DNA from: a virus
Virus record (IMG/VR): IMGVR_UViG_3300020182_000023
Span: 14,697-78,696 of that record
Reading direction: 5' to 3' (one strand)
DNA length: 64,000 nt
Shown here: positions 1-64,000 of the stretch, one piece after another
Numbering within the stretch: position 1 is the first letter of the stretch
Layout of the letters: each line of letters starts with the position of its first letter
Program-made: the position numbers and the translations under genes
The notes under the pieces: generated by a model
Databases searched by the model: none
What the model was told of the DNA's origin: nothing
The model's input: the letters and a program-made list of their open reading frames with translations, nothing else

Positions 1-342
1 TCTTTTAGTTCCTTTATTTGAGTGCGACCAACAAGGGGCTATATGCTCTATAACACCGTTATCATCTTCCACTAATACCCTTCCTGATAATAAAAACCAA
101 AAATGGTTAGTATTATGAACGGCACTAACAACATATGATTCCGCCTTCATTTTCATTTGTCGCATATAAAGACCATCGGTAAAGTTATTGGTAATAGGAA
201 AATCCTCGTTATTAACTAGGTTTTTTCCATCACCATAAACGCCATCCAAGTTATTGTTACTTATAATAGCCTCTTGCAACCGCTCAAGTCTATCGTTATA
301 AGTAGTTATATCCGATGTATTTTTTGTAACCGCAAAGTCCAT
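1..342 (-). CDS. Cupin-like phage protein (partial, runs off window start)
   Basis: Hand-translated: MDFAVTKNTS...PITNNFTDGLYMRQMKMKAESYVVSAVHNTNHFWFLLSGRVLV...; cupin-like pattern; ATG just downstream of a TATCTTTG box. Confidence 0.6.
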   Translation of the reverse strand, partial: MDFAVTKNTSDITTYNDRLERLQEAIISNNNLDGVYGDGKNLVNNEDFPITNNFTDGLYMRQMKMKAESYVVSAVHNTNHFWFLLSGRVLVEDDNGVIEHIAPCWSHSNKGTKR

Positions 343-348
343 TAAATA

Positions 349-356
349 CAAAGATA
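349..356 (-). promoter_or_regulatory. Bacteroidota primary-sigma -7 box (TATCTTTG)
   Basis: Matches TAnnTTTG, 7 nt upstream of the ATG at 342; the same box recurs before many genes on both strands. Confidence 0.6.
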
Positions 357-358
357 CG

Positions 359-3300
359 TTAAATAAAGCTTTTAATATATCTTAATGTAGAGCTAAATAC
401 TTTTACTAACGATGTAGCTGTATTATTGATTTTAGCAATGAAGTATGTGCCTATCATTAAGTCCCCTTGTGTAATAGGATTTGTTATGCCGCCAACAAGA
501 GGCGTATTCTCATCCATTAGTATGTTAGCCCATTGCCTTCCTTCTTTTTCCTCGAAATCTCCGTTGATTAAGCTAGTGCTTTGTCCTCTTTCGTTTGTTC
601 CGCTGTCCAAGTAGAAGTTAGTGTCTGTTGATTCTATCTCTAATGCCCTAGCGTTCTTTGTGTTAGTAGGCTCTGCGGCAAAAGGAATGGTGATATATGA
701 TTCGTGTTGAGCACCGTAAAAGTTTCCATAAGAGGAAACATTAGGGCTGTTATGTAAATAGAATTTGCCATCTTTACTAGAGCATAATCTACTTCTCGCA
801 CTACCGAATACATCGCCTTTGTAATCAAAGAAAGACATCCATTTATTATTCTTGGGGGAGTAATTAAGAACGTATTGCTGTCCTTGTATTACCTCTACGT
901 CAACAGCGGGATTGTATGTCCCCGAACTAGTTACGGTTGCTTGTATTGTAGTTCCACCGCCAAGCTTAGACCAATCTCCACTACTTACTGTTTCTGTTAC
1001 GAATGGCGCTGCTGTAAATGTTTTTAATACTATATCTTCACTTAGGTCAAGTTCCGTTACCTGTGCTTCTGTAAGCGTTATTACTACTGTTGTAGGTGGT
1101 GTGGTTACAACTGTTCCCGTTGATGTTGACTTATTGTTTATTGATAATATAAACGTATCAAACTCTTTATCGTAAACGCTTTGTATTACGGGTTTATTGA
1201 TTAACCTTTGAGAGCGTATAAGAACTTCATCAAAAAAGAATCTCATTCCAGCATCACTAATAGGTTTCACTTCTAATCCACTTGATATTAGTACTGTGTT
1301 TTTGCTTCTATCTACAAACATTGATGCTCCGCCAAAATAGGAAAGGCTCTCTGGATTGTCTGATATACCATAATCTGATACAGAATATCTAGGAGTTCCG
1401 AATACATCAGTAGTTTTGCCTACGAAATTATTACCGTCTAATGAGTTTATTTCCGTTCTACCCATTGGTAAAAGCCCCATCTTTCTGTCGAATAATACTT
1501 TTAGATATTCGTTTTCAGAAAATATCTTTCTTATAGTTCCGTATTCGTTCTTTAGTTCCCTAAAGTTTATATCGTAAAAGAAGCCTAATCCGTTTATGTT
1601 AGTGTTTTGTACTAACGGGTCGCTCCATCTTAATGTTGTTTTTAATTCTGGAAGCCTACTATCCTCTAATGCGACTAATGGTCTTTTTAAGCTAATAGAC
1701 CTAGAAGGCACTCTAATATCAGCGAACGGTACTTGTAGGAAAAATGCACCACCTACCGCAGTTCTCCCGCCAGATGGTATAGTTTTACTAGGAGGAAAGT
1801 TGTTAGCGTCATAATCTAAGAATGTGTAGCTTAAATACATATCACCTGTATCAGCGGGTTCATATACTAAATCCGCAGGGGGTGATATTACTTGGTTTTG
1901 GCTTGGTGCGTTAGGGTCGCCAAAACCCGAAAGGGTAGTTATTAATGAATCCAATCCTAAATGGGCTAAATCCCCATTAGCATCATACCCAATCTTACAA
2001 GGATACCCGTACTCTCTCCATAATGCGTTATTTGAATCTGTGCTTTTTTTGTAAACCTCTAAAATGTCTCTGACAGTTGGCTGTGTATTCCATTGACCGC
2101 TATTTATCTTAATATATTTCTTAAAGTTCATTTTATCCACAACAACAGATGCACCAGAACCGTCCCCCTCTACTATAAGCGTAGGAAATGAAGTATATCC
2201 ATTTCCCGAATTAGTTATAGTTACTGTTATTATTGAACCAGAGCCTATTGCAGTTGTAAAAGTCGCCCCACTACCACCTCCGCCAACAGCTTTTATTGTT
2301 GGGTTTGCAGTAAAGCCACTACCTCCGCTAATTATGGTAACGGATGCTATTTCTCCAGAGTCTAGCGTTTCAATAACCTTTGATTCATCGTAATGCGCCC
2401 AATAAGAAGATGCCGAGAAGTCGTAAACCCCTCTTACATAATATTCATCATTAAAGCTAAGAGGGAATTGGCTATCTTCGTTGTCATTATTAAATGTTCT
2501 TGGTATTTGTAGGCTTATTAATGACTGTCCGCCCGATGCTGCTGGCGTATCAACACCCGCCATAAATTGATAGGCTAAAGGTGTACTTCCCTCATAATCA
2601 ATCCCTATTGGTAAGTAACATGGTTGCCAAGTTTTAGCCCAAGATGGCGGTGCGTGACTTATTCTCATATTTAGGCTTACTATTACACTAGGGCTAGTTA
2701 CTATCGAATCGTACCAATCCGTCTCTACTTCTTGGTCAATATTCGTTAATACTGTAGAAAGCCTTCCCTTACCATCCGAGTATCTTATACCCCATTTGTA
2801 TTTAGCACCAGTTTTTAGTGTTTTTTGGTAACTCGCAGAAGGGGCTGTAGGTCTAGGTGCATAATATCTGTAAGATGAAATCATATCTAAATCTACGCTA
2901 CTAACATCTAGCCCCTCATCTATATCTCCAAATACTATTCTATTATCTTCTGTTATTGCTAATGTACCCGCTTTTTTAGGCACAAAAGAATATAGCTGAT
3001 TAGCCTCATTTTGGTCTAACGGAACTTTAGCTGAATTATTGTCGAATATTACTTCGTAGAATGACTCATATTGAACTCCACCACCCGTTACACCCCAATT
3101 ATCAGATGCTGTATTGAACTTTGTAAATGTATATTCGTTTGATGCGCTAATATCAGAGCCGTCTATATCAGCAAACTTATACCAATCTCCAGAGTTTCCA
3201 TTTCTACAATCTCTATACGCTACCTCTATCTTTTTTAATCTGTTTACTATTGCTGAATTTCTATACACCCTAAGTCTTAAACCGCCGTAAGATGTTGTTG

Positions 3301-4177
3301 GGTCTGCTAATACATTCTTGTTATAAGTATTCATTTCTGATATAGGCGACCAAGCACCATACATATCATCGTCAAATACCCATCTGTACTTAAACTGAAA
3401 ATACTTACCAAAAAGTGAGTTATTGCTTGTCCCAGTATTAGCCCCATTTATCAATATCTGATGTAATGGCTGTAACGGGCATAAATCAAAATACTCTGCT
3501 TGTAATGCAGTAGGGTATTCAGACCCAATTAATTTATCTACGTTAATATATTTAGGCTCGTTATGATTGTCAGTCCAAAACAATAACGTTTGACCATCTC
3601 TTATTAATATAGCTGAATCTATGTAATTATTCTCTTGAAAGTTTAAATAGTTGCCTATCTCCTTCCAAATTAATGAGTTTTTTTCGGGGTCTTTTTCTCC
3701 TGCATAACTAGCGGATGTAAACCCAACTAAACAAATATAATATTTAGTCTCTGAAGATATACCGCCAATTCTTAATACTACATCACCAGCGGTGTAAGAT
3801 GTTGCGTATGTAGGTGTAGCCCCGCCTAATGTACCTACTATTGAGTAAAAGTTATCTCTAACTAATTCTCTAAGAGTTTCATCTAAATAGCTATAATAAA
3901 GAATTATATGCTTCCCTTCGCTACTCCATAGGAATATATAAGTTCTTTGGTTTTCTTCGTCATCTTGTATCTTAACGCATTTATATCTACCACCAGACGG
4001 TAATGTATAACTTACTTCAAGTGTACTCTTTACATTTTCTAAGGCGTTATCATTCCCCCCATCAGTACTTGATACATAAAAGTTCTTAGCCTCTATGTAC
4101 TCACCTTCTTTTAGGTATCTAGGGTCGGAATCTTGGTTCATTCCAAGATAAAAAAAACGTCTATCTTCTTGTACCAT
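359..4177 (-). CDS. Tail stabilisation/muzzle protein, crAss-like podovirus type
   Basis: 1272 aa; N-terminal GMNQDSDPRYLKEGEY..A.N and LFWTDNHNEPKYIN, FKYRWVFDD..Y..WSP, YGISDNPES motifs typical of this family; follows the ring genes. Confidence 0.75.
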   Translation of the reverse strand: MVQEDRRFFYLGMNQDSDPRYLKEGEYIEAKNFYVSSTDGGNDNALENVKSTLEVSYTLPSGGRYKCVKIQDDEENQRTYIFLWSSEGKHIILYYSYLDETLRELVRDNFYSIVGTLGGATPTYATSYTAGDVVLRIGGISSETKYYICLVGFTSASYAGEKDPEKNSLIWKEIGNYLNFQENNYIDSAILIRDGQTLLFWTDNHNEPKYINVDKLIGSEYPTALQAEYFDLCPLQPLHQILINGANTGTSNNSLFGKYFQFKYRWVFDDDMYGAWSPISEMNTYNKNVLADPTTSYGGLRLRVYRNSAIVNRLKKIEVAYRDCRNGNSGDWYKFADIDGSDISASNEYTFTKFNTASDNWGVTGGGVQYESFYEVIFDNNSAKVPLDQNEANQLYSFVPKKAGTLAITEDNRIVFGDIDEGLDVSSVDLDMISSYRYYAPRPTAPSASYQKTLKTGAKYKWGIRYSDGKGRLSTVLTNIDQEVETDWYDSIVTSPSVIVSLNMRISHAPPSWAKTWQPCYLPIGIDYEGSTPLAYQFMAGVDTPAASGGQSLISLQIPRTFNNDNEDSQFPLSFNDEYYVRGVYDFSASSYWAHYDESKVIETLDSGEIASVTIISGGSGFTANPTIKAVGGGGSGATFTTAIGSGSIITVTITNSGNGYTSFPTLIVEGDGSGASVVVDKMNFKKYIKINSGQWNTQPTVRDILEVYKKSTDSNNALWREYGYPCKIGYDANGDLAHLGLDSLITTLSGFGDPNAPSQNQVISPPADLVYEPADTGDMYLSYTFLDYDANNFPPSKTIPSGGRTAVGGAFFLQVPFADIRVPSRSISLKRPLVALEDSRLPELKTTLRWSDPLVQNTNINGLGFFYDINFRELKNEYGTIRKIFSENEYLKVLFDRKMGLLPMGRTEINSLDGNNFVGKTTDVFGTPRYSVSDYGISDNPESLSYFGGASMFVDRSKNTVLISSGLEVKPISDAGMRFFFDEVLIRSQRLINKPVIQSVYDKEFDTFILSINNKSTSTGTVVTTPPTTVVITLTEAQVTELDLSEDIVLKTFTAAPFVTETVSSGDWSKLGGGTTIQATVTSSGTYNPAVDVEVIQGQQYVLNYSPKNNKWMSFFDYKGDVFGSARSRLCSSKDGKFYLHNSPNVSSYGNFYGAQHESYITIPFAAEPTNTKNARALEIESTDTNFYLDSGTNERGQSTSLINGDFEEKEGRQWANILMDENTPLVGGITNPITQGDLMIGTYFIAKINNTATSLVKVFSSTLRYIKSFI

Positions 4178-4941
4178 TAGCTTTTAGTAAATGCGCTGCT
4201 CTTTCTAGTCTGATTCATCATTTGGTTTTGCGTCATTGAACTGAATCTTTCAGCCATATGATAGCAAGCCCAAGTGAACTTATGCTCTAAATCTTGTATA
4301 ACACCTCTTGGTGTGCTTTTTCTTCTTCTCTTACTAAACAATTCTATACCCGCCTTAATAGGCTCCCTCATAAACTGATGAACTAGAAACTCTCCGTTTA
4401 TTGTAGATATATCTTGAAGGTATATTATCATATACTTGTCAGTAGTGTTTAAGCCTCCATTTACGTTGATAAATCCTCTTTCGTAGTCTATACTCCACTC
4501 ACCATAAACAACGTGTCCATTGCTACCGAAATTGCCTCCTAAGTTCTCTCCGTGTCTGCTTACAGATAGGCTGTTGTTTGAATCTCCGTAACCGTTTGAT
4601 TCAGCTAACCTTCCCGTAGAGGTTTGTCTTTCTGTATTGCCTTCACTATCAGTTCCTCTTGCGTTGGCGATTTTATTACCCAACCCTAATGAAATGAAGT
4701 GGTTTGCGCTATTTACAATTCCTAAGTCTATAATTCTTACGCAACCCGCAGGAATTACTATTTGGTCGTTAGAGTTTAACGTAACAAACTTACTTACAGG
4801 TATGCCCGTAAAATCATACTCCATCTCCCTTAATGCTTGTATGGCAAAGTCTAGGTAAAAAGATAAATCGTGTGTAGTCTTTTTGCCTTGCTCTCTAAGG
4901 TAGTCTTTTACTATGGATAATATGGGTAAGTCTCTATTCAT
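4177..4941 (-). CDS. Putative tail ring/adaptor protein
   Basis: 254 aa; position next to muzzle; size matches crAss-like ring proteins. Confidence 0.55.
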   Translation of the reverse strand: MNRDLPILSIVKDYLREQGKKTTHDLSFYLDFAIQALREMEYDFTGIPVSKFVTLNSNDQIVIPAGCVRIIDLGIVNSANHFISLGLGNKIANARGTDSEGNTERQTSTGRLAESNGYGDSNNSLSVSRHGENLGGNFGSNGHVVYGEWSIDYERGFINVNGGLNTTDKYMIIYLQDISTINGEFLVHQFMREPIKAGIELFSKRRRKSTPRGVIQDLEHKFTWACYHMAERFSSMTQNQMMNQTRKSSAFTKS

Positions 4942-5561
4942 TATGAATCTGCTAGGTTGTTATCGCTTAAATCTTCTGGAATGTCTTTTGTCAATACATA
5001 TTCTTGAACAGCCATATTAATTATATCCAACTCTAGGTTAGGCGGAAATGGAAAATAATCATCATCCGCTATATCTTCGCTGCTAGATATTGAGTGTACA
5101 TCTAATAATGTTTCTTCTGTCTGTTTTGCTGTAAAGTATATTCTATCTCCACTTAACCAATATCCCGTATTACCTTCTAACTCTTTTGAGGCAGAACCAT
5201 TAAATAAAGAATTAAATGTAGATGGCACTTGGTAGTATTCAAATGTGTTATTACAAGGTGTTATCTGATATATACCCATATTCTTAGGGAGTACTAACGG
5301 CTTAAATGGTAGCTGTAAATACCATCTGTTAGTTCTAGTGTCTTTTGTAGGGGATAATTGCTCATAAGTAGATATACAGCCTTCCCAAACCATATCTTCC
5401 ATTAAGTCATTACTCCACGCTTGCCAAGCGAAATCTGCAACAACTTTATCTCTAGCATTACCAACAGCAGCTACCATTTCCCTAAGAGATGTCTTAGCGT
5501 CTTGCGTTAGCTTTGGGTAAAGCTTCTTTAATGCTCTATATGCTAAATCTACTTTTGTCAT
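4941..5561 (-). CDS. Putative tail ring protein
   Basis: 206 aa; C-terminal FPFPPNLELDIINMAV pattern of ring/tail tubular proteins; translationally coupled. Confidence 0.55.
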   Translation of the reverse strand: MTKVDLAYRALKKLYPKLTQDAKTSLREMVAAVGNARDKVVADFAWQAWSNDLMEDMVWEGCISTYEQLSPTKDTRTNRWYLQLPFKPLVLPKNMGIYQITPCNNTFEYYQVPSTFNSLFNGSASKELEGNTGYWLSGDRIYFTAKQTEETLLDVHSISSSEDIADDDYFPFPPNLELDIINMAVQEYVLTKDIPEDLSDNNLADS

Positions 5562-6196
5562 TATTTGTAATTAACTAACGCTTCGTTTCCTATTGAGAAA
5601 CCAAAACGTCTAACTATACCTTGTACTATTCTTTCTGTATGCTGCTCTGGTATATCAAAATCAACCGATGTAGACGAATCGTACACTTCTCTACTAGATG
5701 ATACCGTGAAGCCCCAAATAGGGTCTAATGGAAGTCTGTAATAGCTGAGCTTAACGCTACTAAATACAGAGTAAGGTTTAATTTCTACCGTATCTGCATT
5801 AATAACTGCTATTGGATATGCTGTACTTGCTCTTGAGAAACCGCTAACTTCCGATGCGTCTGCTTCTGACTGACCCATCACTTGAAATTGAACTAGCTTA
5901 CTCTGTGTTTGATTAATGTAAACTCTACCCGTTATTGATTGCAATTGCATATAATCACTAGGCTTAGTTACTAAGTTGCTTGAGTTCGGAAAAAGATTAA
6001 CTGACACCTTTAATTCATCAGCTATGTCCATTGTTTGCTGTGAACTTTCAGACACACCTAGCACTTCATTATAAAAAGAAAGTTGTTCTAGCTTTGCGTA
6101 GTTATTAAAGTCGCTTGTCTTTATATAGCCTCCTGACTGATTCTTCTTTATAATCTCAAAGACTTGCGTCTTTACGGTATTTATATTTGCTCCCAA
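5561..6196 (-). CDS. Putative tail ring (tubular) protein
   Basis: 211 aa; KNQSGGYI...FN, YYRLP.DP.W and SVDFDIPE motifs of crAss-like ring proteins. Confidence 0.6.
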   Translation of the reverse strand: MGANINTVKTQVFEIIKKNQSGGYIKTSDFNNYAKLEQLSFYNEVLGVSESSQQTMDIADELKVSVNLFPNSSNLVTKPSDYMQLQSITGRVYINQTQSKLVQFQVMGQSEADASEVSGFSRASTAYPIAVINADTVEIKPYSVFSSVKLSYYRLPLDPIWGFTVSSSREVYDSSTSVDFDIPEQHTERIVQGIVRRFGFSIGNEALVNYK

Positions 6197-6199
6197 TTT

Positions 6200-6946
6200 C
6201 TATTGATTATCGCCACTTGTTGATACGACTGAAAATTGATTCTCGTCTGTGCATATTAATTCTATAACATCAAATTCGCTTAATGTAAGTGAAGCTCCAT
6301 TAAGAGTTCTAAGTATTTGTCCGTTTGCGCCAAATTTAGCAGGGTCTAAGTCTAGTGTAGCACCCACTCCAACATAGAATAATAATCTAGTCGCTACTGC
6401 GCATTTATTAATTTGAACTATCTCACCCGTTCCGTCTACAAAATATGTATTACCATTCTTAGCGTTTAATACTGAATCACCCGTAGTAGGGTTAATATCA
6501 GTAGCTATATTATTGTATTGACCATATAGCTGTAATGCTACGTTCTCTGATTTAGGAATAGCTGCTGATTGAAGCCCTATGAATACAGAATCAGTTGCGG
6601 ATGTCTTTGGTGATAAAACCCCTCCCGAATTATTCCAATAAGCACTATCTAATAATTCACTTCTAATCTGTGTTGCTGTATCTGAAATTTCACTTCTTAT
6701 TTGAGTTAATGAATCATTAGCCGCATACCCGTCATTTATAAAATACCTGCCATCAGCAGTAGAGTCTATTATAAACAAACTCCCATAAGCTCCGTACATT
6801 GATTCTCCGCTTAAAAACATCGTATCTCCATACGCAATCTTCTTAACTTTAAAGGGCTGATTCTTAGTTACCCAATTAATAGTGTCTTGCGAATATCCTG
6901 CTAAGCAAAACGCAGTAAGTATAAATAATATTACTATCTTTTTCAT
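6200..6946 (-). CDS. Signal-peptide-bearing protein inside the virion module
   Basis: MKKIVILFILTAFCLAGYS|QDT; short coiled repeat (DSLTQIRSEI/DTATQIRSEL); fibre-like C-terminus. Confidence 0.5.
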   Translation of the reverse strand: MKKIVILFILTAFCLAGYSQDTINWVTKNQPFKVKKIAYGDTMFLSGESMYGAYGSLFIIDSTADGRYFINDGYAANDSLTQIRSEISDTATQIRSELLDSAYWNNSGGVLSPKTSATDSVFIGLQSAAIPKSENVALQLYGQYNNIATDINPTTGDSVLNAKNGNTYFVDGTGEIVQINKCAVATRLLFYVGVGATLDLDPAKFGANGQILRTLNGASLTLSEFDVIELICTDENQFSVVSTSGDNQ

Positions 6947-6949
6947 TTC

Positions 6950-8164
6950 TTATGGTTTAATTATGTGATAAGCTACCTTTACTCCCGTATATACAATTGT
7001 TCCGAAAGTAATTTCTCCCGTTAAGGAATTTAAACTTATGCTGTATGTGCTAATTGATTCTACGTCATCTCCATCTACGGTTATGATTACATCTCCATCT
7101 GCATAGTTGTAGTTTATAAGTTCTGTGAATGTATAGCTAGTAACGTCTGCCGTCATTGTAGCTGAACCCATTCTTACTATTGCAGGGGTTGTTCCTATAC
7201 CTACTACTTGAGATACTGTTCCTGAACTACCGCAATCTCCCGTACAACTTAATAAGTCTTTTATTTCAGAGGTATAAGCCGCTGCATCCGATGATTTACC
7301 GCAGTTATATGCGCTTTGTATCAGTTGCCATAGATTAGAAGTTCTATTAAATAACTTCGTTAATCTAGCTTCATCTGTCTTATTGCCCGTATTTATAGCT
7401 GCATCTAGTTGCTGCTCTAATGCTTTCATACAACAATAAAGGTCGCAACCATCACTTCCACCGCTTACATAGATACCCTTATATCCCGTTACAGCATCTA
7501 GTAGTGTCCAAGTAACATCCGTAGAAGTTGCGTCTGTGTAATACCCGTTAAATGTATATGTAGCATTTGCTGACAAGGCTACTACCGAAGTAATATCAGG
7601 GTCAGTTGAATAGTAAAATACTTTTGTGTTTAATGTCTTTGTAGAACTATCAATGTTAGTTACATAAGAACCTAGACCTTGTGGGTGCGTAAGTGTTAAT
7701 GTACCCGCTATTGTAGGGTCTACTGAATTATAAGCGTAACTTGTTTCGTCTACTGCTTTAAAGAAAATAGGGTTTATTACGCTATAACTAAGGTCTAAAT
7801 CAGCCGTTGGTGAAGAATAAGTGTTATCAAACTGAAATGTTCTTTCAAATTTAACCAAAGGTGCTGCTACATCGAAATACGTTAGCGTTATTTGATAAGA
7901 ACCTCTAACAACTAATGAATCAGCATCTTTTGGTAGGTTTAGCGTATCGCTAGAGCCACCCGATGTCATATTAGGGTTAGATGTGTCTGTGTTATTATAA
8001 AATGTAGTTCCTTGTGGGTCTACTATCTTAACAAGTATTCTTGAATCTCCCGAAGCCCAACTTAAATCACCAGAACCATAAGTAGATGTATCTGTAAGTG
8101 TTACGTTTTTGGCTGCGATAGACTCACCTGTTGTGAATGTTATGTCTGTTGATTGAGTTGCCAT
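6950..8164 (-). CDS. Virion structural protein (beta-rich, Cys cluster)
   Basis: 404 aa, T/S/D-rich, CDLYCC and C.G.C motifs, within the structural operon. Confidence 0.5.
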   Translation of the reverse strand: MATQSTDITFTTGESIAAKNVTLTDTSTYGSGDLSWASGDSRILVKIVDPQGTTFYNNTDTSNPNMTSGGSSDTLNLPKDADSLVVRGSYQITLTYFDVAAPLVKFERTFQFDNTYSSPTADLDLSYSVINPIFFKAVDETSYAYNSVDPTIAGTLTLTHPQGLGSYVTNIDSSTKTLNTKVFYYSTDPDITSVVALSANATYTFNGYYTDATSTDVTWTLLDAVTGYKGIYVSGGSDGCDLYCCMKALEQQLDAAINTGNKTDEARLTKLFNRTSNLWQLIQSAYNCGKSSDAAAYTSEIKDLLSCTGDCGSSGTVSQVVGIGTTPAIVRMGSATMTADVTSYTFTELINYNYADGDVIITVDGDDVESISTYSISLNSLTGEITFGTIVYTGVKVAYHIIKP

Positions 8165-8193
8165 TAGTTATAATTTGTTAAATACAAAGATAC

Positions 8194-8226
8194 AAAAAAG
8201 GTGGGAACTGATATGAACCCACCTTT
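8194..8226 (-). terminator. Intrinsic terminator hairpin
   Basis: aaaggtggg...cccaccttt stem with a minus-strand U tract, after ORF 8255..9376. Confidence 0.6.
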
Positions 8227-8254
8227 AATATAAATTATATGTTTAAATTACTGA

Positions 8255-9376
8255 CTACTCATCAGTTATTTTAGACTGTATGGTAAGTTTTAATTGTCTT
8301 ACTAAATAAGCCTTCAAGTTAAACCCCTTAAACTCTAAATCGTTTTCAATCATTTTAACCACACCTTTCTTACCTTTTGCTAATTGGTTTTCTGGTTTTT
8401 TGTCGTCTAGGAATAAATAAGCACCCGATTGAATAAGAATACCTGCGTCTTTAGCCGCTTGTACTAATTCATCTGGAGTAAAGCTATCAATAACGTCTGG
8501 ATTTTCATCTACGATATACTCATCGTCTGTTTCTCCCGTTAACTTGTAAAGAATGTCATTGTAAACTTCTTTTCCCGTTCCACCTGATTCACAGCAGTAA
8601 TTAACTAATACATCTTTAGGCATTAGTCCTTTTCTTACTTTTAAGCTGATTACAGGCTCACTTGTGTCATCCCATAGTATTTGCCTAGAAATCTTGTCAA
8701 ACTTAATTAAACGTAGCGTAAATGCTCTGTTTATCTGTATTCTAGTTTCTAGTCTAGGGTCATTGATAATCTCTAGTACTTCTTCTGGATTTCTTCTAGC
8801 GTGAGAAATTAAATCCATTTTAAGTTCCTTCTCATTCAATGGAACATTGTTTCTGTCTAAAGTGTTTCTACCTAGTAATTCAGCTAATTGAATTAGGTTT
8901 TCTTCTCTAGCTTCAATAATAAACTGAATTGCTTTGTGAGTTAATTCTTCTGAATCAAATCTTTCTTCCGCATCTTTAGCTTCTGATTCTTCTGTAAAGA
9001 TTACTTCTGCATTTGGGTTTCTTTCTGGATTGCTACCGTTAGAGTTCATTGCTCTTAAATACTCAATAAGCATTGAATTTCTCTTTGGGTCTAAAATCAT
9101 TATCTTGTCATTGAATGTTATTTTAGGTGCGGAAATTAATCTGAAGTCTTCTTCTCCCTTGTAGTTATTCCACTCATCCATATATATACTACGCTGCCCG
9201 TTACTAGGGTTGTAAACTGCTATACGCTTGTTTATAACTCCCGTCTTAGGGTTTTCTATGTTTATAATGTCTTTTGCTGGAATTGATACACCTCTGTTTG
9301 CGCCACTTCTTCGTGTGTCTAGTGCAACGTGTCTTTTGTCTAGTACGAATGTAACGTACTTCTCTACTTGTGCCAT
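8255..9376 (-). CDS. Conserved post-MCP protein of crAss-like phages
   Basis: 373 aa directly downstream of MCP; ELKMDLISHARRNPEE..E..NDP pattern. Confidence 0.5.
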   Translation of the reverse strand: MAQVEKYVTFVLDKRHVALDTRRSGANRGVSIPAKDIINIENPKTGVINKRIAVYNPSNGQRSIYMDEWNNYKGEEDFRLISAPKITFNDKIMILDPKRNSMLIEYLRAMNSNGSNPERNPNAEVIFTEESEAKDAEERFDSEELTHKAIQFIIEAREENLIQLAELLGRNTLDRNNVPLNEKELKMDLISHARRNPEEVLEIINDPRLETRIQINRAFTLRLIKFDKISRQILWDDTSEPVISLKVRKGLMPKDVLVNYCCESGGTGKEVYNDILYKLTGETDDEYIVDENPDVIDSFTPDELVQAAKDAGILIQSGAYLFLDDKKPENQLAKGKKGVVKMIENDLEFKGFNLKAYLVRQLKLTIQSKITDE

Positions 9377-9431
9377 AATACTTTATTAAATTAAAATTTG
9401 TAAATACAAAATTAAACAATTTTTAACAAAC

Positions 9432-9464
9432 AAAAAAAGCCCCAATGTTTCCATCAGGGCTTTT
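9432..9464 (-). terminator. Intrinsic terminator after MCP
   Basis: aaaagccc...gggctttt hairpin with A/U tracts. Confidence 0.6.
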
Positions 9465-9486
9465 AATAGTTTATATAAGGTTAATT

Positions 9487-10899
9487 CTAGTTAGCCTTAA
9501 AGATACCATATCGGTTAGCAGCGAATCCTTCAAATCCTCTATCACAAGTCATATGAACGTTAAGTTCAGCAACATCTGATGTTGGTATTTGTGCTAATCC
9601 ACCTGTTTCCCATTGACGGAATCCCATATTAGAACCTTTTGTCTCTAAGTAGTTTAATCTTAAAGAAGGTACTGAAGATGTTCCTCCACCAAATTGTGGT
9701 ACGATTACGTTATCAGAAGGAATTACTAAGCCCATATTAGTGAACTTTTGTCCTTCAGCTCCTAGACCCCAAGGCTTATCAAAGATAGATAAGTGTTTTT
9801 TATCGAAAGCAAATCCACCATAAGTGATTTCTCCGAATCCAAACGCTACACTTCTTGAATCAGAAGGAGTTCCGTTATAAGAAATACCACCAGAATTTAA
9901 GCCAGTTGTAACTCTCATTAGGTTATCAATCTCTACAGAAAGAGTATGACCAACCCACATTGTGTTTTTTCTACTTCCTTCGTATTTAACCAACTTAGCA
10001 GCTAAACTATCGAAATCATCTAAAGCAAATGAACCAACGTTGTAAGTCTCTACGTTTCCGTAAGCTTCCATCCAAGGAATAAGACCTTGACTTCCTAATA
10101 CAGTTCCAAATCCTGATGTGTCAGCCAAAGTAGTGTTAGTTACTTGGTCGCCAATCAACATAGACTGCTCTAATTCTACCATAAGCACTTTGTAAGCGTC
10201 ATAAACAGCTTCGTTGTACCATCCGCTAGAGTTACCATCTTTACCTAAGTTCTCGAACCAAGTTTCAGTAGCAGTTTCTCTGTCTGTTACTTTGTGGTCG
10301 TTTCTTAGAGTTTGGATTGTATTCTTATATTCAAATACAGTCTTACTAGAAGAAGTTCTTTGAGAAGAAGCCTCACCCATTAAGTTGTAAGCGATTATAA
10401 TAGTATCAGTAGTTGCTACCTCTGGAATAGCATCTGCTGGATTCAAAGGAATTACATCGTATGTAGCTCCAACTACATCTGTAACCAAACCTTTTACTCG
10501 GTTAGGAAACATTAATACGTCATTCTTTCTTACAGGGTAAGTAGTTGTGTTTCCAGCTTGTACATAAGCTCCACCGTTATTAGCGGCATCCCACTTATAA
10601 GCTGTTGCAATTGTGTGCGTAACCTCCGCTCCTGCTGCTCCTTCGGAAGCAAGAGATGCTAGTTTTACTACTTCCTTAATGTAATCAGATTCAACGTGAA
10701 TATACTCGTTGTTCTTGATTCCGTTCATAGCCATAGTCATCTCACAAAATCCAGAAATCATCTGGTTTCCGAAAGGATTAACTAAAGTTGGGTCGATGTT
10801 TGGTTTACGAATCGACTGGTCGTATGTCAATGCAAGCGAATCAACGTATGTGTTGTTTGTGTAATTCGCTGTAGTTGCTGGTGTTGTATTAAATCCCAT
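9487..10899 (-). CDS. Major capsid protein 1 (crAss-like type)
   Basis: 470 aa; order TerL-portal-scaffold-MCP; ELEQSML.G, GSQGLIP, FGF....GGF.F and CDRGFEGFAAN motifs; followed by a terminator. Confidence 0.8.
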   Translation of the reverse strand: MGFNTTPATTANYTNNTYVDSLALTYDQSIRKPNIDPTLVNPFGNQMISGFCEMTMAMNGIKNNEYIHVESDYIKEVVKLASLASEGAAGAEVTHTIATAYKWDAANNGGAYVQAGNTTTYPVRKNDVLMFPNRVKGLVTDVVGATYDVIPLNPADAIPEVATTDTIIIAYNLMGEASSQRTSSSKTVFEYKNTIQTLRNDHKVTDRETATETWFENLGKDGNSSGWYNEAVYDAYKVLMVELEQSMLIGDQVTNTTLADTSGFGTVLGSQGLIPWMEAYGNVETYNVGSFALDDFDSLAAKLVKYEGSRKNTMWVGHTLSVEIDNLMRVTTGLNSGGISYNGTPSDSRSVAFGFGEITYGGFAFDKKHLSIFDKPWGLGAEGQKFTNMGLVIPSDNVIVPQFGGGTSSVPSLRLNYLETKGSNMGFRQWETGGLAQIPTSDVAELNVHMTCDRGFEGFAANRYGIFKAN

Positions 10900-10922
10900 T
10901 TTTATTGTTTAAAAAAATTGTT

Positions 10923-12089
10923 TTACATAATTGTCGGTATATGGGCTTTACTGTATGCATCTGCGTTCCTATCCTTAGCAACCTCATTTGGTTTAGCTGT
11001 GGTTTCGGGCAAAGAGGCATTAGTTAACTCATTAACCGCTTCTTTTTCACTCTTAGCTGAATTATGCTCCAACATCTTATTATGAATACCAGACCTTAAC
11101 TCTGGGTTTTGCCAAATTAAATTCTCAACTGTGACTGCTAAACCTTCGTCCTTAACACGATTTTCTATAGAGCCGTTTTCGTCAATTAATAATCTGAAGT
11201 CATTCTTAAAGATATTTCCTAAAGCTTCATTCAATGTGCTTACATTTTCTTTTGAGAACTCGTATTGTATTACGTCATCCCCTACTTTAATATCGTAAGC
11301 ACTATTCTTATTAAAGTAATCATTAACCTTTGCTTTAAACTGTCTCTCCGCTTTTGGAAGGAACGTTTGTAGCCTTTTTTCTTCTTCTTGAGCCGTTATC
11401 CTTTGTTCATCCTGTGGATTCATAGGTGGCTTCGCATTTTCTTGTCTTTCTTTTAGCTTACCTAAGTAAGTTTCAGCCTTTATGTCTAAGTCAGCTTTCG
11501 CTCGTTTATGCTCCTTGTCCTCTGGTGTAGAGTATTCGTCATACAAAGCGTCATAATCATTCTCTAACTTAGCTCTTAGCTTCTCCTCTGATACATTAGG
11601 AAAGTCTAATTTATACCCCTCTAACACAACGTCTAATGCTTGGTTTACATCGTTTAAATCATAATTATTGTAATCTCTAGTTGTTAAAGACCAATAGCTG
11701 TTATCATTTAAATCGTAACCTTGCGCTTCTAATTCTCTTGCTCTCTTAATAAAATCACTTTCTTCTGTTACATTTGATTGTGATTCTAACCATTCTTGCT
11801 TTTTAGCCTCGAAGTCTTCTTGTGTTAAATAACCTAAGTCTTTGGCTTTAGAGCGCACCAAATCTTCATTTAGTTCTGGTGCTTGCTCCTCAACCGATGG
11901 AGGTTGGGACACGTTATCTTCTACGACAGTTTCTTCCACTATCGTATCTTTTATAGGTTCTTCCGTTTGTGCAACGGGAGTTTCGTTTTCTACTACTTCA
12001 GTTGCCTCTTGTGCAACCTCTTCTGATTTCAAAGAACTATATTCGTCCTTGCTTTTTCCTAAGCTAGTGTTTATTTCTATTCCGTCCAT
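10923..12089 (-). CDS. Putative capsid scaffolding protein
   Basis: 388 aa, highly acidic low-complexity N-terminus, helical, between portal and MCP. Confidence 0.55.
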   Translation of the reverse strand: MDGIEINTSLGKSKDEYSSLKSEEVAQEATEVVENETPVAQTEEPIKDTIVEETVVEDNVSQPPSVEEQAPELNEDLVRSKAKDLGYLTQEDFEAKKQEWLESQSNVTEESDFIKRARELEAQGYDLNDNSYWSLTTRDYNNYDLNDVNQALDVVLEGYKLDFPNVSEEKLRAKLENDYDALYDEYSTPEDKEHKRAKADLDIKAETYLGKLKERQENAKPPMNPQDEQRITAQEEEKRLQTFLPKAERQFKAKVNDYFNKNSAYDIKVGDDVIQYEFSKENVSTLNEALGNIFKNDFRLLIDENGSIENRVKDEGLAVTVENLIWQNPELRSGIHNKMLEHNSAKSEKEAVNELTNASLPETTAKPNEVAKDRNADAYSKAHIPTIM

Positions 12090-12110
12090 AATAAATTAAA
12101 TTGATATATA

Positions 12111-12118
12111 CAAAATTA
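12111..12118 (-). promoter_or_regulatory. Bacteroidota -7 box (TAATTTTG) for scaffold/MCP
   Basis: TAnnTTTG consensus about 21 nt upstream of the ATG. Confidence 0.55.
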
Positions 12119-12139
12119 ATAAGATTTTTTAACAAAAAC

Positions 12140-14677
12140 CTAAGCCTGTGTTTGACCCGTTGATGCGGCTCTTTTCTGTGCGTCATCTGCTGGTCTAGGT
12201 GTGCTTCTAAAAGGCTGTGGTATTCCCCTCTTACCGCCACCACCGCTAGGCGTAGAGCTAGGAGTAGATGTTAATGAAGAAGATGGTGAGCCGCTAGGGG
12301 TGTTGTTTAATACCTCTGTTTTTGCGTTTGTGTCCATGCTTGTTTTTATCAAGTCTTGGTCTACTTCACCCTTTAAAACAGTTCCTAATCTTCCTTCTCC
12401 TGCTTTTACTTTCTCTAACTCAGCCTTAAATTGATACTCAGCTTGCATTTTTTGCATAGCGAAACTATGCTCTATTTTCATTAATTCTAAGTCTGCTGCT
12501 TTTGCCGCTTGATTACTTTGAATCTGAATTTGACCATTAGCTTGCTGTAATTCAATAGAGCGTTGGTGCGCCTTCTGCATAAAATTGTCTGCCGCTCTAG
12601 CTAGATATTCGTTAGCTGCTTTATAGCTTCCCGCTTCTAATACCTCTCTTGACCTATTAGCTTCTGCCACTGATATTTGCCCTTGTTGTATCGCAATTTT
12701 AACAGACTCTTCAAACAATGCTTTTTGTTGTTCTGACGGCTTAAACTTAATTGATATGCCTAATTCAGCATTTGTAAGTTCTTTACTTGCTTTAAGCACT
12801 TCTACTCGCAAGCTACCCATAGCCATTTTATAGCCGTTAACTTTTATGCCTCTAGCTATATTATGCTTAATCATTAAGGCTATCCTATCTGATGTACGCT
12901 CTATGATATTAGTGTATGCGTCTGTAAGTTGTTTTGTTGCGGAGTTATAAGCAGATTCTCTCTTTTCTTCTACGCCTACTAATGCGCCTTTAGCTGCTGC
13001 TGTTCCATCTATTGTAGGGTTAATACCACTCACTTGATACATTTGAGATACCCAATGATTGTATATGCCTACTAATCTCTCTACGTCTGATGATAATCCG
13101 TTTTCTAATTCTTTTATAGGAGGCTGACCCGTTAAGGTTTGAGGTCTACCATTCTTATCGTGAGAGCGGTAGTATATTCTACCCGTCTTATCGTAAATCT
13201 CTGCTAGTCCCTTATCGTCTACCAAACCGCTACCCATTCCAGATGTAACCCCTTGTAGGGCGGAAATATCTATTGCAACGTTCTTTGGTCTTGCCTGACT
13301 AATTAAGTGCTGTATCTTTTGCTCTATATTAATCATTTGACGTACATAAGGAATCATTGATTCAGTCATCCCTTGACTCATAGTATCTTGTACGTTAGGT
13401 GTGTAGAACACTAAGTCAAATTCTGCATTAGTGTCAATTACCTTGTCCTTAATGCGTCTTACTATGTCGTTTTTCTTTTTGTACCCGAAACATTTATTTG
13501 TATCACATACTAAGTAGCCTTCGTAAATGTCTATAACAGACTTTCTGATTACTTCTGTTACGCCTCTTTTCTTAACTTTCTTTCCTTCTTCATCCTCGTA
13601 ATACTCTTTGTAATTACTAGGTACTTTATCAAATGATACGCTATTTCCCTTCTTAGACTTTTTCTCTCTCCATACCTTGTGGTTTTCAGACTTGAATTGC
13701 CCAAACATAACAAGAACATTAAAGTTATCATATTCATTTGAAGTTATCCCTTCTTGGTAGTAAGAACCAAATGACCAACTCTGATTAGATACGCTTCCTT
13801 TATTTCCTGCATATCTCTTTGCTATGTCAAATAGTTCTGATTCTGATAACTCTCCGTTTGAACGTTGTCTTAGTTCATTTATAGTCATCTCTAGCACTAT
13901 GCCTACATAGGTTGCGTCTGATGCGTCTGGCTTAGTGAAATAAGAGTATATTAAGTTTTTTCTGTCTATTGCTTCTGTTATAATGTTACCGTTTCTATCG
14001 AACCTAGTCCAAGTTCCTGCGCTGTCTAAAACGTGCAAATCCCTTGATATAGTTTTCTTTATTTCCTCGAAACTATTGTTTGCGTAAACATATCGTATTC
14101 CATTTTCAATAGACTCTTCTTCTTCTGTTTTCCAATTTAATTCTGCATCAAATTGTACTTCGTCTATTGTGTCTGGAGCGTCTTTTACCTCTTCTTTTAT
14201 CTTGTCTAAGCCCGATGTGTCTTGACCTTGCGCTTCCATCTTAGCGATAGCGGCTTTAATCTTAACCTTACCGAACATCTCTTTCATTCGGTTGTCTAAC
14301 TTATCTGTGCTGTCTTTGTCTATTGCCGTAGCAATTACATCGTAAGGTCTGTCTATTAGCTTGTTAGAAGAAATGTTGATTAGGTTCTTTAATACCCCTG
14401 CTGCTGCGGGAGTGAAATCCTTAGATAATAATGATGTATTACCATCTTCTAAAGTATCTCTGTCTTTATACTCCTCAATTGAAGGCGTACCCATAGCAAA
14501 GTTCCGTAAAGTAACGAACTTCTTTCTTTGGTCGAAAAAGTTATTAGCATCCTTACTATGCTCACCCCACATAGCCCTAAGATAAGCTAGACCATACTCT
14601 CGTGTAGCTTTCTTCTCTTCAGAATCAAATGGGTTTGGGAATCCTCTAAAGGATTTTTGAGCTTTTATATTATCCAA
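12140..14677 (-). CDS. Portal protein (crAss-like)
   Basis: 845 aa after TerL; FP.PF.SEEKK...YGL.Y, IY.KTG.IYYRS and SGIN...DG motifs; C-terminal coiled coil. Confidence 0.8.
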   Translation of the reverse strand: MDNIKAQKSFRGFPNPFDSEEKKATREYGLAYLRAMWGEHSKDANNFFDQRKKFVTLRNFAMGTPSIEEYKDRDTLEDGNTSLLSKDFTPAAAGVLKNLINISSNKLIDRPYDVIATAIDKDSTDKLDNRMKEMFGKVKIKAAIAKMEAQGQDTSGLDKIKEEVKDAPDTIDEVQFDAELNWKTEEEESIENGIRYVYANNSFEEIKKTISRDLHVLDSAGTWTRFDRNGNIITEAIDRKNLIYSYFTKPDASDATYVGIVLEMTINELRQRSNGELSESELFDIAKRYAGNKGSVSNQSWSFGSYYQEGITSNEYDNFNVLVMFGQFKSENHKVWREKKSKKGNSVSFDKVPSNYKEYYEDEEGKKVKKRGVTEVIRKSVIDIYEGYLVCDTNKCFGYKKKNDIVRRIKDKVIDTNAEFDLVFYTPNVQDTMSQGMTESMIPYVRQMINIEQKIQHLISQARPKNVAIDISALQGVTSGMGSGLVDDKGLAEIYDKTGRIYYRSHDKNGRPQTLTGQPPIKELENGLSSDVERLVGIYNHWVSQMYQVSGINPTIDGTAAAKGALVGVEEKRESAYNSATKQLTDAYTNIIERTSDRIALMIKHNIARGIKVNGYKMAMGSLRVEVLKASKELTNAELGISIKFKPSEQQKALFEESVKIAIQQGQISVAEANRSREVLEAGSYKAANEYLARAADNFMQKAHQRSIELQQANGQIQIQSNQAAKAADLELMKIEHSFAMQKMQAEYQFKAELEKVKAGEGRLGTVLKGEVDQDLIKTSMDTNAKTEVLNNTPSGSPSSSLTSTPSSTPSGGGGKRGIPQPFRSTPRPADDAQKRAASTGQTQA

Positions 14678-14696
14678 GTTGCTGAATTTCTTTTTA

Positions 14697-14704
14697 CAAA
14701 GATA
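14697..14704 (-). promoter_or_regulatory. Bacteroidota -7 box (TATCTTTG) for portal
   Basis: TAnnTTTG consensus in the TerL-portal spacer. Confidence 0.55.
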
Positions 14705-14732
14705 CTAAAATTAAGATTAATTAACTATAAAG

Positions 14733-16796
14733 TTATTTAACCTTATATATCTTATGAAAACTCATTACATTAAAGTCTGCGGGAGCGGATAATTCTGACG
14801 TATCTATATTCATTCTACTCATTTTACACGCTAGTATTGCTATCATATATGCCACCGTTGCATCGTAGGGAGTCCAATTGTCTACCTCGAAATCTTGTAA
14901 ATCTTCTATTAGGTTAGGGAATGGCATTGAGCCGTAAGTAGGGCTACCCGTTTGGTCTACTTCAATATAACCTATATCATCTACAATATGCGCTCTAGTA
15001 ACGTTTACTAGGTTCTCTCGTATTCCTCCATTAGTTGCGTTATAAAAGCCTCTCTCTTTAAACTTTTTCTTTTGGTCTTTCTCTAGTTCGTTATACATTA
15101 GGTATTCTTCACATCTCTTATTCTCGAAATGACGAATCAATACTGACCCTGCGTTATTTTCTACGAAAACTCTAGCTGAATAGAATACAGCCATCATTAT
15201 CATATCCTCTGCAAAGTCTGTTGGGTGGTCTTGTCTATATAGATATTCGCATACAGCTTTAGGTGTTTTATTTCCCATATAACCTATATCAAGAACTGCG
15301 TAAGCTGCGTTATCTGAGCCGCTTCCTGCTACGGGTGCTTTAAGGTTTGTAGGGTCAATACCTATTCTAACGTGTTCTCTTGTTGGTTCTCTACCATATT
15401 CTGATATTCTGTATTGGTTTCTATCTTCTGTTGGCGGCATCCACGCAACAGTCCATCTACCGTTTTCTTTATCTTCTTGAAAACCTACTTCGTTTTCTTC
15501 TCCGTTCTTCCAATAGAAGTTACCTCGTCTGTTTTCTGCGTAAATACCTTCATCTTCGTTATATTGTGATTGCTGCTGTATCTTAGCTAACGCCCAAGGA
15601 CTTGCTGTTGATTCCATTAACCACATATCAGATTCTCTTAATGGATATTTCCTTCTGTATGATATAAGCTCAGAGCCACTTAATCTAGCCATTTCAGCTT
15701 CGTGAAACCTTCTAGCGTACTCTCTGTCTGAATACCCCCACTCATCAACCTTATACCCGTAATCAGCAGGTATAAAGAGTTTTCTTAATCCACTTATAGT
15801 TCTACCAAGTAAAGGGTCTAATGTCTTAACATTTGAGTTATCCCAAATATTTTTAAATCTAGCACCTCCAAATCTCTCCATATCCTCTACGGTTGTAGTA
15901 TGCAAGGACTTACCTACCACCTTATCCCTAGACATAAAGCATTTAGAGTTTACCTCCCAACGCTCATCTACTTCTGCTACACCTTTCTCTACCTTACCTT
16001 CCTCATCGTAATACCCAAATCTAAACCCTAATCCATCTTGAGCCATATTGTTAGCGGGGAACGGCTTAATCCAAGAGTCTAATACATATTGGTATTCCTT
16101 TACTTCGCCCTTAGAACTTTTCTTTTGTGGTGCGGTAAAATATATAGCGTTACTTCTTTTTGTTTCACCCGTATCAATAGGCTTAAAGAAGTCTGGTAGC
16201 CTTTGCCAAGATTCTTGTATTTTTAAGAATACCTCTACGGCATCTTTATTTGTTTTAGATTGTATAGCGCACTTAGCACCCTCTAACATCATTGCTGTTG
16301 TATAGCATATAGCCCCGCCAACAGATGTTTTCCCGAATCTTCTACAAGTCCCCCAAACCGCACCCAATGAACTTTTGTCCTTCTCTGTACAATCCCAATG
16401 GTAGAAAGTATCTCTCTGTGCATCAATGAAATCTGGAGTTGTGTATGTACCATCATTAACGGATGGTATTATCCACCATTGAAGCATAAAGTAATGCTTA
16501 CCCGTTACATATTCTAGTTGGTTGCCATTATAGAAGTGTATGCCCTCGTCTAGCCTTCGCTGTTCTTCTGCTACAAATTCTATTAATTCGCTTTCGGATA
16601 GCGTGTCTATTATATCCCTATCGTGTAGCGGAAACTTTCTATCATCCTTCTCTAAACCAAAATTAAATACATCGCCAACATCTGGCGGGTCGGGTCTTAC
16701 ATAATCATAGTCACCTACTCGTATGTTTGTTTGGAAATCATAGTAAATTTCGTGACATTCCTCTATGCCCTTACTTGTCTTTTCTTTGTTGGGCAT
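14733..16796 (-). CDS. terL: Terminase large subunit
   Basis: Walker A-like RRFGKT, Walker B YYDEEGK, nuclease IGIDP and YDATVA; TG.HYFMLQW motif. Confidence 0.9.
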   Translation of the reverse strand: MPNKEKTSKGIEECHEIYYDFQTNIRVGDYDYVRPDPPDVGDVFNFGLEKDDRKFPLHDRDIIDTLSESELIEFVAEEQRRLDEGIHFYNGNQLEYVTGKHYFMLQWWIIPSVNDGTYTTPDFIDAQRDTFYHWDCTEKDKSSLGAVWGTCRRFGKTSVGGAICYTTAMMLEGAKCAIQSKTNKDAVEVFLKIQESWQRLPDFFKPIDTGETKRSNAIYFTAPQKKSSKGEVKEYQYVLDSWIKPFPANNMAQDGLGFRFGYYDEEGKVEKGVAEVDERWEVNSKCFMSRDKVVGKSLHTTTVEDMERFGGARFKNIWDNSNVKTLDPLLGRTISGLRKLFIPADYGYKVDEWGYSDREYARRFHEAEMARLSGSELISYRRKYPLRESDMWLMESTASPWALAKIQQQSQYNEDEGIYAENRRGNFYWKNGEENEVGFQEDKENGRWTVAWMPPTEDRNQYRISEYGREPTREHVRIGIDPTNLKAPVAGSGSDNAAYAVLDIGYMGNKTPKAVCEYLYRQDHPTDFAEDMIMMAVFYSARVFVENNAGSVLIRHFENKRCEEYLMYNELEKDQKKKFKERGFYNATNGGIRENLVNVTRAHIVDDIGYIEVDQTGSPTYGSMPFPNLIEDLQDFEVDNWTPYDATVAYMIAILACKMSRMNIDTSELSAPADFNVMSFHKIYKVK

Positions 16797-17109
16797 AGAA
16801 CTCTGGTTTTAATTCGCTTGGCTTTAGTCTTTCTTTCTTTGCTCTCGCAAGTTCCGTGGGGTCAATTCTAGTTTCTAATTTATATATAGCATCGGTAAGC
16901 TTCTCCATTTTATCGCCCCACTTTATAAACTCATCGAAAGCGTCATCATCTTGACCGAATATTATCTTCACTTTACTAATTTGCCTAGATATATCATCCA
17001 TTTGACTTTTCAGCGCAACATATCCCTCTAAATAAGGGCTTTCAAATACCTTTTTAAGTATTCGTTTTGCTTCAGGTAAATCAAGTTTATCTATATAACT
17101 ATGCTTCAT
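16771..17109 (-). CDS. Putative terminase small subunit
   Basis: 112 aa helical protein overlapping the TerL start; positional inference. Confidence 0.4.
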   Translation of the reverse strand: MKHSYIDKLDLPEAKRILKKVFESPYLEGYVALKSQMDDISRQISKVKIIFGQDDDAFDEFIKWGDKMEKLTDAIYKLETRIDPTELARAKKERLKPSELKPEFYAQQRKDK

Positions 17110-17939
17110 AATTCTGCTAGTACGTTATCTTTTTTTACAGCGTAATACTTATTACCATTAAACTCAAATGAGTTATACCCTCGCTTCATATAAATAAGCT
17201 GCGTGTCTTTCTTATATGCGTTTGAATATACTACCTTACCTAAGCCTTTTGTTACCTTTTCTTTTCTAGGTAAATAAATGCCGTTAAAGTCTACCCACTC
17301 TTCGTCATCATCCATAGCTTCCATTATAATCCAATCACCAAAAGGAATCAATTCATCCCCATTGATTACAGCAAAAATATAGCTAGAATGTGTGAATATA
17401 ACATCCTTACCGTCTACTTGCATCCACTCACCTTCAAATTGGTCTGATGGATAGTCGTTATCCTCTGCGTAGATTATGGTATCACCTTTCTTTAATCCGT
17501 AGCAATCAATTACGATTACACCCCTGTCATTAGGCTGCTCTACGGTTTGCGGAATATATATACCGCTATCGGTAGTTTCTTTCTTAGGCAGTTTCTTAAT
17601 ACCTACAAAACCATTCGTAGGCACTTCGTTTATCGCTCTTACATACTGAACGTATTCTGAGTCTCGTAAAAGATAATAGAATATACCTTTTTCAGTTGTA
17701 CCATTCCAATCTTCGCTAGAAAACTTTCTGTCATCTAGCCAACACATTCTATGGTCAAACCAAATCTTACCGTTAAGTTCTACATCTAACTTTGTTGAGT
17801 TTTCTACGACAATGCCATCGTGTGTCATATGCTTACCCTCGTGACCCCAATTAGAGTCGATTATAAGCCCGTTTAACATATTAGCCTTATCATCGTCTAC
17901 TTTTACAGCGATGTAGTTTAAAATGCCTCCTTTAAGCAT
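17106..17939 (-). CDS. Tandem GroES-like co-chaperonin (about 3 repeats)
   Basis: KKETTDSGIYIPQT...RGVIV, IPFGDWIIME...GIYLP...GKVVY and a weaker N-terminal copy; ends VKKDNVLAEL. Confidence 0.65.
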   Translation of the reverse strand: MLKGGILNYIAVKVDDDKANMLNGLIIDSNWGHEGKHMTHDGIVVENSTKLDVELNGKIWFDHRMCWLDDRKFSSEDWNGTTEKGIFYYLLRDSEYVQYVRAINEVPTNGFVGIKKLPKKETTDSGIYIPQTVEQPNDRGVIVIDCYGLKKGDTIIYAEDNDYPSDQFEGEWMQVDGKDVIFTHSSYIFAVINGDELIPFGDWIIMEAMDDDEEWVDFNGIYLPRKEKVTKGLGKVVYSNAYKKDTQLIYMKRGYNSFEFNGNKYYAVKKDNVLAEL

Positions 17940-18213
17940 TTGGCAATATAAGATTGCTAGGTGGTTTTACCGTTGGTTCTGGTGCGTGATAATTTACAGC
18001 AGAAAATGAATCTGTCTTAGCTACAATTGTATCTGCGAACTCTATTAATTCGTTAGGTTCTGTTACTCCTGCTCGAATAGCTAAGTCTAATGCAAATCTA
18101 TAAGAACCCTCTAATGCTGATGCTTTTTGTAATTCTGCTTGAAATTCTTGCTGTGCGCCTTGCGCTAATTGCTGATAAGCCATATTAGCTTCTCGCTCTT
18201 TCTTGTCTGTCAT
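17932..18213 (-). CDS. Hypothetical protein
   Basis: 93 aa ORF coupled to the GroES-like gene, with its own TATATTTG box. Confidence 0.6.
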   Translation of the reverse strand: MTDKKEREANMAYQQLAQGAQQEFQAELQKASALEGSYRFALDLAIRAGVTEPNELIEFADTIVAKTDSFSAVNYHAPEPTVKPPSNLILPNA

Positions 18214-18305
18214 ATCTATTAAATTAAAGTTTTAACAAATATAAACAAAAAAACCCCCGATTATGGCAGGGGCTTCTTAGATAACATGAAAAAAGATGTT
18301 CTTTA

Positions 18306-18725
18306 TTATAGAGCGTTTACTAAGGCTCTAAATTCGCCTACGCTTATGCTTAGTTCGTATCGCTTATCTTGATTGCCTTCACTGTAAAATAACGTACAAG
18401 CCGTATCGCTTACTCTAACTACTCCCGTAATTTGATTTACATTAATTACAAAGCCTAATCCAGTTCCTTCTAGCAATTGAGTTCCGTATGTTGAAAACAA
18501 CGAATCTTCTACATTAATGATTGCTGATTTTCTCTGACCTCTGTAAAAATACTTTACTTCTGAAGTTGTATCTCCCGTTTGAGGTGTTACTTTATAAATA
18601 TCACCTTCCATTACAGTTGCGATTGTGTCGCTACTTGCGAATGATACAAGTACCATTGCCTTTTCTTGTGAGAATACAAATGATGTGCTAATCGCTAATA
18701 TAAATAATGCTATAATTTTTTTCAT
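18306..18725 (-). CDS. Secreted protein (signal peptide)
   Basis: MKKIIALFILAISTSFVFS|QEK; flanked by a promoter box and a terminator-like hairpin. Confidence 0.6.
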   Translation of the reverse strand: MKKIIALFILAISTSFVFSQEKAMVLVSFASSDTIATVMEGDIYKVTPQTGDTTSEVKYFYRGQRKSAIINVEDSLFSTYGTQLLEGTGLGFVINVNQITGVVRVSDTACTLFYSEGNQDKRYELSISVGEFRALVNAL

Positions 18726-18761
18726 TTCTTTTGGTTTAGTTTTCTTTTTACAAAGGTAATA

Positions 18762-19082
18762 TTATTTTTTAACTTTTTTTCTTTTCTTGGCTTTACCGCC
18801 TCTAGCGTTTTTATCGCCTTTTGTATCGCTCTTACTTCCCCTGTTAGCTTTTACGGACTTTAATCTTAGTCCGTTCTTTGTGTGGCTTAAGTCACCCGTA
18901 TCTTTACTTACAATGTTTCGCTTACGCCTAGCTTTTGATAGTTCGGCTCTTTTTTTCTTTTGCTCAGGACGAGAATTTATCTCCTTATCCTTAGCCGCCT
19001 TAACCCTTCTAGCTTTTTTAGAATTTCTGTAATACTTTGCGCTATCACTTAATTGGCTATATGGTTTCTTTCTTGGTGCGAT
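18762..19082 (-). CDS. Small very basic HNH-like protein with apparent ATC start (missed by ORF track)
   Basis: Open frame APRKKPYSQLSDSAKYYRN...KKKRAEL...GDLSHTKNG...KANRGS; the codon at the expected start is ATC, 4 nt after a TATCTTTG box. Confidence 0.5.
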   Translation of the reverse strand: MAPRKKPYSQLSDSAKYYRNSKKARRVKAAKDKEINSRPEQKKKRAELSKARRKRNIVSKDTGDLSHTKNGLRLKSVKANRGSKSDTKGDKNARGGKAKKRKKVKK

Positions 19083-19207
19083 GCTACAAAGATAAGCATT
19101 TTATAACTTTAGATAAAGTCACATTAAAACGTGGCTGAGCCTTTTGTTATAAACAATAAAAATTACTTGGTTAGTGCCTTAAGTATATTTTGATAAATTC
19201 AATTTCT

Positions 19208-19402
19208 TTATTCATAAGGACATATTTCTTTATAAAACTCCTCGTCTATTTCTTTGATAGCTTTCTCTAGTCTATCCTTCTCTAAAATAGACTGCTTTAT
19301 CTCGTGTTTTGTAGCCGTTTTACCTAAATCGGATGCTATGTGCATTTCGTGTAATAAAGCGTCTATATCCTCTCTATCTTGGTCGTCTGTATAATATCCC
19401 AT
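19208..19402 (-). CDS. Hypothetical protein
   Basis: 64 aa, coupled to the upstream ORF. Confidence 0.5.
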   Translation of the reverse strand: MGYYTDDQDREDIDALLHEMHIASDLGKTATKHEIKQSILEKDRLEKAIKEIDEEFYKEICPYE

Positions 19403-19785
19403 TATCTAAATAGTTTTTGTGCTGTATGATTATTTAACCTTACTTTTATTCCGTGTGCTAAACACATTGACCTAAATTCCTCTATGTCTTGCGGAAATGG
19501 AATTACAATATCATCTCCTATTATAATTTCAGTTGGGTATATATAGTCGTTTAAATCTTTTGAGTATTCAATGCAAGGAATATATGCTATACCATCTCCG
19601 TTCTTTTCTTCTCGCAAAGTTCCTTCAGCTAAATGCCGCATCACAGTATCGGAGTCAAATACATCGCAATAAACTGACGTTATGGATATAAGCTGCTCCT
19701 TAAATAGCGGATTATTTGGTCTTAACCGATTTAACATTTTACTTAAAGAATCCATTACTTGTACATTTTGTATTTTTGTTTCCAC
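19402..19785 (-). CDS. Hypothetical protein
   Basis: 127 aa ORF. Confidence 0.55.
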   Translation of the reverse strand: METKIQNVQVMDSLSKMLNRLRPNNPLFKEQLISITSVYCDVFDSDTVMRHLAEGTLREEKNGDGIAYIPCIEYSKDLNDYIYPTEIIIGDDIVIPFPQDIEEFRSMCLAHGIKVRLNNHTAQKLFR

Positions 19786-19817
19786 AAATATATAAGTAAA
19801 ATCAATCGAAATACATT

Positions 19818-20087
19818 ATGGATGAATTAATTTTTGGTAAAATACGCTCCATATCTTACGATAAGTATAATGGTGGGGATATTAGAACGTTTACATTTAC
19901 CGCTGGTCAGCATATACGCTCTATGAGTGCTACGGTTACAAGAATAACATTTGACGAACTACACTTCATAAATACCAACACTCCTAGATACATTATATTT
20001 ATTCAAAAGGATAATGAGAGTTATGAAGAACAATGGAAGGGTGTTCCTGCTTACAAGGCTTTAATTGAACAAGACCTGTCTATTTAG
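19818..20087 (+). CDS. Hypothetical protein
   Basis: 89 aa ORF. Confidence 0.55.
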   Translation: MDELIFGKIRSISYDKYNGGDIRTFTFTAGQHIRSMSATVTRITFDELHFINTNTPRYIIFIQKDNESYEEQWKGVPAYKALIEQDLSI

Positions 20088-20544
20088 CTTCTTCTCTTTC
20101 TTTTGCTAGTTTATATTGGTAGGGGTTAATTTTTAGCCTTCTCATTCTTTTTTCGGGGTGGTTGTCTAGGTATTCTAATATCATTTCTTGTACGTCAATA
20201 CCTTTTCCCATAGCCCAAGATAGGTTTCTTCTTACGTCTGACTCTAATGGCTCTGTTCCTAGTCTATGTATCCACATATTGTAAGACTTCTCATCCATCT
20301 GTATTAAGTCTTTTCCGCCAAATTGCGCTGCATCAATAACGTATGAAGGGGATTTATTTAAAGCTAATGCAATAGCTATCACTTGACTTATGTTTAGTCT
20401 GTATAGAGGTGCTGATAATATCTCCCTTATTTCGTTTGTGCTAGTAGTTTTAGGTAAACTAAGCAGCAATTTAATGTCTTTAAATATAAGCCCTGTTTGT
20501 AATAGCTTATCTAGTAGAAATATTTTACTGTCGTCTTTTATCAT
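20080..20544 (-). CDS. Hypothetical protein, possibly HTH-like regulator
   Basis: 154 aa; LNISQVIAIALALNKSP resembles the end of an HTH; divergent from the initiator gene. Confidence 0.4.
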   Translation of the reverse strand: MIKDDSKIFLLDKLLQTGLIFKDIKLLLSLPKTTSTNEIREILSAPLYRLNISQVIAIALALNKSPSYVIDAAQFGGKDLIQMDEKSYNMWIHRLGTEPLESDVRRNLSWAMGKGIDVQEMILEYLDNHPEKRMRRLKINPYQYKLAKEREEAK

Positions 20545-20704
20545 TTAACAGCAAAGATATTAAATTTAACTGCTGTATTTTGATTGAAATTGTCGCTTAT
20601 ATGCTACATTAATAGCTGTTTTTTTAGTTAATGATGGAATATTCATTCATCTGCTATATGTTTTTTTTTATCTCTTTTACTGTGTTTGTATAAAAAAAAA
20701 TGTT

Positions 20705-20712
20705 TATGTTTG
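20705..20712 (+). promoter_or_regulatory. Bacteroidota -7 box (TATGTTTG)
   Basis: TAnnTTTG immediately upstream of the structured leader. Confidence 0.6.
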
Positions 20713-20719
20713 CATTAAC

Positions 20720-20796
20720 AACGAGTGCAGTCGTTAGAAAATATTTAAAATCCTTCCGTTAGTAGGCTCTGCACAGCCGAAAGCGTGAAGGATTTT
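20720..20796 (+). ncRNA. Putative kissing-loop leader RNA, copy 1
   Basis: aacga-GTGCAG-tcgtt hairpin; aaaatccttc..AGTA-ggct-CTGCAC-agcc-GAA..gaaggatttt hairpin; the loops are complementary. Confidence 0.6.
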
Positions 20797-20813
20797 TTTA
20801 TACATAATAATTT

Positions 20814-21434
20814 ATGAAAACAGGAAACATTGTAAAAGCTAAATTTACTGACGAGTTTGTTAGAATACATAACTCAATAGCTAGAAATCCGAAAATGTCA
20901 ATGAAGGAGAAGGGTCTGTTATTGATAATAATGTCATTACCCGAAAACTGGACATTACACATAAGTCAGCTTCCCGCTTTTTGCGGAGAAGGGAAAACCG
21001 CTGTCAGAAATGCGTTTAAGTCCTTGAAAGAAAAAGGCTTTATTATTGAAGTTGAAATGAGGGCTTCCGATGGGAGGTTTAACGGGAAAAATTATATGGC
21101 TTACTACGAAAGTCAAACCATTGAAGAATTTATGGTAAAACGCTCTACAACCAAGGCAGATTCACCGCGTGCGGGTTTTCGGGATGCGGATAAACGGGAT
21201 GCGGATAACAGGACACTACAAAGAAAGAACGTTACACTTAATAAAAAGAAAGAAAACAAAAAAGAAAAAAAAGAAAAAGAGCAGTTAGATTTTTCTTTTT
21301 TTCTTTTTAAGCTTAAGCAAGGTCAGCGCATACCAAAAACAGAAGTACCTAATCATTTATTAAATGAATTTAATTCTTCAACAGAAGTTTTGTATAATCA
21401 AGAAGAATCATATTACTTTATGCTACCATTTTAA
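20814..21434 (+). CDS. Phage replication initiator (N-terminal wHTH)
   Basis: F.RIHNSIARNPKMSMKEKGLL.IIMSLP.NW...G.TAVR.A.K.L.EKGFI pattern of phage replisome organisers; internal repeats. Confidence 0.7.
   Translation: MKTGNIVKAKFTDEFVRIHNSIARNPKMSMKEKGLLLIIMSLPENWTLHISQLPAFCGEGKTAVRNAFKSLKEKGFIIEVEMRASDGRFNGKNYMAYYESQTIEEFMVKRSTTKADSPRAGFRDADKRDADNRTLQRKNVTLNKKKENKKEKKEKEQLDFSFFLFKLKQGQRIPKTEVPNHLLNEFNSSTEVLYNQEESYYFMLPF
21165..21209 (+). repeat. Iteron-like 15-bp repeats (putative origin)
   Basis: ccgcgtgcgggtttt / cgggatgcggataaa / cgggatgcggataac followed by an A-rich tract. Confidence 0.5.
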
Positions 21435-21734
21435 TAACAGCGAATTAAACAAAAGATTATATGGAACTAGTGTATATCGAATTAAAATGTATAATAATTA
21501 AATATTAAAACAATGGGAAGATTAACAGAAACAATGGCGTATTTAACAGCAGAACCCAATAAGTTTAGTAAGCTAACTAAGCAAGTGAACGGAGGATTCT
21601 TTTATTTATCATATATAACTCCAAATGATGATTTAAAAAAAGTTAGAAGTAAAATGAAGCTATATAAGAAGGATTAACTTATATTAACCTTTACGTTAGG
21701 ATGTTTTATTTATGTTTGACTTAAATAAAGAATT

Positions 21735-22016
21735 ATGGAAAAAGAAGATAACCTTCAAACATTAAAAACTAAAGCTGAACTAGACTTAATATTCAGTAAA
21801 AATAGTAATACGGATAGATACATTTCTAAATGGATTGAGGTTAAAGGCGTTTCTAGCGATGTAATATGTTCTGCTATGTATTTAGATGGTAAGCCTCATA
21901 CGATTACGTTTGACGAGGTTACAGTAGGCGAAAACAGACACCATAACTCAATAAGCATAAACATAAAAGAAGTAAAGCCATTATTTGATTTTATCTCTAA
22001 TATTTTAAATAAGTGA
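21735..22016 (+). CDS. Hypothetical protein
   Basis: 93 aa after a TATGTTTG box. Confidence 0.55.
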   Translation: MEKEDNLQTLKTKAELDLIFSKNSNTDRYISKWIEVKGVSSDVICSAMYLDGKPHTITFDEVTVGENRHHNSISINIKEVKPLFDFISNILNK

Positions 22017-22083
22017 AGAATTATGGCTGAATATAATTATTAGTCAATAATCTCCGCCTAAACAAAAAGTCTATATTTGATAT

Positions 22084-22302
22084 ATGGAATTTTCACTATT
22101 TTTAAACAACGGAGAACAAATAAATATAAACACAGAAGATTATACAGACCCTACTAGAACGGTTATGGAATACCTTATATCAATGCTAGAATATTATGAA
22201 ACAGAATTATCCTTCTGTGATGAAGAAAATGAATTACTGTATCAGCAAGTGGAATATTGTAAACTACTTACTGATTTGTTGAAGCCAGAGATAAAGAATT
22301 AA
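22084..22302 (+). CDS. Hypothetical acidic protein; stop codon overlaps attC-like site A
   Basis: 72 aa; its TAA is part of the TAAC. Confidence 0.55.
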   Translation: MEFSLFLNNGEQININTEDYTDPTRTVMEYLISMLEYYETELSFCDEENELLYQQVEYCKLLTDLLKPEIKN

Positions 22303-22348
22303 CACCAAGCTAAGAAGCGTTTTAATGCTTTCTTAGCGGCTGTTATGC
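22297..22348 (+). repeat. attC-like hairpin A (short type)
   Basis: TAAC-accaa-gctaagaagcgtt..aatgctttcttagc-ggct-GTTATGC. Confidence 0.65.
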
Positions 22349-22418
22349 AACGTTTTAATGTTGCAATTTTTAACCCTTATTAACATTAACCAATAGATAA
22401 TATTAATACATTTGAATT

Positions 22419-22850
22419 ATGATACAAATAGATAATATAGAAATAGACCCCACTGCATTAGTAGTGTTAGGAGGGTTTGCATTAGGGATGATTATAGCCC
22501 CTTTTGATTCCGCATTAATAAAAAGAGAATACAGGCTAGAATGGCTGTATCACACAGCTAAGTTTATGCTTATGTTCTTGTTAGGTGGTGCGTTATTACA
22601 CCACGTTCTACCTAAAGATGGATACTTCGTTCCAAGACTTATAGCTTGCTCATTATCATACAGCATTTCCTTTGACTTGTTTTTAAACTTTTTAAGAGGC
22701 AAGGAGATATTTTACATAGGACAAACTGCTTTTCTTGATAAGATGGCTAGAAAGTACCTTAAAACGGGTTTAAACTATATTTTCGTAAGGTTATTAGCTG
22801 TGTTTTTGATTGGAGTAGGAATAGTAATACATATTTTATTAAATAATTAA
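22419..22850 (+). CDS. Multi-pass membrane protein
   Basis: 143 aa with about 4 hydrophobic segments; FD..LN.LRGK..FYIG.TA.LDK motif. Confidence 0.6.
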   Translation: MIQIDNIEIDPTALVVLGGFALGMIIAPFDSALIKREYRLEWLYHTAKFMLMFLLGGALLHHVLPKDGYFVPRLIACSLSYSISFDLFLNFLRGKEIFYIGQTAFLDKMARKYLKTGLNYIFVRLLAVFLIGVGIVIHILLNN

Positions 22851-22853
22851 GAT

Positions 22854-23039
22854 ATGAATACAACTAAAATAACATATGAGGGTTACGGTAAGAAAATTTC
22901 CGTTGAATTAGACCACGAAGATGTATCTATACAAGAAGTATTAGACGCTGTTGTTTCAATGCTTTACGGAAGTGGATTTCATAAGCAGACAGTAGATAAC
23001 GGAATAATAGAATTAGCAGAAGAATTAAACGATAAATAA
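22854..23039 (+). CDS. Hypothetical protein
   Basis: 61 aa ORF. Confidence 0.5.
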   Translation: MNTTKITYEGYGKKISVELDHEDVSIQEVLDAVVSMLYGSGFHKQTVDNGIIELAEELNDK

Positions 23040-23048
23040 TTAAATAGA

Positions 23049-23249
23049 ATGGATAAGAGATACATTATAGAAGATTTAGGCTTAAAGAAAGCTAAGGATT
23101 ACAAGGGAGAGGTTTATTTTTACCCTGACGAAGAAGATTTTGTTGGGTTCTTTATAGAATCAGAAGATAAAACTCACTTTGTGTTTATACCGTCAGAGCC
23201 AATAGACAGCTTATCAAGTAAAACGGCTTTTGAAAGAATATTTAAGTAG
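23049..23249 (+). CDS. Hypothetical protein
   Basis: 66 aa ORF. Confidence 0.5.
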   Translation: MDKRYIIEDLGLKKAKDYKGEVYFYPDEEDFVGFFIESEDKTHFVFIPSEPIDSLSSKTAFERIFK

Positions 23250-23367
23250 ATATGAAAGATATGGTTTTATTGGTACTGTTAGCTGTATGTATAGTTGAAT
23301 ACAGAGAAAGACCTAGAATAGACTTCTGAGGGAATGTTTATTTGTGGTACGGTAGATATAATCGTAA

Positions 23368-24018
23368 ATGTATAAATATATTATAATGGAATATAAGATA
23401 GAAAAACAAGCTAAAGGCACTCGAATACTTTTCGGGGATGAGGTAAGAGATAGATACACGCTATTAAATAAAATGATAGCTACCGTTGAGTCTTACGGGT
23501 TTCAAGGAATACAACTGCCTAGCATAGAGCCGTCTGAAATATACATAGACAAAGCAGGGAGAGAAGTGCTTAATCAAATGTGGGTGTTTCCAGATAAAAA
23601 AGGAAGGAATGTATGCTTACGCCCAGAGGCAACGGCTACCGTTCAGCTAATCGCTAATCATTTCTGGCAAGCTAAAAAAGAAATAAGAGTTTGGTATTTT
23701 GAGAAATGCTGGAGATACGAAAAACCGCAAAGGGGCAGATACAGAGAATTTTGGCAGTTCGGTTGCGAAGTAATAAACCCATCTACTGATTTAATAAAAG
23801 AAGAATTAATAGACATATCTAAAGAACTTTGTGAACTTCAAACAAAGGATATAACGATAGATTATTCCGTAACAAGGGGATTGGGCTATTATACAGATAA
23901 AGGCTTTGAATTACGCTGTAAGCAACTAGGAGCGCAAGAACAGATATGCGGAGGTGGTTCTTATGATAGAGGAATTGGGTTTGCCATTGGGTTTGATAGA
24001 TTAATGCTTTGTAAATAA
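23368..24018 (+). CDS. Minimal histidyl-tRNA-synthetase-like catalytic domain (likely start 23386)
   Basis: KGTR, LRPEATA, motif 2 WRYEKPQRGRYREFWQFGCE, His loop RGLGYYT, GAQ.QICGGG.YD, motif 3 GIGFAIGFDRL; no insertion or anticodon-binding domain. Confidence 0.85.
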   Translation: MYKYIIMEYKIEKQAKGTRILFGDEVRDRYTLLNKMIATVESYGFQGIQLPSIEPSEIYIDKAGREVLNQMWVFPDKKGRNVCLRPEATATVQLIANHFWQAKKEIRVWYFEKCWRYEKPQRGRYREFWQFGCEVINPSTDLIKEELIDISKELCELQTKDITIDYSVTRGLGYYTDKGFELRCKQLGAQEQICGGGSYDRGIGFAIGFDRLMLCK

Positions 24019-24024
24019 ATAATT

Positions 24025-24255
24025 ATGAAAACAAAATTGATTAGAAACAGTACGCTCCAAGACTTAATGGATGCTGCGGAGTATTCTTCTTACTCAGAAA
24101 CACTAGAAGGTGTTAAACGGGCTAAAATAGGCTTAGATATATACGAGAAAGTAAAGGGTGGCTGGAAGCAAATCAGCGATTCGGGTATTATACCTAAGAA
24201 GTGTAACGTTATATCTCTTGATGCTAATGGCGCAAGCAGAATGAAGCGGAGGTAA
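24025..24255 (+). CDS. Hypothetical protein; stop overlaps attC-like site B
   Basis: 76 aa; TAA lies within TAAC. Confidence 0.5.
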   Translation: MKTKLIRNSTLQDLMDAAEYSSYSETLEGVKRAKIGLDIYEKVKGGWKQISDSGIIPKKCNVISLDANGASRMKRR

Positions 24256-24344
24256 CGGTTTGTGTATGAGTAGTGTGGCTTTGCTCTTATTTTCAACTTA
24301 CAGATAAACTTATTTAGCCACATTACTTATACACTTTTTTATAG
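24250..24344 (+). repeat. attC-like hairpin B (long type, degenerate 3' core)
   Basis: TAAC-ggttt-gtgtatgagtagtgtggct...agccacattacttatacac-tt-TTTATAGGTA (GTT expected). Confidence 0.55.
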
Positions 24345-24364
24345 GTATGTAAAATTTACGGAAT

Positions 24365-24511
24365 ATGAATAAAGAAAATAATTATTGGAAAGGAATAATG
24401 GTTGGATTTGCAGTAAGCACAATTGTTTGGTGTACTTTATGGGCATTTGTTATTGGAAAAATAGATAAGGTTCACAAACAAGAACTTGATTATATAATAG
24501 AAAAACACTAA
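24365..24511 (+). CDS. 48-aa membrane protein, cassette between sites B and C
   Basis: MNKENNYWKGIMVGFAVSTIVWCTLWAFVIGKIDKVHKQELDYIIEKH; flanks ttataggtatgtaaaatttac and gtaaattttattacctataa are near-complementary. Confidence 0.55.
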   Translation: MNKENNYWKGIMVGFAVSTIVWCTLWAFVIGKIDKVHKQELDYIIEKH

Positions 24512-24537
24512 ACAAAGTAGGTAGTAAATTTTATTAC

Positions 24538-24590
24538 CTATAACACCCGTCTAAGAAACGCTTTAATGTTTCTTTTGGCGGCTGTTAGAT
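24538..24590 (+). repeat. attC-like hairpin C (short type)
   Basis: ctaTAAC-acc-cgtctaagaaacg..tgtttcttttggcg-gct-GTTAGAT. Confidence 0.6.
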
Positions 24591-24654
24591 AAAGTTTAAC
24601 AACCATTTTACCCGACAGGGGAAATTGGTTAAGGAACATTAATAGATTTGAATT

Positions 24655-25029
24655 ATGAAACTACACAAAGACATATTATACTCCGTAGGAGATGAAATTG
24701 AGATAGATAACATTAAATACACCATAGAACTCGCAGGATGGGGTAAAATACGACTACATAAGAAATGCTGTGGTGATATGTCCGCTGCCAAAGAAGTAGA
24801 TGACGTAACAGCTATACGGGGCTTAGATATAATAATAGCACTTAATGAAGAAGGTGCTACTGAAGAGGTAGAGGAAATTAAAAATAACTTAGAATGTCAT
24901 TTTAATGAAATTGAGTGTAAATTTAAATCTGAAGAATCTAACCTTAATGACAAAATCCGCATATTAGAAGCGCAGAATAAAGATTTAAAGAATGAACTAG
25001 AGGATGATAAGTCTTGGTGGATATGGTAG
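24655..25029 (+). CDS. Hypothetical coiled-coil protein
   Basis: 124 aa after a TAGATTTG box. Confidence 0.55.
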   Translation: MKLHKDILYSVGDEIEIDNIKYTIELAGWGKIRLHKKCCGDMSAAKEVDDVTAIRGLDIIIALNEEGATEEVEEIKNNLECHFNEIECKFKSEESNLNDKIRILEAQNKDLKNELEDDKSWWIW

Positions 25030-25030
25030 C

Positions 25031-25060
25031 GATACGATAAGATACGATAAGATACGATAA
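25031..25060. repeat. Tandem repeat (GATACGATAA)x3
   Basis: Three exact 10-bp copies plus a degenerate fourth, between convergent genes. Confidence 0.85.
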
Positions 25061-25109
25061 TAATACGAAAAAGAGTTTAAGAAATGAAAACAACAGAAAG
25101 CTCGGTTAA

Positions 25110-25556
25110 CTACTGGGCTTTTTTGTTTCGCCCCCTTAAGGCTCTTTGCACCGTACTCAAGCTAACATCCAACTCATTCGCCAACTCCTGCTTAGAATAT
25201 TCTGGAAATAATTTATTTAACTCCAAAATCTTATTAACCATAGCCTTCCTTAAACTCTTCTTAATTAACCTAGCTTTCCTATTCTTAGATGTCCTTAGCC
25301 TAATAGCACGGCATTCTCGCTGCTTCAACTCCTTCAACCACATAGCTAACCAAAAATGTAAATAAGCAGAAGGCTTCCTATAATCATCAAACACCCATAT
25401 ACTATGAACCTCCCAACTGCCACCCAACTTGTGATACCACCTGTAATTAGAGTCCCTATCCCTTACAATTTTATGATTCTCTATCCTACATAAAGAAGCT
25501 AAATCATCATCAGACCAACTCGTACTTAAATTAACATCTTCCATATTCAAAAACAA
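25110..25556 (-). CDS. Protein with C-terminal HTH
   Basis: SKQELANELDVSLSTVQRALR. Confidence 0.55.
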   Translation of the reverse strand: MFLNMEDVNLSTSWSDDDLASLCRIENHKIVRDRDSNYRWYHKLGGSWEVHSIWVFDDYRKPSAYLHFWLAMWLKELKQRECRAIRLRTSKNRKARLIKKSLRKAMVNKILELNKLFPEYSKQELANELDVSLSTVQRALRGRNKKAQ

Positions 25557-25662
25557 ATATACCTAAACCATAAGGCTATAAAAAACAAAATAACACTCCT
25601 TAACATCTATCAATAAGATAATTAATTACTTTAGCTGTATGAAAAATAAAAAGTAAATAATT

Positions 25663-26010
25663 ATGAACTCAGTAGAAGAATACGAAAAAGAAGAACGGGA
25701 AATAAAAAAACTAATAGATGAGCTTAAAACAAGAAAGCCTACTATAAAAGAGATAAAAAAAGTATTGGACTTTAAAATACTACATAAGGACTCTAAGCAA
25801 AAATGGGTAATAAACGAATACTTCCCGTTAGAACACCACGAAAAACATTCAACATCATACCTAGTGCTTAAACCTTACAATAAGGGGTGGTTTTATAGAA
25901 ATGAATCATCGCACGACTACGGTATGCAAATAAACCCAGAGGTGTTTGAGGTGAAAATGACAGAACAAGAGGTAGTAGATAAGTATGTTATTAGTGATTA
26001 TGGATTGTAG
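25663..26010 (+). CDS. Hypothetical protein
   Basis: 115 aa ORF. Confidence 0.55.
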   Translation: MNSVEEYEKEEREIKKLIDELKTRKPTIKEIKKVLDFKILHKDSKQKWVINEYFPLEHHEKHSTSYLVLKPYNKGWFYRNESSHDYGMQINPEVFEVKMTEQEVVDKYVISDYGL

Positions 26011-26161
26011 TTTAATCCCCCGCAATACACAAAGGAAATAATATGAAACACATAGGATATATACCAAAAGAAACAGAAAAGAAACTACATAGAGAAGTAT
26101 GCAGTGAACTTACAGAACAAGACTACAACGGAAAAGATACTTACCACTTATACATAGAACA

Positions 26162-26506
26162 ATGGAATATAACTCAGACTTTAAATACGACCTAAAAGTA
26201 GGGCAAATAAAAGAAAAAGAACTAGCACATATACTCCAAAATGAAAAAATAGAAGTAAAAACAGACCTGCAAGCTCACAAAACAGGAAATATATTTATAG
26301 AATACCACTCAAGAGGTAAACCATCAGGACTAGCAACATCAGAAGCTAAATACTACTGCATAGCTATACAAGAAATACTAATAATACTACCAGCCAAAAA
26401 ACTTAAAAAACTATGCAGAAAATACCTAAACACCAACAGAGATAAAAAAGGCGGAGATAGCAACTCCTCAAAAGGAATACTCCTGCCAGTAAAAGATTTA
26501 TTTTAA
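26162..26506 (+). CDS. Small PD-(D/E)XK-like phage protein
   Basis: F..DL..GQ..E, IEVKTD, TGNIFIEY.SRGKPSG..TS.A motifs. Confidence 0.55.
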   Translation: MEYNSDFKYDLKVGQIKEKELAHILQNEKIEVKTDLQAHKTGNIFIEYHSRGKPSGLATSEAKYYCIAIQEILIILPAKKLKKLCRKYLNTNRDKKGGDSNSSKGILLPVKDLF

Positions 26507-26557
26507 AAATTTTGTATGTATGTAGAAGTGGGGGATAATATAATATTCAACCCCGCC
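26507..26557. repeat. Imperfect direct repeat, copy 1 (flanks HNH gene)
   Basis: aaattttgtatgtatgtagaagtgggggataatataatattcaaccccgcc resembles 27721-27772. Confidence 0.5.
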
Positions 26558-26581
26558 ACCTCCAACAAACCAAACCCGAAT

Positions 26582-27679
26582 CTATTCTGCTTTATTACCG
26601 TGACCACCAATACCATTCTCTTTCTTGTATTTTGAAATCTTAATCGCTATGTTAGATTGGGATGTTCCTAACTTCTCTGCTATTTTCCATTGTGGCATTG
26701 TCTTATTCATTTCGTACAATTCTTTATAGTCGTATTTTCTGTTTCTTTTATCTAAGCCGTTAAGCCTAGCGCCAAATCTTTTTATAGCTGTTTCAACAGC
26801 CCCGTCACCACAATTATAATACTCAGTTAGCATTTTTAGCGTGTACCTCTTTTCTACTAAGCTTAAAAACTCATCTTTATCTGCTATACCATAGGGCTTA
26901 ACATAAATATCTTCACTTCTAAGCTCACCATACTTAATAATAATCCTTTTAACAGCACCAACACTAATCTGATACTTATCAGAAATAAACTCTATGCTAT
27001 TACCAGATTCGTAGGACTTAGAAAAAACCTTACCCCTACAATCTTTGTAGTTGATATTTCGAGTTATCCGTACAATAGTAGGAGGAGATACATTAAACAT
27101 ATCAGCTATTTCCGTATTACTAACCAACTCTTCAGAATAAAGCCTTTTAATTTCCCGCTGCTCATCATAGGAGAAATTAGTAAACTTATCCTTAATAACC
27201 CTATTACTCCTACCATCAAATACGCCTAGTTCAACCAACAGTGATTTAATAACAGCGCTTGATACATTATACTGATTAGCTATATAAGTTATAGGGTAAG
27301 ACTCATACATATCAACTATATTCTTCTTGTCAGAATCACTAAACGAATACTTAGTCCCAGATAAGTAACCAGCATCTTTCTGCCTTTTTCTATTTTCCTC
27401 TGGAGTAACCCACTCTAAGTTACTAGAGGCATTATTAAGCCTATTAAAGTCCTTATGGTCAACTTCGTGTCTATCGCTAGGAGGTAGCCCATTAAAAGCT
27501 AGACAAACAAGTCTATGTACATACTGAGAGTGCCTGCCCTTTTCATTATGCCTAACTCCAACGGATAAGTACTTACCACCCTTTAATTGAGGCTTTAGTA
27601 CATTACCTCTCTTCTTATTATAAACATTTCCTAATTCATCTACTTGGTACTTATCGTACATTGGTATATTCTTTTTCAT
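26582..27679 (-). CDS. HNH homing endonuclease with multiple C-terminal HTH repeats
   Basis: YQVDELGNV, YVHRLVCLAF, EVDHKDFNRLNNASSNLEWVT..EN, then repeated IA..YNVS HTHs. Confidence 0.8.
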   Translation of the reverse strand: MKKNIPMYDKYQVDELGNVYNKKRGNVLKPQLKGGKYLSVGVRHNEKGRHSQYVHRLVCLAFNGLPPSDRHEVDHKDFNRLNNASSNLEWVTPEENRKRQKDAGYLSGTKYSFSDSDKKNIVDMYESYPITYIANQYNVSSAVIKSLLVELGVFDGRSNRVIKDKFTNFSYDEQREIKRLYSEELVSNTEIADMFNVSPPTIVRITRNINYKDCRGKVFSKSYESGNSIEFISDKYQISVGAVKRIIIKYGELRSEDIYVKPYGIADKDEFLSLVEKRYTLKMLTEYYNCGDGAVETAIKRFGARLNGLDKRNRKYDYKELYEMNKTMPQWKIAEKLGTSQSNIAIKISKYKKENGIGGHGNKAE

Positions 27680-27720
27680 ATATTATATTTTTGTAGGTAC
27701 AAATATAAGAAAAATAATTT

Positions 27721-27772
27721 AAATTTTGTGTGTATAGAGGGGTGTGGTATAATAAATAGTTCAATGCCCGCC
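27721..27772. repeat. Imperfect direct repeat, copy 2
   Basis: aaattttgtgtgtatagaggggtgtggtataataaatagttcaatgcccgcc. Confidence 0.5.
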
Positions 27773-27943
27773 TCAAACCCAATAAAAAACGGCTCAATAT
27801 TACCCGAGTGGGTCAATATTTCAACTTCAAAAACATAACCACCACCACTACATTACACCACGTTACACCATAGCATTTATATCTACATTCCTTGCCTATG
27901 CTATGCGCTTGATGCTATTGTATTTAACATTTATTAACAATGT

Positions 27944-28264
27944 ATGTATCTTTTTTATATTACATTTGTCGCAGTATCCGATGTTGGATGCTACAATTTA
28001 ATACTATATATTATGAATATTGAAATAGAATACTTGAGAACGGACAAATCGCCTTGTTACGGTGGATTCAATGTACAGAACGTTTACGAAGTGAACACCG
28101 TGACAAATGGCTTTAGTAACCGATATACCGTATTTTGCAGGATTGCAGGCTTAAACGGTGGTCAAATATGGAATGAGCCAGTAAGCTACGAAGCGCACGG
28201 CAATAACGAAGAGACGCTTATCGAAAGTGCTGTATTTGATATTTTCGAAGATAACATAGGGTAA
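27944..28264 (+). CDS. Early hypothetical protein (true start probably about 28013)
   Basis: ORF downstream of a TACATTTG box at 27961. Confidence 0.5.
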   Translation: MYLFYITFVAVSDVGCYNLILYIMNIEIEYLRTDKSPCYGGFNVQNVYEVNTVTNGFSNRYTVFCRIAGLNGGQIWNEPVSYEAHGNNEETLIESAVFDIFEDNIG

Positions 28265-28287
28265 ACAAACACAAAGCCCCGTTCATA

Positions 28288-28524
28288 TTGTTCGGGGCTA
28301 ATTTAATACTAAACAAGATGACAAATTCAAAAGGACAACCGTTAACCTTTGGTTTCAGGTCAAACACAAAGGTATTGAAGTACAAAAGCAAAAGAGCTAC
28401 AAACAAGCTGGTAGACTCTTACAATGAAGCTAAAATAGACGCATACAAGGCGCATTGGGATAGCTTTAATACTGACCTATATAAGGAATTAATTGCAATT
28501 AAATTAAATAGTTTAAACAGATAG
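28288..28524 (+). CDS. Early hypothetical protein
   Basis: ORF, probable ATG at about 28318. Confidence 0.5.
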   Translation: MFGANLILNKMTNSKGQPLTFGFRSNTKVLKYKSKRATNKLVDSYNEAKIDAYKAHWDSFNTDLYKELIAIKLNSLNR

Positions 28525-28685
28525 GATTATGAAAACTTATTATTTCAAAGTAACGAATAACGGATTGACAAAATTAGTAGGGATGTGCGCTAGCTCTAAA
28601 AAGAAAGCAATGAAGTATGTATTAAGACATCCTTCGTTCAACAATCCAATAGTAAAACATATGTAAACCCCTAAACACTAAAAAC

Positions 28686-28720
28686 AAAAGCCTTGCTATT
28701 AATTTAGCAGGGCTTTTTTT
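28686..28720 (+). terminator. Intrinsic terminator
   Basis: aaagccttgcta-ttaatt-tagcagggc-ttttttt. Confidence 0.75.
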
Positions 28721-29287
28721 ATGCGCTAAACTTTCTGTTCATACATTCTATTTAGTAAACAAATTAGCCGTAAAAATATCTCTTATTCAATATCTAATAT
28801 TTGACACGATGACTTTTTTAAGGGGCTAAAATAGTCATGCATAATTTTAAAATAACCGTCAAACCTATGCTGTCATTGGTCTGTAGAAGGTTTTGGGTTT
28901 TGACTTTTGTTACGACCTTATATAGGTAGTAAAAGTTTTTTTTGTTTGTTGATGTGTTTAGGTGTAAATAGGGTATAATTCCACACACACAAACTACTCA
29001 CATTTAAACCAAATACAATATTTAGCCAAGTCAAGAATATAATTATTTTGTCCTATGTTTAGTACATTATGTTAAGTAGAGTAACTCTATTGAGTATATT
29101 ATTATTCATTAGATTGGTTATTTTTATTGCTATTTATAGCGTATTCTATTAGTTTAATTCTAGTTTAGAATATAAACCAAGTGAATAACAGCAAGTTAGA
29201 TGTTTATATGTTAACGAATGTTAAAAAGTATTGCGTATTGAAATATTGGTTGTAGTATTGCTTTCGTAAACAAATAAACAAAACAAG

Positions 29288-29467
29288 ATGAAAAAGTATA
29301 AACAAAATTTAAGAGTAGAAAACAAAAAAGTGTTTAGTTACAATACGCACGTTGCAACAATTGAGAGTGATAATTTAATGCAGTTGGGCTATTGGTCTAT
29401 GACTACTCAGAAGCACATTAACTATGTGGCAAACGAATTTAATTTAAATTTAGTTAAGCCTAGTTAA
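29288..29467 (+). CDS. Small early protein (missed by ORF track)
   Basis: MKKYKQNLRVENKKVFSYNTHVATI...GYWSMTTQKHINYVA; SY.T.VA / S.TT.KHI pattern common in phage early genes. Confidence 0.55.
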   Translation: MKKYKQNLRVENKKVFSYNTHVATIESDNLMQLGYWSMTTQKHINYVANEFNLNLVKPS

Positions 29468-29512
29468 ACACTTTATAGCCTTATTAGGCGCAAAATATTA
29501 AAAACTATAATA

Positions 29513-29740
29513 ATGAAAACACTAGTTGACGAAATGACGGGGCGAAAAGATTTTCCAATATTCAATGGAAGTGATGAAAATATTTGTAAATGGGTTAATT
29601 CAAACATTGATTCAATGGAAGGCTTAAATGAACCTCATTCATGTACTGCTGAGTTAATAGACGGTACTATATGCATAATCGGAGATGAAGATTTAAGAGA
29701 ACTAAGAATTGTAAGAGTAGAAACTATTGATGTTAATTAA
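29513..29740 (+). CDS. Early hypothetical protein
   Basis: 75 aa ORF. Confidence 0.5.
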   Translation: MKTLVDEMTGRKDFPIFNGSDENICKWVNSNIDSMEGLNEPHSCTAELIDGTICIIGDEDLRELRIVRVETIDVN

Positions 29741-29806
29741 CAATTTTTAACACTAACATACAAAACAAATAAACTACATTTGAATAATTAAACAAAATAA
29801 AAGATT

Positions 29807-30469
29807 ATGAAAACTTATATTCAAAAAAAGATTGAGAAAATAATGCAAACGTCAACGGGTAAATCAATGTGCGACAGCGGAGGCGAAAACGGTAGACACT
29901 GGCAAAGGAATCAAAACAGAAAGCTAAACTTTAATGAGGATATAAAGTTAGATGAGTACGGGGCAATTATTCCTATTCATGTTTATATGAATACAATGTT
30001 TGAGTGTGATGATGTTACGGCTATGTTCAACCGTAAATTAAGCAAGGGTTATTTTTGGGTTCAAGATGCGTTTGATGTATTGTCTGAGTCTTTTGAATTA
30101 GATGCTGATGGATATTTATGTTCAAGTGAGGCTAACAACACTTACAACAGCGAAAACAACCTTTCGCAAAACTTTCAGTACCAATTAATAGGCTTTAACG
30201 GTGATGTATATTGCTTATTTCAATTGCATCAAGGTGCGGATATTAGAGGCGGATATACAAGCACGCAAGTATTCAAAGTTAACGACCCTGACTACTTTTT
30301 TATAGGTTGGTCGGTTGACTTTTACGATAATAGTAACGATGAGCAATTTGAATGTTTTTATTCAATTGGTGATGATGAAAGGTACGAACTGAACGAATCA
30401 AAACAATGCTTTATAAATAAAGAAACAAGTGAAGAGGTTTATCCTTATTCATCCGCAACGGGTTATTAA
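29807..30469 (+). CDS. Early acidic protein (TG.SMCDSGG.NGRHWQRNQ family)
   Basis: 220 aa after a TACATTTG box; NTYN, HQGADIRGGYT motifs. Confidence 0.6.
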   Translation: MKTYIQKKIEKIMQTSTGKSMCDSGGENGRHWQRNQNRKLNFNEDIKLDEYGAIIPIHVYMNTMFECDDVTAMFNRKLSKGYFWVQDAFDVLSESFELDADGYLCSSEANNTYNSENNLSQNFQYQLIGFNGDVYCLFQLHQGADIRGGYTSTQVFKVNDPDYFFIGWSVDFYDNSNDEQFECFYSIGDDERYELNESKQCFINKETSEEVYPYSSATGY

Positions 30470-30537
30470 TATAATTTAACTTTTCAATACATAAACAATT
30501 ATATACATTTGAATTATTAATTTTAAAACAAAACAAA

Positions 30538-30888
30538 ATGAAAACAATTAAAGAATTTTTAGGAACACTTACAACAGAATTAGACCTTCAATATAATTAT
30601 CAAGATGATATGACCTTTGGAGAATTTGAAGAGGCTATTGATACCTATATTAGAGAATCAAGCGATGTTATTTACTACTCTAAAGCGATGGAGTTTTTAC
30701 AGGAACATGACCCTAGTTTGAGAGAAAGTTTAGGGCTTGCATCGGATTTAGGATATGACCCTAGCGACTTAAATAGCGAAATTTTAGCCACGCTATTAAA
30801 CCAACAGAAACTATTTGAAGAGTGGAGCGAATTATCCAGCGAAATAGAAGAGTATTTTGATGAATATAAAAAATACCTTGAATTATAA
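30538..30888 (+). CDS. Ocr-like acidic DNA-mimic (anti-restriction) candidate
   Basis: 116 aa, very D/E-rich, helical, VIYYSKAMEFL core, acidic aromatic C-terminus, early region. Confidence 0.45.
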   Translation: MKTIKEFLGTLTTELDLQYNYQDDMTFGEFEEAIDTYIRESSDVIYYSKAMEFLQEHDPSLRESLGLASDLGYDPSDLNSEILATLLNQQKLFEEWSELSSEIEEYFDEYKKYLEL

Positions 30889-30914
30889 GGGGAGAAGGAA
30901 GAAATTTAAAACTT

Positions 30915-31508
30915 TTGTTTTGTTTATATCCGTCTAACATTGGGATGTTCTGTCCCTTTGTTTTAGGCGGGGAATTAACAAGGCAAGTAAATAAAATAAA
31001 GATTATGAAAACAAATATTAGAATATCAACAGACTATTACGGTCAAGGCGCATACAACGAATTTAGAGACGAAATAAACTACTTAGTCAATGAATGTATT
31101 GAATGTTATTGCGAAGTAAAAAACAATTCGCTTGTTAATCAAGTTGAAGAAGAAAAAAACTACATGACCTACAAAGGGCAGTTTAAAAACAAAACTATCG
31201 TGGAGGCGAAGGGATACTCTCAAGGAAACTGGCAAACATACACTTTGCATCATAACCTAGATGAAAATAACGATGATTTAATGCGCTTAGTTGATGAGCT
31301 TGAAAAAAGCTTTACGCATATGAACGACTACACGGTCGAAAAGTTTGAAAGCGAAGAAATAAATGGCAAAGTATTCAATGCAGAACCACACGACTACACA
31401 AACTTTTCAATAAGGCACATTGAGTTTCCTGATGAAGATGACGTATTGAAGGAATATTTAGAAATATATGGAAAAGATTTTGACGAATGTATAACTGATT
31501 TAAAATGA
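30915..31508 (+). CDS. Early acidic protein (true start probably about 31005)
   Basis: GYSQGNW motif; acidic. Confidence 0.55.
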   Translation: MFCLYPSNIGMFCPFVLGGELTRQVNKIKIMKTNIRISTDYYGQGAYNEFRDEINYLVNECIECYCEVKNNSLVNQVEEEKNYMTYKGQFKNKTIVEAKGYSQGNWQTYTLHHNLDENNDDLMRLVDELEKSFTHMNDYTVEKFESEEINGKVFNAEPHDYTNFSIRHIEFPDEDDVLKEYLEIYGKDFDECITDLK

Positions 31509-31786
31509 AAGCAAGAATTACTAAACACGGTCAACACTTAAACGGTTGGTATATATACCTAGAAAATTGTGATGATTGGTTAAATTATAATCCTCACTTC
31601 GGAAAGGAATTTAATGTGTATTCCAGCGATGGAATTATTTACATAGAGAAACCATTTTTAAATTTTTCAGGAACATTAAGGAAACTATCAAAAAAAGGAA
31701 GGTTTTATTTAACATCAGACGAATTAGAAGAAGGAATATATACAATAATAGAAATTGACAGCGAAACACTAGAAATAGATTTATGA
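31505..31786 (+). CDS. Hypothetical protein
   Basis: 93 aa coupled ORF. Confidence 0.55.
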   Translation: MKARITKHGQHLNGWYIYLENCDDWLNYNPHFGKEFNVYSSDGIIYIEKPFLNFSGTLRKLSKKGRFYLTSDELEEGIYTIIEIDSETLEIDL

Positions 31787-31860
31787 AAACATTTAACAGA
31801 CTAAGCATATTAACATTTATTATTTTGGTAGGTGGATTTATTGCAATAAGTTTGTGTTTG

Positions 31861-31881
31861 TTATAACGTTGAGTGTAGTGC
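31861..31881 (+). repeat. Collapsed attC-like remnant D
   Basis: taTAACGTTgagtgtagtgc: stop-overlapping TAAC fused to a GTT..gtgtagtgc near-complementary to gcattacac..aac at 32186-32199. Confidence 0.35.
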
Positions 31882-31909
31882 GGATTATTAACAAATAAAT
31901 TTAATTGAA

Positions 31910-32186
31910 ATGGCTGAAATTAATTATAGTAAAGAGAATTGTTGGAGAATAAAATACATTCCCAATAGATTGCACTAAAGAAAAAAATAGACATGGTGAT
32001 TGGCGAATTGTAGTACCCAAAATGGCAATGAGTTATGACGTTTTTATTGATATAGAAACATCTATTACACACATGGAAAGTTATGGTATTAGATACAATT
32101 ACATAGAGGGTGTCGCTAGTATGAATGTAACGGATAAAGGACTAAAAGAATTACAAGAAATGACTGACGTTATACGCATAGTTTAG
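31910..32186 (+). pseudogene. Disrupted cassette ORF
   Basis: The ATG frame stops after 22 codons; a long open frame NTFPIDCTKEKNRHGDWR...IRIV* lacks an in-frame start at its 5' end. Confidence 0.4.
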
Positions 32187-32192
32187 CATTAC

Positions 32193-32288
32193 ACAAAACG
32201 GGTAGGTATATGATTAGTGTGCGATTGCACTAACCTTTGAATTAAAACAAATATTAACTAAGCACATTAACTATATACATTGTTAGGG
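32193..32288 (+). repeat. attC-like hairpin E (long type)
   Basis: acaaAAC-gggtag-gtatatgattagtgtgc...gcacattaactatatac-att-GTTAGGG. Confidence 0.6.
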
Positions 32289-32308
32289 TGCGTTTAAATT
32301 AAATTATT

Positions 32309-32512
32309 ATGACTTACGAAGACTTTTTATTCTCACAATTATTTATGAACCACGTTGAGAATAACGAAACACAATATCAAGAACTTGAATATGACTTGAT
32401 ATTCCCCGAAGTATTAAAGCACCAAAATCTATTCTTAAAATCTAATTACAATTTAGACGTTTGTAGCGAATACGATTGCATAGTAAACTACCTTCTTAAT
32501 GAAGTGAAGTAA
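32309..32512 (+). CDS. Cassette-borne hypothetical protein
   Basis: 67 aa; cassette starts GTTAGGGT and ends ACCCTAAC. Confidence 0.6.
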   Translation: MTYEDFLFSQLFMNHVENNETQYQELEYDLIFPEVLKHQNLFLKSNYNLDVCSEYDCIVNYLLNEVK

Positions 32513-32516
32513 TGAA

Positions 32517-32610
32517 CCCTAACGTTTAGTATAAGATTAGTGCGCTAAACTATAAACTTTGAATTAAGCACTAACATAACCAAGCGCATTAATTTTATAC
32601 ATTGTTATGC
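32517..32610 (+). repeat. attC-like hairpin F (long type)
   Basis: CCCTAAC-gttta-gtataagattagtgcgct...agcgcattaattttatac-att-GTTATGC. Confidence 0.75.
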
Positions 32611-32628
32611 GCTTTTAATTAAATTATT

Positions 32629-32814
32629 ATGGACTACAAATTAATTGACAACATTGAAGTAGATGGAATAGACACTAAAGACTATCCAGATTTTTGTGAC
32701 GCATTTATAGCAAGTGCGAAATATAATGGAAAACCAATGACTGACGAGCAATTAGATGAATTAAATGAGGATGGCGGATTTGTTTATAAATGTGTGGAAA
32801 ATCATTTGTTCTAA
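32629..32814 (+). CDS. Cassette-borne small acidic protein (DGID..DYPDFCDAFI family)
   Basis: 61 aa; cassette starts GTTATGCGC and ends GCGCATAAC. Confidence 0.65.
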   Translation: MDYKLIDNIEVDGIDTKDYPDFCDAFIASAKYNGKPMTDEQLDELNEDGGFVYKCVENHLF

Positions 32815-32818
32815 TTGC

Positions 32819-32911
32819 GCATAACACCAAGCTAAGAAACGTAAAGCGCAGCACAATGTTTAATCTTAGCACAATACTATATTGCTTTATGGTGTATAGG
32901 TTGTGTTAGCA
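32819..32911 (+). repeat. attC-like hairpin G (hybrid)
   Basis: GCATAAC-accaagctaagaaacgtaaagcg (same left arm as site J)...GTTAGCA. Confidence 0.6.
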
Positions 32912-32988
32912 AATCGTTTAATTATGAATTTACAAGCAACAGATATATTATTAGCAGTATTTAAAGCAATAGCAATTACATTTTACAT

Positions 32989-33216
32989 TTGCTCAATGGT
33001 TTTATTTTTAATATACTTAGCATTATGAATGATTTAAACAAGGCAGATATTATTTCGCACGGCGAGATATTGAAGAAGGAACTAGAACAACAAGGAGCAA
33101 AAGAATTAACAGCTCACAGCGATTTAGGAGTGGCTTTAACGGCTAAACAAATGGATTTGGTGTGTGAGTATAAAGAAGTAATTAAAACGCTTAAACAATT
33201 AAAAAAAAAGATATGA
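32989..33216 (+). CDS. Hypothetical protein (probable ATG about 33025)
   Basis: ORF. Confidence 0.5.
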   Translation: MLNGFIFNILSIMNDLNKADIISHGEILKKELEQQGAKELTAHSDLGVALTAKQMDLVCEYKEVIKTLKQLKKKI

Positions 33217-33353
33217 TATACAAATTTATATATTGGTTAATGCTTGCTTCATTAGGAGCATTAGCTTGGGGAGTTATTATAGGGTTTATTTATACCGTCC
33301 TTTGTGGGATGGCGGAATTTATAGGATTAATTTAAATACCTATATTTGCAACC

Positions 33354-33440
33354 TAAGAGCGTGAGACCTCAACTTAAAACATTTAGATAATTCCTTGCCG
33401 AGAACCCTTCGGTCTCACGCCTTCTTGGTGGGGGATTATC
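33354..33440 (+). ncRNA. Putative kissing-loop leader RNA, copy 2
   Basis: gag-CGTGAGAC-ctc; gataattcctt.gccgagaa..GTCTCACG..ttcttggt.gggggattatc; directly after TATATTTG (33341-33348). Confidence 0.55.
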
Positions 33441-33458
33441 GACTTTATTATAATTATT

Positions 33459-33944
33459 ATGGCTGATAGAACACACGGAATGTCTAGCACTAGGGAATAC
33501 AAGGTATGGAAGACTATAAAAGATAGGTGCTATGGAATTAATAGCGATTGCTATGACAGATACGGAGGCAGAGGTATAGTTATGCAGTATAATTGGATTA
33601 ACAACTACATAGAATACTATAATTATGCAAGTAAGATAGATGGATTCTCAGACCCTAATAAATCAATAGATAGAATAGATTCTAATGGAAACTACGAAGA
33701 GGGTAATATTAAATTCTCTACCCCTAGTCAACAATGCGCTAATAGAAGGCTATTCAAGAACTCTAAATCAGGCTACACTGGCGTAGTTAAAAAAGGAAAG
33801 AAATACGAGGCTACCATAAGCGTTAACGGTAAAAGGATATATATAGGAAGGCATAAAGACCCTAAAGTATTGGCTATAATGAGAGACGAATATATAATCA
33901 AAAACAATCTTACCGAGTACCCACTTCAAATTTTAAATAGATGA
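33459..33944 (+). CDS. HNH-AP2 homing endonuclease
   Basis: THGMS.TREY..W..IK.RC, YGGRGI, SIDRIDSNGNYE.GN, SGYTGV...Y.ATI...GKRIYIG (AP2). Confidence 0.8.
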   Translation: MADRTHGMSSTREYKVWKTIKDRCYGINSDCYDRYGGRGIVMQYNWINNYIEYYNYASKIDGFSDPNKSIDRIDSNGNYEEGNIKFSTPSQQCANRRLFKNSKSGYTGVVKKGKKYEATISVNGKRIYIGRHKDPKVLAIMRDEYIIKNNLTEYPLQILNR

Positions 33945-35899
33945 ATAAAGTATCAGTATTCAAGCACTATAAAGACACTCACAGCCCTATACACGCAGAT
34001 GTATTTGGTATCTTAGAAAAGATAAAGACTGGAGGTAACGAGAAAGAACTAATCGAACACATAAGAACCTTAGAAGGTGATGAATATAAGAAAGAGAAAC
34101 TAAAACTGCCGTTAATTTGCTTTGGTGGTACGTTTGGGAATAGAAGTAAAGACGGAATTATTAACGGTTCGGGTATGATTCCATTAGATTTTGATGAAGG
34201 CACTGAGGATGAACTTAATGAACTTAGAAAAACATTAGAGTCTCAGCCATACACAATAGCAGTATTCTCTTCGCCACGTTTAAGAGGTAGATTTAAAGCT
34301 CTTATACGCATCCCTGTTACATCTTCGGATGAAGAGTTCAAAAAGTATTTTGCCGCCTTAAAAAAGGAGTATAAGACCATAGACCCTAGTGGTAAAGATA
34401 TTTCCAGAGCATCGTTCTTCACCTACGACCCTGATATTTACATTAACAAAGATGCTACGGTGTGGGATATTAAATACGAAACACCTAAGCAAAAGAAAAC
34501 AACAGAAAGATATACAGTTAGAGATTGGGATTCTGTTACCAATGCACTAAAGAAAATCGAGACAGCAGAAGATGGGTATAAGCATTTAGCTAGAACTAAG
34601 ATTGCATATTTAATGGGAGGTTGGATTAGCGCAAAGCAAATTAACTACCAAGAGGCAATGAAATTATTAGAGGATGCCGTTGCTAAGAATACAACAGACC
34701 TTGATGCTGCAATGAAAACCGTTAAGGATTGTGTACAAGCAGGAATGAACGCCCCACTTAATATGTCAGAGCAAAGAGAGGTATTAAAACTATCCGTTGC
34801 AGCCCCTAGAAGGTATAAGCCTATGTCTGAGGTATGGGATGATGTACAGAATTTCTATGAAACGGGCTATAAGCGTGGTTGGGATGTTGGGTTTAATTGT
34901 GCTAAAGAATATCTTAGCATCTTAGAGGGTAGTACTAGTTATGTTTATGCTGCGCCTGCTGCTGGTAAAACTCAGGTTTGGATGGAGATACTTATGAATA
35001 TAACCATTGACAGAGTTAGGAGTGGGGAAGATTTTTACAATCAAATATTCACGCCCGAAACGGGAGATGTAGCACAAGTGTATGGGGAGTTAATTAGTAT
35101 TCACGCTAAGAAATCTTTTGTTGGTAAATATAAGATGTCGGAAGATGAAATGAAAGCATCTGCTGATTTTGTATCTAAGTACTTTTTGATATTAGACTAC
35201 GAAGGAGATACGGCTGATATGAAAGGAATATTAACACAAGTGGAGGCTGCTGAAAGAGAATTTGGAATACATATTAATACGGTTACTATTGACCCGTTAA
35301 ACTACCTATCTTTTGATGAGGGTAGATATAGTAGAAGGGATTTATCCATTGCTAAGGATTTAGATTTATTCCTTGCTGATGCCCGAAAAAATAAAAGGCA
35401 TAACTGTATAATAACCCATGCACGCGACCAGCAAGCAATTAAAAATAATGATGGTCAATGGTATTATCCGTTAGTCAGCCCTAGAATGATTTTAGATGGG
35501 CAACAGTTTTTTAGAAAAGGTATGTTAATGATTAGTATATACAGACCATTAGATATAAAGAATGAGCCTTTAGCTGATGATAACGGTTATCCCGCAGAGC
35601 AGAACGAAACCCAAGTATGGATACAGAAAGCTAAACCTAAAGGCTGCGCTAAGGTAGGTATGTTTAAATTATTCTACGACTTTAAGGCTAATAGATATTA
35701 CGAGAAAGACGAACAAGGTAGAGAGTTCTTTGCTTGGGGAGTACCTAGACAGCAAGAAGATAAATTTCCGCCAATACAAAAGGAGATAAAGCAAATACCC
35801 CCCGTTAAGAAAGAAGAGGACTCATTAAAAGCTAACACAAGTTTTGATGAGCCAACCCCAATAATAGATGATATTGAAATAATGGAATCCCCATTTTAA
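33941..35899 (+). CDS. Primase-helicase fusion (BT4734/VirE-N-like primase + SF4 helicase)
   Basis: K.KLP.ICFGGTF, PLDFD, F.SP...GRFKAL, D.SGKDISRA.F..YDP; Walker A AAPAAGKT, VTIDP, ITH. Confidence 0.8.
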   Translation: MNKVSVFKHYKDTHSPIHADVFGILEKIKTGGNEKELIEHIRTLEGDEYKKEKLKLPLICFGGTFGNRSKDGIINGSGMIPLDFDEGTEDELNELRKTLESQPYTIAVFSSPRLRGRFKALIRIPVTSSDEEFKKYFAALKKEYKTIDPSGKDISRASFFTYDPDIYINKDATVWDIKYETPKQKKTTERYTVRDWDSVTNALKKIETAEDGYKHLARTKIAYLMGGWISAKQINYQEAMKLLEDAVAKNTTDLDAAMKTVKDCVQAGMNAPLNMSEQREVLKLSVAAPRRYKPMSEVWDDVQNFYETGYKRGWDVGFNCAKEYLSILEGSTSYVYAAPAAGKTQVWMEILMNITIDRVRSGEDFYNQIFTPETGDVAQVYGELISIHAKKSFVGKYKMSEDEMKASADFVSKYFLILDYEGDTADMKGILTQVEAAEREFGIHINTVTIDPLNYLSFDEGRYSRRDLSIAKDLDLFLADARKNKRHNCIITHARDQQAIKNNDGQWYYPLVSPRMILDGQQFFRKGMLMISIYRPLDIKNEPLADDNGYPAEQNETQVWIQKAKPKGCAKVGMFKLFYDFKANRYYEKDEQGREFFAWGVPRQQEDKFPPIQKEIKQIPPVKKEEDSLKANTSFDEPTPIIDDIEIMESPF

Positions 35900-35910
35900 A
35901 ACAAATAATT

Positions 35911-36150
35911 ATGAAAAAATTAACAAAAATACATTACGAAAAGAACATCCTACCAACGTATTCAGTCGAATGGAAGGAAGTTCTTAAGGATGACGAAACA
36001 AACAAAAAGTTTATAGAAATAGCTAATGAATCAGTAGTAAATGAACTTAAGATTAAAATAAAATTACTGAAATTAATGCCAACTCCAGATGAGTATAAAA
36101 AGGAAGCATTGAGCTACTTGGAATCAATGTTAAATGAGTATACTATTTAG
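35911..36150 (+). CDS. Hypothetical protein
   Basis: 79 aa ORF. Confidence 0.5.
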   Translation: MKKLTKIHYEKNILPTYSVEWKEVLKDDETNKKFIEIANESVVNELKIKIKLLKLMPTPDEYKKEALSYLESMLNEYTI

Positions 36151-36222
36151 ATTACATTAATAAATGTTAAAAAGCTTGTCAATCAGAAAGTTAAATAATA
36201 TATTTGAGTAAAATTTAGAGAT

Positions 36223-36447
36223 ATGAGCTTAACTAAAAGAAACATAGAGCAATTTAATTCTGGCTACGATGGAATGGATGATGAATACTTCTATCGCAAA
36301 GCACAAGAAGCAGAATACAGAGAAATGACAAATGAAATACCGTACTTACAGCGACTTAGGATTGAAGATGGAAAGCTTAAACAAGCTATCGAAGCATCAG
36401 CTAGAGCAGCTACTGGAAGTAATGACAAGGCATCACGGTTACATTAA
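36223..36447 (+). CDS. Hypothetical protein
   Basis: 74 aa after a TATATTTG box. Confidence 0.5.
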   Translation: MSLTKRNIEQFNSGYDGMDDEYFYRKAQEAEYREMTNEIPYLQRLRIEDGKLKQAIEASARAATGSNDKASRLH

Positions 36448-36638
36448 TAGTGAGTTTACAGAGAAAAGAAAGAAAGTAATTGAACATTTAATAAAAGAAA
36501 GATGAACTACGATGATTACAAGCTATCTAATCCTTACGATGACGAGGATGTATTTGGAAATACAATTGATAGTGAAGAAGAGGAAAACGAAGCTGCTGAT
36601 AGAGCAGATGATTATAATGATGAATTAAAACTAGAAGA

Positions 36639-36837
36639 ATGAAAAATATATACAAAGCATTAGCTGATTTTCAGCAAGAAGTCAAGTATAACATACCAGT
36701 TTTTATATAATACTACTTACATTTGTTGTATGGAAAAATGGAAAAATATAAAAAATTTTGAAGGTATTTATAAGGTTTCAAATAAAGGTAATGTAAAAAG
36801 CCTAAAAAGAAAGAGAATTATTTTTATTAAACATTAA
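36639..36837 (+). pseudogene. ERF 5' remnant plus NUMOD4 remnant
   Basis: MKNIYKALADFQQEVK.. then TACATTTG and MEKWKNIKNFEGIYKVSNKGNVKSL..*. Confidence 0.6.
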
Positions 36838-36845
36838 ACAAAAAA

Positions 36846-37448
36846 ATGAAGAATTTAGCTAAAGCGGTACTAGCCGTAATGAAAGACGTTAAGGGCGTTG
36901 AAAAGAGTATGACTGTTGGTAGCGGAAACTACTCTTATAAAGGGGTATCGGACTACGAGGTAAAGAAGATTTACAATAAGTCTATGGCGGCTAATGGGCT
37001 GTGTATTTTGCCTATTGGAATAGTAGACGATGTAGATATTAATAGATATGAAGACCAATACGGTAAGCAGAAAATGAATGTGTTTACTAGGGTTACTTCT
37101 ACATATCTTTTACTACACGAAAGCGGGGAATCTCAAGAGTTGGTAGGTTACGGTCACGGAGTAGATACGGGAGATAAAGCAGCGGGAAAGGCTACTACAT
37201 ACGCAATGAAGTACGCTTTATTATACACATTTATGACTCCTACGGGCGCAATAGATGATTCCGATACAACCCATTCAAATGACCACGAAGCACCCGTTGT
37301 TGCACCTAAGAAAGAAGCGTTAACAGAATCTCACCCACGCTATGAAGGGGCAAAGAAAGCGTTAAGCGAAGGTAAAACTACATTAGAAGTAATTAAACAA
37401 ACATTCACCGTAAGTAAAGCGGTAGAAAAACTATTAACAAGTAAATAA
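36846..37448 (+). CDS. ERF-family ssDNA annealing protein
   Basis: LLHESGES, G.D.GDKAAGKATTYAMKYALL..F.....DD.D. Confidence 0.85.
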   Translation: MKNLAKAVLAVMKDVKGVEKSMTVGSGNYSYKGVSDYEVKKIYNKSMAANGLCILPIGIVDDVDINRYEDQYGKQKMNVFTRVTSTYLLLHESGESQELVGYGHGVDTGDKAAGKATTYAMKYALLYTFMTPTGAIDDSDTTHSNDHEAPVVAPKKEALTESHPRYEGAKKALSEGKTTLEVIKQTFTVSKAVEKLLTSK

Positions 37449-37449
37449 A

Positions 37450-37983
37450 ATGGAAGAATGGAGGGATGTTTCGGGGTATGATGGCAGGTATCAAGTTAGT
37501 AATTTAGGTAGAGTAAAGAGTCTTGATATGATTATAAATAATAGGCATAATAGTACATCTAAAAAGAAAGGAAGGATATTAAAACAGCAACCTAACAAGA
37601 AGGGTTATCTTCAGGTAAGATTATGCTACAAAAAAACACATAAAAGCTGTAGGGTGCATAGATTAATTACTGAAGCTTTTATCCCTAATCCAGAGAATAA
37701 GCCTCAAGTAAACCATATAAATGGAGTTAAGGATGATAATAGGGTTGAAAATTTAGAATGGTGTACAAATAAGGAAAATCAAATACACGCAACAAAAAAT
37801 GGGCTATTTAATCCTAATTTTGGAGAAGAGCATCATATGTCTAAGTTGACAAATAATCAAGCCAAGCACATTAGGCTACTTAAATCAAGAGGTTTTACGC
37901 TAAATAAATTATCTAAAAAATACAAACTGTCAATGACAGCGATAAGCAACATAGTAAATAATAAAACTTATATAAATATCTAA
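37450..37983 (+). CDS. NUMOD4-HNH homing endonuclease
   Basis: EEWRDVSGYDGRYQVSNLGRVKS, VHRL..EAFIPNPENKPQVNHINGVKDDNRVENLEW. Confidence 0.9.
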   Translation: MEEWRDVSGYDGRYQVSNLGRVKSLDMIINNRHNSTSKKKGRILKQQPNKKGYLQVRLCYKKTHKSCRVHRLITEAFIPNPENKPQVNHINGVKDDNRVENLEWCTNKENQIHATKNGLFNPNFGEEHHMSKLTNNQAKHIRLLKSRGFTLNKLSKKYKLSMTAISNIVNNKTYINI

Positions 37984-38002
37984 CAAGTAAATAATAAATA
38001 AG

Positions 38003-38374
38003 ATGAGTGAATTAGTAATGAAGGGTACAATAGAGAAAATCGGAAGCCTTGAACAAATATCCGATAAGTTTAAGAAGGTTGATTGGGTGCTTGATACGGG
38101 TGGAGATTATCCGCAGAAAATAGCGTTCCAAACCATTCAAAAAAACGCCGACAGCTTCGTTAAGCATAATAAAGTTGGTGACGTAGTTGAAGTTAAGTTC
38201 AACGTAAAAGGCAGAAAATGGGTCAACCCACAAGGAGAGGCTAAGTATTTCAATACACTTGAGGCTTGGTTTATCTCAAAGGCTGATGGTCAAAGTGGAG
38301 CAAGTACGCCTAACAAGGAGTTCGAGAAGCAAACGGCAGCGCCAATAGCTGAGGATAATTCACTCCCATTTTAA
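38003..38374 (+). CDS. ssDNA-binding protein (DUF3127 type)
   Basis: YPQKIAF, VGDVVEVKFNVKGRKW, KYFNTLEAW, acidic LPF tail. Confidence 0.8.
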   Translation: MSELVMKGTIEKIGSLEQISDKFKKVDWVLDTGGDYPQKIAFQTIQKNADSFVKHNKVGDVVEVKFNVKGRKWVNPQGEAKYFNTLEAWFISKADGQSGASTPNKEFEKQTAAPIAEDNSLPF

Positions 38375-38467
38375 TCTATGATTAACAATTACACAAGCAA
38401 AGCAGAGGAGGTTCTAATTGAGCCTTCTTCTGCATTGTCTTTAGCTGTTTAAAATATATTTAAAATT

Positions 38468-38647
38468 ATGAAAGAAGAAATAGAAAGTAAACTATCCCCG
38501 CAACAGATGGTAGTAATAGACTCTTTAAGAGAGCAATTAGGAGATGACACAGTTAATATACTCCTAGAGTTTGGTTATGAAATAGGTAAGGCAGATGGAG
38601 TAGAGATGTTCTTTCAGCAGACTAAAGATATTTTAAAGGAAGCATAA
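38468..38647 (+). CDS. Hypothetical 59-aa protein; stop overlaps attC-like site H
   Basis: MKEEIESKLSPQQMVVID...KEA*, TAA within GCATAAC. Confidence 0.5.
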   Translation: MKEEIESKLSPQQMVVIDSLREQLGDDTVNILLEFGYEIGKADGVEMFFQQTKDILKEA

Positions 38648-38748
38648 CGTTGAGTATAAACGGTCGTTACGGATGTGTAGATATGTTTCACAACGTTTAG
38701 AGTAAAAACTGCATAGCGTAGCGGAGTTGTTTTTAAACTTTGTTATGC
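38642..38748 (+). repeat. Composite attC-like element H/I
   Basis: GCATAACgttgagt..., second TCACAACgtttagagtaaaaac...gtttttaaactt-t-GTTATGC. Confidence 0.55.
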
Positions 38749-38767
38749 GTTGCGTAAAATTAAGATT

Positions 38768-38995
38768 ATGACACCAAAAGAAAAAGCAAAAGAATTACAG
38801 AATAAACACCTTTACTGCTATTTAAACCCTGCTTACCCATTACACGATAGATTTGATGTTATTCAAGCGTCTGAGCAAGCATTGGTAACAGTAAATGAAA
38901 TACTTGAAAGTTTTTTAATAGATATTCCAGACCACCAATTTAAGTTTTGGGAAGAAGTTAAGAGCGAATTAAACACCATAATATTAGGAGAATGA
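38768..38995 (+). CDS. MTPKEKAKEL-type small protein (cassette-borne)
   Basis: MTPKEKAKEL...AL.TVNEIL...FWEEVKSEL, starting 20 nt after GTTATGC. Confidence 0.6.
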   Translation: MTPKEKAKELQNKHLYCYLNPAYPLHDRFDVIQASEQALVTVNEILESFLIDIPDHQFKFWEEVKSELNTIILGE

Positions 38996-39239
38996 AAACA
39001 CCACTACAGGAATTAATGGAGTATATGGAGCAAAACCAATATTTCATAGGAATGATTTATTGGCTAAGTATAATGAACTTATTGAAAAAGAGAAACAAGA
39101 GTTTATAAGTTGTTATATTAGAGCTATGACAAAAGAATATCTAAACCCTATGCCGAGAAAATATTATTATGAAGTTGCCGAAGATTATTATTATACTTTT
39201 ATTAACCCATTAGGCAAAAATGAGAAATCCTATAAATAG
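38992..39239 (+). pseudogene. Frameshifted small phage gene
   Basis: MKTPLQELMEY...FIG then -1 frame NDLLAKYNELIEKEKQEF...AEDYY; one base missing near 39050. Confidence 0.45.
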
Positions 39240-39274
39240 CCACTAAACGGTAATTAGTGGCAAAATATAGAACT

Positions 39275-39403
39275 ATGAAAAAGAAACTAATTGAGATACC
39301 CGAAGAAGTATTTAATCAAATAGAATTATCCGCAAAAAAGAATGTAAGGAGTGTAAATAAAGAGATAGTGTTTCTTCTTACGAGTGCGGTGGGTAAAAAA
39401 TAA
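39275..39403 (+). CDS. Arc-like ribbon-helix-helix protein
   Basis: MKKKLIEIPEEVFNQIELSAKKNVRSVNKEIVFLL. Confidence 0.65.
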   Translation: MKKKLIEIPEEVFNQIELSAKKNVRSVNKEIVFLLTSAVGKK

Positions 39404-39407
39404 TTGC

Positions 39408-39467
39408 ATATAACACCAAGCTAAGAAACGTAAAGCGAAGCGTATGTTTCCTTAGCGACTGTTAACG
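39408..39467 (+). repeat. attC-like hairpin J (short type)
   Basis: ataTAAC-accaa-gctaagaaacgta..tatgtttccttagc-gact-GTTAACG. Confidence 0.65.
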
Positions 39468-39507
39468 CACGTTTTAATGTGCGGAATATTAAAAACTTAA
39501 AAATACA

Positions 39508-39711
39508 ATGGAACAAATAACAGAAGAAGAAAGAGATTTATTATTTAACACTTGGACTAGTAGAGATAAAGTTTCATTTCTTAATGACATAATTCTTAAC
39601 TCTAATGAGCCTATTGCAACAGAGAGATTATTGTATGAGGTAGCTCAGAATATATGGGAGAACTGCATAGACAGAAAGTTAGATTTAATGAGTAAAAATG
39701 AAATAGTATGA
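39508..39711 (+). CDS. Hypothetical protein
   Basis: 67 aa ORF. Confidence 0.5.
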   Translation: MEQITEEERDLLFNTWTSRDKVSFLNDIILNSNEPIATERLLYEVAQNIWENCIDRKLDLMSKNEIV

Positions 39712-40160
39712 TTAGTTCAAATGATTGGTTCGAGGTTATTAATACACCTAAGTCGCTATCTCCATTCGAGCAAGTGCTACTTAAAATTGGAGTCGAGGCG
39801 GAAAGAGTAAATGCAAAAAAAGATTACCTAGAACTAAAGGATAGGCTTCTTTTTTACTTTGAAAATCATCACCATATAGATAGAGATAAGCTATTGACTA
39901 AAACTAAGACTAGAAAGGCGGAGATTGTAGAAACTAGGCAAATGATAATGCACTGCTTGAGACTTAATACAAACGCTTCATTAAGAATTATAGGCGATTT
40001 ATTTGATAAAGACCACTCTACATCATCCCACTCGGTTAAGGTTATAAATAATTTATTAGAGATAGACCCCGTATTAAGGATTAAGTATTGTGATATGCTT
40101 AAACATTGTGGAATGGAAACTAAAGCTAGCAGATTAGTAAAAAAATACAATAGAAAATGA
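39708..40160 (+). CDS. DnaA domain-IV-like HTH protein
   Basis: TRKAEIVETRQMIMH.LR..TNASL..IG.LF.KDHST..HS...I. Confidence 0.75.
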   Translation: MISSNDWFEVINTPKSLSPFEQVLLKIGVEAERVNAKKDYLELKDRLLFYFENHHHIDRDKLLTKTKTRKAEIVETRQMIMHCLRLNTNASLRIIGDLFDKDHSTSSHSVKVINNLLEIDPVLRIKYCDMLKHCGMETKASRLVKKYNRK

Positions 40161-40606
40161 ATTACGAATTAACATTAACGACACACGAAAAGAGAACTGC
40201 GGAACTCTTTGGAGATATAGATACCCTAGAACTTCATACCGTTCCTATTGAAACGTTAGAGGCTATGAAGAACCATTACCTTGTATCACTATCATATTTA
40301 GGGGAACTCAAAACCACTAGGGGAAATGCTTTAAACGAATCTAAAACAGCCTTAAAAATAATCCTAACCGAAAAGAAAATAGAACACTTAAAGGACTTAA
40401 CGGGTTCTGATAAAGCTAGAATAGCTACGTTATACGCAGAAAGAGATTGCGAGACAGAAATTAAAGGCATAGCTATACTAGAAAACGAATACAAAGAAGT
40501 AAGCAATAGGTATTCTGTATATGATACTATTATACGCTCTCTTACGCAGACAATAAGCGTAGTTAAGAATGAAATACAATCACAGCAATTTATAAAAGGG
40601 AAATAA
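40157..40606 (+). CDS. Helical protein (possible recombination mediator)
   Basis: 149 aa, coiled-coil, in the recombination cluster. Confidence 0.4.
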   Translation: MNYELTLTTHEKRTAELFGDIDTLELHTVPIETLEAMKNHYLVSLSYLGELKTTRGNALNESKTALKIILTEKKIEHLKDLTGSDKARIATLYAERDCETEIKGIAILENEYKEVSNRYSVYDTIIRSLTQTISVVKNEIQSQQFIKGK

Positions 40607-40610
40607 GATT

Positions 40611-40979
40611 ATGGATTTTATAGGTAAGTATTGGTTAGATTACTATAAAATAAGACACTCTAAGCCATTTTATAACGGCTCTTTAAAGGTGGGTTATCCA
40701 ATAAACATAAAAGACATAATAAACAGCGACCTAAAACGGGTTATTCCAGAATCATTAGGAATATACCACTTATTTAAAGATGGTGAGTTAGTTTATATAG
40801 GTATGAGTAAGTGTATAAAAAAAAGAATATCAGAACATTACGATAATAATGACATTGACTTTAATGAGGTATTATGGTTCTGCGCTGAAATTGCAAATAA
40901 AAACATAAAAGATATATTTAGAATAGAGAGGCTAATGATTATAAAGCATAAACCTAAATTTAATACAGCATACCTATAA
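40611..40979 (+). CDS. GIY-YIG nuclease
   Basis: GIYHL...LVYIGMS..IKKRI.EH...IE..MI.KHKPKFN. Confidence 0.8.
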   Translation: MDFIGKYWLDYYKIRHSKPFYNGSLKVGYPINIKDIINSDLKRVIPESLGIYHLFKDGELVYIGMSKCIKKRISEHYDNNDIDFNEVLWFCAEIANKNIKDIFRIERLMIIKHKPKFNTAYL

Positions 40980-41326
40980 TGATTCCCGCCACAGAAAGAG
41001 AATATAACTACTTCAAACGCAACGGACATTGCTTTGATTTAGGCTCATTAGCATACAATGAACTAACAACCGAAGGTAAGATACCAAAGAAAGCTAAAGA
41101 CCCGTCAAAAGGCTTGGAATACGCTAAAGACTCACTCGTAGAGGTATATGAGATAGATAAAGAATTAGCCAACGAACAAATGACTAAATACTGGCAAGAC
41201 AGAATAGATAATATAGATGAATTAGTTAACAGAGCGATTAAGTTAAAAGGGAGTAGCGTGTTAAGGGATGCTGTATTTATCTATTTCAAGCGATATATAG
41301 TTAATGAATATTTTAAAACATTATAA
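40979..41326 (+). CDS. Hypothetical protein
   Basis: 115 aa ORF. Confidence 0.55.
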   Translation: MIPATEREYNYFKRNGHCFDLGSLAYNELTTEGKIPKKAKDPSKGLEYAKDSLVEVYEIDKELANEQMTKYWQDRIDNIDELVNRAIKLKGSSVLRDAVFIYFKRYIVNEYFKTL

Positions 41327-41604
41327 TGAAATCAGATAACGACTTATTTAAAATAGGGGCTAGATTAGCTCTACACGGACAAAGCTTCATAGAAGTGTTA
41401 GATGATATAAAAGGCACTAAGCTGTACAATAAGAAGCCTAAGATGCTACTCAATCAGTTAATGAAAGAGTTAGAGAAGGATGTAAGTATAAGTGGTGTAT
41501 TTACAGAAGGTCAAGATGTAATTACTAATTTATCACAAAAGATTGATAAAATAGTTGATAAGGAATTAGATGACACTATATTTGAGTTGAAGGATGGTAA
41601 GTAA
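41326..41604 (+). CDS. Hypothetical protein
   Basis: 92 aa ORF. Confidence 0.55.
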   Translation: MKSDNDLFKIGARLALHGQSFIEVLDDIKGTKLYNKKPKMLLNQLMKELEKDVSISGVFTEGQDVITNLSQKIDKIVDKELDDTIFELKDGK

Positions 41605-42019
41605 AAAGAAACCCTGTAAAGACCCTAACAACACAGAAGAGGGTAAGATGTGTTATTACTTTACTAAAAAATTTGGTTGTGCCTCGTGCAGCGCTAAATA
41701 CAAGCCTAAGACAAAAACTAAGAAGGTAAAACAGAAGATTAAGCAAGTTAGTTCTAAAAGAGCTAGGATGAATCAGGCTTATTCTGTTATGAGAAAGTTG
41801 TTTTTAAAGGATAAGACTTGTGAATTTCCTAGTTGTTCCCGCAAACACACAGAGGATAATCAACTAACCATACACCACAAGAGAGGAAGAAACGGAGAAA
41901 GATTACTAGATACAACCTATTGGATGGCTGTATGTATGGAACATCATAAATACATAGAAGAACACCGAGAAGAAAGTTTCAAGAAGGGTTGGTTAATAAA
42001 TAGAAATAAAGAGATATGA
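41594..42019 (+). CDS. Small Zn-binding HNH nuclease
   Basis: CE..SC, TIHHKRGR, WMAVCMEHH..IE. Confidence 0.7.
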   Translation: MVSKKKPCKDPNNTEEGKMCYYFTKKFGCASCSAKYKPKTKTKKVKQKIKQVSSKRARMNQAYSVMRKLFLKDKTCEFPSCSRKHTEDNQLTIHHKRGRNGERLLDTTYWMAVCMEHHKYIEEHREESFKKGWLINRNKEI

Positions 42020-42070
42020 CATATAGTTTCAGTAGAATAAGTTCGTTTCATAATTGCCCTAGTGGATGGT
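42016..42070 (+). pseudogene. 5' remnant of the PD-(D/E)XK exonuclease gene
   Basis: MTYSFSRISSFHNCPSGW parallels MKETIYSWSRVNYTCLAAW of the gene at 42962. Confidence 0.55.
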
Positions 42071-42092
42071 TTATTTTTATTTATATTTGTAT

Positions 42093-42173
42093 AGTAGAGT
42101 TACGGCTACTTTTAAATATTTTTACAAAGCCCTGTCAAGAGTAGAGTCCGTAACCTCGAAATTGATGGGGTTT
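42093..42173 (+). ncRNA. Putative kissing-loop leader RNA, copy 3
   Basis: agtag-aGTTACGG-ctact; aagccctgtcaa.AGTA-gag-tCCGTAAC-ctc-GAA.ttgatggggttt; after TATATTTG (42082-42089). Confidence 0.6.
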
Positions 42174-42179
42174 ATTTTT

Positions 42180-42965
42180 ATGCAAGAGTTTACAAAAGAA
42201 GAATTAAAAAACGAAGAGTGGAGAGATGTAGTTGGATACGAAGGATTGTATCTGGTTAGTGATTTAGGGAGAGTAAAAAGCAGTTACATTGTTAGTAGGG
42301 CTAAAGATGGAATCATTAAAATGGGGAGCGATAAGAATGGGTATTGCAGTTTCGCTTTATGGAAAGACAAATCACAAATTACCAAGAATGGACATCGTGT
42401 AGTCGCTAAAGCATTTTTACCTAATCCAAAAAACAAACCGTGCGTGAATCATATAGATGGTGATAAAAGGAATAATCGAACAACCAACCTAGAATGGGTT
42501 ACATATAAAGAAAATTCCCGACACGCGATTGAAACTGGTCTGTATAGACACCCTGAAATGAAGAAGGGGTACGACTCGCCACACAGTAAAGAGGTGTATC
42601 AGCTTACGGTAGAGGGTGTTTTTATAAAAGCGTTTGGTTCATCTATCGAGGCGGCTATAAGTTTATTTGGAGATATTAATAGAGGCTCTATTATACGCAA
42701 ATGCTGTAGAGATAAATCAAGTTCTTATAAGGGTTTTCTATGGAGATACCCTAAAGACGTTAATAAAGATGCGATTTCAAAACATAAAAGAATAATACAA
42801 CAGTTTTCTTTAGAGGGGATTCTTATTAAAGAGTATACTGGTACTAGTGCAGCCCAAAAAGCCACTGGAGTCTTGGCTACTGGTATAGGGAACAATGCAA
42901 ACGGGAGGACAAATACCGCTGGGGGGTTTGTCTGGAAATATAAATATGATTACAATTCAATATGA
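42180..42965 (+). CDS. NUMOD4-HNH-NUMOD1 homing endonuclease (start revised from 42066)
   Basis: EEWRDVVGYEGLYLVSDLGRVKS, HRVVAKAFLPNP..KPCVNHIDGDKRNN...NLEW, two NUMOD1-like repeats. Confidence 0.85.
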   Translation: MQEFTKEELKNEEWRDVVGYEGLYLVSDLGRVKSSYIVSRAKDGIIKMGSDKNGYCSFALWKDKSQITKNGHRVVAKAFLPNPKNKPCVNHIDGDKRNNRTTNLEWVTYKENSRHAIETGLYRHPEMKKGYDSPHSKEVYQLTVEGVFIKAFGSSIEAAISLFGDINRGSIIRKCCRDKSSSYKGFLWRYPKDVNKDAISKHKRIIQQFSLEGILIKEYTGTSAAQKATGVLATGIGNNANGRTNTAGGFVWKYKYDYNSI

Positions 42966-43831
42966 AAGAAACAATATATTCTTGGAGTAGGGTTAACTAT
43001 ACTTGTTTAGCCGCTTGGTATCAAAATTATGTACTAGAAAAGAAGGGTGAGGACAACATCTGGAATGTCGGAGGTTTATTCGAGCATAACCTAATGGAAC
43101 ACGCAGCTAAAGGCGCAATGACACAAGAGGATTGCCTAGAAGCTGTTAAGAATACTTGGTACGATGCTGTTGATGGATTAGACAACCCATTTGGGTACTA
43201 CGGTAAAGAAGGTAATTACATTGAAGCCGCTGAACATTACTACAACAAAACACTTCCGTTCTTCACTAAGGAGAATACTAATTGGTTATTAGGTAAAACA
43301 GTTTCAGTAGAAGAGCATTTAGAATTTACCCTTCCTTCGGGCAAAAAATTTCAAGGCTTTGTAGATAGAGTAAGTGTTGATAGTGATGGAAAGAGCAACC
43401 TAGCCATCAGAGATTATAAAATAAGCAAACGCTTTACAAGAAAAAACGTAAAAGAAAAGGCTAGACAGCTATACATTTACGCTTATGGCTATCATCAGAA
43501 ACACGGAGTATATCCAGAGCAATTAGTTTTTGAGTTCTTTCAATTTTGGGACAAACCAAAGGTTATTAAGTTCAAGAAAACTGATATGGATGAGGCTATT
43601 GAGTTTGCTGAAAGTAGAATAAGAGAGATTGAAGGTAGATTAAAGGTAGAGAGAATGGGTATGAAGGGAATGTTTAACCCTGACTATAAAGAACTATTAG
43701 ATGATAACGGAGAGCGTAATATGTTCTGTAAGTCTGTCTGTGGGTATCGTAATGTCTGTCCTTTCATAGACGGAAACCACCTCAAAATGTTTAAAACAAA
43801 AGAGTTACAAGATATAGAAATAAAAAAATAG
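42962..43831 (+). CDS. PD-(D/E)XK exonuclease (RecB/Cas4-like)
   Basis: YSWSR, G...H, E..L, GFVDRV, IRDYK, QLYIYA, C-terminal C...C.Y...C. Confidence 0.8.
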   Translation: MKETIYSWSRVNYTCLAAWYQNYVLEKKGEDNIWNVGGLFEHNLMEHAAKGAMTQEDCLEAVKNTWYDAVDGLDNPFGYYGKEGNYIEAAEHYYNKTLPFFTKENTNWLLGKTVSVEEHLEFTLPSGKKFQGFVDRVSVDSDGKSNLAIRDYKISKRFTRKNVKEKARQLYIYAYGYHQKHGVYPEQLVFEFFQFWDKPKVIKFKKTDMDEAIEFAESRIREIEGRLKVERMGMKGMFNPDYKELLDDNGERNMFCKSVCGYRNVCPFIDGNHLKMFKTKELQDIEIKK

Positions 43832-43862
43832 AGTATATTCGTAAAAACTAAAATCAAATGTT

Positions 43863-45149
43863 ATGAGTAAGTGGTTTAAATATGACACTAAAATAGATAG
43901 ACTTTTAGGTTTTGGTAGGTCTGATTGGAGTCAAATGGCAAGAGAAATACTAGGAGATGTAGAGTATAGTAAAGTAGATGCTCTAAGGAAGTATATTAAG
44001 AGGAGGAGTAAGAAAGAAACTGAAGTAACCAACACCTCAACAACTAAATCAAATGAATATTCAACACCGTTTCAATTATCCGCTTGGGATGAGGATGGTA
44101 CTATAATGGATATTGATAAATACTGTGAACATCACGGCTTACCAAGAGAAGATATTACTTCTTATAAGCTGATTACGCATAGTAAAAATCCCTTCTATAA
44201 TACTGTATTTAAGGAGATTAAGGGTGTAATAGACGAATCATTTGATTTATCTGGAGCAATAGAGGATGCACTGACCTCGCTCAATATATCTGTTAGTAAT
44301 AAGTTAAGCAGAACTCCTAGTAATAAAGTTGGAGATGAGGTTACTAGACTTATATATACAGATACCCATATAGCAATGGATACTGACAGCGAAGGAACAT
44401 CAATGTATCCTACCGTATGGAATAGAGAGTCTATATTAGAAACATTTGAATTAATGTGCGCTCATACCATAGCGAATAGAAACGGTACTACATTATATAT
44501 AGATGATTTAGGCGACTTTTTAGACGGATGGAATGGAGAGACGACACGGAAAAGTCATCCCCTTCCGCAGAATATGAATAACAAAGAAGCGTTTTCACTA
44601 GGATTAGAAGTTAAAATGCTTATGCTTGAAAGACTAACCCCATACTTCAATGAAATAGTATGTACTAACGTATGCAACGATAATCACGCTGGAGATTTCG
44701 CTTCTATACTTAATCATTCTTTTATGATGTTAGCGCACTCTAAATATGAGAATGTAATTATAAGAAACTATAATAAGTTTATAGAGCATTACTATATAGG
44801 TAAACACGCTATTGTTTTAACTCACGGTAAGGATAAGAAGTCTTTGAAGTTTGGTTTCAAGCCTAAGCTAGACCCTGTTCAAATAGAAAAGATTGAGGTT
44901 TACTTAAAGCATAATGAGCATGGCAGTGTACATAAAGAGGCAGAGTTTATAGAGTTTAGTAAGGGAGATTCGCATTTAATGCTTTTTGATTATTCTTCAG
45001 CGCAAGATTTTTTTTACTTCAATTACCCTGCAATATCGCCTAGCTCAGAATGGGTGCAAAGCAATTTTAAGAAAGGACAAAGAGGATTTGTAATTCAGTT
45101 ATTTAATTCAGAAGAAATAAATAAAACTATAATACCAATATTATTATGA
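43863..45149 (+). CDS. Calcineurin-like metallophosphoesterase
   Basis: TDTHI, LGDFLDG, NDNHAG, THG, KGDSH motifs. Confidence 0.75.
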   Translation: MSKWFKYDTKIDRLLGFGRSDWSQMAREILGDVEYSKVDALRKYIKRRSKKETEVTNTSTTKSNEYSTPFQLSAWDEDGTIMDIDKYCEHHGLPREDITSYKLITHSKNPFYNTVFKEIKGVIDESFDLSGAIEDALTSLNISVSNKLSRTPSNKVGDEVTRLIYTDTHIAMDTDSEGTSMYPTVWNRESILETFELMCAHTIANRNGTTLYIDDLGDFLDGWNGETTRKSHPLPQNMNNKEAFSLGLEVKMLMLERLTPYFNEIVCTNVCNDNHAGDFASILNHSFMMLAHSKYENVIIRNYNKFIEHYYIGKHAIVLTHGKDKKSLKFGFKPKLDPVQIEKIEVYLKHNEHGSVHKEAEFIEFSKGDSHLMLFDYSSAQDFFYFNYPAISPSSEWVQSNFKKGQRGFVIQLFNSEEINKTIIPILL

Positions 45150-45393
45150 AGCAGTGTAGTAAATGTAAGGAGGTTAAAAGTATTATACTAAAAATGATAG
45201 AGATTATTACACTAAAATAAAAAGACAATGAAGAAATACACAGCAGAAGTAGCAACGGGAATACTAATGATTATTATGTTTGCAATTATATTTTTAGGAT
45301 TATGAAAGAAAAATTTATTATAGCAAATATTGCCTAATGGAGTAATACCGCACTCTAAGTATAGACCTGATAATAAATAACCCCCCTTTTATA

Positions 45394-45696
45394 TTGCGGA
45401 AATTAAATACAGAAAAGAACATAATATTAAAACAGATGAGTAAAGACCCAAACGTAGAAAGCGTAATAGAGCTTATTAAAGCTCGTTCTGAGAAAGGATT
45501 AAAGGAATACGGTACTGACACCACCAGACAAGATTATAACGCCTTAGATTGGCTTAATGAAGCTCAAGCAGAGGCATTAGATTTAGCCATTTACTTAGAG
45601 GTAATAAAGAAAGACTATGTTAAGTTTAAGGAGTTGATTAAGTCTACGCCTAATGATAAGATTTTGGGCGGTAAGATAAGGAAGATATATGGGTGA
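45394..45696 (+). CDS. MazG-like small nucleotide pyrophosphatase candidate (probable ATG 45436)
   Basis: RS.KG.KEYGT...DWL.EAQ.EALDLAIYLE. Confidence 0.45.
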   Translation: MRKLNTEKNIILKQMSKDPNVESVIELIKARSEKGLKEYGTDTTRQDYNALDWLNEAQAEALDLAIYLEVIKKDYVKFKELIKSTPNDKILGGKIRKIYG

Positions 45697-45823
45697 TTAA
45701 CTTGGTTAGGGGGTTATTTTTTTTGTCACAATTATATGATAAATTTGTGACGAGATTCCGTATTTATAGGAACGTGTTTTATGGAATAGGAGTAACCAAC
45801 CTATAAAGAAGTTCGAGGTCTGT

Positions 45824-46480
45824 TTAATCAGTTAATTCGTAAGAGTACATAAACCCATCTCTAGTCACCCCATTTCGTTTTATGCAACCACACACAGTTC
45901 CTCCGCTATACCCCATTTCCCTTTCACATTCAGCCGCACTACCAAACTCTTTAATAAACACACCATCACTGAACTGATACACCGTCTTAGACCTATTGTG
46001 TTTATACCCTGATTTACCTAACCAACTTGGGGGCTTACGGTTTAACCCGTTATCTATAGCGTGTTTTATTTGCTCGGACTGCGTGTACCATTCTAGATTT
46101 GATATATGGTTATTAGTTTTATTACCGTCTATATGATTTACTGTTTCTTTTTTTTCTGGGTTTGGAATAAAACCTAAAGCCACTAGTCTATGTACGGAGA
46201 TTTGAACAGATTTATTGCCGACCCTTAACGTTACAAACAAATAACCACTATTCCAATACGATTGCTTAAGCTCTTTTCTTGATTTCGTTGAGAATATGCG
46301 CCCGTCATCATAGATTAAATATCCTTTATAGAGTTCTGTGTAATTTCCCTTCAGCGGGGTATATGATTTATCTATGTTACGACAATCCTTACAGGTTGAG
46401 TTCCTTATACCATTAGCTTTGTTTTTCCAATGAAAACTAGAATCAACCTTCTTTATTTTACATTTGTTACATTTTTTCAT
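45824..46480 (-). CDS. HNH homing endonuclease with N-terminal Zn finger
   Basis: KKCNKC...CKDC; VHRLVALGFIPNP..KETVNHIDGNKTNNH.SNLEW; NUMOD1-like tail. Confidence 0.85.
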   Translation of the reverse strand: MKKCNKCKIKKVDSSFHWKNKANGIRNSTCKDCRNIDKSYTPLKGNYTELYKGYLIYDDGRIFSTKSRKELKQSYWNSGYLFVTLRVGNKSVQISVHRLVALGFIPNPEKKETVNHIDGNKTNNHISNLEWYTQSEQIKHAIDNGLNRKPPSWLGKSGYKHNRSKTVYQFSDGVFIKEFGSAAECEREMGYSGGTVCGCIKRNGVTRDGFMYSYELTD

Positions 46481-46521
46481 ATAACAAAGATAATAAAAAA
46501 TATCTATATGTGGGCTACCAA

Positions 46522-46977
46522 TTAAATCAGCTCCAGATGCGGCATATCGAGAAACCTTTGGTCATAGACTAATGTTCCGTCCATATCCCAATTAGCGCCA
46601 CTCCTAGTTCTGTGTGTTATTTCACATTCGTTCAATAAATGCTTACCGCAAGCAGTGAATACGCCCACTAAATACATTAAGTGGTTCTTATCAAACGCCA
46701 AATCCTTTCTATTTGGTACTGCCGCAATAAAATCAAATGCTAAAGAGGGTGAGTAGTTATGCTTACCCTTCTTATTAATTCCATCTATCTTTGACTTACC
46801 TTCATTAAACAGCTTTTGCTGGCGCTCTACGGTTCTTTCTCCTTCTATAATGGTAAAGTCTACTTGAGATACTTTAAGCGCCATATCAATTATCTTCTGC
46901 AAGTCTGGGTGCAGTGTATTATAATTATCCTTACTTCTCTTTCCTAGTTTAAAACTCATAATAATTCTTTTTTCCAT
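46522..46977 (-). CDS. Endolysin, M15 L-Ala-D-Glu peptidase type
   Basis: LG.RS...LHPDL, EGERTVERQ..L...GKS, KH....AFD, DMPHLEL. Confidence 0.85.
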   Translation of the reverse strand: MEKRIIMSFKLGKRSKDNYNTLHPDLQKIIDMALKVSQVDFTIIEGERTVERQQKLFNEGKSKIDGINKKGKHNYSPSLAFDFIAAVPNRKDLAFDKNHLMYLVGVFTACGKHLLNECEITHRTRSGANWDMDGTLVYDQRFLDMPHLELI

Positions 46978-47378
46978 TCAGAAGGCAATGACTTATCCGC
47001 AAATTTAAAGCCGTTCTTCTTGCTCCAAATAGCGTATGTAGTCTTACTACCTTTTATTATTTTCTTTTGGCTATCCCCGAATATAAATCGTATATCTAAA
47101 TCAGGGTTCTGTTTCTTTACAGCGAGCATCTTCCTGCGGTCACTAGAATCTAAAAAACCTTTTACCTCTATTATCATAGTAGTACCATCTTTCTTCTCTA
47201 AAATAAAGTCAGGACAATACTTATGGTCTATAACGTAACTTATCTTTTCGGTTTCATACCCAAAGTCTACACTCCTTGCTTTAAGGTTCTTTGCAAACTC
47301 ACGCTCTAAATTAGAACGGTAAGGGTCTTTATTACTTCGTTTTCCTTTTCCACCTTTACTTCTTCTGCCTCTTGCCAT
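46956..47378 (-). CDS. T7 endonuclease I-like Holliday junction resolvase
   Basis: YRSNLE, YE..KI.Y, YCPDF, IEVKG, DRRKML.VK.QNPDLDIRF.F, SKTTYA.W..KNGF.FAD. Confidence 0.9.
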   Translation of the reverse strand: MARGRRSKGGKGKRSNKDPYRSNLEREFAKNLKARSVDFGYETEKISYVIDHKYCPDFILEKKDGTTMIIEVKGFLDSSDRRKMLAVKKQNPDLDIRFIFGDSQKKIIKGSKTTYAIWSKKNGFKFADKSLPSEWKKELL

Positions 47379-47391
47379 TATGTAAAGATAC

Positions 47392-47646
47392 TATTTTTAT
47401 GCACGAAACTCTTCTTGCTTATCTGGAGTAATGCCGAATTTTAGAAGTCTAGCTAAATATGCAGCTTCAGTATCATACTCTTCGCAAGTCCAATATGAAT
47501 CCTCAAATGTGGTTAGTTGATATAAGGCACTATCAAAGTAGTGAGATGGGAAACCATCATCGAAGAAGATTAACCATTTATTTTCAGTTGTTGTTATGTT
47601 TACTATAGCCATAATTTTATTTTTATGCACGAAACTCTTCTTGCTT
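47392..47646. repeat. 29-bp exact direct repeat (47392-47420 and 47618-47646)
   Basis: tatttttatgcacgaaactcttcttgctt twice; gives two adjacent ORFs the same KQEEFRA* ending. Confidence 0.85.
47397..47630 (-). CDS. Small fibre-associated protein
   Basis: Probable start MAIVNITT; ends KQEEFRA. Confidence 0.5.
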   Translation of the reverse strand: MHKNKIMAIVNITTTENKWLIFFDDGFPSHYFDSALYQLTTFEDSYWTCEEYDTEAAYLARLLKFGITPDKQEEFRA

Positions 47647-47838
47647 TAGGTTTTCTTTAGCCCAAGCATTAAATGTTTTATTGTCTCCAATTATTTCAAC
47701 GTTAGCATCTGATGTTGATTGCTTTCCCTCATAGCCTTCTAAAGTGCTATTGTCGTTTAAAATAATAGTTCTGCCGCTTGTCCAGACGTTATCGGCTGGC
47801 GTTGTTCCGTTTGTTTTTATGTATCCGTAATAGTTCAT
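47623..47838 (-). CDS. Small fibre-associated protein
   Basis: MNYYGY...; ends KQEEFRA. Confidence 0.5.
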   Translation of the reverse strand: MNYYGYIKTNGTTPADNVWTSGRTIILNDNSTLEGYEGKQSTSDANVEIIGDNKTFNAWAKENLKQEEFRA

Positions 47839-47847
47839 AGTTTTATT

Positions 47848-48570
47848 TTAATGTGGTACCCATGCGCTTGGCAGGGTGAAGTTGTTTAAAGCAAAATCAA
47901 TAGCATTGCCGCTTGAATCTACCGCTATACTATCTGTGCCTGATTCGTCTAATCTTAAATAAAATTTCGGAGATGCTATTACGTTTGTCGCTAAATCTCC
48001 AGAACCGCTATTATAAAATGCAGATAGTTCCGATGGCGTAGCTTGATGATTGTCATAGTAAGCGATTTCATCTAAAATAACTGGCGACTTGTAATTGTTG
48101 TTAGACGCATAACCTATTCTTGTAGTGTTTGGCATTGTCCCATAGCCACCCGCGCCTCTATTAGATAAGGTCACGCCATTTAGATTGCATATGAATCCAG
48201 TTGACCCTGAGTTCGTTTTCAATCCAGTAATAGCAACGTGATTCCATTGATTTGCGGTAGGCTGTGTTTGAGCGCCAAACCCAATGCTATTAGATGAGAA
48301 ATTAACTGTTATTCCAGAGTAAAGTCCCCTAGAACTATTAGCAGTACCAATTACCATACTTTGACCAATTGTAGACTTCAAATTGATAAAATGCAAAAAA
48401 GTATTAATGTCGCCTTGTAGATAAAACCAAAACGATATTGTAAAATAATTACTTGTATCATATAAAGTATTGTCGTTTGAATCGCTCAAATGGTCGTTTA
48501 CCCCGTCAAAGTCCAAAGCATTACCAAAGGAAAAAGAGGGTGTTCCTGATTCTATTCTTATATATTTCAT
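47848..48570 (-). CDS. LamG/concanavalin-A-like receptor-binding protein
   Basis: NALDFDGVND, FTISFW, QWNHVAIT, LDEIAYY, YNSG.G, AVDSSGN. Confidence 0.75.
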   Translation of the reverse strand: MKYIRIESGTPSFSFGNALDFDGVNDHLSDSNDNTLYDTSNYFTISFWFYLQGDINTFLHFINLKSTIGQSMVIGTANSSRGLYSGITVNFSSNSIGFGAQTQPTANQWNHVAITGLKTNSGSTGFICNLNGVTLSNRGAGGYGTMPNTTRIGYASNNNYKSPVILDEIAYYDNHQATPSELSAFYNSGSGDLATNVIASPKFYLRLDESGTDSIAVDSSGNAIDFALNNFTLPSAWVPH

Positions 48571-48896
48571 TAAGCTAAGTTTCTAATTCCTGTTAATAAA
48601 ATACTTAAATTCTCGCAGCTTGAATTACTTGAAACTGTTATTTCTACGTTGTCCCCAATTGATACAGCGTTGTCTGTTGTATATCCGTAGTATTGCATAG
48701 TCTCCTTTTAATTTAAAATGAACCAATCACTACTTAATGACTGAGTTTCTTTTAGCCTATCTGATGAATAGCTAAAATGTTTAATAATATAATACTTATT
48801 TTCTGTAGGATGTTTTGTTGGGTTACTCCAATTATCACCTTTAAAGTAACCTTCTGATAAAGGTACGGTTTCATCATAATCTTTACATTCATCTGG
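48570..48896 (-). pseudogene. Gene fragments at the module junction
   Basis: Headless frame PDECKDYDE..KHP...LSSDWF (48708-48896) and 42-aa apparent fusion MQYYGY+TTDNAVSIGDNVEITVSSNSSC (48570-48698). Confidence 0.5.
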
Positions 48897-50033
48897 TTAA
48901 ATACCCCCATCTGTAATTGCCCAACCTTTTCCAACTAAACTTGCCCTTGCTGTTGAACTTGCTGCCGTATATTTAGCCGTTCCAAAACTTATATTTATTG
49001 GAGTTTGGACTGGTCTAGAATCCCAACCATTATAGATAGCATCTAGGTTAGCTGCGCTAAAGGTAGAAGGAGTTTTAGTGCCCATAAAATTTACAAAATC
49101 CGTGACATTCGAAACATTCCAACTTCCTAAATTTTGGTCAAATGCTGGTGCATTATCAAACATCCAAAACATATTAGTAACGCTACTTACATCCCACCCA
49201 CCTATATTACTGTTGAAATTATTGCAACGGCGAAACATTTGACTCATATTTAACGCACTTGTAGGAGTCCAACTTGATATATTACCATTGAAATTAGTAC
49301 ATTGCTGAAACATCCGTTCAAATGTGGTAACGTTGCTAACATTCCAAGAATTTAAATTTTGATTAAATGAAGAGCAACCAAAAAACATATATCTAGTATC
49401 CGTTGCACTAGCCATATTCCAAGAATCCAAAGGCTGGTTAAAAGAAGAGGCGCCATTAAACATACTTACGAAAAAAGTAACGTTGGAGACATCCCAGCTG
49501 GTAATATTACCGTTAAACGAAGAGCAATTGAAGAATGTTCCATTGAGATTAGTCATATTACTGACATCCCAATTATTCATATCTACATTCAAACTGGAAC
49601 AACCATTAAAAGTATTGGGTAAAGATGTAAGAGTTCCTAAATTTGGAGCATCAGTAAAGCCACCCGTAAAATTGGCGCATCCACGAAACGAACTAGTCAT
49701 GAACTCAAAAACATTATCTCCCCATTGGTCAATTGTAATGAGTTTTAATTTGTCTCCGCCATTATTAAAATAAAACCCGCCAAATGAACCAGATATAGTT
49801 ATTTGATATGTTCCACCGCTTGCGTATGTATGTGAAACGTTTCCTGCTGCTGCTGCGCTAAAATTTCCATCACCCCAATCAACAATTGCCGCATAAGTTC
49901 CAGTACCAGAAAAAGGAATTACCATCGTGTCTGGTGCAGAGCCTGCTCGCGTAGTATCAACGGTCATTTTAAATAAAGTAAGGTCTACTCCACCTCCAGC
50001 CGCTTGGCTATAAATTCCTAATCTTCCGCTCAT
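48897..50033 (-). CDS. PKD + BspA/DUF285 repeat protein
   Basis: VDWGDG..HTYA..GTY.ITI; repeated FN..L..WDVSNVT.M..MF units. Confidence 0.85.
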   Translation of the reverse strand: MSGRLGIYSQAAGGGVDLTLFKMTVDTTRAGSAPDTMVIPFSGTGTYAAIVDWGDGNFSAAAAGNVSHTYASGGTYQITISGSFGGFYFNNGGDKLKLITIDQWGDNVFEFMTSSFRGCANFTGGFTDAPNLGTLTSLPNTFNGCSSLNVDMNNWDVSNMTNLNGTFFNCSSFNGNITSWDVSNVTFFVSMFNGASSFNQPLDSWNMASATDTRYMFFGCSSFNQNLNSWNVSNVTTFERMFQQCTNFNGNISSWTPTSALNMSQMFRRCNNFNSNIGGWDVSSVTNMFWMFDNAPAFDQNLGSWNVSNVTDFVNFMGTKTPSTFSAANLDAIYNGWDSRPVQTPINISFGTAKYTAASSTARASLVGKGWAITDGGI

Positions 50034-50034
50034 T

Positions 50035-51018
50035 TTACGCTTTTAAAGTTCCTATCAATCTCCAAGTATTCGCAGCCGTTTTCTTTAAAACTGAACCGCT
50101 AAAAACCCCGTCTAGTTTTAAATTCCCGTCCTTGCTTTCAATCGTTTGACTTCCACTACCGATAAAACTAACGTCGTTCGTTAAGTCAATCGGTGAAAAC
50201 TCGAACTCCGTACCTACTGCAAAATCTCCATTCGCTGTATCTGTTACGGTTATAACTACCGCTCCTCCCGTTGCGTCAACGTCATAAAATGTATTTGGGT
50301 CTAAAGCCTCTAAATTAGCCGAAGCACTTATTGCTGTTCCAACGGGTCTATAAACTCTTGCGCTTTGGTCGCCCAATAATGAACTTTCAAGAGTTAAAGT
50401 GTTACTCATTGTGACTGGTGAAGAAAAAGTTTTATTTCCTGAAATCGTTTGAGAACCACTTAACAACCAAATTCTATTTCCAGCCTCTGCAATATCTTGA
50501 GCGTCTAGTACAACAACTCCAGTATCTCCGTTCACACTTGTAACGGGTGCAGTTGGATAACTTAATTCTGTCCAACCTCCAATAACTGAAGGGTCATTTC
50601 CCGTTATAATAAAATTCGTTCCCGTATCTGTTCTAACGCACCAATCACCCTTCTCACCACTTAACAAAAGCATAGCTGTTTGGTCGGCTGCCGTTCCTAA
50701 ATATTCGCTAATTGCTATGTCTGGAATTTGTGCGCTTGGTATTTTTGAATCTGATCCAAGTGAAGCGTAACCATTTGCTGCGCCTTTATTTGCAGATTGC
50801 TCAGCCGTTGATATTAGTGTTTTTTCTGCCGTTGTTACAAATAGCTTTAGCGCACCTTCTGTAATATCGTCTGAATCGTCTGTTAAAGTGATTAAACCAG
50901 AATCAATCATATTCGTTAAACCTTCCCTAAGTTTAGCGGGTGTTATAAACTCAGTTGCATTATTAGGAAATAATACAAGCAAGTTAGATAGTAGTGTTGT
51001 TCTTGTTTGTTGTGCCAT
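50035..51018 (-). CDS. Tail fibre protein
   Basis: FPNN....ITPAKLR, KGAANGYASL, VTSVNG.TGVVVL, QTISGNKTF, NTW.LIG.L. Confidence 0.75.
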   Translation of the reverse strand: MAQQTRTTLLSNLLVLFPNNATEFITPAKLREGLTNMIDSGLITLTDDSDDITEGALKLFVTTAEKTLISTAEQSANKGAANGYASLGSDSKIPSAQIPDIAISEYLGTAADQTAMLLLSGEKGDWCVRTDTGTNFIITGNDPSVIGGWTELSYPTAPVTSVNGDTGVVVLDAQDIAEAGNRIWLLSGSQTISGNKTFSSPVTMSNTLTLESSLLGDQSARVYRPVGTAISASANLEALDPNTFYDVDATGGAVVITVTDTANGDFAVGTEFEFSPIDLTNDVSFIGSGSQTIESKDGNLKLDGVFSGSVLKKTAANTWRLIGTLKA

Positions 51019-51935
51019 TATGAATATTTTTTATCTCGATTATTAAACTTGTCAATGAAGTTAAGTTCTAAAAGTAGTTCTGGCCTTTTGTTTGCGTAGC
51101 TAGGTGAATACTCCCCGTTTATTTCTACGTTCTTTTCAACATAACTACCTGAATTGTTTTCGCTGTTGTAGTCTGTTATCCAAATGTCGTCGGCTTGTAG
51201 AATATCATAAACCACTATCTCTGCTAATTCATTTGGTAAATAGCGCATTTCTAACTTATATTCTTCTCTAAAGTTCTTTTTGTAGCTGACTTCTTTGCCG
51301 CTATCGTAAAGAGTAGATTCAGTAGTAAACGGTGCTTTCTTATAACCAAAGATTGAATTTGAATATCTTATTTGGTTAAGCCATTCCATACCTACAAAGT
51401 CCCTAGTTTCTTCTGAATTGTAATCTCCTATAACGCTATTCCATAGCCAAGTAATTCTAACCGTTTGGTCAGCCATTAAGCTAGTGTAAGGACTTAAACA
51501 ATATTCATAAGAATACTTTGAAGCAGTACCAGCGTCAAAATGTATGCGATATTTTCCAGGACCAAATCCGGAAACCGATTCGTCAAGTACCTTTCTCCAT
51601 TGTATCTTATAGCCAACATAGTTATTATTATCAACCGTTCTAAAGCCTAAAGCGTAGAATGTTCCATAAGTATTATTTGACAAAGTAGCCTTATCAACCC
51701 ATACTCCATCCTCCGCTTTTTGGAGTTTCATTGTAACTGAACTATAATTGATAGGAAAGATTTGCAGACTACTTGAATAATCATTTTTGTAAATATCGCT
51801 GTCCGAAGTGTCTGCAAATACCTTTAAGTCATAGCAGCATTTTTTAAATGGGTTTGAGTCAATAGGGATGATTGGATCGGGTGTTATTTCCGATAATACT
51901 ACAATGTTTTGTTTTGTTACTTCTCCCCAGCTCAT
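51018..51935 (-). CDS. Siphovirus tail/baseplate protein
   Basis: 305 aa, position in the tail operon. Confidence 0.5.
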   Translation of the reverse strand: MSWGEVTKQNIVVLSEITPDPIIPIDSNPFKKCCYDLKVFADTSDSDIYKNDYSSSLQIFPINYSSVTMKLQKAEDGVWVDKATLSNNTYGTFYALGFRTVDNNNYVGYKIQWRKVLDESVSGFGPGKYRIHFDAGTASKYSYEYCLSPYTSLMADQTVRITWLWNSVIGDYNSEETRDFVGMEWLNQIRYSNSIFGYKKAPFTTESTLYDSGKEVSYKKNFREEYKLEMRYLPNELAEIVVYDILQADDIWITDYNSENNSGSYVEKNVEINGEYSPSYANKRPELLLELNFIDKFNNRDKKYS

Positions 51936-51955
51936 ATTACAAAATTAATCATTTA

Positions 51956-54298
51956 CTAAACGTTTTTTTGCATTATTGAACCGCTGATTGTAAACGCTCG
52001 AACTCCTTTCGGTAATTTACTGGCGTCAATCTCAAATTCACCAGTAAAAACCTTACCTACTAAACTAATATCAATCAACCCATTTGCCGAAGTAAATAAA
52101 GAAACAGCGTCGCGATTCCAAACACTTGAGAAACTTTCAGAAGTTATGTATGTACCTCCTTCAACTGGAATAATACGAGCAACCATAAACACATCCGAAG
52201 CACCGAAGGTTAAAGTTGGGTTATATTCAAAACTCATTTTTACCGTTGTGTTTCTTTTGTCAAAAGCATAAGGCTGACCGCTTACCGTTAGATTAGTTGC
52301 ACCGTCGTATATCTCAATAGTTTCATTTATCCAATCTGGGTTAGCTTCGTAGTCCTTCTCTATTAACTCAAAATCATTATCTATTACCTTTACAGTATTT
52401 TGCGTTTCAACTTCAATAGATAAGCGGTAGTAAGTAGCCCAGCCTGTTAGTTGTGCAATTCTTACCCAGTTATTATTATAGCCGTTAAATTGTTCTGCTG
52501 TGTCTAACCAATCAGCAGGTAAGGTTGCTATGTTTAAAGACTCCCAGTATTCCCAACGATACATTAAAGGGTATTGGAATCTGTACGCGAAAACGGGCGC
52601 AGCGTCTTGTCCGATATCTCTAAATGCTTTTATTTCCTTTCTTATTTCAGAAGCACTTACATTCAATGAATTTTGAGATACTTGATTAATGTAGCGAATA
52701 GTACCAACGTCGGTTAATTGGCTAAAGTCTAACTCTTGGTCTAATATAACAGCTTCCTCTCCCGTCTTTTTAGCCACTATTTGCAGGTTTACTTTATTAA
52801 TTTGTAAGTCTGTAAATGTAGCTTGGTTAACTTTTACTAGGCTATACATTGTCAGCTCGTCCTCAACCTTAACAATTCCAGAAGTATTTACAAATGTGTT
52901 GTCGTTTTGATCGTGATAAAGTATTTCGTTTGTAACCGTTAACACATTATCAGGTATCAAAACTTTTATTTGATTAACGTCAACTAACAAAGTAGTATAG
53001 TTGGCTAATTCAGCCGTTTGCAAAGAAGAAACACAATAAACAGCAATCGCAAAGTATTTATCTTTGTATGCGTCTATTTTGGCTAATACGTCAGCCCCAA
53101 AATCAATATCAAGGTCGCAAGTAACCGAACCGCCCGGACCAACACCGTTAACTGTTACGGTGTAATCTGTTATTACCTGGAAGCCAGTACCAAACTCTTC
53201 ACCATTTACCGCTCCACCTCCAGGAGTTTGAGCCGCTCTATCAAAACAATAATTCTCTTGCATTAAAGTATTTATGTTCTGATAATCGCTTGAAGCCTCT
53301 GGAAGCATTATAAAATTTAAAGTAGCATGAGCCACGTCATTTAAACCGATATTCTCAATGTCAAATGTTATATTGGTTGTTCCGTACCTATCAATCGTTT
53401 CAATTGAGTTATTGTAGCTTAGATTGGTTACGTTCCAATCTCTATTACCTCCATTGTATTCTTCGTCAAACCAGCCAGTATTGCCTTCTTTGTCGTCAAA
53501 TATTCCTTCTTGATATACGTTAGGGTCTTGTAAGGTTCTGTAACCCCTGAATCTAAAAGTATGTTTTAGGCAGTTATCCCTATCAAAGTATGGTGGTGGT
53601 TGGTTGTCAAGTAGGCTAATTAGTTGTGTATGCTTGTAGAAAGGGTGAATGAAAAAGTCTTGCTCAACTTGAAAAATGTATCTGTAATTATCTCTGTCAG
53701 CGCCTTGAGTAATATTTGCTACCCTTGCTTCACCAATTTGCCAAGATTTGCGGCCTATCGCCTCCATTGAAGTAGCTGAACTTGGAATAGCGGCCAAAGT
53801 ACCGTATTCGTAACGCATTAAATTACCGTCAACCTTTGAAGTAAATGTCGTTGGGTCGTCATTTTCTGGAAGTCCAAAGTCAAAAGTAACGCCTAAACTT
53901 TCTTGATCTAAATTAAGCCTACCAACTAAAGCAGTATCAACTATTAAGTTAGTTGGTACCCCAAGATTATCATAAACACGAATAGACCTGTCGTCTATTT
54001 TTTCTCTGATTATGTAGCTTCTATTGTTAGCAATAACATTAGTATTTTCAATTACTAAAGTATCACCTACATTAAATTCTGCAAACGCATTACCTCTTGA
54101 ATAGTCGGTTATCCAGTCGTTAGTTTTAAAGTTCTGGTCGCCAATATTTATACTTCTGTTGGTTGCTAGTTGTACCCAAGTTTCACACCTTACTTGAAAG
54201 GTTGCAGTCATTTTCTGGAAGATATTACCTTTTAAATAGTCAACATTTCCGGTAACATTTTCGGGTGCAATTTCTCTACTTTCTAAAAATACTCCCAT
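51956..54298 (-). CDS. Siphovirus tail structural protein
   Basis: 780 aa, beta-rich, downstream of tape measure. Confidence 0.5.
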   Translation of the reverse strand: MGVFLESREIAPENVTGNVDYLKGNIFQKMTATFQVRCETWVQLATNRSINIGDQNFKTNDWITDYSRGNAFAEFNVGDTLVIENTNVIANNRSYIIREKIDDRSIRVYDNLGVPTNLIVDTALVGRLNLDQESLGVTFDFGLPENDDPTTFTSKVDGNLMRYEYGTLAAIPSSATSMEAIGRKSWQIGEARVANITQGADRDNYRYIFQVEQDFFIHPFYKHTQLISLLDNQPPPYFDRDNCLKHTFRFRGYRTLQDPNVYQEGIFDDKEGNTGWFDEEYNGGNRDWNVTNLSYNNSIETIDRYGTTNITFDIENIGLNDVAHATLNFIMLPEASSDYQNINTLMQENYCFDRAAQTPGGGAVNGEEFGTGFQVITDYTVTVNGVGPGGSVTCDLDIDFGADVLAKIDAYKDKYFAIAVYCVSSLQTAELANYTTLLVDVNQIKVLIPDNVLTVTNEILYHDQNDNTFVNTSGIVKVEDELTMYSLVKVNQATFTDLQINKVNLQIVAKKTGEEAVILDQELDFSQLTDVGTIRYINQVSQNSLNVSASEIRKEIKAFRDIGQDAAPVFAYRFQYPLMYRWEYWESLNIATLPADWLDTAEQFNGYNNNWVRIAQLTGWATYYRLSIEVETQNTVKVIDNDFELIEKDYEANPDWINETIEIYDGATNLTVSGQPYAFDKRNTTVKMSFEYNPTLTFGASDVFMVARIIPVEGGTYITSESFSSVWNRDAVSLFTSANGLIDISLVGKVFTGEFEIDASKLPKGVRAFTISGSIMQKNV

Positions 54299-54519
54299 TA
54301 TAAAGTGTTGTTATATCGTTTGACTAAATCATTAGTTTCTTGTTGTTGGCTTTCAATCTTGCTTTTAAATTGCAATAATGTTTCTCGCGCTCTTTCCTTT
54401 TCGGATTCTTTTAAGTTGGAAAAATCAAAAGAGTTAATAGCTTCATTCATTATTGCAGTCCCCTCAGTTACTACTTTGCTTAGATTTTTTGATAGTTCTT
54501 TTAATTTTCTTTCGTTCAT
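54298..54519 (-). CDS. Hypothetical protein
   Basis: 73 aa coupled ORF. Confidence 0.5.
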   Translation of the reverse strand: MNERKLKELSKNLSKVVTEGTAIMNEAINSFDFSNLKESEKERARETLLQFKSKIESQQQETNDLVKRYNNTL

Positions 54520-56384
54520 TACCTTCCAATTGGTGAAATAATTGTTTCCTCTATATTGTTAGTATAAAGTTTTTTTTCTTCAATTACAAATTTAGCCAAT
54601 CTATCTTGAGGATTAAACTCAAAACTCAAAACCTTGCAAACCGTACCATTTGACAATTTAACATATCCGTCCTCTTTTACGTTTCTGTAATCTTCTAAGT
54701 TCATTTGAATATTCTCATATTGGTAAATGAACCTTTGTGCGGAATCTTTAGAAGGTGCAAAACTGTTAGACTTATGATAATTGGAATAAATGTACTCAGC
54801 ATTAATTATTATCTCATTTTCATTTGCTAACTTGGTTTTCTCTGGGTCTGCATTAACGTCCAGTAATACTAATTTATCAACTGTAAAAAGGTCTTTTTCT
54901 AGTGCCAACATTCCAATTCGGTTTTCGATAACGTCGTCTGTTGGTGGTGACTTTATCTCTTCTGGTCTTGGTGGCTCAAAAGGAATATCAATGCCAATAG
55001 TCTTTAGCTTTTTTATTATGTTTTCAATAAAATCTAACGCCTTGTTAATAACTTTTATAGCTCCATTTCCAGCTTTTACAAGAGTACCTAAAGGACCGGC
55101 TATAATTTTATAAAGTCCGCTAACCGCTTTTTCTGGGCCTGTTAAAGTTTTCTTTTTAATACCTCTTGCGAATCTTGATTGTCTTTGCTCAAAACCTTTA
55201 AGCAAGTAAAATAGCTTATTGCTTGGTTTTTTAATGTAGGATAAACTCACTTGAACGTTGTTGCCTTGCCAAGTATTTATAGTGTTTTTGTCGGTAACGT
55301 CATAACTAAACGAGATATTGTAGTTGCTTATAATCTCGTTTGCGTTTGTTTCAAAGGCTGTATTTCTTACTGGTGGTAGTTTGAATCTTGAACCAACTAC
55401 CGTATCATTGTCTAGCACTATTTGTAAATTAGTCCCGTTAATACGAACCCTTACATTTAACAATGTTCTCAATTCTCTAATCAAGTCTCCAAATGTCCCC
55501 TTATAAAACCCTGTCTGGTCATTGTTTGGGCTAGCTTTAAAGAATCCTAATATCCTATCGTCTGTTTGATTTTCAATGTTACTGAATGAAGCCGGTATAA
55601 TGTGTGCCTTTTTCCAAACAGCATTATTTAATAACGGTGAAGAATAACTTAGTCCTAATTGATCACAAGCTATTTCAAAATGCCTATTGATTGACATAGC
55701 TGGTTTGTACTTAATTTTTTGAATAATCAAATCAACCAAATCAAGTATCAATTTGATCAATGCAACTATTAAAGTAATGGTATAAAGTATTTCAGCGATT
55801 AGTTTTAATATACCTCCAACGCTATCAATTACAGAACTACTTTCTCCCGTTGCTTCTGCAATCATTATAACTTGCTTTGTCAAAGCGTCAAAAACAAATG
55901 TAGTGGTTAGGCTGATCAACATTAATTCCGTATAGTTTGGAATGCTTGTTAAAACATAAGGAACATAAACAAAGTCAGAATCTTTTATAATTTTCTTATC
56001 AAATAAATCATAAAAATCTATACCGTCAGCCACTCCACTATCTAACCAATCAATTGAGGCTTTTGGAACAGAATCAACTACGCATAAGTCTTGCTCAAAA
56101 CGTGCTGTTTGCAAGTCAATGTAACCGTCAAAGATTGTAAGTTTTAGCCCGTTTTCAACTAATTCTATCTTGTGGGCTAGTCCAGCAGTTACACCAGTAT
56201 CTCCCGTCATTCCAGCGTCAAAATAAGACCTTAACAATGAAGCCTCATAATCTATCCACTCAAATCTTTTAATGCTAGTGGCTTGGTCTAACCCGTCACT
56301 ATCTCTCTGTACTTGTAGATAAAGGTCTGGAAAGTTTACTGGCTTTTGAACCTGTACGCCTTTTATGTAGTGAATTTGTTGCAT
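54519..56384 (-). CDS. Tail-tip/hub-like protein with hydrophobic helices
   Basis: 621 aa immediately after tape measure; two hydrophobic helical stretches. Confidence 0.5.
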   Translation of the reverse strand: MQQIHYIKGVQVQKPVNFPDLYLQVQRDSDGLDQATSIKRFEWIDYEASLLRSYFDAGMTGDTGVTAGLAHKIELVENGLKLTIFDGYIDLQTARFEQDLCVVDSVPKASIDWLDSGVADGIDFYDLFDKKIIKDSDFVYVPYVLTSIPNYTELMLISLTTTFVFDALTKQVIMIAEATGESSSVIDSVGGILKLIAEILYTITLIVALIKLILDLVDLIIQKIKYKPAMSINRHFEIACDQLGLSYSSPLLNNAVWKKAHIIPASFSNIENQTDDRILGFFKASPNNDQTGFYKGTFGDLIRELRTLLNVRVRINGTNLQIVLDNDTVVGSRFKLPPVRNTAFETNANEIISNYNISFSYDVTDKNTINTWQGNNVQVSLSYIKKPSNKLFYLLKGFEQRQSRFARGIKKKTLTGPEKAVSGLYKIIAGPLGTLVKAGNGAIKVINKALDFIENIIKKLKTIGIDIPFEPPRPEEIKSPPTDDVIENRIGMLALEKDLFTVDKLVLLDVNADPEKTKLANENEIIINAEYIYSNYHKSNSFAPSKDSAQRFIYQYENIQMNLEDYRNVKEDGYVKLSNGTVCKVLSFEFNPQDRLAKFVIEEKKLYTNNIEETIISPIGR

Positions 56385-58843
56385 TATCCGTTAAGTCTTG
56401 GTCTGCGTTTAGCGGCTCTTAATACCTTTCTCAGTCCTCTTCTATGCTCTTCTTTGCTAATGTTTCCGTTAGGGTCTATGTTCAAATGAAATTGAATACC
56501 CTCAACCGCTGTTGTAACTTTCTCCAGGCCGCTTACAATGTTTTGATCGTTAAGACTTGCAACCGATACGCCCCCTTGATTGTTTAATGCTAAGTCAACT
56601 AAATCTTTATTTGATATATTGCCTAACTTGTTTCTAATTCTCAAAGAATCTTTATGGCCTAATATTCTTTCTTCTTGTGTTACAGCTACTAAAGTATTAT
56701 CAAAACCGTTACCTTTTAAATTGGCTTTAGCGTCGTCGCCTACTCTATCCGTTCCTTCGTAGAAACTTCCAGCTACTATGTTAATCGCTGCTTGTGCTGC
56801 TAACGCCTTCCCGACGGCCTCTATTGGATTGCCGCCTTCTTTTAATGCTGCTAGTACTGACTCATAAAATACTTGTCTTTTTTGGCGTTTCTCTTGCTTT
56901 TCCGCTAGTTCTTGCTGTTCTAGTTCTATTTCAGCTTGTTTCTTTTGGCTTTCCGCTAAAGTGTTGTCAAGACCTTGAGCTGCTAGTTGTGCTTGTATTT
57001 CAATATTTTGAGTAGTTCGTTCAGCTTTCCTTTCTAGCTTTTCTTGTTCTTGGTCGTCTGCCCTATCTCTTGCTTCACCAACTTGGCCTAATACGTTTTC
57101 AACTTGGCCTATTTGTTCTTTTCTTAGTGCTTCCTTGTCTTTGGCTAATTGTTCTGCAATCTTACGTTGTTTATCAGCCGCTTTTAAATCAGCGTCTATC
57201 TGGTCTTGTGCTGCTTTTTCAGCGGCCTTTTTAGCTTCTTCGTCTGCTTTTTTCTTGGCCTTCGCTCTCTCTTGGTCTGCTTTTGCCATAGCCTTTGATG
57301 CTTCGTCAAAATCAAGTCTAAATGGGTCGTCCTCTACGTTTTCTTCTTGAAGTAAGCTATCTCTAACTTTTTTAGCATCCGCAGCAGCTGCCTTTTCTAA
57401 AGCTAATTTAGCTTTTGCTAAAGCAATTTCTTCTCTATTTAAAGTATTTCTATTTATTAAAGCCTCGCTTCTAAACCCTTCGTTTTCTTCTTGTATGTCT
57501 GCTATCTCAAATTCAACCCTCTTAACCTCTTTTTGTAGTTCTAAATTATCTTTATCGGCAAATAATAGTATTCCCAAGTTTTTAAGTCTTTTTTCCTGAA
57601 ACTCAACTTGTTCTTTTTCTCGCTTATTGATAACGGTTAATAGTTTTTCATTTGCAGCCCTTCGCTCGTCAATACTTAAAGTTTCGTCATCCCTGATTTG
57701 TCTTAATTTCTCAGAGTCTTGCAGTTGTTTTTTTGCAACTCGGTCCGACTCAATTTCAATAACTTCAAGTTCAGCTAAAGCATTTTGAGCGGCTGAAACA
57801 CCCGTAGCACTCATCGAAGTCTCAATACCAAAAAGGCCAATACTTAACGCAGTTGCTAAATCTGATAACACACCACCACCTTTTCCGTCTGCTCCTAACA
57901 ATTTAGCAAACTTATTACCAGCGGTATTAAAAGCACTTCCTAGTGTATTTGTTGCTGTTGCTAAATCATAACTTCCAGCCGTTGAAGTTGCATAAAGTCC
58001 AGCTAAAGCAGTAAGACCAGCAGTTACAGCACCGACTGGAGTTGTTAACTGTCCTAAACTTATCCCAAACAAATTAGTGCTTTCTATGCTTTGTCCGATT
58101 CCGTCTTTGTAATTACCTACATTTCTTTGAAAGTTACCGATTGAAGCGTCGTTATCTTTTACTTGTTTATCAAGTTTTTTTAACTCTGTAAGTAACTTGC
58201 CGCCTACGTCTACATTTTCTCTTTCTGCTTCGGTTAGGTTACGATAAGCCGCCTTTAGCTGTCCTAGTCTTTGGGCTTGTGCATTAAATGAACTTTCAGC
58301 TTCTTGACCTTGTTTGACTTGCGCTTTAATTGCAAACCCTAACTTTGAATTTGCTACTGTTAGTTGTGCAATCTCTTTATTATTCTTAGTTGTTGCTCGG
58401 TTGTATTTAGATAGACTTATTTGCCCTCTTTGATATTCTTTATTTAAAAGGTTTTGACGCTTTTTAATGTCAGCTAATAAAGTTTTGTTTTGGGTTTGTC
58501 TGGCTATGTTAGCGTCTAAACTACCGTTAACGTCGTCAATTATCTTTTTGACTTTCTTTTGATTCTCAATTGAGTTTTCAACCTCTTTATTAAATTGCTC
58601 GGTAGCTTCGTCAGCGTCCTTTTGCGCCATTTCAAACGCCTTAACATTGGTTGTGGTTTGGCTTACTACGTCATTGTATTTCTTAATGTCGTCACCACTA
58701 TTAAAGGCTTGTGTTTTGCTTATGTCTTTTAAAGTGGTTAGGTTTTCTTCTAGTACTTTCCTTAATGCAGCAGCGGCCTTTATAACCGTAGCAAATAGAT
58801 TCGGGTCAAAAACTTCTTCGCTGGTTATCTTCTTATTTGCCAT
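56384..58843 (-). CDS. Tape measure protein
   Basis: 819 aa, A/K/E/Q-rich coiled coil, GNFQRNVGNY motif, central hydrophobic segment. Confidence 0.8.
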   Translation of the reverse strand: MANKKITSEEVFDPNLFATVIKAAAALRKVLEENLTTLKDISKTQAFNSGDDIKKYNDVVSQTTTNVKAFEMAQKDADEATEQFNKEVENSIENQKKVKKIIDDVNGSLDANIARQTQNKTLLADIKKRQNLLNKEYQRGQISLSKYNRATTKNNKEIAQLTVANSKLGFAIKAQVKQGQEAESSFNAQAQRLGQLKAAYRNLTEAERENVDVGGKLLTELKKLDKQVKDNDASIGNFQRNVGNYKDGIGQSIESTNLFGISLGQLTTPVGAVTAGLTALAGLYATSTAGSYDLATATNTLGSAFNTAGNKFAKLLGADGKGGGVLSDLATALSIGLFGIETSMSATGVSAAQNALAELEVIEIESDRVAKKQLQDSEKLRQIRDDETLSIDERRAANEKLLTVINKREKEQVEFQEKRLKNLGILLFADKDNLELQKEVKRVEFEIADIQEENEGFRSEALINRNTLNREEIALAKAKLALEKAAAADAKKVRDSLLQEENVEDDPFRLDFDEASKAMAKADQERAKAKKKADEEAKKAAEKAAQDQIDADLKAADKQRKIAEQLAKDKEALRKEQIGQVENVLGQVGEARDRADDQEQEKLERKAERTTQNIEIQAQLAAQGLDNTLAESQKKQAEIELEQQELAEKQEKRQKRQVFYESVLAALKEGGNPIEAVGKALAAQAAINIVAGSFYEGTDRVGDDAKANLKGNGFDNTLVAVTQEERILGHKDSLRIRNKLGNISNKDLVDLALNNQGGVSVASLNDQNIVSGLEKVTTAVEGIQFHLNIDPNGNISKEEHRRGLRKVLRAAKRRPRLNG

Positions 58844-59273
58844 TCTTCAACATATTAAAGTGCGTGAAATACATTCGGACGCTCAACTTCTTATCGTCAA
58901 TTGCAAAATTAAGGTTTTTAGTTAACAAAGCGATTGACTTATAATAGTCGTATTCGCTGTTCTCCATTGCCTTTTTACGCTTCTCGCCTTCAAAAATGAT
59001 TTTATCATAGGCTAAAGAACTGATTTGCGCCTTAACTTTTTTGATCTGAAACCGAATGTCGTCTTTAAGTGTATCAATGTAGTTTGGGTCTTTTGAAAGC
59101 ATATCAAAGTATTCAAGTTCGATTTTATCCCATACCGGATTAAGTACCTTTTTTAAATGGTCCACGTCTATTTTGCTAGGCATTTCATAGACTAGGTGTT
59201 TAAGGTCGCCCGTTTCTAAAACTTTGTAATAATAGTAAATAGGTAAATCGTCAATCGACTGCCAGTATTTCAT
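58833..59273 (-). CDS. Putative tail assembly chaperone
   Basis: Y.SIDDLPIY.Y.K..ETGDL..L; immediately upstream of tape measure. Confidence 0.45.
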   Translation of the reverse strand: MKYWQSIDDLPIYYYYKVLETGDLKHLVYEMPSKIDVDHLKKVLNPVWDKIELEYFDMLSKDPNYIDTLKDDIRFQIKKVKAQISSLAYDKIIFEGEKRKKAMENSEYDYYKSIALLTKNLNFAIDDKKLSVRMYFTHFNMLKNGK

Positions 59274-59685
59274 TGAGTATAATTTCTTGAATTTGTGGTA
59301 ATAACTTGTCTCTTAATATTTCAAAACTTTCTTCATTCAAACCTAAGATAGCCCCGTATTCGCTCAAATCTACGTCCTCTTTAACTGAATCAGCGTAAAT
59401 AGTTAAGTCTTTCTCGGTTACTTGTACAATATCAAAACTATCGTAAAAGTCGCCAGTATCTTTTAACGTCCACCTTTTGCCGCTTGGTTTACCGTAAACG
59501 TCAACACTGGTTTTAGAGTAAAATGGAAGTTCTTTATCGTCTGCTAAAATACCAAATTGCAACTGGTTTTCCTGGTTCAACTGAATGATTAACTTCTGGT
59601 TGATCGTTTCGGAAAACAAAACAAAGAATAGTTTACCAGTAGCAAGGCTTTCAATGTTTCTTATTACTTGGAAAAGTCTATCCAT
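59251..59685 (-). CDS. Putative neck/tail completion protein
   Basis: QL..GI, YS..S...YGK, TLKDTGDFYDSF, YG.ILGL. Confidence 0.5.
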   Translation of the reverse strand: MDRLFQVIRNIESLATGKLFFVLFSETINQKLIIQLNQENQLQFGILADDKELPFYSKTSVDVYGKPSGKRWTLKDTGDFYDSFDIVQVTEKDLTIYADSVKEDVDLSEYGAILGLNEESFEILRDKLLPQIQEIILNEILAVD

Positions 59686-59948
59686 TACACACTAAAGAAA
59701 TAACCGTCCGTTGCTAATTGGTCCACATACTCCTCAATGTTTGTTGAAAATAAAACTTCGTCTATTTCTGAATAAAGAACTATTAACGGTTCTTGGTACT
59801 CAGATGCTCTATTAGTGTACGTTATAACCATTTGCGGTGCCGCTAAATTAGGTTGTGCAATAATAACCGCAATAGGAAAAGTATAAATAAACTGAACCCC
59901 ATTGCCTGACTTAGTTACTCCGTTTATCAATTCAAGTGAAAAACTCAT
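59685..59948 (-). CDS. Hypothetical protein
   Basis: 87 aa ORF. Confidence 0.5.
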   Translation of the reverse strand: MSFSLELINGVTKSGNGVQFIYTFPIAVIIAQPNLAAPQMVITYTNRASEYQEPLIVLYSEIDEVLFSTNIEEYVDQLATDGYFFSV

Positions 59949-59960
59949 AGTTTAAAGTAT

Positions 59961-59993
59961 AAAAAAGCCCCAATAGCGTAAACTATTGAGGCT
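59961..59993 (-). terminator. Intrinsic terminator
   Basis: aaaaaagccccaatag-cgtaaa-ctattgaggct. Confidence 0.65.
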
Positions 59994-60023
59994 AATTAAA
60001 TAAATGTTTAACCTTTAATTAAT

Positions 60024-60188
60024 TTACTTCTTTTTACTAGCGTCTTGGTAATCCTTCCAAGCATTAGTCAAATCTCCTGTAAATCCAGAATCATAAAGAA
60101 AACGATTGAACTTTGTTTTATCGCCTTTCTTACGACTATACAACCCTAATTTAAGGTAACAAGTACCCGTTTTTGTTTTGAACTCCAT
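60024..60188 (-). CDS. 54-aa protein after the major tail gene
   Basis: MEFKTKTGTCYLKLGLYSRKKGDK...KKK, hand-translated. Confidence 0.45.
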   Translation of the reverse strand: MEFKTKTGTCYLKLGLYSRKKGDKTKFNRFLYDSGFTGDLTNAWKDYQDASKKK

Positions 60189-60189
60189 A

Positions 60190-61119
60190 CTATGGGACGA
60201 TTGTTATTTCAACAGCACTTAATAAAGTATCGTCATATCCTTTAGTAGTAGGTGCTATTCTTAGACTTAAAACGTCGGCAACAGTTTGCGCTGAAAATGT
60301 AAAAGCGTATGTTCCTGTTGGAGTTTCGTTAAAGGTAGAAATTACAACAGGAGAACCAGTAGTTACATTGTAAATTTCAAAGTCACCAATTACTAAACCA
60401 CCAGCAACAACCGGATTAACTACTGAGCCGTAAGGTGTTGTTACTTTCATTGAGAACGCAGTAGGCGAAATTGCAGAAGCAACACCGTTTAAGTTAATCA
60501 AACCGTTGTAGTCTAACCAAGAAGTTGAACTATCAAAGTCAGAAGCTAACAACATACCAACGTCAGAATCAGCGATTGAATCTTTCCATTGAAAAGTTAA
60601 GGAAATTTTAGCAACAGTTGAATCTGTTGTGTCGATTGTCTTAACGTCCCAAGTAGGCATTTTGATAGCCAAAGGATAAAGATAACCAGTAGTTTTTTTG
60701 TCACCTATCAAGTTGTCGTTACCGTCAACGATATAAGCCCCAACTTGACCACAACCGAAAGCGTCAATCGCTCCAGCATAAGTAGAACCTTGAAACCAAA
60801 TCTCCCCTGTGAAAGTCTTTGCTCCGTTTCTAATTTTTGCAATCGTTCCTGAAGGTGCTTCTTCTGTAATAGAATCAGCTCTTTCATTGGTTACGTTTTC
60901 CATTGTCGGCAATGGGTAGTAACGCTCCGAAGAATCAGCAGCATTAATTAGGTCAATAATTTGAGCGTTAGTAGGTATTGAACTAAGGTCAATCCCATTT
61001 CTAACATTTGAACCGTTCACCAAAGGAACGATTATAATCTTTTTTGCAACAGCTTGTAAGGGTTGGCACGAACCAACTCCGGTATTACTAAGCGTTACGT
61101 CACATGAACAAACAGCCAT
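60190..61119 (-). CDS. Major tail (tube) protein
   Basis: 309 aa; C.C...L.NTG...C N-terminus seen in Flavobacteria siphovirus tail proteins; own promoter box at 61152-61159. Confidence 0.65.
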   Translation of the reverse strand: MAVCSCDVTLSNTGVGSCQPLQAVAKKIIIVPLVNGSNVRNGIDLSSIPTNAQIIDLINAADSSERYYPLPTMENVTNERADSITEEAPSGTIAKIRNGAKTFTGEIWFQGSTYAGAIDAFGCGQVGAYIVDGNDNLIGDKKTTGYLYPLAIKMPTWDVKTIDTTDSTVAKISLTFQWKDSIADSDVGMLLASDFDSSTSWLDYNGLINLNGVASAISPTAFSMKVTTPYGSVVNPVVAGGLVIGDFEIYNVTTGSPVVISTFNETPTGTYAFTFSAQTVADVLSLRIAPTTKGYDDTLLSAVEITIVP

Positions 61120-61172
61120 TTTTTTATTTTTTAGAGTTAAACATTATTTTACAAAATTACAATTTTTTTTGC

Positions 61173-61922
61173 CTATTTAAAACCACGATCAAATCCAGTA
61201 TCAAAACCGTTCCCGTCGACTACTGGAATTTCACGAACTCGGCAAGTAAAGTCTTTGATTATGTTTAGTGGAACGGTTACTTCAACAGCACTTATGTTTT
61301 TGTTGAATACTTTTTGACCAGCGTCGTTAGTTGTTGAATTGCCCCCATTGGTGAACTTGGAATAGTTTATTCTAGTGACTCCGTTAATAGTGTTAACCCT
61401 ATTTGATCGGGCTAAAGCAGTTAAAAAGGTATCAGCTAAAGCGTTCAAAGGATTTAAAACATTATCGTAGTCGCTTTCTGTGGTGTATTTTTTCGGGTTA
61501 TTTGTAGCCATAAAGAAGAAACGGCTCGAACCTTCGCTTTCATTTACACTATCTCTTGCAGTTGGTGAAGTTCTCGAAGCTAAATCAAACCGCCAAATCA
61601 TTGGTAGAATGTCTTTGTCGTGCTTCTTTGATATTTCTTGTTGAACCTGGAGATACTTACCGTAAATGTATTGAGGCTTTCTAAGCGCATACGTTCCGAT
61701 AATTGGCGCACTTGCACCGCTTACTATTAGATAGGTGTTTTGAACGAAAGAAACAACCGTATAATTAACTTCTAATAGCGTTATAATACTGTTTTCTCCT
61801 AAGTAGTGGGTATTGGTAGCCCAAAGTTTATAGTTACCGTCTATAACTTCAACAGCATAAACGTTAAGGTCTAAACTCATTGAGTCGATTACCGATTCTA
61901 CTATGCTATCTACGCTGGTCAT
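61173..61922 (-). CDS. Putative tail terminator/neck protein
   Basis: 249 aa between adaptor and major tail; ends GFDTGFDRGF. Confidence 0.45.
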   Translation of the reverse strand: MTSVDSIVESVIDSMSLDLNVYAVEVIDGNYKLWATNTHYLGENSIITLLEVNYTVVSFVQNTYLIVSGASAPIIGTYALRKPQYIYGKYLQVQQEISKKHDKDILPMIWRFDLASRTSPTARDSVNESEGSSRFFFMATNNPKKYTTESDYDNVLNPLNALADTFLTALARSNRVNTINGVTRINYSKFTNGGNSTTNDAGQKVFNKNISAVEVTVPLNIIKDFTCRVREIPVVDGNGFDTGFDRGFK

Positions 61923-62428
61923 ATTGCGCTAATAGGTTCTAAAACTAATCCCCTAAAGTCTGTATAAGTTGCTTGGTTCTCGTAAATGTAATATTGTAAG
62001 TCCGTTCCGGTTCTTATGGTCCGATTATAAAGAACGGTCAATTTAGTAATTAAACTTTCTTGACTTGTTGCCTCTGATTGATTAGCTACGTTTCCAGACG
62101 CTTGGTTTATTATTTGTTGTTGACTTACATAGTTGTAATATATTCGGCCTTTTAAGTACTCCTTAATCCCTTGACAAGTGATTGATATATCGCAAGGGTC
62201 GTCATAGTAAAACGGGCTGAATATATCTGTCCACTTTGTTGAAGCTGGTGTTTGAGGGTCGCCAGTCAAATCATTTATAAACTCTTGGCCCAACGTAGAA
62301 CCGAACAACTCATAAATTAAAGCCTTCTCGCTATCCAAAGTAATAAACGCTTGAAGGTCAACTACTGTATTTTGGTCTTGGCTTATTTGAAATATACCGC
62401 TTTCAAAATCGGACGTTTGAAGTATCAT
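61919..62428 (-). CDS. Putative head-tail adaptor
   Basis: 169 aa shortly after MCP; LFG..L...F, GIKEYL...IYY. Confidence 0.5.
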   Translation of the reverse strand: MILQTSDFESGIFQISQDQNTVVDLQAFITLDSEKALIYELFGSTLGQEFINDLTGDPQTPASTKWTDIFSPFYYDDPCDISITCQGIKEYLKGRIYYNYVSQQQIINQASGNVANQSEATSQESLITKLTVLYNRTIRTGTDLQYYIYENQATYTDFRGLVLEPISAI

Positions 62429-62601
62429 AATATTTTAACGATTACATTATTTGGGTTACTCACTAGCCTAGTGACTGCATAGTTTAGAATCTTTTTTTTA
62501 GTGCCTTTCTTGATAGTCTTTAAAATTGGAGTGCCTTTATCGTCAACCGTTCTATATTCATAGTCTTTTAAAAACTCGACTAAGATCATTTCTTCTTGCA
62601 T
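62425..62601 (-). CDS. 58-aa protein
   Basis: MQEEMILVEFLKDYEY..., coupled to the adaptor start. Confidence 0.45.
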   Translation of the reverse strand: MQEEMILVEFLKDYEYRTVDDKGTPILKTIKKGTKKKILNYAVTRLVSNPNNVIVKIL

Positions 62602-62686
62602 AATACAAAGTTAAATAAAAAAGCCCTAACAAATTAATGCTAGGACTTTTCCCAGAGAAACTTAATACAGAGAATATTAAGAGAAT

Positions 62687-62878
62687 TTATTTTTTACTTG
62701 ATTTCGCTTTTGCTGGTGCTTTCTTTTTTTCTGTTGCTAACTCAGCCTGCCCGTTACTAATAACTAAATCAGCTTTCCATTTAGGTAGCTCGTAAACTTG
62801 ACCAACTACAAAATGTTGATTCTTTCCAGCTTTTACTTTTTTACCTCTTACCTTGATTATTTCAACTTCTGAACTCAT
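62687..62878 (-). CDS. Small basic post-capsid protein
   Basis: 63 aa; G..YEL....A..VI..G.AE plus K-rich tail. Confidence 0.55.
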   Translation of the reverse strand: MSSEVEIIKVRGKKVKAGKNQHFVVGQVYELPKWKADLVISNGQAELATEKKKAPAKAKSSKK

Positions 62879-62910
62879 AACTGTTTAATTTTATGTTGCC
62901 TCAAAGATAT

Positions 62911-62943
62911 AAAAAAAGCCCCAACAATATGAAGGGGCTTTTT
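62911..62943 (-). terminator. Intrinsic terminator after MCP 2
   Basis: aaaaaaagcccc...ggggcttttt. Confidence 0.7.
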
Positions 62944-62962
62944 AACTATATTCTAAACTAGA

Positions 62963-64000
62963 CTATGCAGTTTCTAAAGCTGCTTTGTCAGCTGCAAATG
63001 AACCTTTTACAAATGCAGTTCTATCGTTATTCTTAACGTAAACTACACCTCTCCATTCAGCTCTAATTGTCTTAAAGTTCTTAATGAAGTTGTCACCCGT
63101 ATATCCAACGTCGATTGATACACCAGACTTAGTTCTGATATGTGCTTTTGTAAAGTCACCAATCAAATATTGACCAGCGTCAACTAGAGTAGTTTCTACA
63201 ATTGGAACTCCGTCTAAAGATAAAGAACCAGCTACCATTGCTAAACGCTCAACATATCTTTTATCCGTAGAACTAACTTTTACCATTTTTAAAGTGGTAA
63301 CGTCAGAAGGATTCATAAAGATATAATTCGGCATTCCTTGTTCAGCTATCTTGATCTGATTTGCTGCTACTGTAAGAACGTCTACTTCATTAGCGTTATC
63401 AACTGCTAAAGCAAATGTTCCAGCTGCAAATGATGTTGCGGTAGTGAATACTCCATTCAATTGTGGGCTTGTTCCAGAACCACCATAAGCACCAGTTTCA
63501 ACAGCTTTCAATAACTCACGATTCAACTCATTGTTAATTTCAGTAGCCATAAACTCTACGTCGTCTAACATTTCGTCTGTAATCGTAATATAAGCAGTTG
63601 TCTTTTCAACTTTTTGAGAACCTACTAGTAAATCAAAATCAATTTGATTTTTAAGTGCTGCCTCCGCTGTTTGTCCAGCTGTTCCTTCTTTTCCACTTTG
63701 ATAAACCCATTCAACAAGGTTAGAAGAGATAGTTCCAGATTGAAGAACCTCTAGGAATCTTACTTCCCTTGAAGCAACCATATTCATTCCCGGTAGCCTT
63801 TCAGCTTGTGGAATTTGTCCCGTTACATTACCAGCGATAGACATATCACCAACAGCTTTAAGCGTAATCTTAACGCTTTCACCATTCTTGTAACGACTTA
63901 ATTCTTCTTTCTTTTCCTTTAATTGCTCGAGGATAGACTTACTTTGAGAACTTTCTGTTTTAGTCAACTTTTCAACCGCTGACTTAATAGCAGCACCTTG
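62963..64000 (-). CDS. Major capsid protein 2, HK97 family (N-terminus beyond window)
   Basis: TAE...K.Q.DF, K.TAYI.ITDEMLDD, G.GT..QL.G, MNP.D, L.GVP.V, GDF, FIKN..TIRAE.R, AFVKG. Confidence 0.9.
   Translation of the reverse strand, partial: QGAAIKSAVEKLTKTESSQSKSILEQLKEKKEELSRYKNGESVKITLKAVGDMSIAGNVTGQIPQAERLPGMNMVASREVRFLEVLQSGTISSNLVEWVYQSGKEGTAGQTAEAALKNQIDFDLLVGSQKVEKTTAYITITDEMLDDVEFMATEINNELNRELLKAVETGAYGGSGTSPQLNGVFTTATSFAAGTFALAVDNANEVDVLTVAANQIKIAEQGMPNYIFMNPSDVTTLKMVKVSSTDKRYVERLAMVAGSLSLDGVPIVETTLVDAGQYLIGDFTKAHIRTKSGVSIDVGYTGDNFIKNFKTIRAEWRGVVYVKNNDRTAFVKGSFAADKAALETA

Follow-up and report, generated by a model that had tools for sequence, protein, structure and literature searches.

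The window, by which we mean the whole 64,000-nt stretch of DNA analysed here, comes from a marine flavobacterial phage and carries an array of integron-like gene cassettes, with a hairpin on the coding strand 5′ of each gene. Sites A to J all lie on the plus strand, spaced among plus-strand ORFs of the phage early/replication block. The phage also encodes Erf, an SSB-like DUF3127 protein and exonucleases. The features of the array are as follows.

22300–22345, plus strand: site A, family 1; a base stem with TAAC, then a small bubble and a 12-bp stem whose 3′ arm has T and C bulges, closed by GTTA
22346–22365, plus strand: second hairpin of site A, loop GTTTTAAT
24253–24345, plus strand: site B, class II; TAAC, 5-nt spacer, 19-bp stem (GTGTAT.../...ATACAC) with 2–3 G:T pairs, TTTT spacer, 3′ box degraded to TTTA
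24256–24543, plus strand: single-gene cassette; body B, ORF 24365–24511 (48 aa) and a 3′ end of ~20 nt (24526–24544) complementary to 24339–24359
24541–24587, plus strand: site C, family 1
31864–31873, plus strand: site D, collapsed; TAAC followed directly by GTTGAG, with imperfect pairing of GTTGAGTGTA (31868) with TACACAAAAC (32190)
32196–32285, plus strand: site E, class II; AAC, 6-nt spacer, GTATAT...ATATAC, ATT, GTTA
32286–32523, plus strand: interior and end of cassette 1; ORF 32309–32512, start GTTAGGGT (32282), end ACCCTAAC (32516–32523)
32520–32607, plus strand: site F, class II; TAAC, GTTTA, GTATAA...TTATAC, ATT, GTTA
32608–32825, plus strand: interior and end of cassette 2; ORF 32629–32814, start GTTATGCGC (32604), end GCGCATAAC (32817–32825)
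32822–32908, plus strand: site G, family 1 with an inserted segment
38645–38745, plus strand: sites H (38645) and I (38691), two hairpins bounded by TAAC (38645) and GTTA (38742)
38648–39413, plus strand: three-ORF block (38768–38995, 38992–39108, 39275–39403) that travels with bodies H/I
39411–39464, plus strand: site J, family 1; second hairpin at 39465–39479, loop GTTTTAAT

On the coding strand, the sites are laid out as 5′-N6′-TAA|C-body-GTTA-N6-3′. The TAAC...GTTA frame is found at A, C, E, F, G, H/I and J and in all relatives, the exceptions being B, with its TTTA box, and the collapsed site D. As in attC sites, AAC...GTT inverted triplets stand at the base of an imperfect hairpin, with a bubble between the R and L stems and an extrahelical base on the arm opposite AAC. 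Family-1 bodies consist of an R-like base stem of 5–6 bp, a CCAA/GAC-type bubble and an L-like stem with a C or T bulge on the 3′ arm; on the 5′ arm, only the AA/CCAA bases of the internal loop are unpaired. At 46–54 nt they fall below the lower size limit of attC sites, which is 57 nt, and this speaks against their assignment to that class. Class II sites keep a constant order of AAC, a 5–6-nt spacer, GTRTAW...WTAYAC, a 3–4-nt spacer and GTTA, and their 5′ motif occurs seven times on the plus strand and never on the minus strand. The true terminators of the window (28275, 28689) do not resemble the site bodies in appearance. Elsewhere, behind a minus-strand HNH gene at ~26511, lies a hairpin that folds better on the minus strand (−21.8 versus −11.6), so that its fold preference follows the sense of its own gene.

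The original prediction held that mismatches between the arms are mostly G–T on the coding strand. With ssDNA parameters, sites B and F indeed have two G:T pairs each on the plus strand and none on the minus strand, and sites H/I have three and none, respectively. Over 22 distinct bodies from the window and its relatives, which are related sites and hence not 22 independent trials, the mean number of G:T pairs is 1.14 on the plus and 0.45 on the minus strand (Wilcoxon p = 0.023). The G:T pair at alignment columns 20/35 does not vary among 13 family-1 members, and a stem position that runs through G–C, G:T and A–T across relatives shows selection on pairing in the plus strand. The unpaired base had also been correctly assigned to the 3′ arm: site A carries a single T and a single C bulge, site J a single C, and, among the 15 family-1 members with a single-hairpin fold, 12 have a single-base bulge on this arm. 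When both strands were folded as ssDNA, the plus strand was favoured slightly, by a mean of −0.47 kcal/mol (p = 0.14), and at sites A and C the minus strand folds better by 1.1–1.4 kcal/mol; the preference for the plus strand is not significant in folding energy, a point against an attC-type nature of the sites. With RNA parameters, the plus strand folds clearly better at B, G and H/I (−31.9 versus −15.8 at H/I).

The plus strand is also the sense strand, and its G:U pairs could therefore stem from selection on RNA, which likewise weakens the case for attC sites. The hairpins may, alternatively, be RNA-level elements only, namely intrinsic terminators, RNase III-type processing stems or panhandles pairing 5′ and 3′ ends, in which case mosaic junctions would coincide with hairpins only because intact transcription units are selected for. 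This explanation fits the G:U bias of the sense strand and the invariant G:U pair, as well as the bona fide terminators with compensatory changes nearby (28689–28720). We nevertheless regard it as distinctly improbable. No Rfam family matches the sites, even at E ≤ 1, and the combination of a GC-rich hairpin and a U-tract was not found: a T5 run occurs only after the second hairpin of site A, and no T-run follows J, C, E, F or G. Moreover, an RNA-level function gives no reason for the conserved AAC and GTT.

The attC strand that is recombined, the bottom strand, has the cleaved 5′-AAC in its 5′ R box and extrahelical bases on the opposite arm, and is richer in G:T pairs than its complement, 1.24 versus 0.39 (Nivina et al., 2016, PMC5027507). 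The plus strand of the window has all three properties, the 5′ AAC, the opposite-arm bulges and the G:T excess, and therefore corresponds to a canonical attC bottom strand that is at the same time coding. Reversed polarity of the sites themselves, as had been proposed, is therefore not supported. The ORFs are inverted relative to the site, all cassette ORFs lying on the strand with the crossover AAC at the 5′ base, but the site itself is canonical. The coding strand would fit the role of substrate that had been proposed for it, but as a canonical bottom strand.

Related bodies share downstream rather than upstream sequence, as had been described for the pairs E/F and A/J. Among 65 pairs of non-redundant metagenome occurrences with the same body (similarity ≥ 0.75), the downstream flank is common to 22 and the upstream flank to two; 20 pairs share the downstream flank only, and none the upstream flank only. 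Body C with its downstream sequence is found behind two different upstream contexts and body J behind at least eight, and the body that follows cassette 2 is a different one in each of the window, L056 and L020. The hairpin thus travels 5′ of its gene, as predicted, since gain and loss also affect whole cassettes of this composition. G004 lacks a 284-nt unit, consisting of body B and ORF 24365–24511, that is present in G002 and the window (flanks 99.87% identical); the unit is bounded by TAA|C on both sides and body C is retained. In L020, bodies H/I and the three ORFs (38649–39409) are missing and geneX-ATAAC is joined directly to the kept body J, while L019 lacks site J in addition to the H/I block. 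In L056, cassette 2 stands in a foreign context, and homology to the window begins exactly at the TAAC of site F (32520). In a variant of site A (runs X5/X6), the body is replaced from directly after TAAC (joint 22303|22368). In near-identical genomes and in public contigs, the indel junctions lie at TAA|C with an identity of only 4–6 nt. Some breakpoints do not lie at TAA|C: that of L050 is at the 3′ GTTA, another (Y1 versus Y2) follows the second hairpin and that of L006 falls within a body, which counts against an attC-type mechanism; junctions exactly at TAA|C in near-identical genomes have no reason under a purely RNA-level function. The canonical cassette layout was considered and rejected: an ORF on the top strand, promoterless and with its site 3′, is not what is found, and a body 3′ of its gene with crossover at G|TT makes the opposite prediction in every linkage and indel case.

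The same observations invite comparison with PeSLs, modules of a stem-loop and an early promoter 5′ of ORFans in T4-type phages (Arbiol et al., 2010, PMC2839356), which have G–T pairs in the stem, mediate insertions and deletions in closely related phages and give rise to mini-circles (PMC2839356). On this view, each body may be a transcription terminator or attenuator joined to the promoter and leader of the gene that follows; selection for G:U pairs would act on the RNA, and the repeated modules would provide portable homology, shuffled by the phage Erf/exonuclease or by the host, as in T4-type phages. Hairpin and leader do recur 5′ of different genes (E/F, A/J), and two copies of attC2 in Pseudoalteromonas phage PH101 have the body and ~70 nt up to the ATG in common. 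The presence of Erf, the SSB-like DUF3127 protein and exonucleases, the much better folding of the sense strand at B, G and H/I with RNA parameters and the hairpin at ~26511 that follows the sense of the HNH gene also agree with this explanation. Bacteroidota-type TAnnTTTG boxes lie between body and ATG at A and C only, however, and most sites have neither a recognisable promoter there nor a U-tract. Exchange through extended homology between modules is not what we observe, since the junction partners H/J and B/C have only (A)TAAC in common (4–6 nt), too little for homologous exchange. As the conserved AAC...GTT frame is not predicted either, we consider PeSL-like regulatory cassettes less likely than attC-type sites, although they are the foremost alternative.

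A further feature concerns the cassette ends. At eight of 20 sites (expected 0.14–0.36), the 5–6 bases before TAAC pair with the bases after the previous GTTA, a hit being a perfect match over 5 nt or more with an upstream GTTA 197–777 nt away. Downstream GTTAs gave 0/138 hits and the site's own GTTA 1/20. A scan for perfect end complementarity of this genome alone showed no enrichment, with two hits against a null mean of 4.85, which counts against the attC-type model. Polaribacter phage P12002L has the same complementarity at gp54, gp53 and gp35. Outer R-box bases are hence complementary across the cassette rather than within the site, which PeSL-like modules would not predict. The pairing of GUUA-N6 with N6′-UAAC could, in principle, bring the two ends of a monocistronic RNA together. 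The distal N6 pairs are perfect Watson–Crick, however, while some local hairpins use G:T wobble, and this speaks against a purely RNA-level function. Together, the 5′ TAA|C junctions, the association of the body with the downstream gene and the N6/N6′ pairing define the cassette as C-body-GTTA-N6-leader-ORF-N6′-TAA. The N6/N6′ complementarity is as expected if the cassette was once a circle with one complete hairpin, although circular intermediates were not observed, a further point against the attC-type model.

PF00589 (tyrosine recombinase) had no match on G000 (E ≤ 1) or on G001–G005, contigs that are 19–81% complete; TIGR02249 (IntI) had none on G000 at E ≤ 1, and PHROG/Pfam scans of the larger ORFs and of a few small ORFs near site J revealed no recombinase. 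No complete integron with adjacent intI, attI and Pc was found, and, among 301 genomes from the likely host class, one had IntI above the cut-off. This absence of a tyrosine recombinase across six related contigs and the rarity of IntI in the host class count against attC sites. An IS200/IS605-type single-strand transposon was also considered and rejected, as PF01797 (Y1 transposase) had no match on G000 and the cassettes carry no hairpin at the 3′ end. In the case of the CTX phage, attP is a hairpin folded from one phage strand on which a host tyrosine recombinase (Xer) acts. The motif GCGCATAA|C at 32817 resembles the XerC arm of E. coli dif and may offer a lead, although no dif-like central region was identified.

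It had been argued that the polarity of the sites implies a different recombinase. This argument is not supported, the geometry being canonical relative to the crossover AAC; a different recombinase remains likely on other grounds, because the contigs contain no integrase and few genomes of the likely host class have IntI. The same two facts could suggest a mirror-image class of sites, with a top-strand substrate recognised by a non-integron enzyme whose rules are the opposite of those of IntI. Consistent with this, IntI1 failed on P12002L_attC1, although it recombined PH101_attC1, PH101_attC2 and P12002L_attC2 (Qi et al., 2023, PMC9892861). Relative to AAC, however, bulge arm, G:T excess and body position are all canonical, so that nothing in the geometry is mirrored, and we give this possibility little credence.

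Taken together, the hairpins are perhaps best viewed, at little better than even chances, as attC-type structured recombination sites that form, in a phage, a cluster of attC sites without an integrase (CALIN), such as Qi et al. (2023) have described. According to this attC-type model, the coding strand would fold as single-stranded DNA and a tyrosine-recombinase-like enzyme would cleave in the 5′ AAC, the 3′-arm bulges marking the strand as in integrons. The geometry would be that of the canonical bottom strand, the orientation of the ORFs alone being inverted. Since the body precedes the ORF, it can carry a leader or promoter, and once in a transcript it may serve the upstream gene as an attenuator. 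A classical IntI is probably not involved; the enzyme would be either host-encoded or a novel phage protein.

The closest known systems are the attC clusters without integrase of the virulent phages P12002L (Polaribacter) and PH101 (Pseudoalteromonas), with 2–3 predicted sites per phage; the PH101 arrangement was called typical of bacterial arrays, and ORF-versus-strand polarity was not addressed (Qi et al., 2023, PMC9892861). As in our array, these are AAC...GTT hairpins among small ORFs of virulent marine phages. The published bottom strands of P12002L_attC1, PH101_attC1 and PH101_attC2 are in fact the coding strands of the flanking ORFs. P12002L_attC1, called by HattCI alone (Qi et al., 2023, PMC9892861), and a class II site in the relative L007 are homologous (47/64 positions) and have the loop TCGTTTTAATG and the ATT-GTTA end in common; the L007 site in turn has the architecture of sites B, E and F. 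That this closest published relative is the sole site that IntI1 failed to recombine weakens the attC assignment (Qi et al., 2023, PMC9892861). PH101_attC2 resembles family 1 (ATAAC-NCC-NNGCTAAG...TTAGC-NAC-TGTTA), and the recombination of PH101 sites of this similar layout as DNA by IntI1 argues against a function confined to RNA (Qi et al., 2023, PMC9892861). Beyond that work, our analysis contributes some ten further sites, shows cassettes being gained and lost at TAA|C at the population level, and provides statistics on the linkage of bodies to downstream sequence and on the complementarity of cassette ends.

Canonical integron attC sites (PMC5027507) share with those described here the cleaved AAC at the 5′ base, unpaired bases on the opposite arm, a bubble between two stems, a variable top, more G:T pairs on the recombined strand and R-box bases that pair across the cassette and not within the site. 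In contrast to integrons, the ORFs here are on the recombined strand, the site is 5′ of the gene and can carry a leader, and the box is TAAC/GTTA with up to six (once ~17) further complementary bases. The array also lacks intI, attI and Pc, its family-1 sites are short (46–54 nt), and it occurs in phages of a class of bacteria that seldom has IntI. With PeSLs (PMC2839356; Comeau et al., 2014, PMC4122927), the array shares a G–T hairpin that travels with a leader 5′ of small ORFans where the early region is plastic, indels that end at the modules when close relatives are compared, and proposed circular intermediates. PeSLs, however, use ~50 nt of shared sequence and are defined by a sigma70 promoter, whereas only TAAC is common at the junctions described here, which are further distinguished by the AAC...GTT frame and by end pairing across the cassette.

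Ten attC-like sites lie on the + strand of the window within the frame TAAC-body-GTTA, the body being the hairpin of the site.

attC-like sites of the window (start position, strand, site)
22300, + strand, site A, family 1
24253, + strand, site B, class II
24541, + strand, site C, family 1
31864, + strand, site D, class II, collapsed
32196, + strand, site E, class II
32520, + strand, site F, class II
32822, + strand, site G, family 1
38645, + strand, site H, class II
38691, + strand, site I
39411, + strand, site J, family 1

Family-1 sites start with TAACACC-NNN-CTAAGAARCG; in the fold, a small bubble separates a base stem of 5-6 bp from a second stem, which bulges by a single base in its 3' arm and carries a variable loop. 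Class II sites read AAC, a 5-6-nt spacer, GTRTAW...WTAYAC, a 3-4-nt spacer and GTTA, and their 5' motif occurs seven times on the + strand of the whole contig and not at all on the - strand. The original prediction had drawn attention to G-T mismatches on the coding strand and to an unpaired base on the 3' arm, and both traits recur among relatives: related bodies (n=22) carry 1.14 G:T pairs each on the + strand as compared with 0.45 on the - strand (p=0.023), and the single-base 3'-arm bulge is present in 12 of 15 family-1 members. When 13 family-1 members are aligned, 98% of cells are paired, two positions show compensatory changes and one G:T is invariant; one stem position shows a G-C, G:T, A-T series across relatives, which is the path expected if selection acts on + strand pairing. 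In folding of both strands as ssDNA the + strand advantage was just -0.47 kcal/mol and not significant, and at A and C the - strand had a slight lead. Folding in sliding windows across the entire window proved too noisy for use. With RNA parameters the + strand was strongly ahead at B, G and H/I. A purely RNA-level reading of the hairpins is, in our view, highly improbable.

CGTTTTAATG, a recurrent hairpin loop (GTTTTAAT with C-G as its closing pair), sits on stems differing in sequence at + strand positions 22318, 22351 and 39470, in the viral or metagenome loci L005, L007, L036 and L063, and at 30035 and 30935 of the record of Polaribacter phage P12002L. It is found in bodies and in a second hairpin beyond GTTA-N6 (N6 being the bases after GTTA), and such a constant loop on variable stems suggests, judging from sequence, a protein-binding hairpin. 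Separately, 28689-28720 holds an intrinsic terminator of classical form (a stem and T7), which differs from that of relatives by a compensatory C-G to T-A change and by shifted G:T positions.

The prediction that the hairpin travels 5' of its gene was borne out. When non-redundant occurrences with similar bodies were paired (65 pairs), 20 pairs shared the downstream flank only and none the upstream flank only; as the search pattern lay at the 5' edge of the body, ascertainment bias should favour upstream linkage, and the result is the opposite. The J-type body occurs in at least eight upstream contexts but only four downstream contexts, while another subtype has the same gene behind it and five different upstream cassettes ahead.

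Several indels between related contigs have exact junctions. G002 and G004, whose identity over 1.5 kb is 99.87%, differ by one 284-nt unit, consisting of body B and a 48-codon ORF, which is removed between two TAA/C (the slash marking the joint), body C staying in place. G001 is without bodies H and I and three ORFs, the ends being ATAA/C repeats, and keeps J; G002 is without J too, and two genes are fused there as TAATG. In contig L056, homology to cassette 2 (body F and the following ORF) begins exactly at the TAAC of F, and in three contigs cassette 2 is followed by three different bodies. Public (Logan) contigs, which reveal alternative joints and cannot reveal circles, strand or RNA ends, contain the further joints 22303/22368, 24255/24651 and 31870/32578; no RNA runs containing the sequence were found. 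Position 41594 is the third place at which a site is present in some genomes and absent from others: in the window two flanking genes overlap there with no site, and relatives L065 (9452) and L067 (9231) have a family-1 site ahead of a 141-aa ORF homologous to window 41594-42019. Other mosaic breakpoints fall at start codons, and terminator/leader hairpins at 30920, 33340 and 28275, which are a different kind of element from the attC-like sites, remain with the upstream gene. As a side observation, comparison of 22419-22850 with L019 shows a 160-nt ORF inserted exactly at ATG 22419 in G002, where the 143-aa membrane ORF at 22419-22850 also has a 366-nt internal deletion.

A cassette can be written as C-body-GTTA-N6-ORF-N6'-TAA, and its two ends are often complementary. 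In a sample of 20 non-redundant family-1 sites, for which 147 GTTAs were examined, the bases before TAAC paired perfectly, over 5 nt or more, with the bases after a GTTA 197-777 nt upstream at 8 of the 20, where 0.14-0.36 such runs are expected; the site's own GTTA gave such a run in 1/20 cases and downstream GTTAs in 0/138. Within the window the ends pair over 9 bp in cassette 2, 8 bp in cassette 1 (body E and its ORF) and about 20 nt in the B cassette, and imperfectly in D. A blind perfect-match scan for cassette-end repeats in this genome alone was not enriched (2 vs a null of 4.85), so that the signal hinges on taking known sites as anchors. A TIR-transposon was ruled out, since the indel takes in body B, which is outside the 20-nt inverted repeat, as was insertion into a hairpin loop, which predicts the reverse of the GTTA...TAAC order around the ORF.

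DNA site-specific exchange at attC-type sites is the explanation towards which we lean, if only slightly, on account of the crossover signature, the exactness of the junctions and an anatomy like that of attC. A terminator-plus-leader module resembling the promoter-early stem-loops (PeSL) of T4-type phages would account for the hairpin lying 5' of the gene, for the G:U pairs of the sense strand and for the recurrence of leaders, but it leaves the N6 pairing and the 4-nt junctions unexplained, and we consider it unlikely. Site-specific exchange and such a module are compatible if the body has both roles.

Published phage sites can be read in the same manner. CALINs, that is, attC clusters lacking an integrase, are present in virulent phages, IntI1 recombined 5/6 sites tested, and the forward primers of Table S3 are bottom strands, a convention confirmed by the aadA7 control (Qi et al. 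2023, PMC9892861). P12002L_attC1 is on the coding strand of gp36/gp35 and is homologous to a class II site in L007; the bottom strands of PH101_attC1 and PH101_attC2, from a Pseudoalteromonas phage, are coding strands too. Two copies of PH101_attC2 have body and leader up to the ATG in common and differ in their upstream flanks. The P12002L cassettes gp54, gp53 (Mom-like) and gp35 (methyltransferase) start with GTTA-N4-5 and end with N'-TAAC. P12002L_attC2 was called in the opposite direction, yet its two genomic copies lose identity exactly at the coding-strand TAAC. PH101_attC2 aligns with J at 50/80 positions (opposite strand, 43/81); we claim a common layout and not homology.

The family-1 pattern was found at 13 IMG/VR and 45 metagenome loci, and in the two sets combined 19 loci are members that are AT-rich and whose 3' arm matches. 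Of the 20 matches in 185,579 prokaryote genomes, none had a 3' arm that fitted and a single one was AT-rich (a Ureaplasma MAG); we read them as chance, and the sites therefore look phage-specific. No chromosomal platform for family-1 sites was found in these genomes. The long relatives G002 and G001 are mosaic, with blocks 92-99% identical.

The window covers 14697-78696 of a 78.7-kb IMG/VR viral contig estimated to be 74% complete. Its + strand carries an early/replication block at 20-46 kb, flanked by structural genes on the - strand. The block encodes a replication initiator, a short HisRS-like ORF, a BT4734-type primase-helicase, Erf, a DUF3127 SSB-like protein, exonucleases and at least six HNH endonucleases. 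Primase relatives belong without exception to phages of Flavobacteriia, at identities of at most 25%, the value for the nearest cultured phage by this gene; together with TAnnTTTG boxes ahead of several start codons, they make a marine member of Bacteroidota the most likely host. The window contained no tRNAs and no Rfam match at the gathering threshold (nor, on 21500-40000, at E<=1), a near-identity search of the phage collection returned HNH fragments only, and locus searches by primase and by ORFs yielded no new lineages.

Several other features of the block vary. The 216-aa ORF at 23368-24018 is limited to the catalytic core of class II HisRS (PF13393, E=2e-27) and behaves as an optional unit too, 23375-24024 being skipped in one contig of sequencing run X5. 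An HNH/NUMOD4 homing endonuclease gene (26582-27679, - strand) is present or absent among variants, an X5 contig skipping 26557-27804, and the hairpin behind it (~26511) folds much better on the - strand, the sense of its own gene. The Erf N-terminus common to relatives (start ~36640) ends abruptly at 36682; next come an HNH fragment (36730-36837) and, at 36846, another Erf start that differs from the first. The stretch 36643-36845 looks as if one allele had been replaced by another in connection with a homing endonuclease. Inside the primase-helicase ORF, a perfect inverted repeat of 14 bp, GTTAATTTGCTTTG / CAAAGCAAATTAAC, at 34111 and 34642 (531 nt apart), may be due to chance.

No recombinase was detected on the six related contigs G000-G005 (PF00589; TIGR02249 and PF01797 on G000, the window's own contig) or in PHROG/Pfam scans of about 40 ORFs, mostly the larger ones, which instead matched HNH endonucleases, Erf, exonucleases, a DnaA-like HTH and, weakly, GIY-YIG. 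IntI (TIGR02249) at or above the curated cut-off was found in 113/401 genomes sampled from the phylum of a Cyclobacterium MAG and in 1/301 sampled from its class, putatively Bacteroidia, a distribution far more uneven than RefSeq-based surveys suggest. Given this scarcity in the likely host class, a classical host IntI is unlikely as the enzyme. A simple R-box scan upstream of four IntI genes of the phylum sample recognised no attC arrays; these genomes have 49-60% GC and are uninformative on the host.

The broader proposal, taken jointly with its steps, is that virulent phages infecting marine Flavobacteriia exchange cassettes in integron fashion by a system of their own that has no integron integrase; it is tentative and, on balance, rather doubtful. 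Hairpins would fold from the coding strand and be cut at TAA/C by a so-far unrecognised recombinase, which would be either an Xer-type enzyme of the host or a novel protein of the phage. In each mobile unit the gene would be preceded by its own site and leader, and co-infecting phages could thereby trade self-expressing accessory genes, such as methyltransferases.

The lineage provides a case in which cassettes of virulent phages have turned over naturally and recently, with a classical crossover signature, and a possible explanation of how early regions of marine phages become mosaic and rich in ORFans. Which enzyme moves the attC cassettes of phages becomes a concrete and testable question, with a cultured model at hand in P12002L and its methyltransferase cassettes. 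The orientation logic used for phage CALINs is corrected, and annotation tools presuming the gene upstream of attC would pair the wrong gene with each of these sites.

The recombined bottom strand of attC has its cleaved 5'-AAC in the 5' R box and extrahelical bases on the arm opposite, with 1.24 G:T pairs as against 0.39 on the top strand (Nivina et al. 2016, PMC5027507). The + strand of the window agrees with that strand in the AAC, the bulge arm, the G:T excess and the crossover deduced from indels. The predicted reversal of polarity consequently applies to the genes and not to the sites, and a truly mirrored site class is very unlikely. Along its bottom strand a canonical cassette runs C-body-GTTRRRY-antisense ORF-RYYYAA, whereas the ORF of the window is sense on the recombined strand. 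Ordinary integron cassettes are usually promoterless, are located before their site and are tied to IntI-bearing bacteria; the present ones depart from them in two ways, the gene standing behind its site on the recombined strand and the likely host class being almost without IntI.

Follow-up and report, generated by a model that had tools for sequence, protein, structure and literature searches.

The window, by which we mean the whole stretch of 64,000 nucleotides of viral DNA that was analysed, contains a gene whose product is confirmed, by sequence and predicted structure, to be the complete catalytic core of a histidyl-tRNA synthetase (HisRS) of class II, without the insertion and anticodon-binding domains. 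This protein, called mini-HisRS below, belongs to a large and apparently undescribed family, whose genes are accessory ones carried by phages, by megaplasmids and by a small number of proteobacteria, and which is not the housekeeping enzyme. We estimate at about 0.65 the probability that mini-HisRS is a functional, stand-alone histidyl-tRNA ligase that is blind to the anticodon and reads only the acceptor stem of its tRNA.

The gene occupies an uninterrupted open reading frame on the plus strand (23368..24018), which in its longest form would encode 216 aa. Because the homologues begin MEYKI and cover 97% of this 216-aa query, translation most likely begins at the second ATG, position 23386, yielding a protein of 210 aa. 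The features of the gene are as follows.

23386..24018, + strand: mini-HisRS coding sequence from the most likely start, 210 aa plus stop (homologues have 207-212 aa and start ME(Y/L)KI)
23368..23385, + strand: six additional in-frame codons after the upstream ATG, probably untranslated (absent from the family consensus)
23506..23532, + strand: class II motif 1 region GIQLPSIEP with Pro45, dimer interface (Pro45 in 53/55 members; aligns with E. coli HisRS motif 1)
23617..23637, + strand: LRPEATA, binding of the histidine alpha-amino group by Glu81 and Thr83 (each in 53/55; aligns with E. coli LRPEGTA)
23707..23769, + strand: motif 2 and its loop (CWRYEKPQRGRYREFWQFGCE; aligns with the E. coli HisRS segment)
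23782..23865, + strand: short helix-linker, residues ~133-160, in place of the ~90-residue HisRS insertion domain (phmmer, AF2, Foldseek)
23872..23892, + strand: HisA loop TRGLGYY with catalytic Arg164 (R164 in 49/55, Y168 in 48/55, Y169 in 50/55; aligns with RGLDYY)
23950..23967, + strand: HisB loop GGGSYD (G190 and G191 above 92%, Y193 in 49/55; aligns with AGGRYD)
23971..24000, + strand: motif 3 GIGFAIGFDR with Arg205 (G196, G198 and R205 each in 53/55; aligns with GFAMGLERL)

All of the motifs quoted in an earlier note on this DNA are present (LRPEATA, WRYEKPQRGRYREFWQFGCE, TRGLGYY, GGGSYD and GIGFAIGFDR), and the protein does end, as stated there, five residues past the arginine of motif 3, with LMLCK. 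Pfam, phmmer and Foldseek also agree with that note in finding a catalytic core without insertion or anticodon-binding domains. Class II motifs 1, 2 and 3 are in place, PF13393 and PF00587 match the protein, and the match to Pfam tRNA-synt_His (1.9e-27) falls into two stretches, at profile positions 8-139 and ~233-287. Both phmmer against the PDB and Foldseek match HisRS, and the absence of the insertion domain is seen in the phmmer alignment, which skips E. coli HisRS residues ~146-236. HGTP_anticodon (PF03129) has no match in the protein or across the whole 78.7-kb record to which the window belongs. Structure prediction, which had been proposed as a check, gave a favourable result: the AF2 model has a pLDDT of 93, contains a single helix (residues 137-149) at the site of the insertion domain and superimposes in Foldseek on the E. 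coli HisRS core (1kmn) with a TMq of 0.90 and an rmsd of ~2.2 Å. Mini-HisRS does not reach the cut-off of the HisRS equivalog TIGR00442 (177.9 bits vs 286.75), because half of the model is missing from it. Its fold, its motifs 1-3, its two histidine loops (HisA, HisB) and the G-1-binding arginines of its motif-2 loop are those of canonical HisRS (class IIa; TIGR00442; PDB 1KMM/1HTT, 4RDX and 1WU7), but it has 210 aa in place of ~420, lacks the ~90-residue insertion and the C-terminal HGTP domain, and carries Gln for Glu64 (T. thermophilus numbering) together with Cys77 and Cys108, which are specific to the family.

Mini-HisRS falls into a single clade that comprises more than 500 proteins, all ~210 aa long. 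A literature search found no paper describing this family, PHROGs and PADLOC hold no family that matches it, and megablast of the mini-HisRS region against GenBank phages returned no match. Same-length homologues under purifying selection, on whose existence the earlier note had made its reading depend, number in the hundreds, and dN/dS for mini-HisRS measured against relatives L010-L013 is 0.03-0.09. Residue conservation was scored over 55 non-redundant members that are less than 70% identical. The residues for His-AMP formation are all kept at about 90% or more, with P45, R110 and R205 conserved in at least 96% of members. Within motif 2, conservation reaches at least 90% for R110, Q115, R120, E121, F122, Q124 and E128 and 87-89% for E112, P114 and R118, and 48 of the 55 members have R or K at position 113. 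These data support the conclusion, at the level of sequence, that mini-HisRS is a natural, selected HisRS reduced to its catalytic core. It had earlier been described as a natural urzyme-like enzyme; natural and core-only it is, but "urzyme-like" is too strong, since the 210 aa make up a whole catalytic domain that includes motifs 1-3 and the two His loops, whereas an aminoacyl-tRNA synthetase urzyme is a minimal core of 120-145 aa that has motifs 1-2, in some cases motif 3 as well, and no specificity loops (PMC3060492).

Half the normal size and the in-frame stops seen in a few bacterial copies are what one might expect if mini-HisRS were a decaying, functionless remnant of a full-length HisRS gene. 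This reading is effectively refuted by the large number of same-length members from which one domain has been precisely excised, by the low dN/dS and the residue conservation, by the confident fold and by the retention of an intein at the active site, which in the relative P0132 lies exactly before the Thr of the RPET motif. One intein excepted, the N- and C-terminal extensions of longer relatives contain no domain.

In the phylogeny against HisRS and HisZ that had also been suggested earlier, the family forms a single clade (SH-aLRT 100) within HisRS, among the archaeal-type enzymes and apart from the HisZ outgroup, the full-length sequences having been chosen as nearest matches. A separate 322-aa HisRS, without the insertion but with an anticodon-binding domain, falls outside this clade. 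HisZ (TIGR00443; PDB 1Z7M) is a HisRS paralogue that likewise lacks the anticodon-binding domain; it has 300-390 aa, retains the insertion region but no longer the catalytic residues, and has HisG as its partner. It is a precedent for a HisRS core turned regulator, PGAP names the bacterial copies of mini-HisRS "ATP phosphoribosyltransferase regulatory subunit", and the dimer interface of motif 1 is retained. Mini-HisRS might on these grounds be a non-catalytic or modulatory subunit, either a HisZ-like regulator or a heterodimer partner that alters the activity of host HisRS through motif 1. We consider this highly improbable. Unlike HisZ, mini-HisRS strongly conserves the catalytic residues; it scores 100.3 bits against the HisZ equivalog TIGR00443, below the cut-off of 271.65, and the tree places it in its own clade. 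Moreover, the bacterial carriers own a separate HisZ-like gene, mini-HisRS being a third paralogue in them, and no hisG was found among the neighbours of the bacterial mini-HisRS genes. Identity with HisZ itself is rejected on the basis of the retained catalytic residues, the TIGR00443 score and the separate clade.

The pattern of conservation also bears on the substrate. In T. thermophilus HisRS, Arg115 and Arg122 hold the 5' phosphate of G-1 and Glu114 binds A76 (PMC4357726). The equivalents of Glu114, Arg115 (as R or K) and Arg122, mapped through the E. coli alignment and that paper, are conserved in the family at about 90% or more. The Gly-Gly pocket for G-1 is partly retained (K/G, then G/D/N), and the equivalent of Glu64, which contacts A76 and is reported to be essential for aminoacylation, is Gln in most members. 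This substitution, the loss of both tRNA-binding add-on domains, the lack of tRNA genes in the window's phage and the solitary position of the gene in most bacterial contexts would all fit an enzyme that activates histidine for a non-tRNA acceptor (a protein, a carrier or a small molecule) or that makes Ap4A, in the manner of EpmA, AsnA and the amino-acid:carrier-protein ligases. We regard this as improbable, since conservation extends to the 5'-phosphate arginines and to the Glu that binds A76, which His-AMP synthesis does not require (PMC4357726), and since the gene is associated specifically with genes for tRNA-His and for a tRNA-His/5'-end enzyme, as described below. Furthermore, no conserved partner gene that might provide another acceptor exists among the viral or bacterial neighbours, and no domain fusion was found besides the intein. 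For the histidylation of proteins or metabolites and the synthesis of Ap4A, both raised in the earlier note, the analysis found no pointer. EpmA/PoxA, GluQRS/YadB, AsnA and the amino-acid:carrier-protein ligases are likewise stand-alone cores without anticodon-binding domains. These truncated synthetase paralogues act on EF-P, tRNA-Asp queuosine, aspartate and carrier proteins and own conserved partner genes, whereas the context of mini-HisRS points to tRNA-His.

From how mini-HisRS is built and folded, how it is conserved and selected, where it stands in the phylogeny and which genes surround it, all of which the analysis shows, we infer the following mechanism for acceptor-stem charging. Mini-HisRS would dimerise via motif 1 and make His-AMP in an unchanged HisRS active site, from which histidine would be passed to tRNA-His. 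The tRNA would be chosen by its acceptor end alone, namely G-1 with its 5' phosphate, C73 and CCA, which the motif-2 loop and a cross-subunit pocket would read, with neither a contact to the anticodon nor a clamp from an insertion domain. HisRS could tolerate such a reduction because tRNA-His identity resides almost wholly in G-1:C73; HisRS accepts microhelices as substrates, and the anticodon counts as a weak determinant (PMC4357726). The earlier suggestion of anticodon-independent charging through G-1:C73 gains comparative support from the conserved motif-2 arginines and from the G-1:C73 tRNA-His genes that neighbour mini-HisRS in huge phages. Loss of the insertion domain, which in HisRS normally clamps the acceptor stem (PMC4357726), could cripple the transfer step, and engineered HisRS catalytic fragments reportedly have activities far below that of the full enzyme (PMC3060492). 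HisRS urzymes, which were built in the laboratory, have 119-145 aa (Li et al. 2011, PMC3060492). The engineered fragments resemble mini-HisRS in being catalytic-core-only, and they retain histidine activation and, in some constructs, tRNA acylation; mini-HisRS differs from them in being natural and selected and in possessing, within 210 aa, a complete active site, with the insertion domain cleanly removed from the protein. The N-terminal catalytic-domain HisRS engineered by Augustine and Francklyn in 1997 is said to comprise ~320 aa with the insertion domain still present.

The viral gene contexts provide a further indication of the substrate. Same-strand tRNA genes lie within 6 kb at 36 of 50 non-redundant viral mini-HisRS loci, and tRNA-His is among them in 24. 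The nearest tRNA is tRNA-His in 10 loci, compared with 3.0 expected (P ~2e-4, a value that overstates independence because the loci are related). G is encoded at position -1 in 28 of the 34 distinct tRNA-His genes at these loci, and wherever the reading included the 3' end, C73 pairs with G-1. The viral loci have no conserved protein neighbour in common. In huge phages the gene sits within tRNA arrays, with a preference for places beside G-1:C73 tRNA-His genes, and in five complete huge phage genomes it is the sole HisRS-type gene, with no anticodon-binding domain near it. In such phages mini-HisRS would be the cognate enzyme of the phage-borne G-1:C73 tRNA-His. Al-Shayeb et al. (2020) described synthetases and tRNA arrays in huge phages of 200-700 kb and proposed that the former charge phage tRNA variants; they counted TIGRFAM-confirmed synthetases, and a domain-less HisRS is not described there (PMC7162821). 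Mini-HisRS differs from these synthetases in falling below the TIGR00442 cut-off and in occurring also in a phage of ~100 kb whose recovered 78.7 kb contain no tRNA gene.

Bacteria have two histidylation systems that do not cross-react with each other, one based on G-1:C73 and the other on A73, U72 and the anticodon, and HisRS of the Rhizobiales type is orthogonal to G-1:C73 tRNA-His (2011, PMC3064791). In Sinorhizobium phage Phosso the mini-HisRS gene lies 276 nt from a G-1:C73 tRNA-His. Within alpha-proteobacterial hosts, mini-HisRS and the phage tRNA-His may therefore form an imported orthogonal pair, since the host HisRS should not charge such tRNAs; if true, this would explain the use of G-1-type tRNA-His by huge phages of these bacteria. 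Some phages of alpha-proteobacterial hosts that carry mini-HisRS and a G-1:C73 tRNA-His carry an A73-type tRNA-His too. The host enzyme of that system gained anticodon dependence, whereas the phage mini-HisRS has lost the anticodon-binding domain entirely.

In bacteria the neighbourhoods are uninformative outside Pleionea, and no protein neighbour is conserved across genera. In Pleionea, mini-HisRS forms a three-gene operon with an AAA_33 kinase and a Thg1-like protein (TLP). Thg1-like genes are present in 14 of 30 mini-HisRS genomes compared with 2 of 299 other Gammaproteobacteria, a contrast whose independence is overstated by relatedness, and in Undibacterium in 9 of 11 compared with 4 of 70, an association that may stem from one clade only. 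Genomes of Hahella, Undibacterium and Massilia that bear mini-HisRS have conserved kinase-TLP pairs, and the mini-HisRS and Thg1-like genes of P. serbica share one megaplasmid contig. Thg1-like genes also occur in 12 of 35 phage records, counted among mini-HisRS records only, and RNA ligases flank the mini-HisRS gene in two phages of 630-640 kb. The operon and the co-occurrence suggest a tRNA-His 5'-end pathway, in which mini-HisRS would work alongside the kinase and the Thg1-like protein as a repair pair. Bacterial TLPs do repair tRNA 5' ends in vitro (PMC3061083).

These findings raise the alternative, nested in the best explanation and not exclusive of it, that mini-HisRS is specifically the charging arm of a mobile system for the maintenance of tRNA-His identity. 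After damage to the tRNA 5' end or its mis-processing, the P-loop kinase would phosphorylate the 5'-OH, the Thg1-like 3'-5' polymerase would restore G+1/G-1 opposite C72/C73, and mini-HisRS would recharge the repaired or atypical tRNA-His. The associations just listed argue for such a role, yet adjacency to the kinase and Thg1-like genes is confined to one genus, the Thg1-like gene is absent from more than half of the mini-HisRS genomes and from the lineage of the window's phage, TLP-positive genomes without mini-HisRS occur, and huge phages gather many tRNA genes anyway. We think it rather unlikely. The earlier idea that anticodon-cleaved tRNA is charged found no pointer; the repair link concerns the tRNA 5' end, and the RNA ligases belong to two huge phages and not to the window's.

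Returning to the acceptor-stem ligase, we tentatively propose a broader picture, in which a natural HisRS of half the usual size, blind to the anticodon and guided solely by the acceptor stem's operational code, would travel on phages and megaplasmids in a portable tRNA-His identity kit, consisting of a G-1:C73 tRNA-His and mini-HisRS with or without the kinase and Thg1-like enzyme. In alpha-proteobacterial hosts this kit would act as an orthogonal pair; elsewhere it might insure the supply of His-tRNA against 5'-end damage or loss of host HisRS during infection. If active, mini-HisRS would to our knowledge be the first natural synthetase family cut to the bare class II catalytic domain yet serving translation. 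It would then allow the idea of an "operational RNA code", in which catalytic domains alone read acceptor stems, to be tested on a living example, and it would be a natural counterpart to the engineered HisRS fragments and urzymes. The family also offers a handle on the physiological role of bacterial Thg1-like proteins, whose role in vivo was open as of 2010 (PMC3061083), and at 630 bp the gene is a very compact candidate for the engineering of orthogonal tRNA/synthetase pairs. Current annotation pipelines either overlook mini-HisRS, whose score does not reach the hisS cut-off, or wrongly name it HisZ.

As for the window's own phage, its record (78.7 kb, 74% complete) contains no tRNA, tmRNA or Rfam family, either in the window or in its entire length, and its lineage lacks Thg1, RNA ligase and any anticodon-binding domain supplied in trans. 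As the record offers no tRNA gene and neither Thg1 nor RNA ligase, the link to tRNA is borrowed from relatives. Promoter and terminator scans of the sequence flanking the gene gave results no better than shuffled sequence. In one metatranscriptome, three read-length contigs cover 23641-24081 only; these may be DNA carry-over or derive from a relative and are not counted as proof of transcription. The phage is marine and its host probably belongs to the Flavobacteriia. In this phage the mini-HisRS gene is a swappable accessory cassette, and there are strains in which 23376-24023 is replaced. Here mini-HisRS would act on the tRNA-His of the host, as an optional accessory function by which His-tRNA stays charged while the infection proceeds.

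The ORF at 23368..24018 (+), which comes from an IMG/VR virus record of 78.7 kb with an estimated completeness of 74%, is uninterrupted and encodes a half-size histidyl-tRNA synthetase (HisRS) that we call, together with its family, mini-HisRS. All the motifs quoted in the earlier note were found in its product, which ends five residues past the motif 3 arginine, as had been described. Homologues are 207-212 aa long and open with ME(Y/L)KI, so translation probably begins at the ATG at 23386 and yields a product of 210 aa. The Pfam tRNA-synt_His match (1.9e-27) is split into two stretches, with profile positions about 140-232 skipped, and the Pfam scan found no anticodon-binding domain in the protein. 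In a phmmer comparison with PDB sequences, residues 40-149 and 152-213 aligned with residues 32-145 and 237-312 of E. coli HisRS; the insertion domain of ~90 residues is cleanly missing and nothing lies past motif 3, in agreement with the earlier claim of a bare catalytic core. Structure prediction, one of the checks proposed in that note, yielded an AlphaFold2 model based on 37 members of the family (pLDDT 93, pTM 0.89), in which the predicted fold is that of the E. coli HisRS catalytic domain (TM 0.90, rmsd about 2.2 A).

Mini-HisRS scores 178 bits against the NCBIfam hisS model (cut-off 287) and 100 bits against that for HisZ, the HisRS-like regulatory subunit of ATP phosphoribosyltransferase (cut-off 272), and is under both. 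A survey of huge phages counted synthetases via TIGRFAM models (PMC7162821), under whose hisS cut-off mini-HisRS falls. We found no description of the family in the open literature and bioRxiv, and no mention of it in a jumbo-phage comparative review; it is new in architecture, in distribution and in its linkages.

When 5.8 billion proteins were searched with a restriction on length, 523 relatives emerged at E<=1e-5, almost all of about 210 aa. Representatives at 50% identity, searched exhaustively, included dozens of separate 195-225 aa clusters intermixed with full-length HisRS. Compared pairwise with four homologues from phages, whose proteins are 78-98% identical to its own, the window gene shows dN/dS values of 0.03-0.09; a value of 0.31 comes from one near-identical pair that differs at only nine nucleotides. 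It is therefore clear that same-length homologues under purifying selection exist; their absence was what the earlier note had named as counting against its proposal. That the gene is a pseudogene is largely excluded, with a negligible probability remaining.

The 37 mini-HisRS sampled for a maximum-likelihood tree group in a single clade with a long stem (SH-aLRT 100), a result that was repeated. The clade is placed within HisRS, beside archaeal-type enzymes, in a sample whose full-length sequences were picked as nearest hits, and HisZ and proteobacterial HisS lie outside this setting. A comparison with HisRS and HisZ had also been suggested, and it sets HisZ apart. A regulatory or HisZ-like role is given very little weight and is largely excluded. 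The NCBI pipeline PGAP names the 209-211 aa members P0071, P0075, P0077, P0081, P0098 and P0108 'ATP phosphoribosyltransferase regulatory subunit' (HisZ); given their conserved catalytic residues and the tree position, this label on bacterial mini-HisRS is very likely a misannotation. One 322-aa HisRS, P0256, from a single metagenome read-assembly, has lost the insertion domain and retains an HGTP anticodon-binding domain; it sits on a long branch outside the clade and represents either an independent loss or an assembly artefact.

Among 55 members with <70% mutual identity, the top-conserved positions coincide exactly with the HisRS active site.

Most conserved positions of mini-HisRS
Motif 1: Pro45
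LRPExT motif: Leu78, Pro80, Glu81, Thr83
Motif 2: Arg110, Glu112, Gln115, Arg118, Arg120, Glu121, Phe122, Gln124, Glu128
HisA loop: Arg164, Tyr168, Tyr169
HisB loop: Gly190, Gly191, Tyr193
Motif 3: Gly196, Gly198, Arg205

A metagenomic member of 564 aa (P0132) is split by a LAGLIDADG intein between ...LAPEY and TAVVQ..., directly before the invariant Thr of the histidine-binding LRPExT motif. Inteins typically occupy sites of this kind in genes that matter. Contacts with tRNA were mapped by alignment to E. coli HisRS and the paper on the T. thermophilus HisRS-tRNA structure. In the latter enzyme Arg115 and Arg122 grip the G-1 5' phosphate, Glu114 binds A76, Arg7 touches the 5' end, Glu64 is reported to be essential and Gly72-Gly73 is a cross-subunit pocket for G-1 (PMC4357726).

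T. thermophilus contacts and their mini-HisRS equivalents
Arg115 and Arg122: R/K113 and R120, kept
Glu114: E112, kept
Arg7: R/K10, kept
Glu64: Gln in most members
Gly72-Gly73: K/G then G/D/N, kept in part

The simplest account of the data is that mini-HisRS is a working histidyl-tRNA ligase that reads the acceptor end only, a prediction to which we assign a probability of about 0.65. It would select tRNA-His by the acceptor end alone and then attach histidine, and its chemistry is presumably that of HisRS. Identity of tRNA-His is dominated by G-1 with its 5' phosphate and by C73, and micro- and minihelices are HisRS substrates (PMC4357726); for these reasons HisRS is the synthetase in which acceptor-only reading is most plausible. 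Transfer of histidine to an acceptor other than tRNA is unlikely, given that the residues specific for tRNA have been retained and that no gene for another partner came to light.

Mini-HisRS is carried by 54 IMG/VR loci and 3 GenBank phages, and many of these are huge phages of 400-640 kb. Same-strand tRNA genes lie <=6 kb from it in 36 of 50 non-redundant loci, and in 24 of the 36 these include tRNA-His(GUG). The nearest tRNA is tRNA-His in 10 loci, whereas the local tRNA composition would predict 3.0 (P about 2e-4), a statistic somewhat inflated by kinship among loci. G is encoded at -1 in 28 of the 34 distinct tRNA-His genes at these loci, and is paired with C73 in those read through the 3' end. 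In these 28 genes (loci L001-L059) G-1 is preceded by A-T in 26 cases and by G-T in 2, so that T at -2 is invariant. Bacterial RNase P favours U just 5' of its cleavage site, and this T is probably a cleavage determinant that leaves G-1 on mature tRNA-His. Some G-1:C73 tRNA-His(GUG) genes close to mini-HisRS, of 87-90 nt, possess a long class II-like variable arm, and a tRNA body of that shape might collide with the anticodon-binding or insertion domain of an ordinary HisRS.

tRNA-His genes with a long variable arm (locus:positions)
L015:5898-5984
L017:1876-1963
L032:4026-4115
L034:3475-3564

Six genes represent a different type of tRNA-His(GUG), one that lacks G-1; five of the six have G1:U72 and A73 and lie amid tRNA-Ser genes.

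tRNA-His genes without G-1 (locus:positions)
L039:6692-6764, G1:U72 and A73
L041:5252-5327, G1:U72 and A73
L046:5275-5348, G1:U72 and A73
L050:4979-5054, G1:U72 and A73
L057:5372-5447, G1:U72 and A73
L038:2244-2320, different position 72, in a general tRNA array

The G1:U72/A73 genes agree with the type found in alpha-proteobacteria and with the 8/4 tRNA-His that Mukai et al. reported in alpha-proteobacterial phages (PMC5389517, PMC3064791). Several phages with a tRNA-His that lacks G-1 also bear a G-1:C73 tRNA-His directly beside mini-HisRS. In Sinorhizobium phage Phosso, mini-HisRS lies 276 nt from a G-1:C73 tRNA-His. Recognition by Rhizobiales-type HisRS relies on A73, U72 and the anticodon, and E. 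coli tRNA is no substrate for Caulobacter HisRS (PMC3064791). From these properties we infer that mini-HisRS and its G-1:C73 tRNA-His would form a self-sufficient pair in Rhizobiales-type hosts.

In five huge phage genomes (97-100% complete) mini-HisRS is the only HisRS-type gene, and anticodon-binding domains occur solely in ORFs of 375-440 aa >100 kb away. In LR756502 (642 kb) and LR745206 (635 kb) it is flanked by PF09414 RNA ligase genes, two per phage, near large tRNA arrays; three of these four ORFs were domain-scanned and the fourth, L003:3869-4582, was assigned from its likeness to L002:3902-4615.

RNA ligase genes (locus:positions)
L002:2355-3020 and 3902-4615
L003:3869-4582 and 4808-5458

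A Thg1-like protein (TLP, a tRNA 5'-end 3'-5' polymerase) is encoded in 12 of 35 mini-HisRS phage records. About 30 bacterial species genomes hold a mini-HisRS copy (66-98% identical), among them Hahella, Undibacterium, Massilia, Pleionea, Cellvibrionaceae and Pseudomonas megaplasmids of roughly 1 Mb; a normal HisS is present alongside it, as is, in most cases, a HisZ-like gene. The neighbours vary from genus to genus, with the exception of two Pleionea species, in which mini-HisRS, an AAA_33 P-loop kinase and a TLP are directly consecutive. An overlapping kinase-TLP gene pair is likewise conserved at other places in the genomes of Hahella (L163), Undibacterium (L165) and Massilia (L166).

Pleionea operon: mini-HisRS, 148-aa kinase, 250-aa TLP (locus:positions)
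L085:6001-7829
L091:6001-7831

Genomes with a TLP, with and without mini-HisRS (Fisher test)
Bacterial genomes with mini-HisRS versus sampled Gammaproteobacteria without: 14/30 versus 2/299, P 1e-14
One count per lineage: about 7/19 versus 2/299, P 3e-8
Within Undibacterium: 9/11 versus 4/70, P 1.4e-7

Two genomes of the background sample thus have a TLP without mini-HisRS, and the Undibacterium association may reflect a single clade. Bacterial TLPs mend tRNA 5' ends in vitro (PMC3061083). An attractive extension of acceptor-end charging, based on the co-occurrence and on the one operon in Pleionea, is that mini-HisRS may be the charging arm of a system that maintains the tRNA-His 5' end. Some Undibacterium copies are decaying: mini-HisRS has an in-frame stop in genomes G412 and G065, the TLP ORF is shortened in G061, G384 and G412, and both genes are damaged in G412.

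In the window phage, the minus strand encodes terminase, portal and structural genes, and mini-HisRS lies in a plus-strand early/replication block, whose other genes include a primase-helicase, an exonuclease, HNH endonucleases and small ORFs. The terminase shares about 28% identity with its counterparts in phages of Flavobacterium, Cellulophaga and Maribacter, and the stretch is present in marine metagenomes from at least 15 studies, from which a host among marine Flavobacteriia is likely, if weakly so. No tRNA, Thg1-like, RNA ligase or anticodon-binding domain genes were found in the 78.7 kb record; our guess is that a phage with no tRNA gene in its recovered record might gain added capacity for charging, or a safeguard should host HisRS function be lost. 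The RNA evidence, three read-length contigs from one library, was judged insufficient for expression of mini-HisRS.

Two phage contigs carry a 78-80% identical mini-HisRS, and across 6 kb to each side of it they share no further gene with the window. In an oyster-metagenome contig with flanks 90-95% similar, 23375 is joined to 24024 via 585 unrelated letters, so that in this related strain the gene has been swapped out precisely at its borders. Mini-HisRS is thus a mobile, optional cassette, yet strongly constrained where present. Other features of the window (positions)

22311-22425 and 24552-24661: intergenic repeat of roughly 110 nt (hairpin and promoter-like AT-rich box), the two copies enclosing the small-gene block that holds mini-HisRS
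24253-24540: cassette with a 48-aa ORF, missing from one metagenome contig (joint 24252->24541) and from contig L010
26582-27679 (-): free-standing HNH homing-endonuclease gene
42066-42965 (+): free-standing HNH homing-endonuclease gene

One of the two HNH genes carries NUMOD4 and several HTH repeats, and that at 26582-27679 (-) is missing from the near-identical contig L010.

Follow-up and report, generated by a model that had tools for sequence, protein, structure and literature searches.

Clusters of attC sites without an integrase gene (CALINs) have been described in virulent phages by Qi et al. (2023, Front Microbiol; PMC9892861), who published 17 of them; attC clusters in phages are thus not in themselves a new finding. 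In that study, IntI1 recombined five of the six tested virulent-phage attC sites, with the bottom strand preferred over the top one. For Polaribacter phage P12002L, the sites of which were called by standard attC detectors (the IntegronFinder covariance model and HattCI), one of the two tested attC sites was recombined by IntI1 experimentally (PMC9892861). The sites were treated there as canonical attC; the study draws no link to an Xer-like recombinase or to Flavobacteriaceae arrays and is silent on ORFs that occupy the folding strand.

Canonical integrons have been reported as almost absent from Bacteroidetes. In the rAID-1 loci (recombinase-associated acquired interbacterial defence clusters) of Bacteroidales (Ross et al. 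2019, bioRxiv 10.1101/471110 / Nature), low-GC genes that share one direction follow a XerD-like tyrosine recombinase and are separated by repetitive intergenic sequences that were called 'reminiscent of integrons'; the published criterion is an identity of 44% or more with the recombinase of B. fragilis. As far as the accessible portion of that publication goes, rAID-1 is described for gut Bacteroidales chromosomes, not for phages, and the description contains no analysis of site structure, end complementarity or strand. A 2025 rAID preprint says nothing on the site mechanism. In T4-type phages, the PeSLs (Arbiol et al. 2010; Comeau et al. 2014; PMC2839356, PMC4122927) are, according to the available parts of these papers, structured modules that recur between genes, next to small accessory ORFs, in the plastic parts of the phage genomes. 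They are promoter-plus-terminator motifs exchanged by homologous recombination, and are thought to mediate modular shuffling.

The early regions of phages are rich in small, fast-changing genes, and the mechanism by which these are exchanged is poorly understood. Here, we analyzed a 64,000-nt stretch of a viral metagenome record (the window), in which each small gene has its own folded site and the units of exchange can be delimited straight from the sequence. On comparative evidence, we consider it quite likely that the region, which lies among the early genes of a marine flavobacterial phage, is a gene cassette array of the integron type.

Results

The features of the array are collected in Table 1. 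The borders of unit 1 were set by comparison with the copy of the unit in L120/L123 together with the linkage test described below. The TAnnTTTG box 5' of the array is the sole + strand match to this motif between 30504 and 32984, with none inside the cassettes, and is a candidate common promoter that may serve the promoter-less cassettes. The AAC of the collapsed site (31866-31868) is the left junction of a two-unit stretch that is absent from the relative L130. For the preceding unit, a matched C box was looked for and none was found, and its 54-aa ORF had no Pfam or PHROG match.

To score the sites we used a covariance model (R1), which was built from phage sites only. Both attC-like sites of the array scored far higher on the + strand than on the - strand (85.2 vs 26.4 bits for E1, a member of our alignment A1, and 113.5 vs 34.9 bits for E2). 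The third site gave just 21.5 bits (E 0.2) and is a composite, in which the remnants of one hairpin (...GGTGTATAGGTTGT-GTTAGC) either enclose a hairpin from a second family or have recombined with it; a variant of this site with an intact alternative 5' arm is present in a contig of the metagenome run X5. Further copies of the second-family hairpin were found at 22300, 24538 and 39408. The more distant site of the E family, where T replaces the G of GTT, is followed by a third single-gene cassette of the window, with its ORF (24365-24511) located between TTATAGGTA (24339-24347) and TACCTATAA (24535-24543). The region corresponds to a CALIN (at least two attC sites close by, without integrase), since it has three sites in 740 nt (32184-32921), with more in other parts of the window, and the record is devoid of a tyrosine recombinase; the sites are defined here by our own model R1, not by IntegronFinder.

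Table 1. Features of the cassette array and related elements (positions in the window).
Feature	Position	Strand	Description
TAnnTTTG box	31847..31854	+	TAAGTTTG; Bacteroidota-type -7 promoter box just 5' of the array
Degenerate/collapsed site	31861..31893	+	GTTATAAC, then hairpin remnant GTTGAGTGTAGTGCGGATTATTAAC
Preceding unit	31869-32199		54-aa ORF 32022..32186 (+); ends in ACACAAAAC 32191-32199
attC-like site E1	32184..32297	+	AAC 32197-32199, ~82-nt hairpin core, GTT 32282-32284, C box GTTAGGGT 32282-32289
Cassette unit 1	32200..32523 (324 nt)	+	Hairpin E1, C box, 5' leader, ORF, D box ending in AAC
Cassette 1 ORF	32309..32512	+	67 aa
D box of cassette 1	32516..32523	+	ACCCTAAC; exact complement of 32282-32289; doubles as 5' base of E2
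attC-like site E2	32508..32618	+	AAC 32521-32523, 18-bp long stem with two conserved G.T pairs, GTT 32604-32606, C box GTTATGCGC 32604-32612
Cassette unit 2	32524..32825 (302 nt)	+	Hairpin E2, C box, leader, ORF, D box
Cassette 2 ORF	32629..32814	+	61 aa, acidic; phrog_28889 (unknown function)
D box of cassette 2	32817..32825	+	GCGCATAAC; exact complement of 32604-32612
Third site, composite	32810..32921	+	Second-family hairpin AAC-ACCAAGCTAAGAAAC...GTTTAATCTTAGC
Further E-family site	24241..24352	+	R1 58.6 bits, E 1.7e-9

The initial annotation had proposed that the two ends of each cassette are exactly complementary, and that this complementarity is a property of the cassette and not of the hairpin. 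Both statements agreed with the letters, which we read directly: the C and D boxes match over 8 nt in cassette 1 (GTTAGGGT with ACCCTAAC) and over 9 nt in cassette 2 (GTTATGCGC with GCGCATAAC), whereas the flanks of the hairpins themselves (ACACAAAAC...GTTAGGGT for E1 and ACCCTAAC...GTTATGCGC for E2) are unpaired past AAC/GTT. On circularization in silico, a check which the annotation had suggested, each cassette closed into a fully paired site that was more stable than the hybrid site present in the array (-14.3 vs -11.0 kcal/mol for cassette 1 and -18.4 vs -11.2 kcal/mol for cassette 2, with DNA parameters).

Complementary ends of this length could in principle arise by chance in AT-rich DNA. 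Indeed, unconstrained GTT.../...AAC 8-mer pairs at distances of up to 2.5 kb were as frequent in Markov shuffles (91 +/- 11) as in the actual sequence (95), and the significance of the matches therefore rests on their position. The informative positions are straight after the GTT of the hairpin, and at the ORF stop before the AAC of the next hairpin; with GTT/AAC given, the probabilities that the 5 and 6 extra letters match at these fixed places are, as a rough estimate, ~1e-3 and 2e-4. The ~95-nt hairpin 5' of each ORF belongs to a family that we found in at least 50 viral contigs, and an exact complement of at least 8 nt (mostly 9-10) was present within 1200 nt downstream in 39 of 75 family units from other viral contigs, compared to ~5% in controls in which the C boxes were permuted between loci. 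In most of the matched units, the complement fell in a range of -9 to +16 nt relative to the first ORF's stop. The bacterial arrays described below have the same end complementarity, extending over 9-14 nt with G.T at position 11, and the Tenacibaculum phage Gundel_1, the sole match to the 2-kb region in a blastn search of isolated phages, has complementary cassette ends too, in different letters. A cassette start complementary to its own R'', together with hybrid sites in the array, was seen for roughly every second phage unit and, in a comparison by eye, for the majority of consecutive bacterial sites. Fixed positions beside conserved hairpins, the excess over controls and the recurrence in other letters refute the chance explanation, to which we assign a negligible probability.

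The AAC and GTT triplets were present in 37 of the 38 sites of the alignment, and the letters past them fitted the RYYY/RRRY pattern only loosely (GTTATGC, GTTGTGT, GTTAGGG). The long stem was 98% paired, with six pairs changed on both sides, and its covariation score was reached by none of 500 shuffles. Its mismatches were strongly asymmetric with respect to the strand (80 G.T vs 5 A.C), and two of the G.T pairs were invariant. Between AAC/GTT and the long stem, there is an asymmetric internal loop of 5-7 nt on one side and 3 nt on the other; no bulged (extrahelical) bases were identified on inspection of the 18-bp stem, and the 3' part of the hairpin was almost invariant across 18 nt. From these patterns, the strand that folds is the sense strand (+) of the phage. 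As each hairpin goes with the + strand ORF on its downstream side, the canonical orientation is on the - strand and the phage ORFs are inverted in comparison to bacterial cassettes. We also noticed a second small hairpin, S1, which covaries and is mutually exclusive with the long stem (S3), and which has no role in the cassette model. An Rfam scan of positions 19000-43000 of the window and of eight bacterial loci returned no relevant family.

The borders of the units were also visible in comparisons with other genomes. Metagenome contigs from the runs X5 and X10 (Logan contigs, not raw reads, with small-share runs and RNA runs left out) followed the window to 32825 and diverged exactly after this position, and X5 additionally contained a skip variant with a joint from 31870 to 32578. 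The alignment with L130, a relative 90-95% identical to the window, ran up to 31873; 31874-32577, which amounts to two whole units, was missing from it, and different DNA followed after 32825. The junctions sit at or directly after AAC, as expected for a crossover at AA|C in the 5' foot of the folded strand (G|TT on the other strand), and are placed to within this triplet, which both sides share. In the linkage test, the 5' half of the hairpin correlated with its own C box, located 80 nt away (r 0.45, Mantel p 0.0005), and showed no correlation with the neighboring D box, which belongs to the unit before it (r 0.04). On these comparisons, the hairpin core travels with the ORF downstream of it.

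The annotation had further raised the question whether homologous ORFs keep their own end pair while changing neighbors. The change of neighbors was found for both cassettes, with unit 1 having different neighbors on both sides in L120/L123 and unit 2 having new surroundings in L131. More distant homologues of both ORFs are located in ordinary operons without sites. For the cassette 1 ORF, we found seven homologous loci in viral contigs and no family match in Pfam or PHROG; for the cassette 2 ORF, 106 related loci in viral contigs, mostly without cassette context, no Pfam match, and the phrog_28889 assignment only. Among 33 well-formed units there were 32 unrelated ORF families, and a single end pair was common to as many as seven ORF families.

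Some relatives deviated from this picture: sites were decayed in L129, L130 and L132, a different hairpin subtype preceded the same ORF in L122, and L124 and L129 had deletions that span hairpins. Only about half of the units have exact ends, and in view of this, of the decayed sites and of the L122 swap, homologous recombination and deletion are at work as well. It could be argued that they account for all of the shuffling, and that the hairpins are promoter/terminator modules of the PeSL kind, recombined through their repeats by the ERF protein (36846-37448) and the PD-(D/E)XK exonuclease (42962-43831) that the phage encodes, the matched ends then being a by-product of arrays that once held one type of perfect hairpin. 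PeSLs are a published phage precedent for modular shuffling, as far as the available parts of the papers describe it, the subtype swap and the deletions across hairpins would fit, and the near-invariant 3' part of the hairpin could provide the homology. However, the combination that defines a PeSL (promoter-early stem-loop), an early promoter consensus with a terminator stem-loop in the repeat, was not found: TAnnTTTG is absent from the sites, sigma-70-like matches in the region are no commoner than in shuffles, and no T-tract terminators were predicted, leaving no terminator-like sites. Moreover, crossovers inside the hairpins would tie the 5' half to the preceding D box, which is the opposite of what the linkage test gave, and a perfect hairpin through its own flanks was seen by eye in none of the 38 aligned sites, whereas half of the units have perfect ends. 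As the homology to recombinase-associated bacterial arrays would also be left unexplained, we consider homologous recombination between such modules very improbable as the full account.

Two related candidates were rejected separately. The hairpin as a mobile palindromic element between genes is at odds with the lack of own-flank perfect hairpins and the presence of perfect cassette ends, and a promoter within the hairpin with the lack of both the TAnnTTTG box and sigma-70 enrichment.

The covariance model R1 also found homologous sites, with up to 73 bits, in Flavobacteriaceae chromosomes. The site clusters adjoin an IntI/Xer-like tyrosine recombinase in Formosa, Winogradskyella, Hwangdonia and a fourth Flavobacteriaceae genome (G005), and the G.T-bearing strand of the bacterial sites is antisense to the flanking genes, as in the classical bottom strand. 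One cassette of the Flavobacteriaceae arrays encodes a CdiI_3 immunity protein. Compared with the integron-integrase model TIGR02249, the host recombinase matched positions 2-179 and 239-315 only, with no match at 180-238, the segment expected to hold the IntI-specific insertion; the scores of 197-209 bits (two proteins scanned) were below the cut-off of 265. Its N-terminus carries an extra ~100 residues, and matches spanning these were present in roughly 50 of 81 sampled Flavobacteriaceae genomes. The loci are thus not complete integrons, that is, an IntI with the IntI-specific domain beside an array. In Formosa, Winogradskyella and Hwangdonia they have the layout of rAID-1, with a XerD-like recombinase at the 5' side, at least two co-directional genes and repetitive intergenic sequences, a likeness that is drawn from the layout, not from the recombinase sequence. 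The likely enzyme is Xer-like, not IntI, to judge from these profile matches, and given the lack of a match at 180-238 its enzymology may differ from that of IntI.

In the phage itself, a six-frame search for PF00589 gave no match, neither in the record (estimated to be 74% complete) nor in the complete Gundel_1 genome. When 20 larger ORFs of the phage were scanned against Pfam, they yielded ERF, three HNH/NUMOD4 endonucleases, PD-(D/E)XK, a GIY-YIG-like protein, DUF3127 and HTH proteins, and no recombinase, HUH protein or transposase. Scanning the viral contigs with a single Formosa recombinase protein returned nothing, and an alignment-based scan of them revealed one phage contig (L359) that has both the array and the recombinase. 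IS200/IS605-like single-strand transposition and nicking by a HUH Rep protein at the conserved TTTTAAT loops were considered as well and dropped, as no such enzyme was found and the bacterial homologues adjoin a tyrosine recombinase.

The bacterial sites also bear on the question whether the hairpins act as RNA. They could be processing, stability or termination signals in a polycistronic early transcript, in which pairing of the C and D boxes loops each cistron (with RNase III cleavage, or coupling of termination and re-initiation as the outcome) and selection at the mRNA level, not recombination, keeps the ends complementary. Such a role would suit the folding of the sense strand in the phage with G.U-compatible mismatches, the covariation of the mutually exclusive S1 and S3 helices, which is reminiscent of RNA switches, and the placement of the boxes, with the D box abutting or overlapping the stop codon and the C box ~25 nt 5' of the start codon. 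The hairpins are also probably transcribed, since a promoter box precedes the cassettes at 31847 and none is present inside them. In bacteria, however, the homologous sites are antisense to the genes, so that the mRNA lacks the folded strand, and they cluster beside a tyrosine recombinase; the letters of the S1 stem (GGTTGG/CCAACC) occur in the Hwangdonia chromosomal copies too, as noticed by eye. Selection on RNA alone is insufficient to explain the same flanks around so many unrelated ORF families and the sharp junctions at AAC, and neither the terminator prediction nor the Rfam scan lends it support. An RNA function in place of recombination therefore seems unlikely to us, although the hairpins may have a dual role, as DNA sites with an effect at the RNA level. 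Altogether, the AAC junctions, the linkage of hairpin and C box, the missing T-tract terminators, the recombinase-adjoining homologues and the published recombination of a P12002L site by IntI1 favor the annotation's view of the hairpins as recombination sites rather than terminators.

Discussion

The cassette reading implies the following model. On the + strand, a unit comprises a folded site, a C box of 9-10 nt starting with GTT, a leader, one small ORF and a D box ending in AAC, which is reverse-complementary to the C box of the same unit. The folded site consists of the AAC foot, an unpaired spacer, the 18-bp stem, in which two G.T pairs are conserved, a loop of variable sequence and GTT. 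In an excised circle, D box, hairpin and C box would join into one fully paired site, whereas in the array each site is a hybrid of the D box of the previous unit with the hairpin and C box of its own. The + (sense) strand folds, and the exchange point would be at the AAC of the hairpin's 5' foot, a geometry that agrees with the established bottom strand of integron attC sites. The units may be moved by a tyrosine recombinase acting on folded single-stranded DNA; as none is found in the record or in Gundel_1, the enzyme would come from the host or from a co-infecting phage. The annotation had taken the array for the footprint of integron cassettes that once existed as circles. The end pairs, the AAC junctions and the bacterial arrays bear out the footprint; the circles, like the recombination events, are what we infer from evidence that is comparative throughout.

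With the published phage CALINs, the locus shares arrays of attC-type sites, small cassettes, a lytic phage genome and no integrase gene, but its family is far larger than the published set. The other intergenic sites of P12002L, on which R1 gives weak matches, have the same architecture, with AAC, a spacer, a GTATA...TATAC stem, GTT, chain-complementary flanks and TTTTAAT loops. As in classical and sedentary chromosomal integrons (e.g. the Vibrio cholerae array), the sites are imperfect palindromes with AAC...GTT of which one strand folds, the crossover would be at the 5' foot of the folded strand, the ends are complementary via a split R box, site types are common to many unrelated promoter-less ORFs, and the sites in the array are hybrids. 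Unlike classical integrons, the system has no IntI, its host enzyme lacks a match to the insertion segment and has the N-terminal extension, the R box is 9-14 bp long instead of 7, no extrahelical bases were identified, and the phage ORFs are inverted relative to the site. PeSLs differ from the sites described here, which are devoid of promoter box and T-tract and have sharp AAC junctions, end complementarity internal to the cassette and recombinase-associated bacterial homologues.

We tentatively propose, as a possibility that falls somewhat short of an even chance, that marine Flavobacteriaceae and their phages share one integron-like system, which would use a Xer-type enzyme without the IntI insertion and would have been missed by integron finders. 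Its sites would be inverted in phages, and lytic phages without a recombinase, among them Gundel_1 and the phage studied here, would make use of the enzyme of the host or of a co-infecting phage to gain, lose and reorder early accessory genes. The proposal joins two observations that were published separately, the attC clusters in virulent phages and the XerD-associated 'integron-like' arrays of Bacteroidales. If the link holds, a cultured pair exists (Polaribacter phage P12002L with its host, or Tenacibaculum phage Gundel_1 with Tenacibaculum sp. AHE14PA), which would allow a Xer-like enzyme to be tested in integron-type single-strand recombination.

Close relatives of the phage differ by whole units cut at AAC, and one family of sites ties phage genomes to the recombinase-associated arrays that most of the sampled genomes of Flavobacteriaceae contain, which points to a gene pool common to abundant marine bacteria and their viruses. 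If the proposal is true, cassette exchange by a borrowed enzyme would be a main route of early-region plasticity in such phages.

Matched ends of the cassettes

The initial annotation had proposed that each of two cassettes in the window begins and ends with words that are exact reverse complements, and direct reading of the four words at their positions bore this out. The complementarity lies within the cassette and not within the hairpin, each hairpin's own two flanks matching at AAC/GTT only. Counted without positional constraint, complementary 8-mers showed no excess (95 vs 91 +/- 11, the chance level), so that the case for matched ends rests on position and recurrence. Upon circularisation in silico, the D box (the letters ending in AAC at the unit end) and the hairpin of the same unit formed a completely closed site in both units. 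The fold energies of these sites were -18.4 and -14.3 kcal/mol, vs -11.2 and -11.0 kcal/mol, respectively, for the hybrid sites found in the array, where the hairpin with its C box (the letters from GTT at its 3' foot) follows the D box of the previous unit.

Across viral contigs, the C box query was the 14-nt stretch starting at the G of GTT, and its reverse complement was sought in the 1200 nt downstream. An exact match of at least 8 nt (mostly 9-10) was present in 39 of 75 units, vs about 5% with C boxes permuted between loci. Every D box ends in AAC; most are found in the interval from 9 nt before to 16 nt after the first ORF's stop, and a further AAC...GTT hairpin usually comes next. Tenacibaculum phage Gundel_1 obeys the rule with other letters, GTTGTACGC ahead of ORF61 and GCGTACAAC past its stop. 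A small number of end pairs occur more than once (GTTGTGTGCC/GGCACACAAC, GTTATGCGC/GCGCATAAC, GTTGTACGC/GCGTACAAC); the 33 well-formed units hold 32 unrelated ORF families, with up to seven families within one end pair.

Coordinates of cassette ends, hairpins, genes and arrays
Feature	Source	Coordinates (strand)	Remark
Cassette 1 ends	window	32282-89, 32516-23	GTTAGGGT, ACCCTAAC; exact reverse complements around ORF 32309-32512
Cassette 2 ends	window	32604-12, 32817-25	GTTATGCGC, GCGCATAAC; exact reverse complements around ORF 32629-32814
Small second hairpin S1	window	32200-32245, 32524-32550	examples GGTAGG...CCTACC, GTTTAG...CTAAAC
Second hairpin family/follow-on hairpins	window	22300-22365, 24538-24590, 39408-39475	
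Second hairpin family/follow-on hairpins	L422 (P12002L)	29974-30077	
Endonuclease-type genes and one candidate, early region	window	26582-27679 (-), 37450-37983 (+), 42066-42965 (+), 33459-33944 (+), 40611-40979 (+)	
Alternative leader of GTAGTRCGGATTATTAAC type	L016, L082, L102, L049		
Array and recombinase	L359	850-5864	
Array/recombinase locus	L331	1159-2331 (-)	
Array/recombinase locus	L330	1159-2364 (+)	
Array/recombinase locus	G001 C1	1656000-1687500	
Array sites	Formosa	1661279-1683648	recombinase gene 1685041-1685850

Unit borders and differences between relatives

Over a distance of about 80 nt, the hairpin core and even its 5' half alone tracked the C box (r 0.45, Mantel p 0.0005). 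No correlation was seen with the D box that ends the preceding unit right beside the hairpin (r 0.04, p 0.24), which places a linkage break between AAC and the hairpin. The unit comprises the hairpin, C box, ORF and D box.

The initial annotation had asked whether homologous ORFs keep their own end pair while changing neighbours, and such units were found. In contigs L120 and L123, the homologue of ORF 32309-32512 has the same hairpin subtype and end pair in different DNA on both sides, the similarity beginning right past the upstream AAC and ending right past the downstream AAC. L131 shows this same pattern for ORF 32629-32814. Other copies were less clean. L122 has another hairpin subtype ahead of the ORF 32309-32512 homologue and a C box with one mismatch; in L124 the D box, next hairpin and next C box are gone in one deletion, which appears to have run between short repeats; in L129 and L132 the D box alone remains. 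Below about 80% identity, homologues of both cassette ORFs lie in plain operons with no sites. These exceptions show that the arrays are also shaped by deletions spanning hairpins and by homologous recombination within the invariant 3' arm.

The 60-kb contig L130, which shares 90-95% identity with the window across the array region, lacks 31874-32577 and has unrelated DNA from 32826 on. We read it as lacking two units between AAC 31866-68 and AAC 32521-23, with E2, the attC-like site ahead of the cassette 2 ORF, internally deleted. Contigs from metagenome runs X5 and X10 match the window as far as 32825 and then diverge; X5 contains the window form as well as a form skipping from 31870 to 32578. 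At about 1700-1740, L124 reads TAATGCACC followed by GTTAATTT after its homologue of ORF 32309-32512.

Cassette 2 encodes an acidic protein of 61 aa, whose family counts more than 100 loci in viral contigs (L129-L208), mostly in ordinary operons, the cassette form being confined to its closest relatives. The family may display the route from resident phage gene to cassette.

Structure of the hairpins

Both intergenic regions and a 91-nt intergenic element of Gundel_1, the sole DNA-level match among isolated phages, are copies of one element, E, of about 95 nt. An 18-nt pattern taken from the 3' arm retrieved 117 stretches of viral contigs, about 60 of them with the whole element, and 38 distinct copies were aligned. 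In this alignment, the long stem of 18 bp is 98% paired, with six pairs changed on both sides and two invariant G.T pairs, and its covariation score was reached by none of 500 shuffles. AAC and GTT flank the stem, separated from it by an asymmetric internal loop. Mismatch-type cells in the stem comprise 80 G.T vs 5 A.C, indicating that the + strand folds. A further E-family site at 24241-24352 of the window scored 58.6 bits with a covariance model built from phage copies.

The small second hairpin S1 (alignment columns 18-23 with 39-45; 92% paired, four pairs changed on both sides) shows strong covariation among the copies. S1 and the long stem are mutually exclusive, and S1 has no place in the attC-type model. 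Its stem sequences are carried by Hwangdonia chromosomal copies too. Hairpins of a second family, AAC-ACC-AAGCTAAGAAxCG ... GTT, are likewise present in the window, together with small follow-on hairpins; stems covary (TGCAAC/GTTGCA, CGCAC/GTGCG), and the loop (G)TTTTAAT, conserved across both, is also present in the sites of Polaribacter phage P12002L. This may be a protein recognition loop.

Host chromosomal arrays and the recombinase

The 18-nt pattern also hit Flavobacteriaceae genomes (Formosa, Winogradskyella, Hwangdonia, Mesonia, Tenacibaculum and others). The elements found there share the closing stem of the phage copies, including the conserved G.T position, and have a longer interior. 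The phage-only covariance model scored 60-73 bits in Hwangdonia (E 1e-9 to 1e-12) and 25-43 bits in Formosa and Winogradskyella. The letters past GTT are the complement of those before the AAC of the next site over 9-14 nt, often with G.T at position 11. In the chromosomal loci examined, the strand with the G.T pairs runs antisense to the genes on either side and so corresponds to the classical bottom strand of attC.

In four of five genomes examined the sites cluster beside a tyrosine recombinase of 375-400 aa, the Formosa layout being repeated in Hwangdonia, Winogradskyella sediminis and Flavobacteriaceae genome G005. Flavobacteriaceae cassette arrays reach about 25 kb beside an Xer-like recombinase; among the Formosa cassettes is one for a CdiI_3 immunity protein. 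The recombinase scored similarly with several families: 215-218 bits for NF040815 (XerA/integron integrase), 197-209 for TIGR02249 and about 185-189 for XerC/XerD. The TIGR02249 match falls in two pieces and skips model positions 180-238, presumably the place of the IntI-specific insertion. RHS..TH and YTH, the usual catalytic-type motifs, are invariant among the aligned sequences, and about 100 extra N-terminal residues are present. Of 81 Flavobacteriaceae genomes sampled, roughly 50 contain matches that include this N-terminal region, often at the ends of contigs.

No tyrosine recombinase was present in the window's record (74% complete) or the complete Gundel_1 genome. L359 (IMGVR_UViG_3300037325_000137), a 78-kb viral contig sharing only one gene (58% identity) with the window's phage, contains at least six E-family sites in a clean array whose cassettes are bounded by matched ends of 9-13 nt; a co-directional Xer-like recombinase gene (5055-5864) lies 1.9 kb downstream. 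ORFs are on the folding strand in phages and on the other strand in bacteria. With site orientation as the reference, the recombinase gene flanks the array on the same side in phages and bacteria, but it is flipped jointly with the cassette genes.

Genomic context and expression

The IMG/VR virus record is 78.7 kb long (window, bases 14697-78696; G+C 35%), and the nearest relatives of its 652-aa primase/helicase-like protein are in phages of Flavobacteriia. Positions 19000-43000 are mostly taken up by small early genes on the + strand that serve replication and recombination; their products include ERF, DUF3127, HNH/NUMOD4 endonucleases, a PD-(D/E)XK nuclease and a DnaA-like HTH protein. The load of free-standing endonucleases is unusually high: three genes for homing endonucleases of HNH+NUMOD4 type, of which one lies on the opposite strand and also has several HTH domains, a GIY-YIG-like ORF, and a 161-aa ORF with no Pfam match, by eye an AP2-type endonuclease candidate.

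Ahead of the array, a single Bacteroidota-type -7 box was found, TAAGTTTG at 31847; none was found in the cassettes, and no T-tract terminators were predicted. One promoter probably serves all the cassettes by read-through, as it does in integrons. The motif GTAGTRCGGATTATTAAC (window 31880-31897) lies about 20 nt before ATG, and recurs in several contigs past the GTT of other sites, as an alternative leader.

Relation to previous work

In phages, among them virulent ones and P12002L, Qi et al. (2023, PMC9892861) described 17 attC clusters that lack an integrase, and they showed IntI1 to recombine five of six phage attC sites tested, the bottom strand better than the top. The P12002L intergenic sites resemble those of the window in architecture and chain complementarity, and gave weak hits to the phage-built covariance model. 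Bacteroidetes have been reported as almost devoid of canonical integrons. The published rAID-1 clusters of Bacteroidales pair an XerD-like recombinase with co-directional genes whose intergenic repeats are integron-like, and the Flavobacteriaceae arrays have this layout. In the literature searched, we found no account of the family as a whole, of its homology to host arrays associated with an Xer-like enzyme, of the inverted orientation of the cargo, or of the junction and linkage evidence. The window's array is a further case of the published phenomenon of attC clusters in phages, and its reading as integron-type cassettes, put forward in the initial annotation, is supported at the sequence level by end pairs, junctions, linkage and host-array homology.
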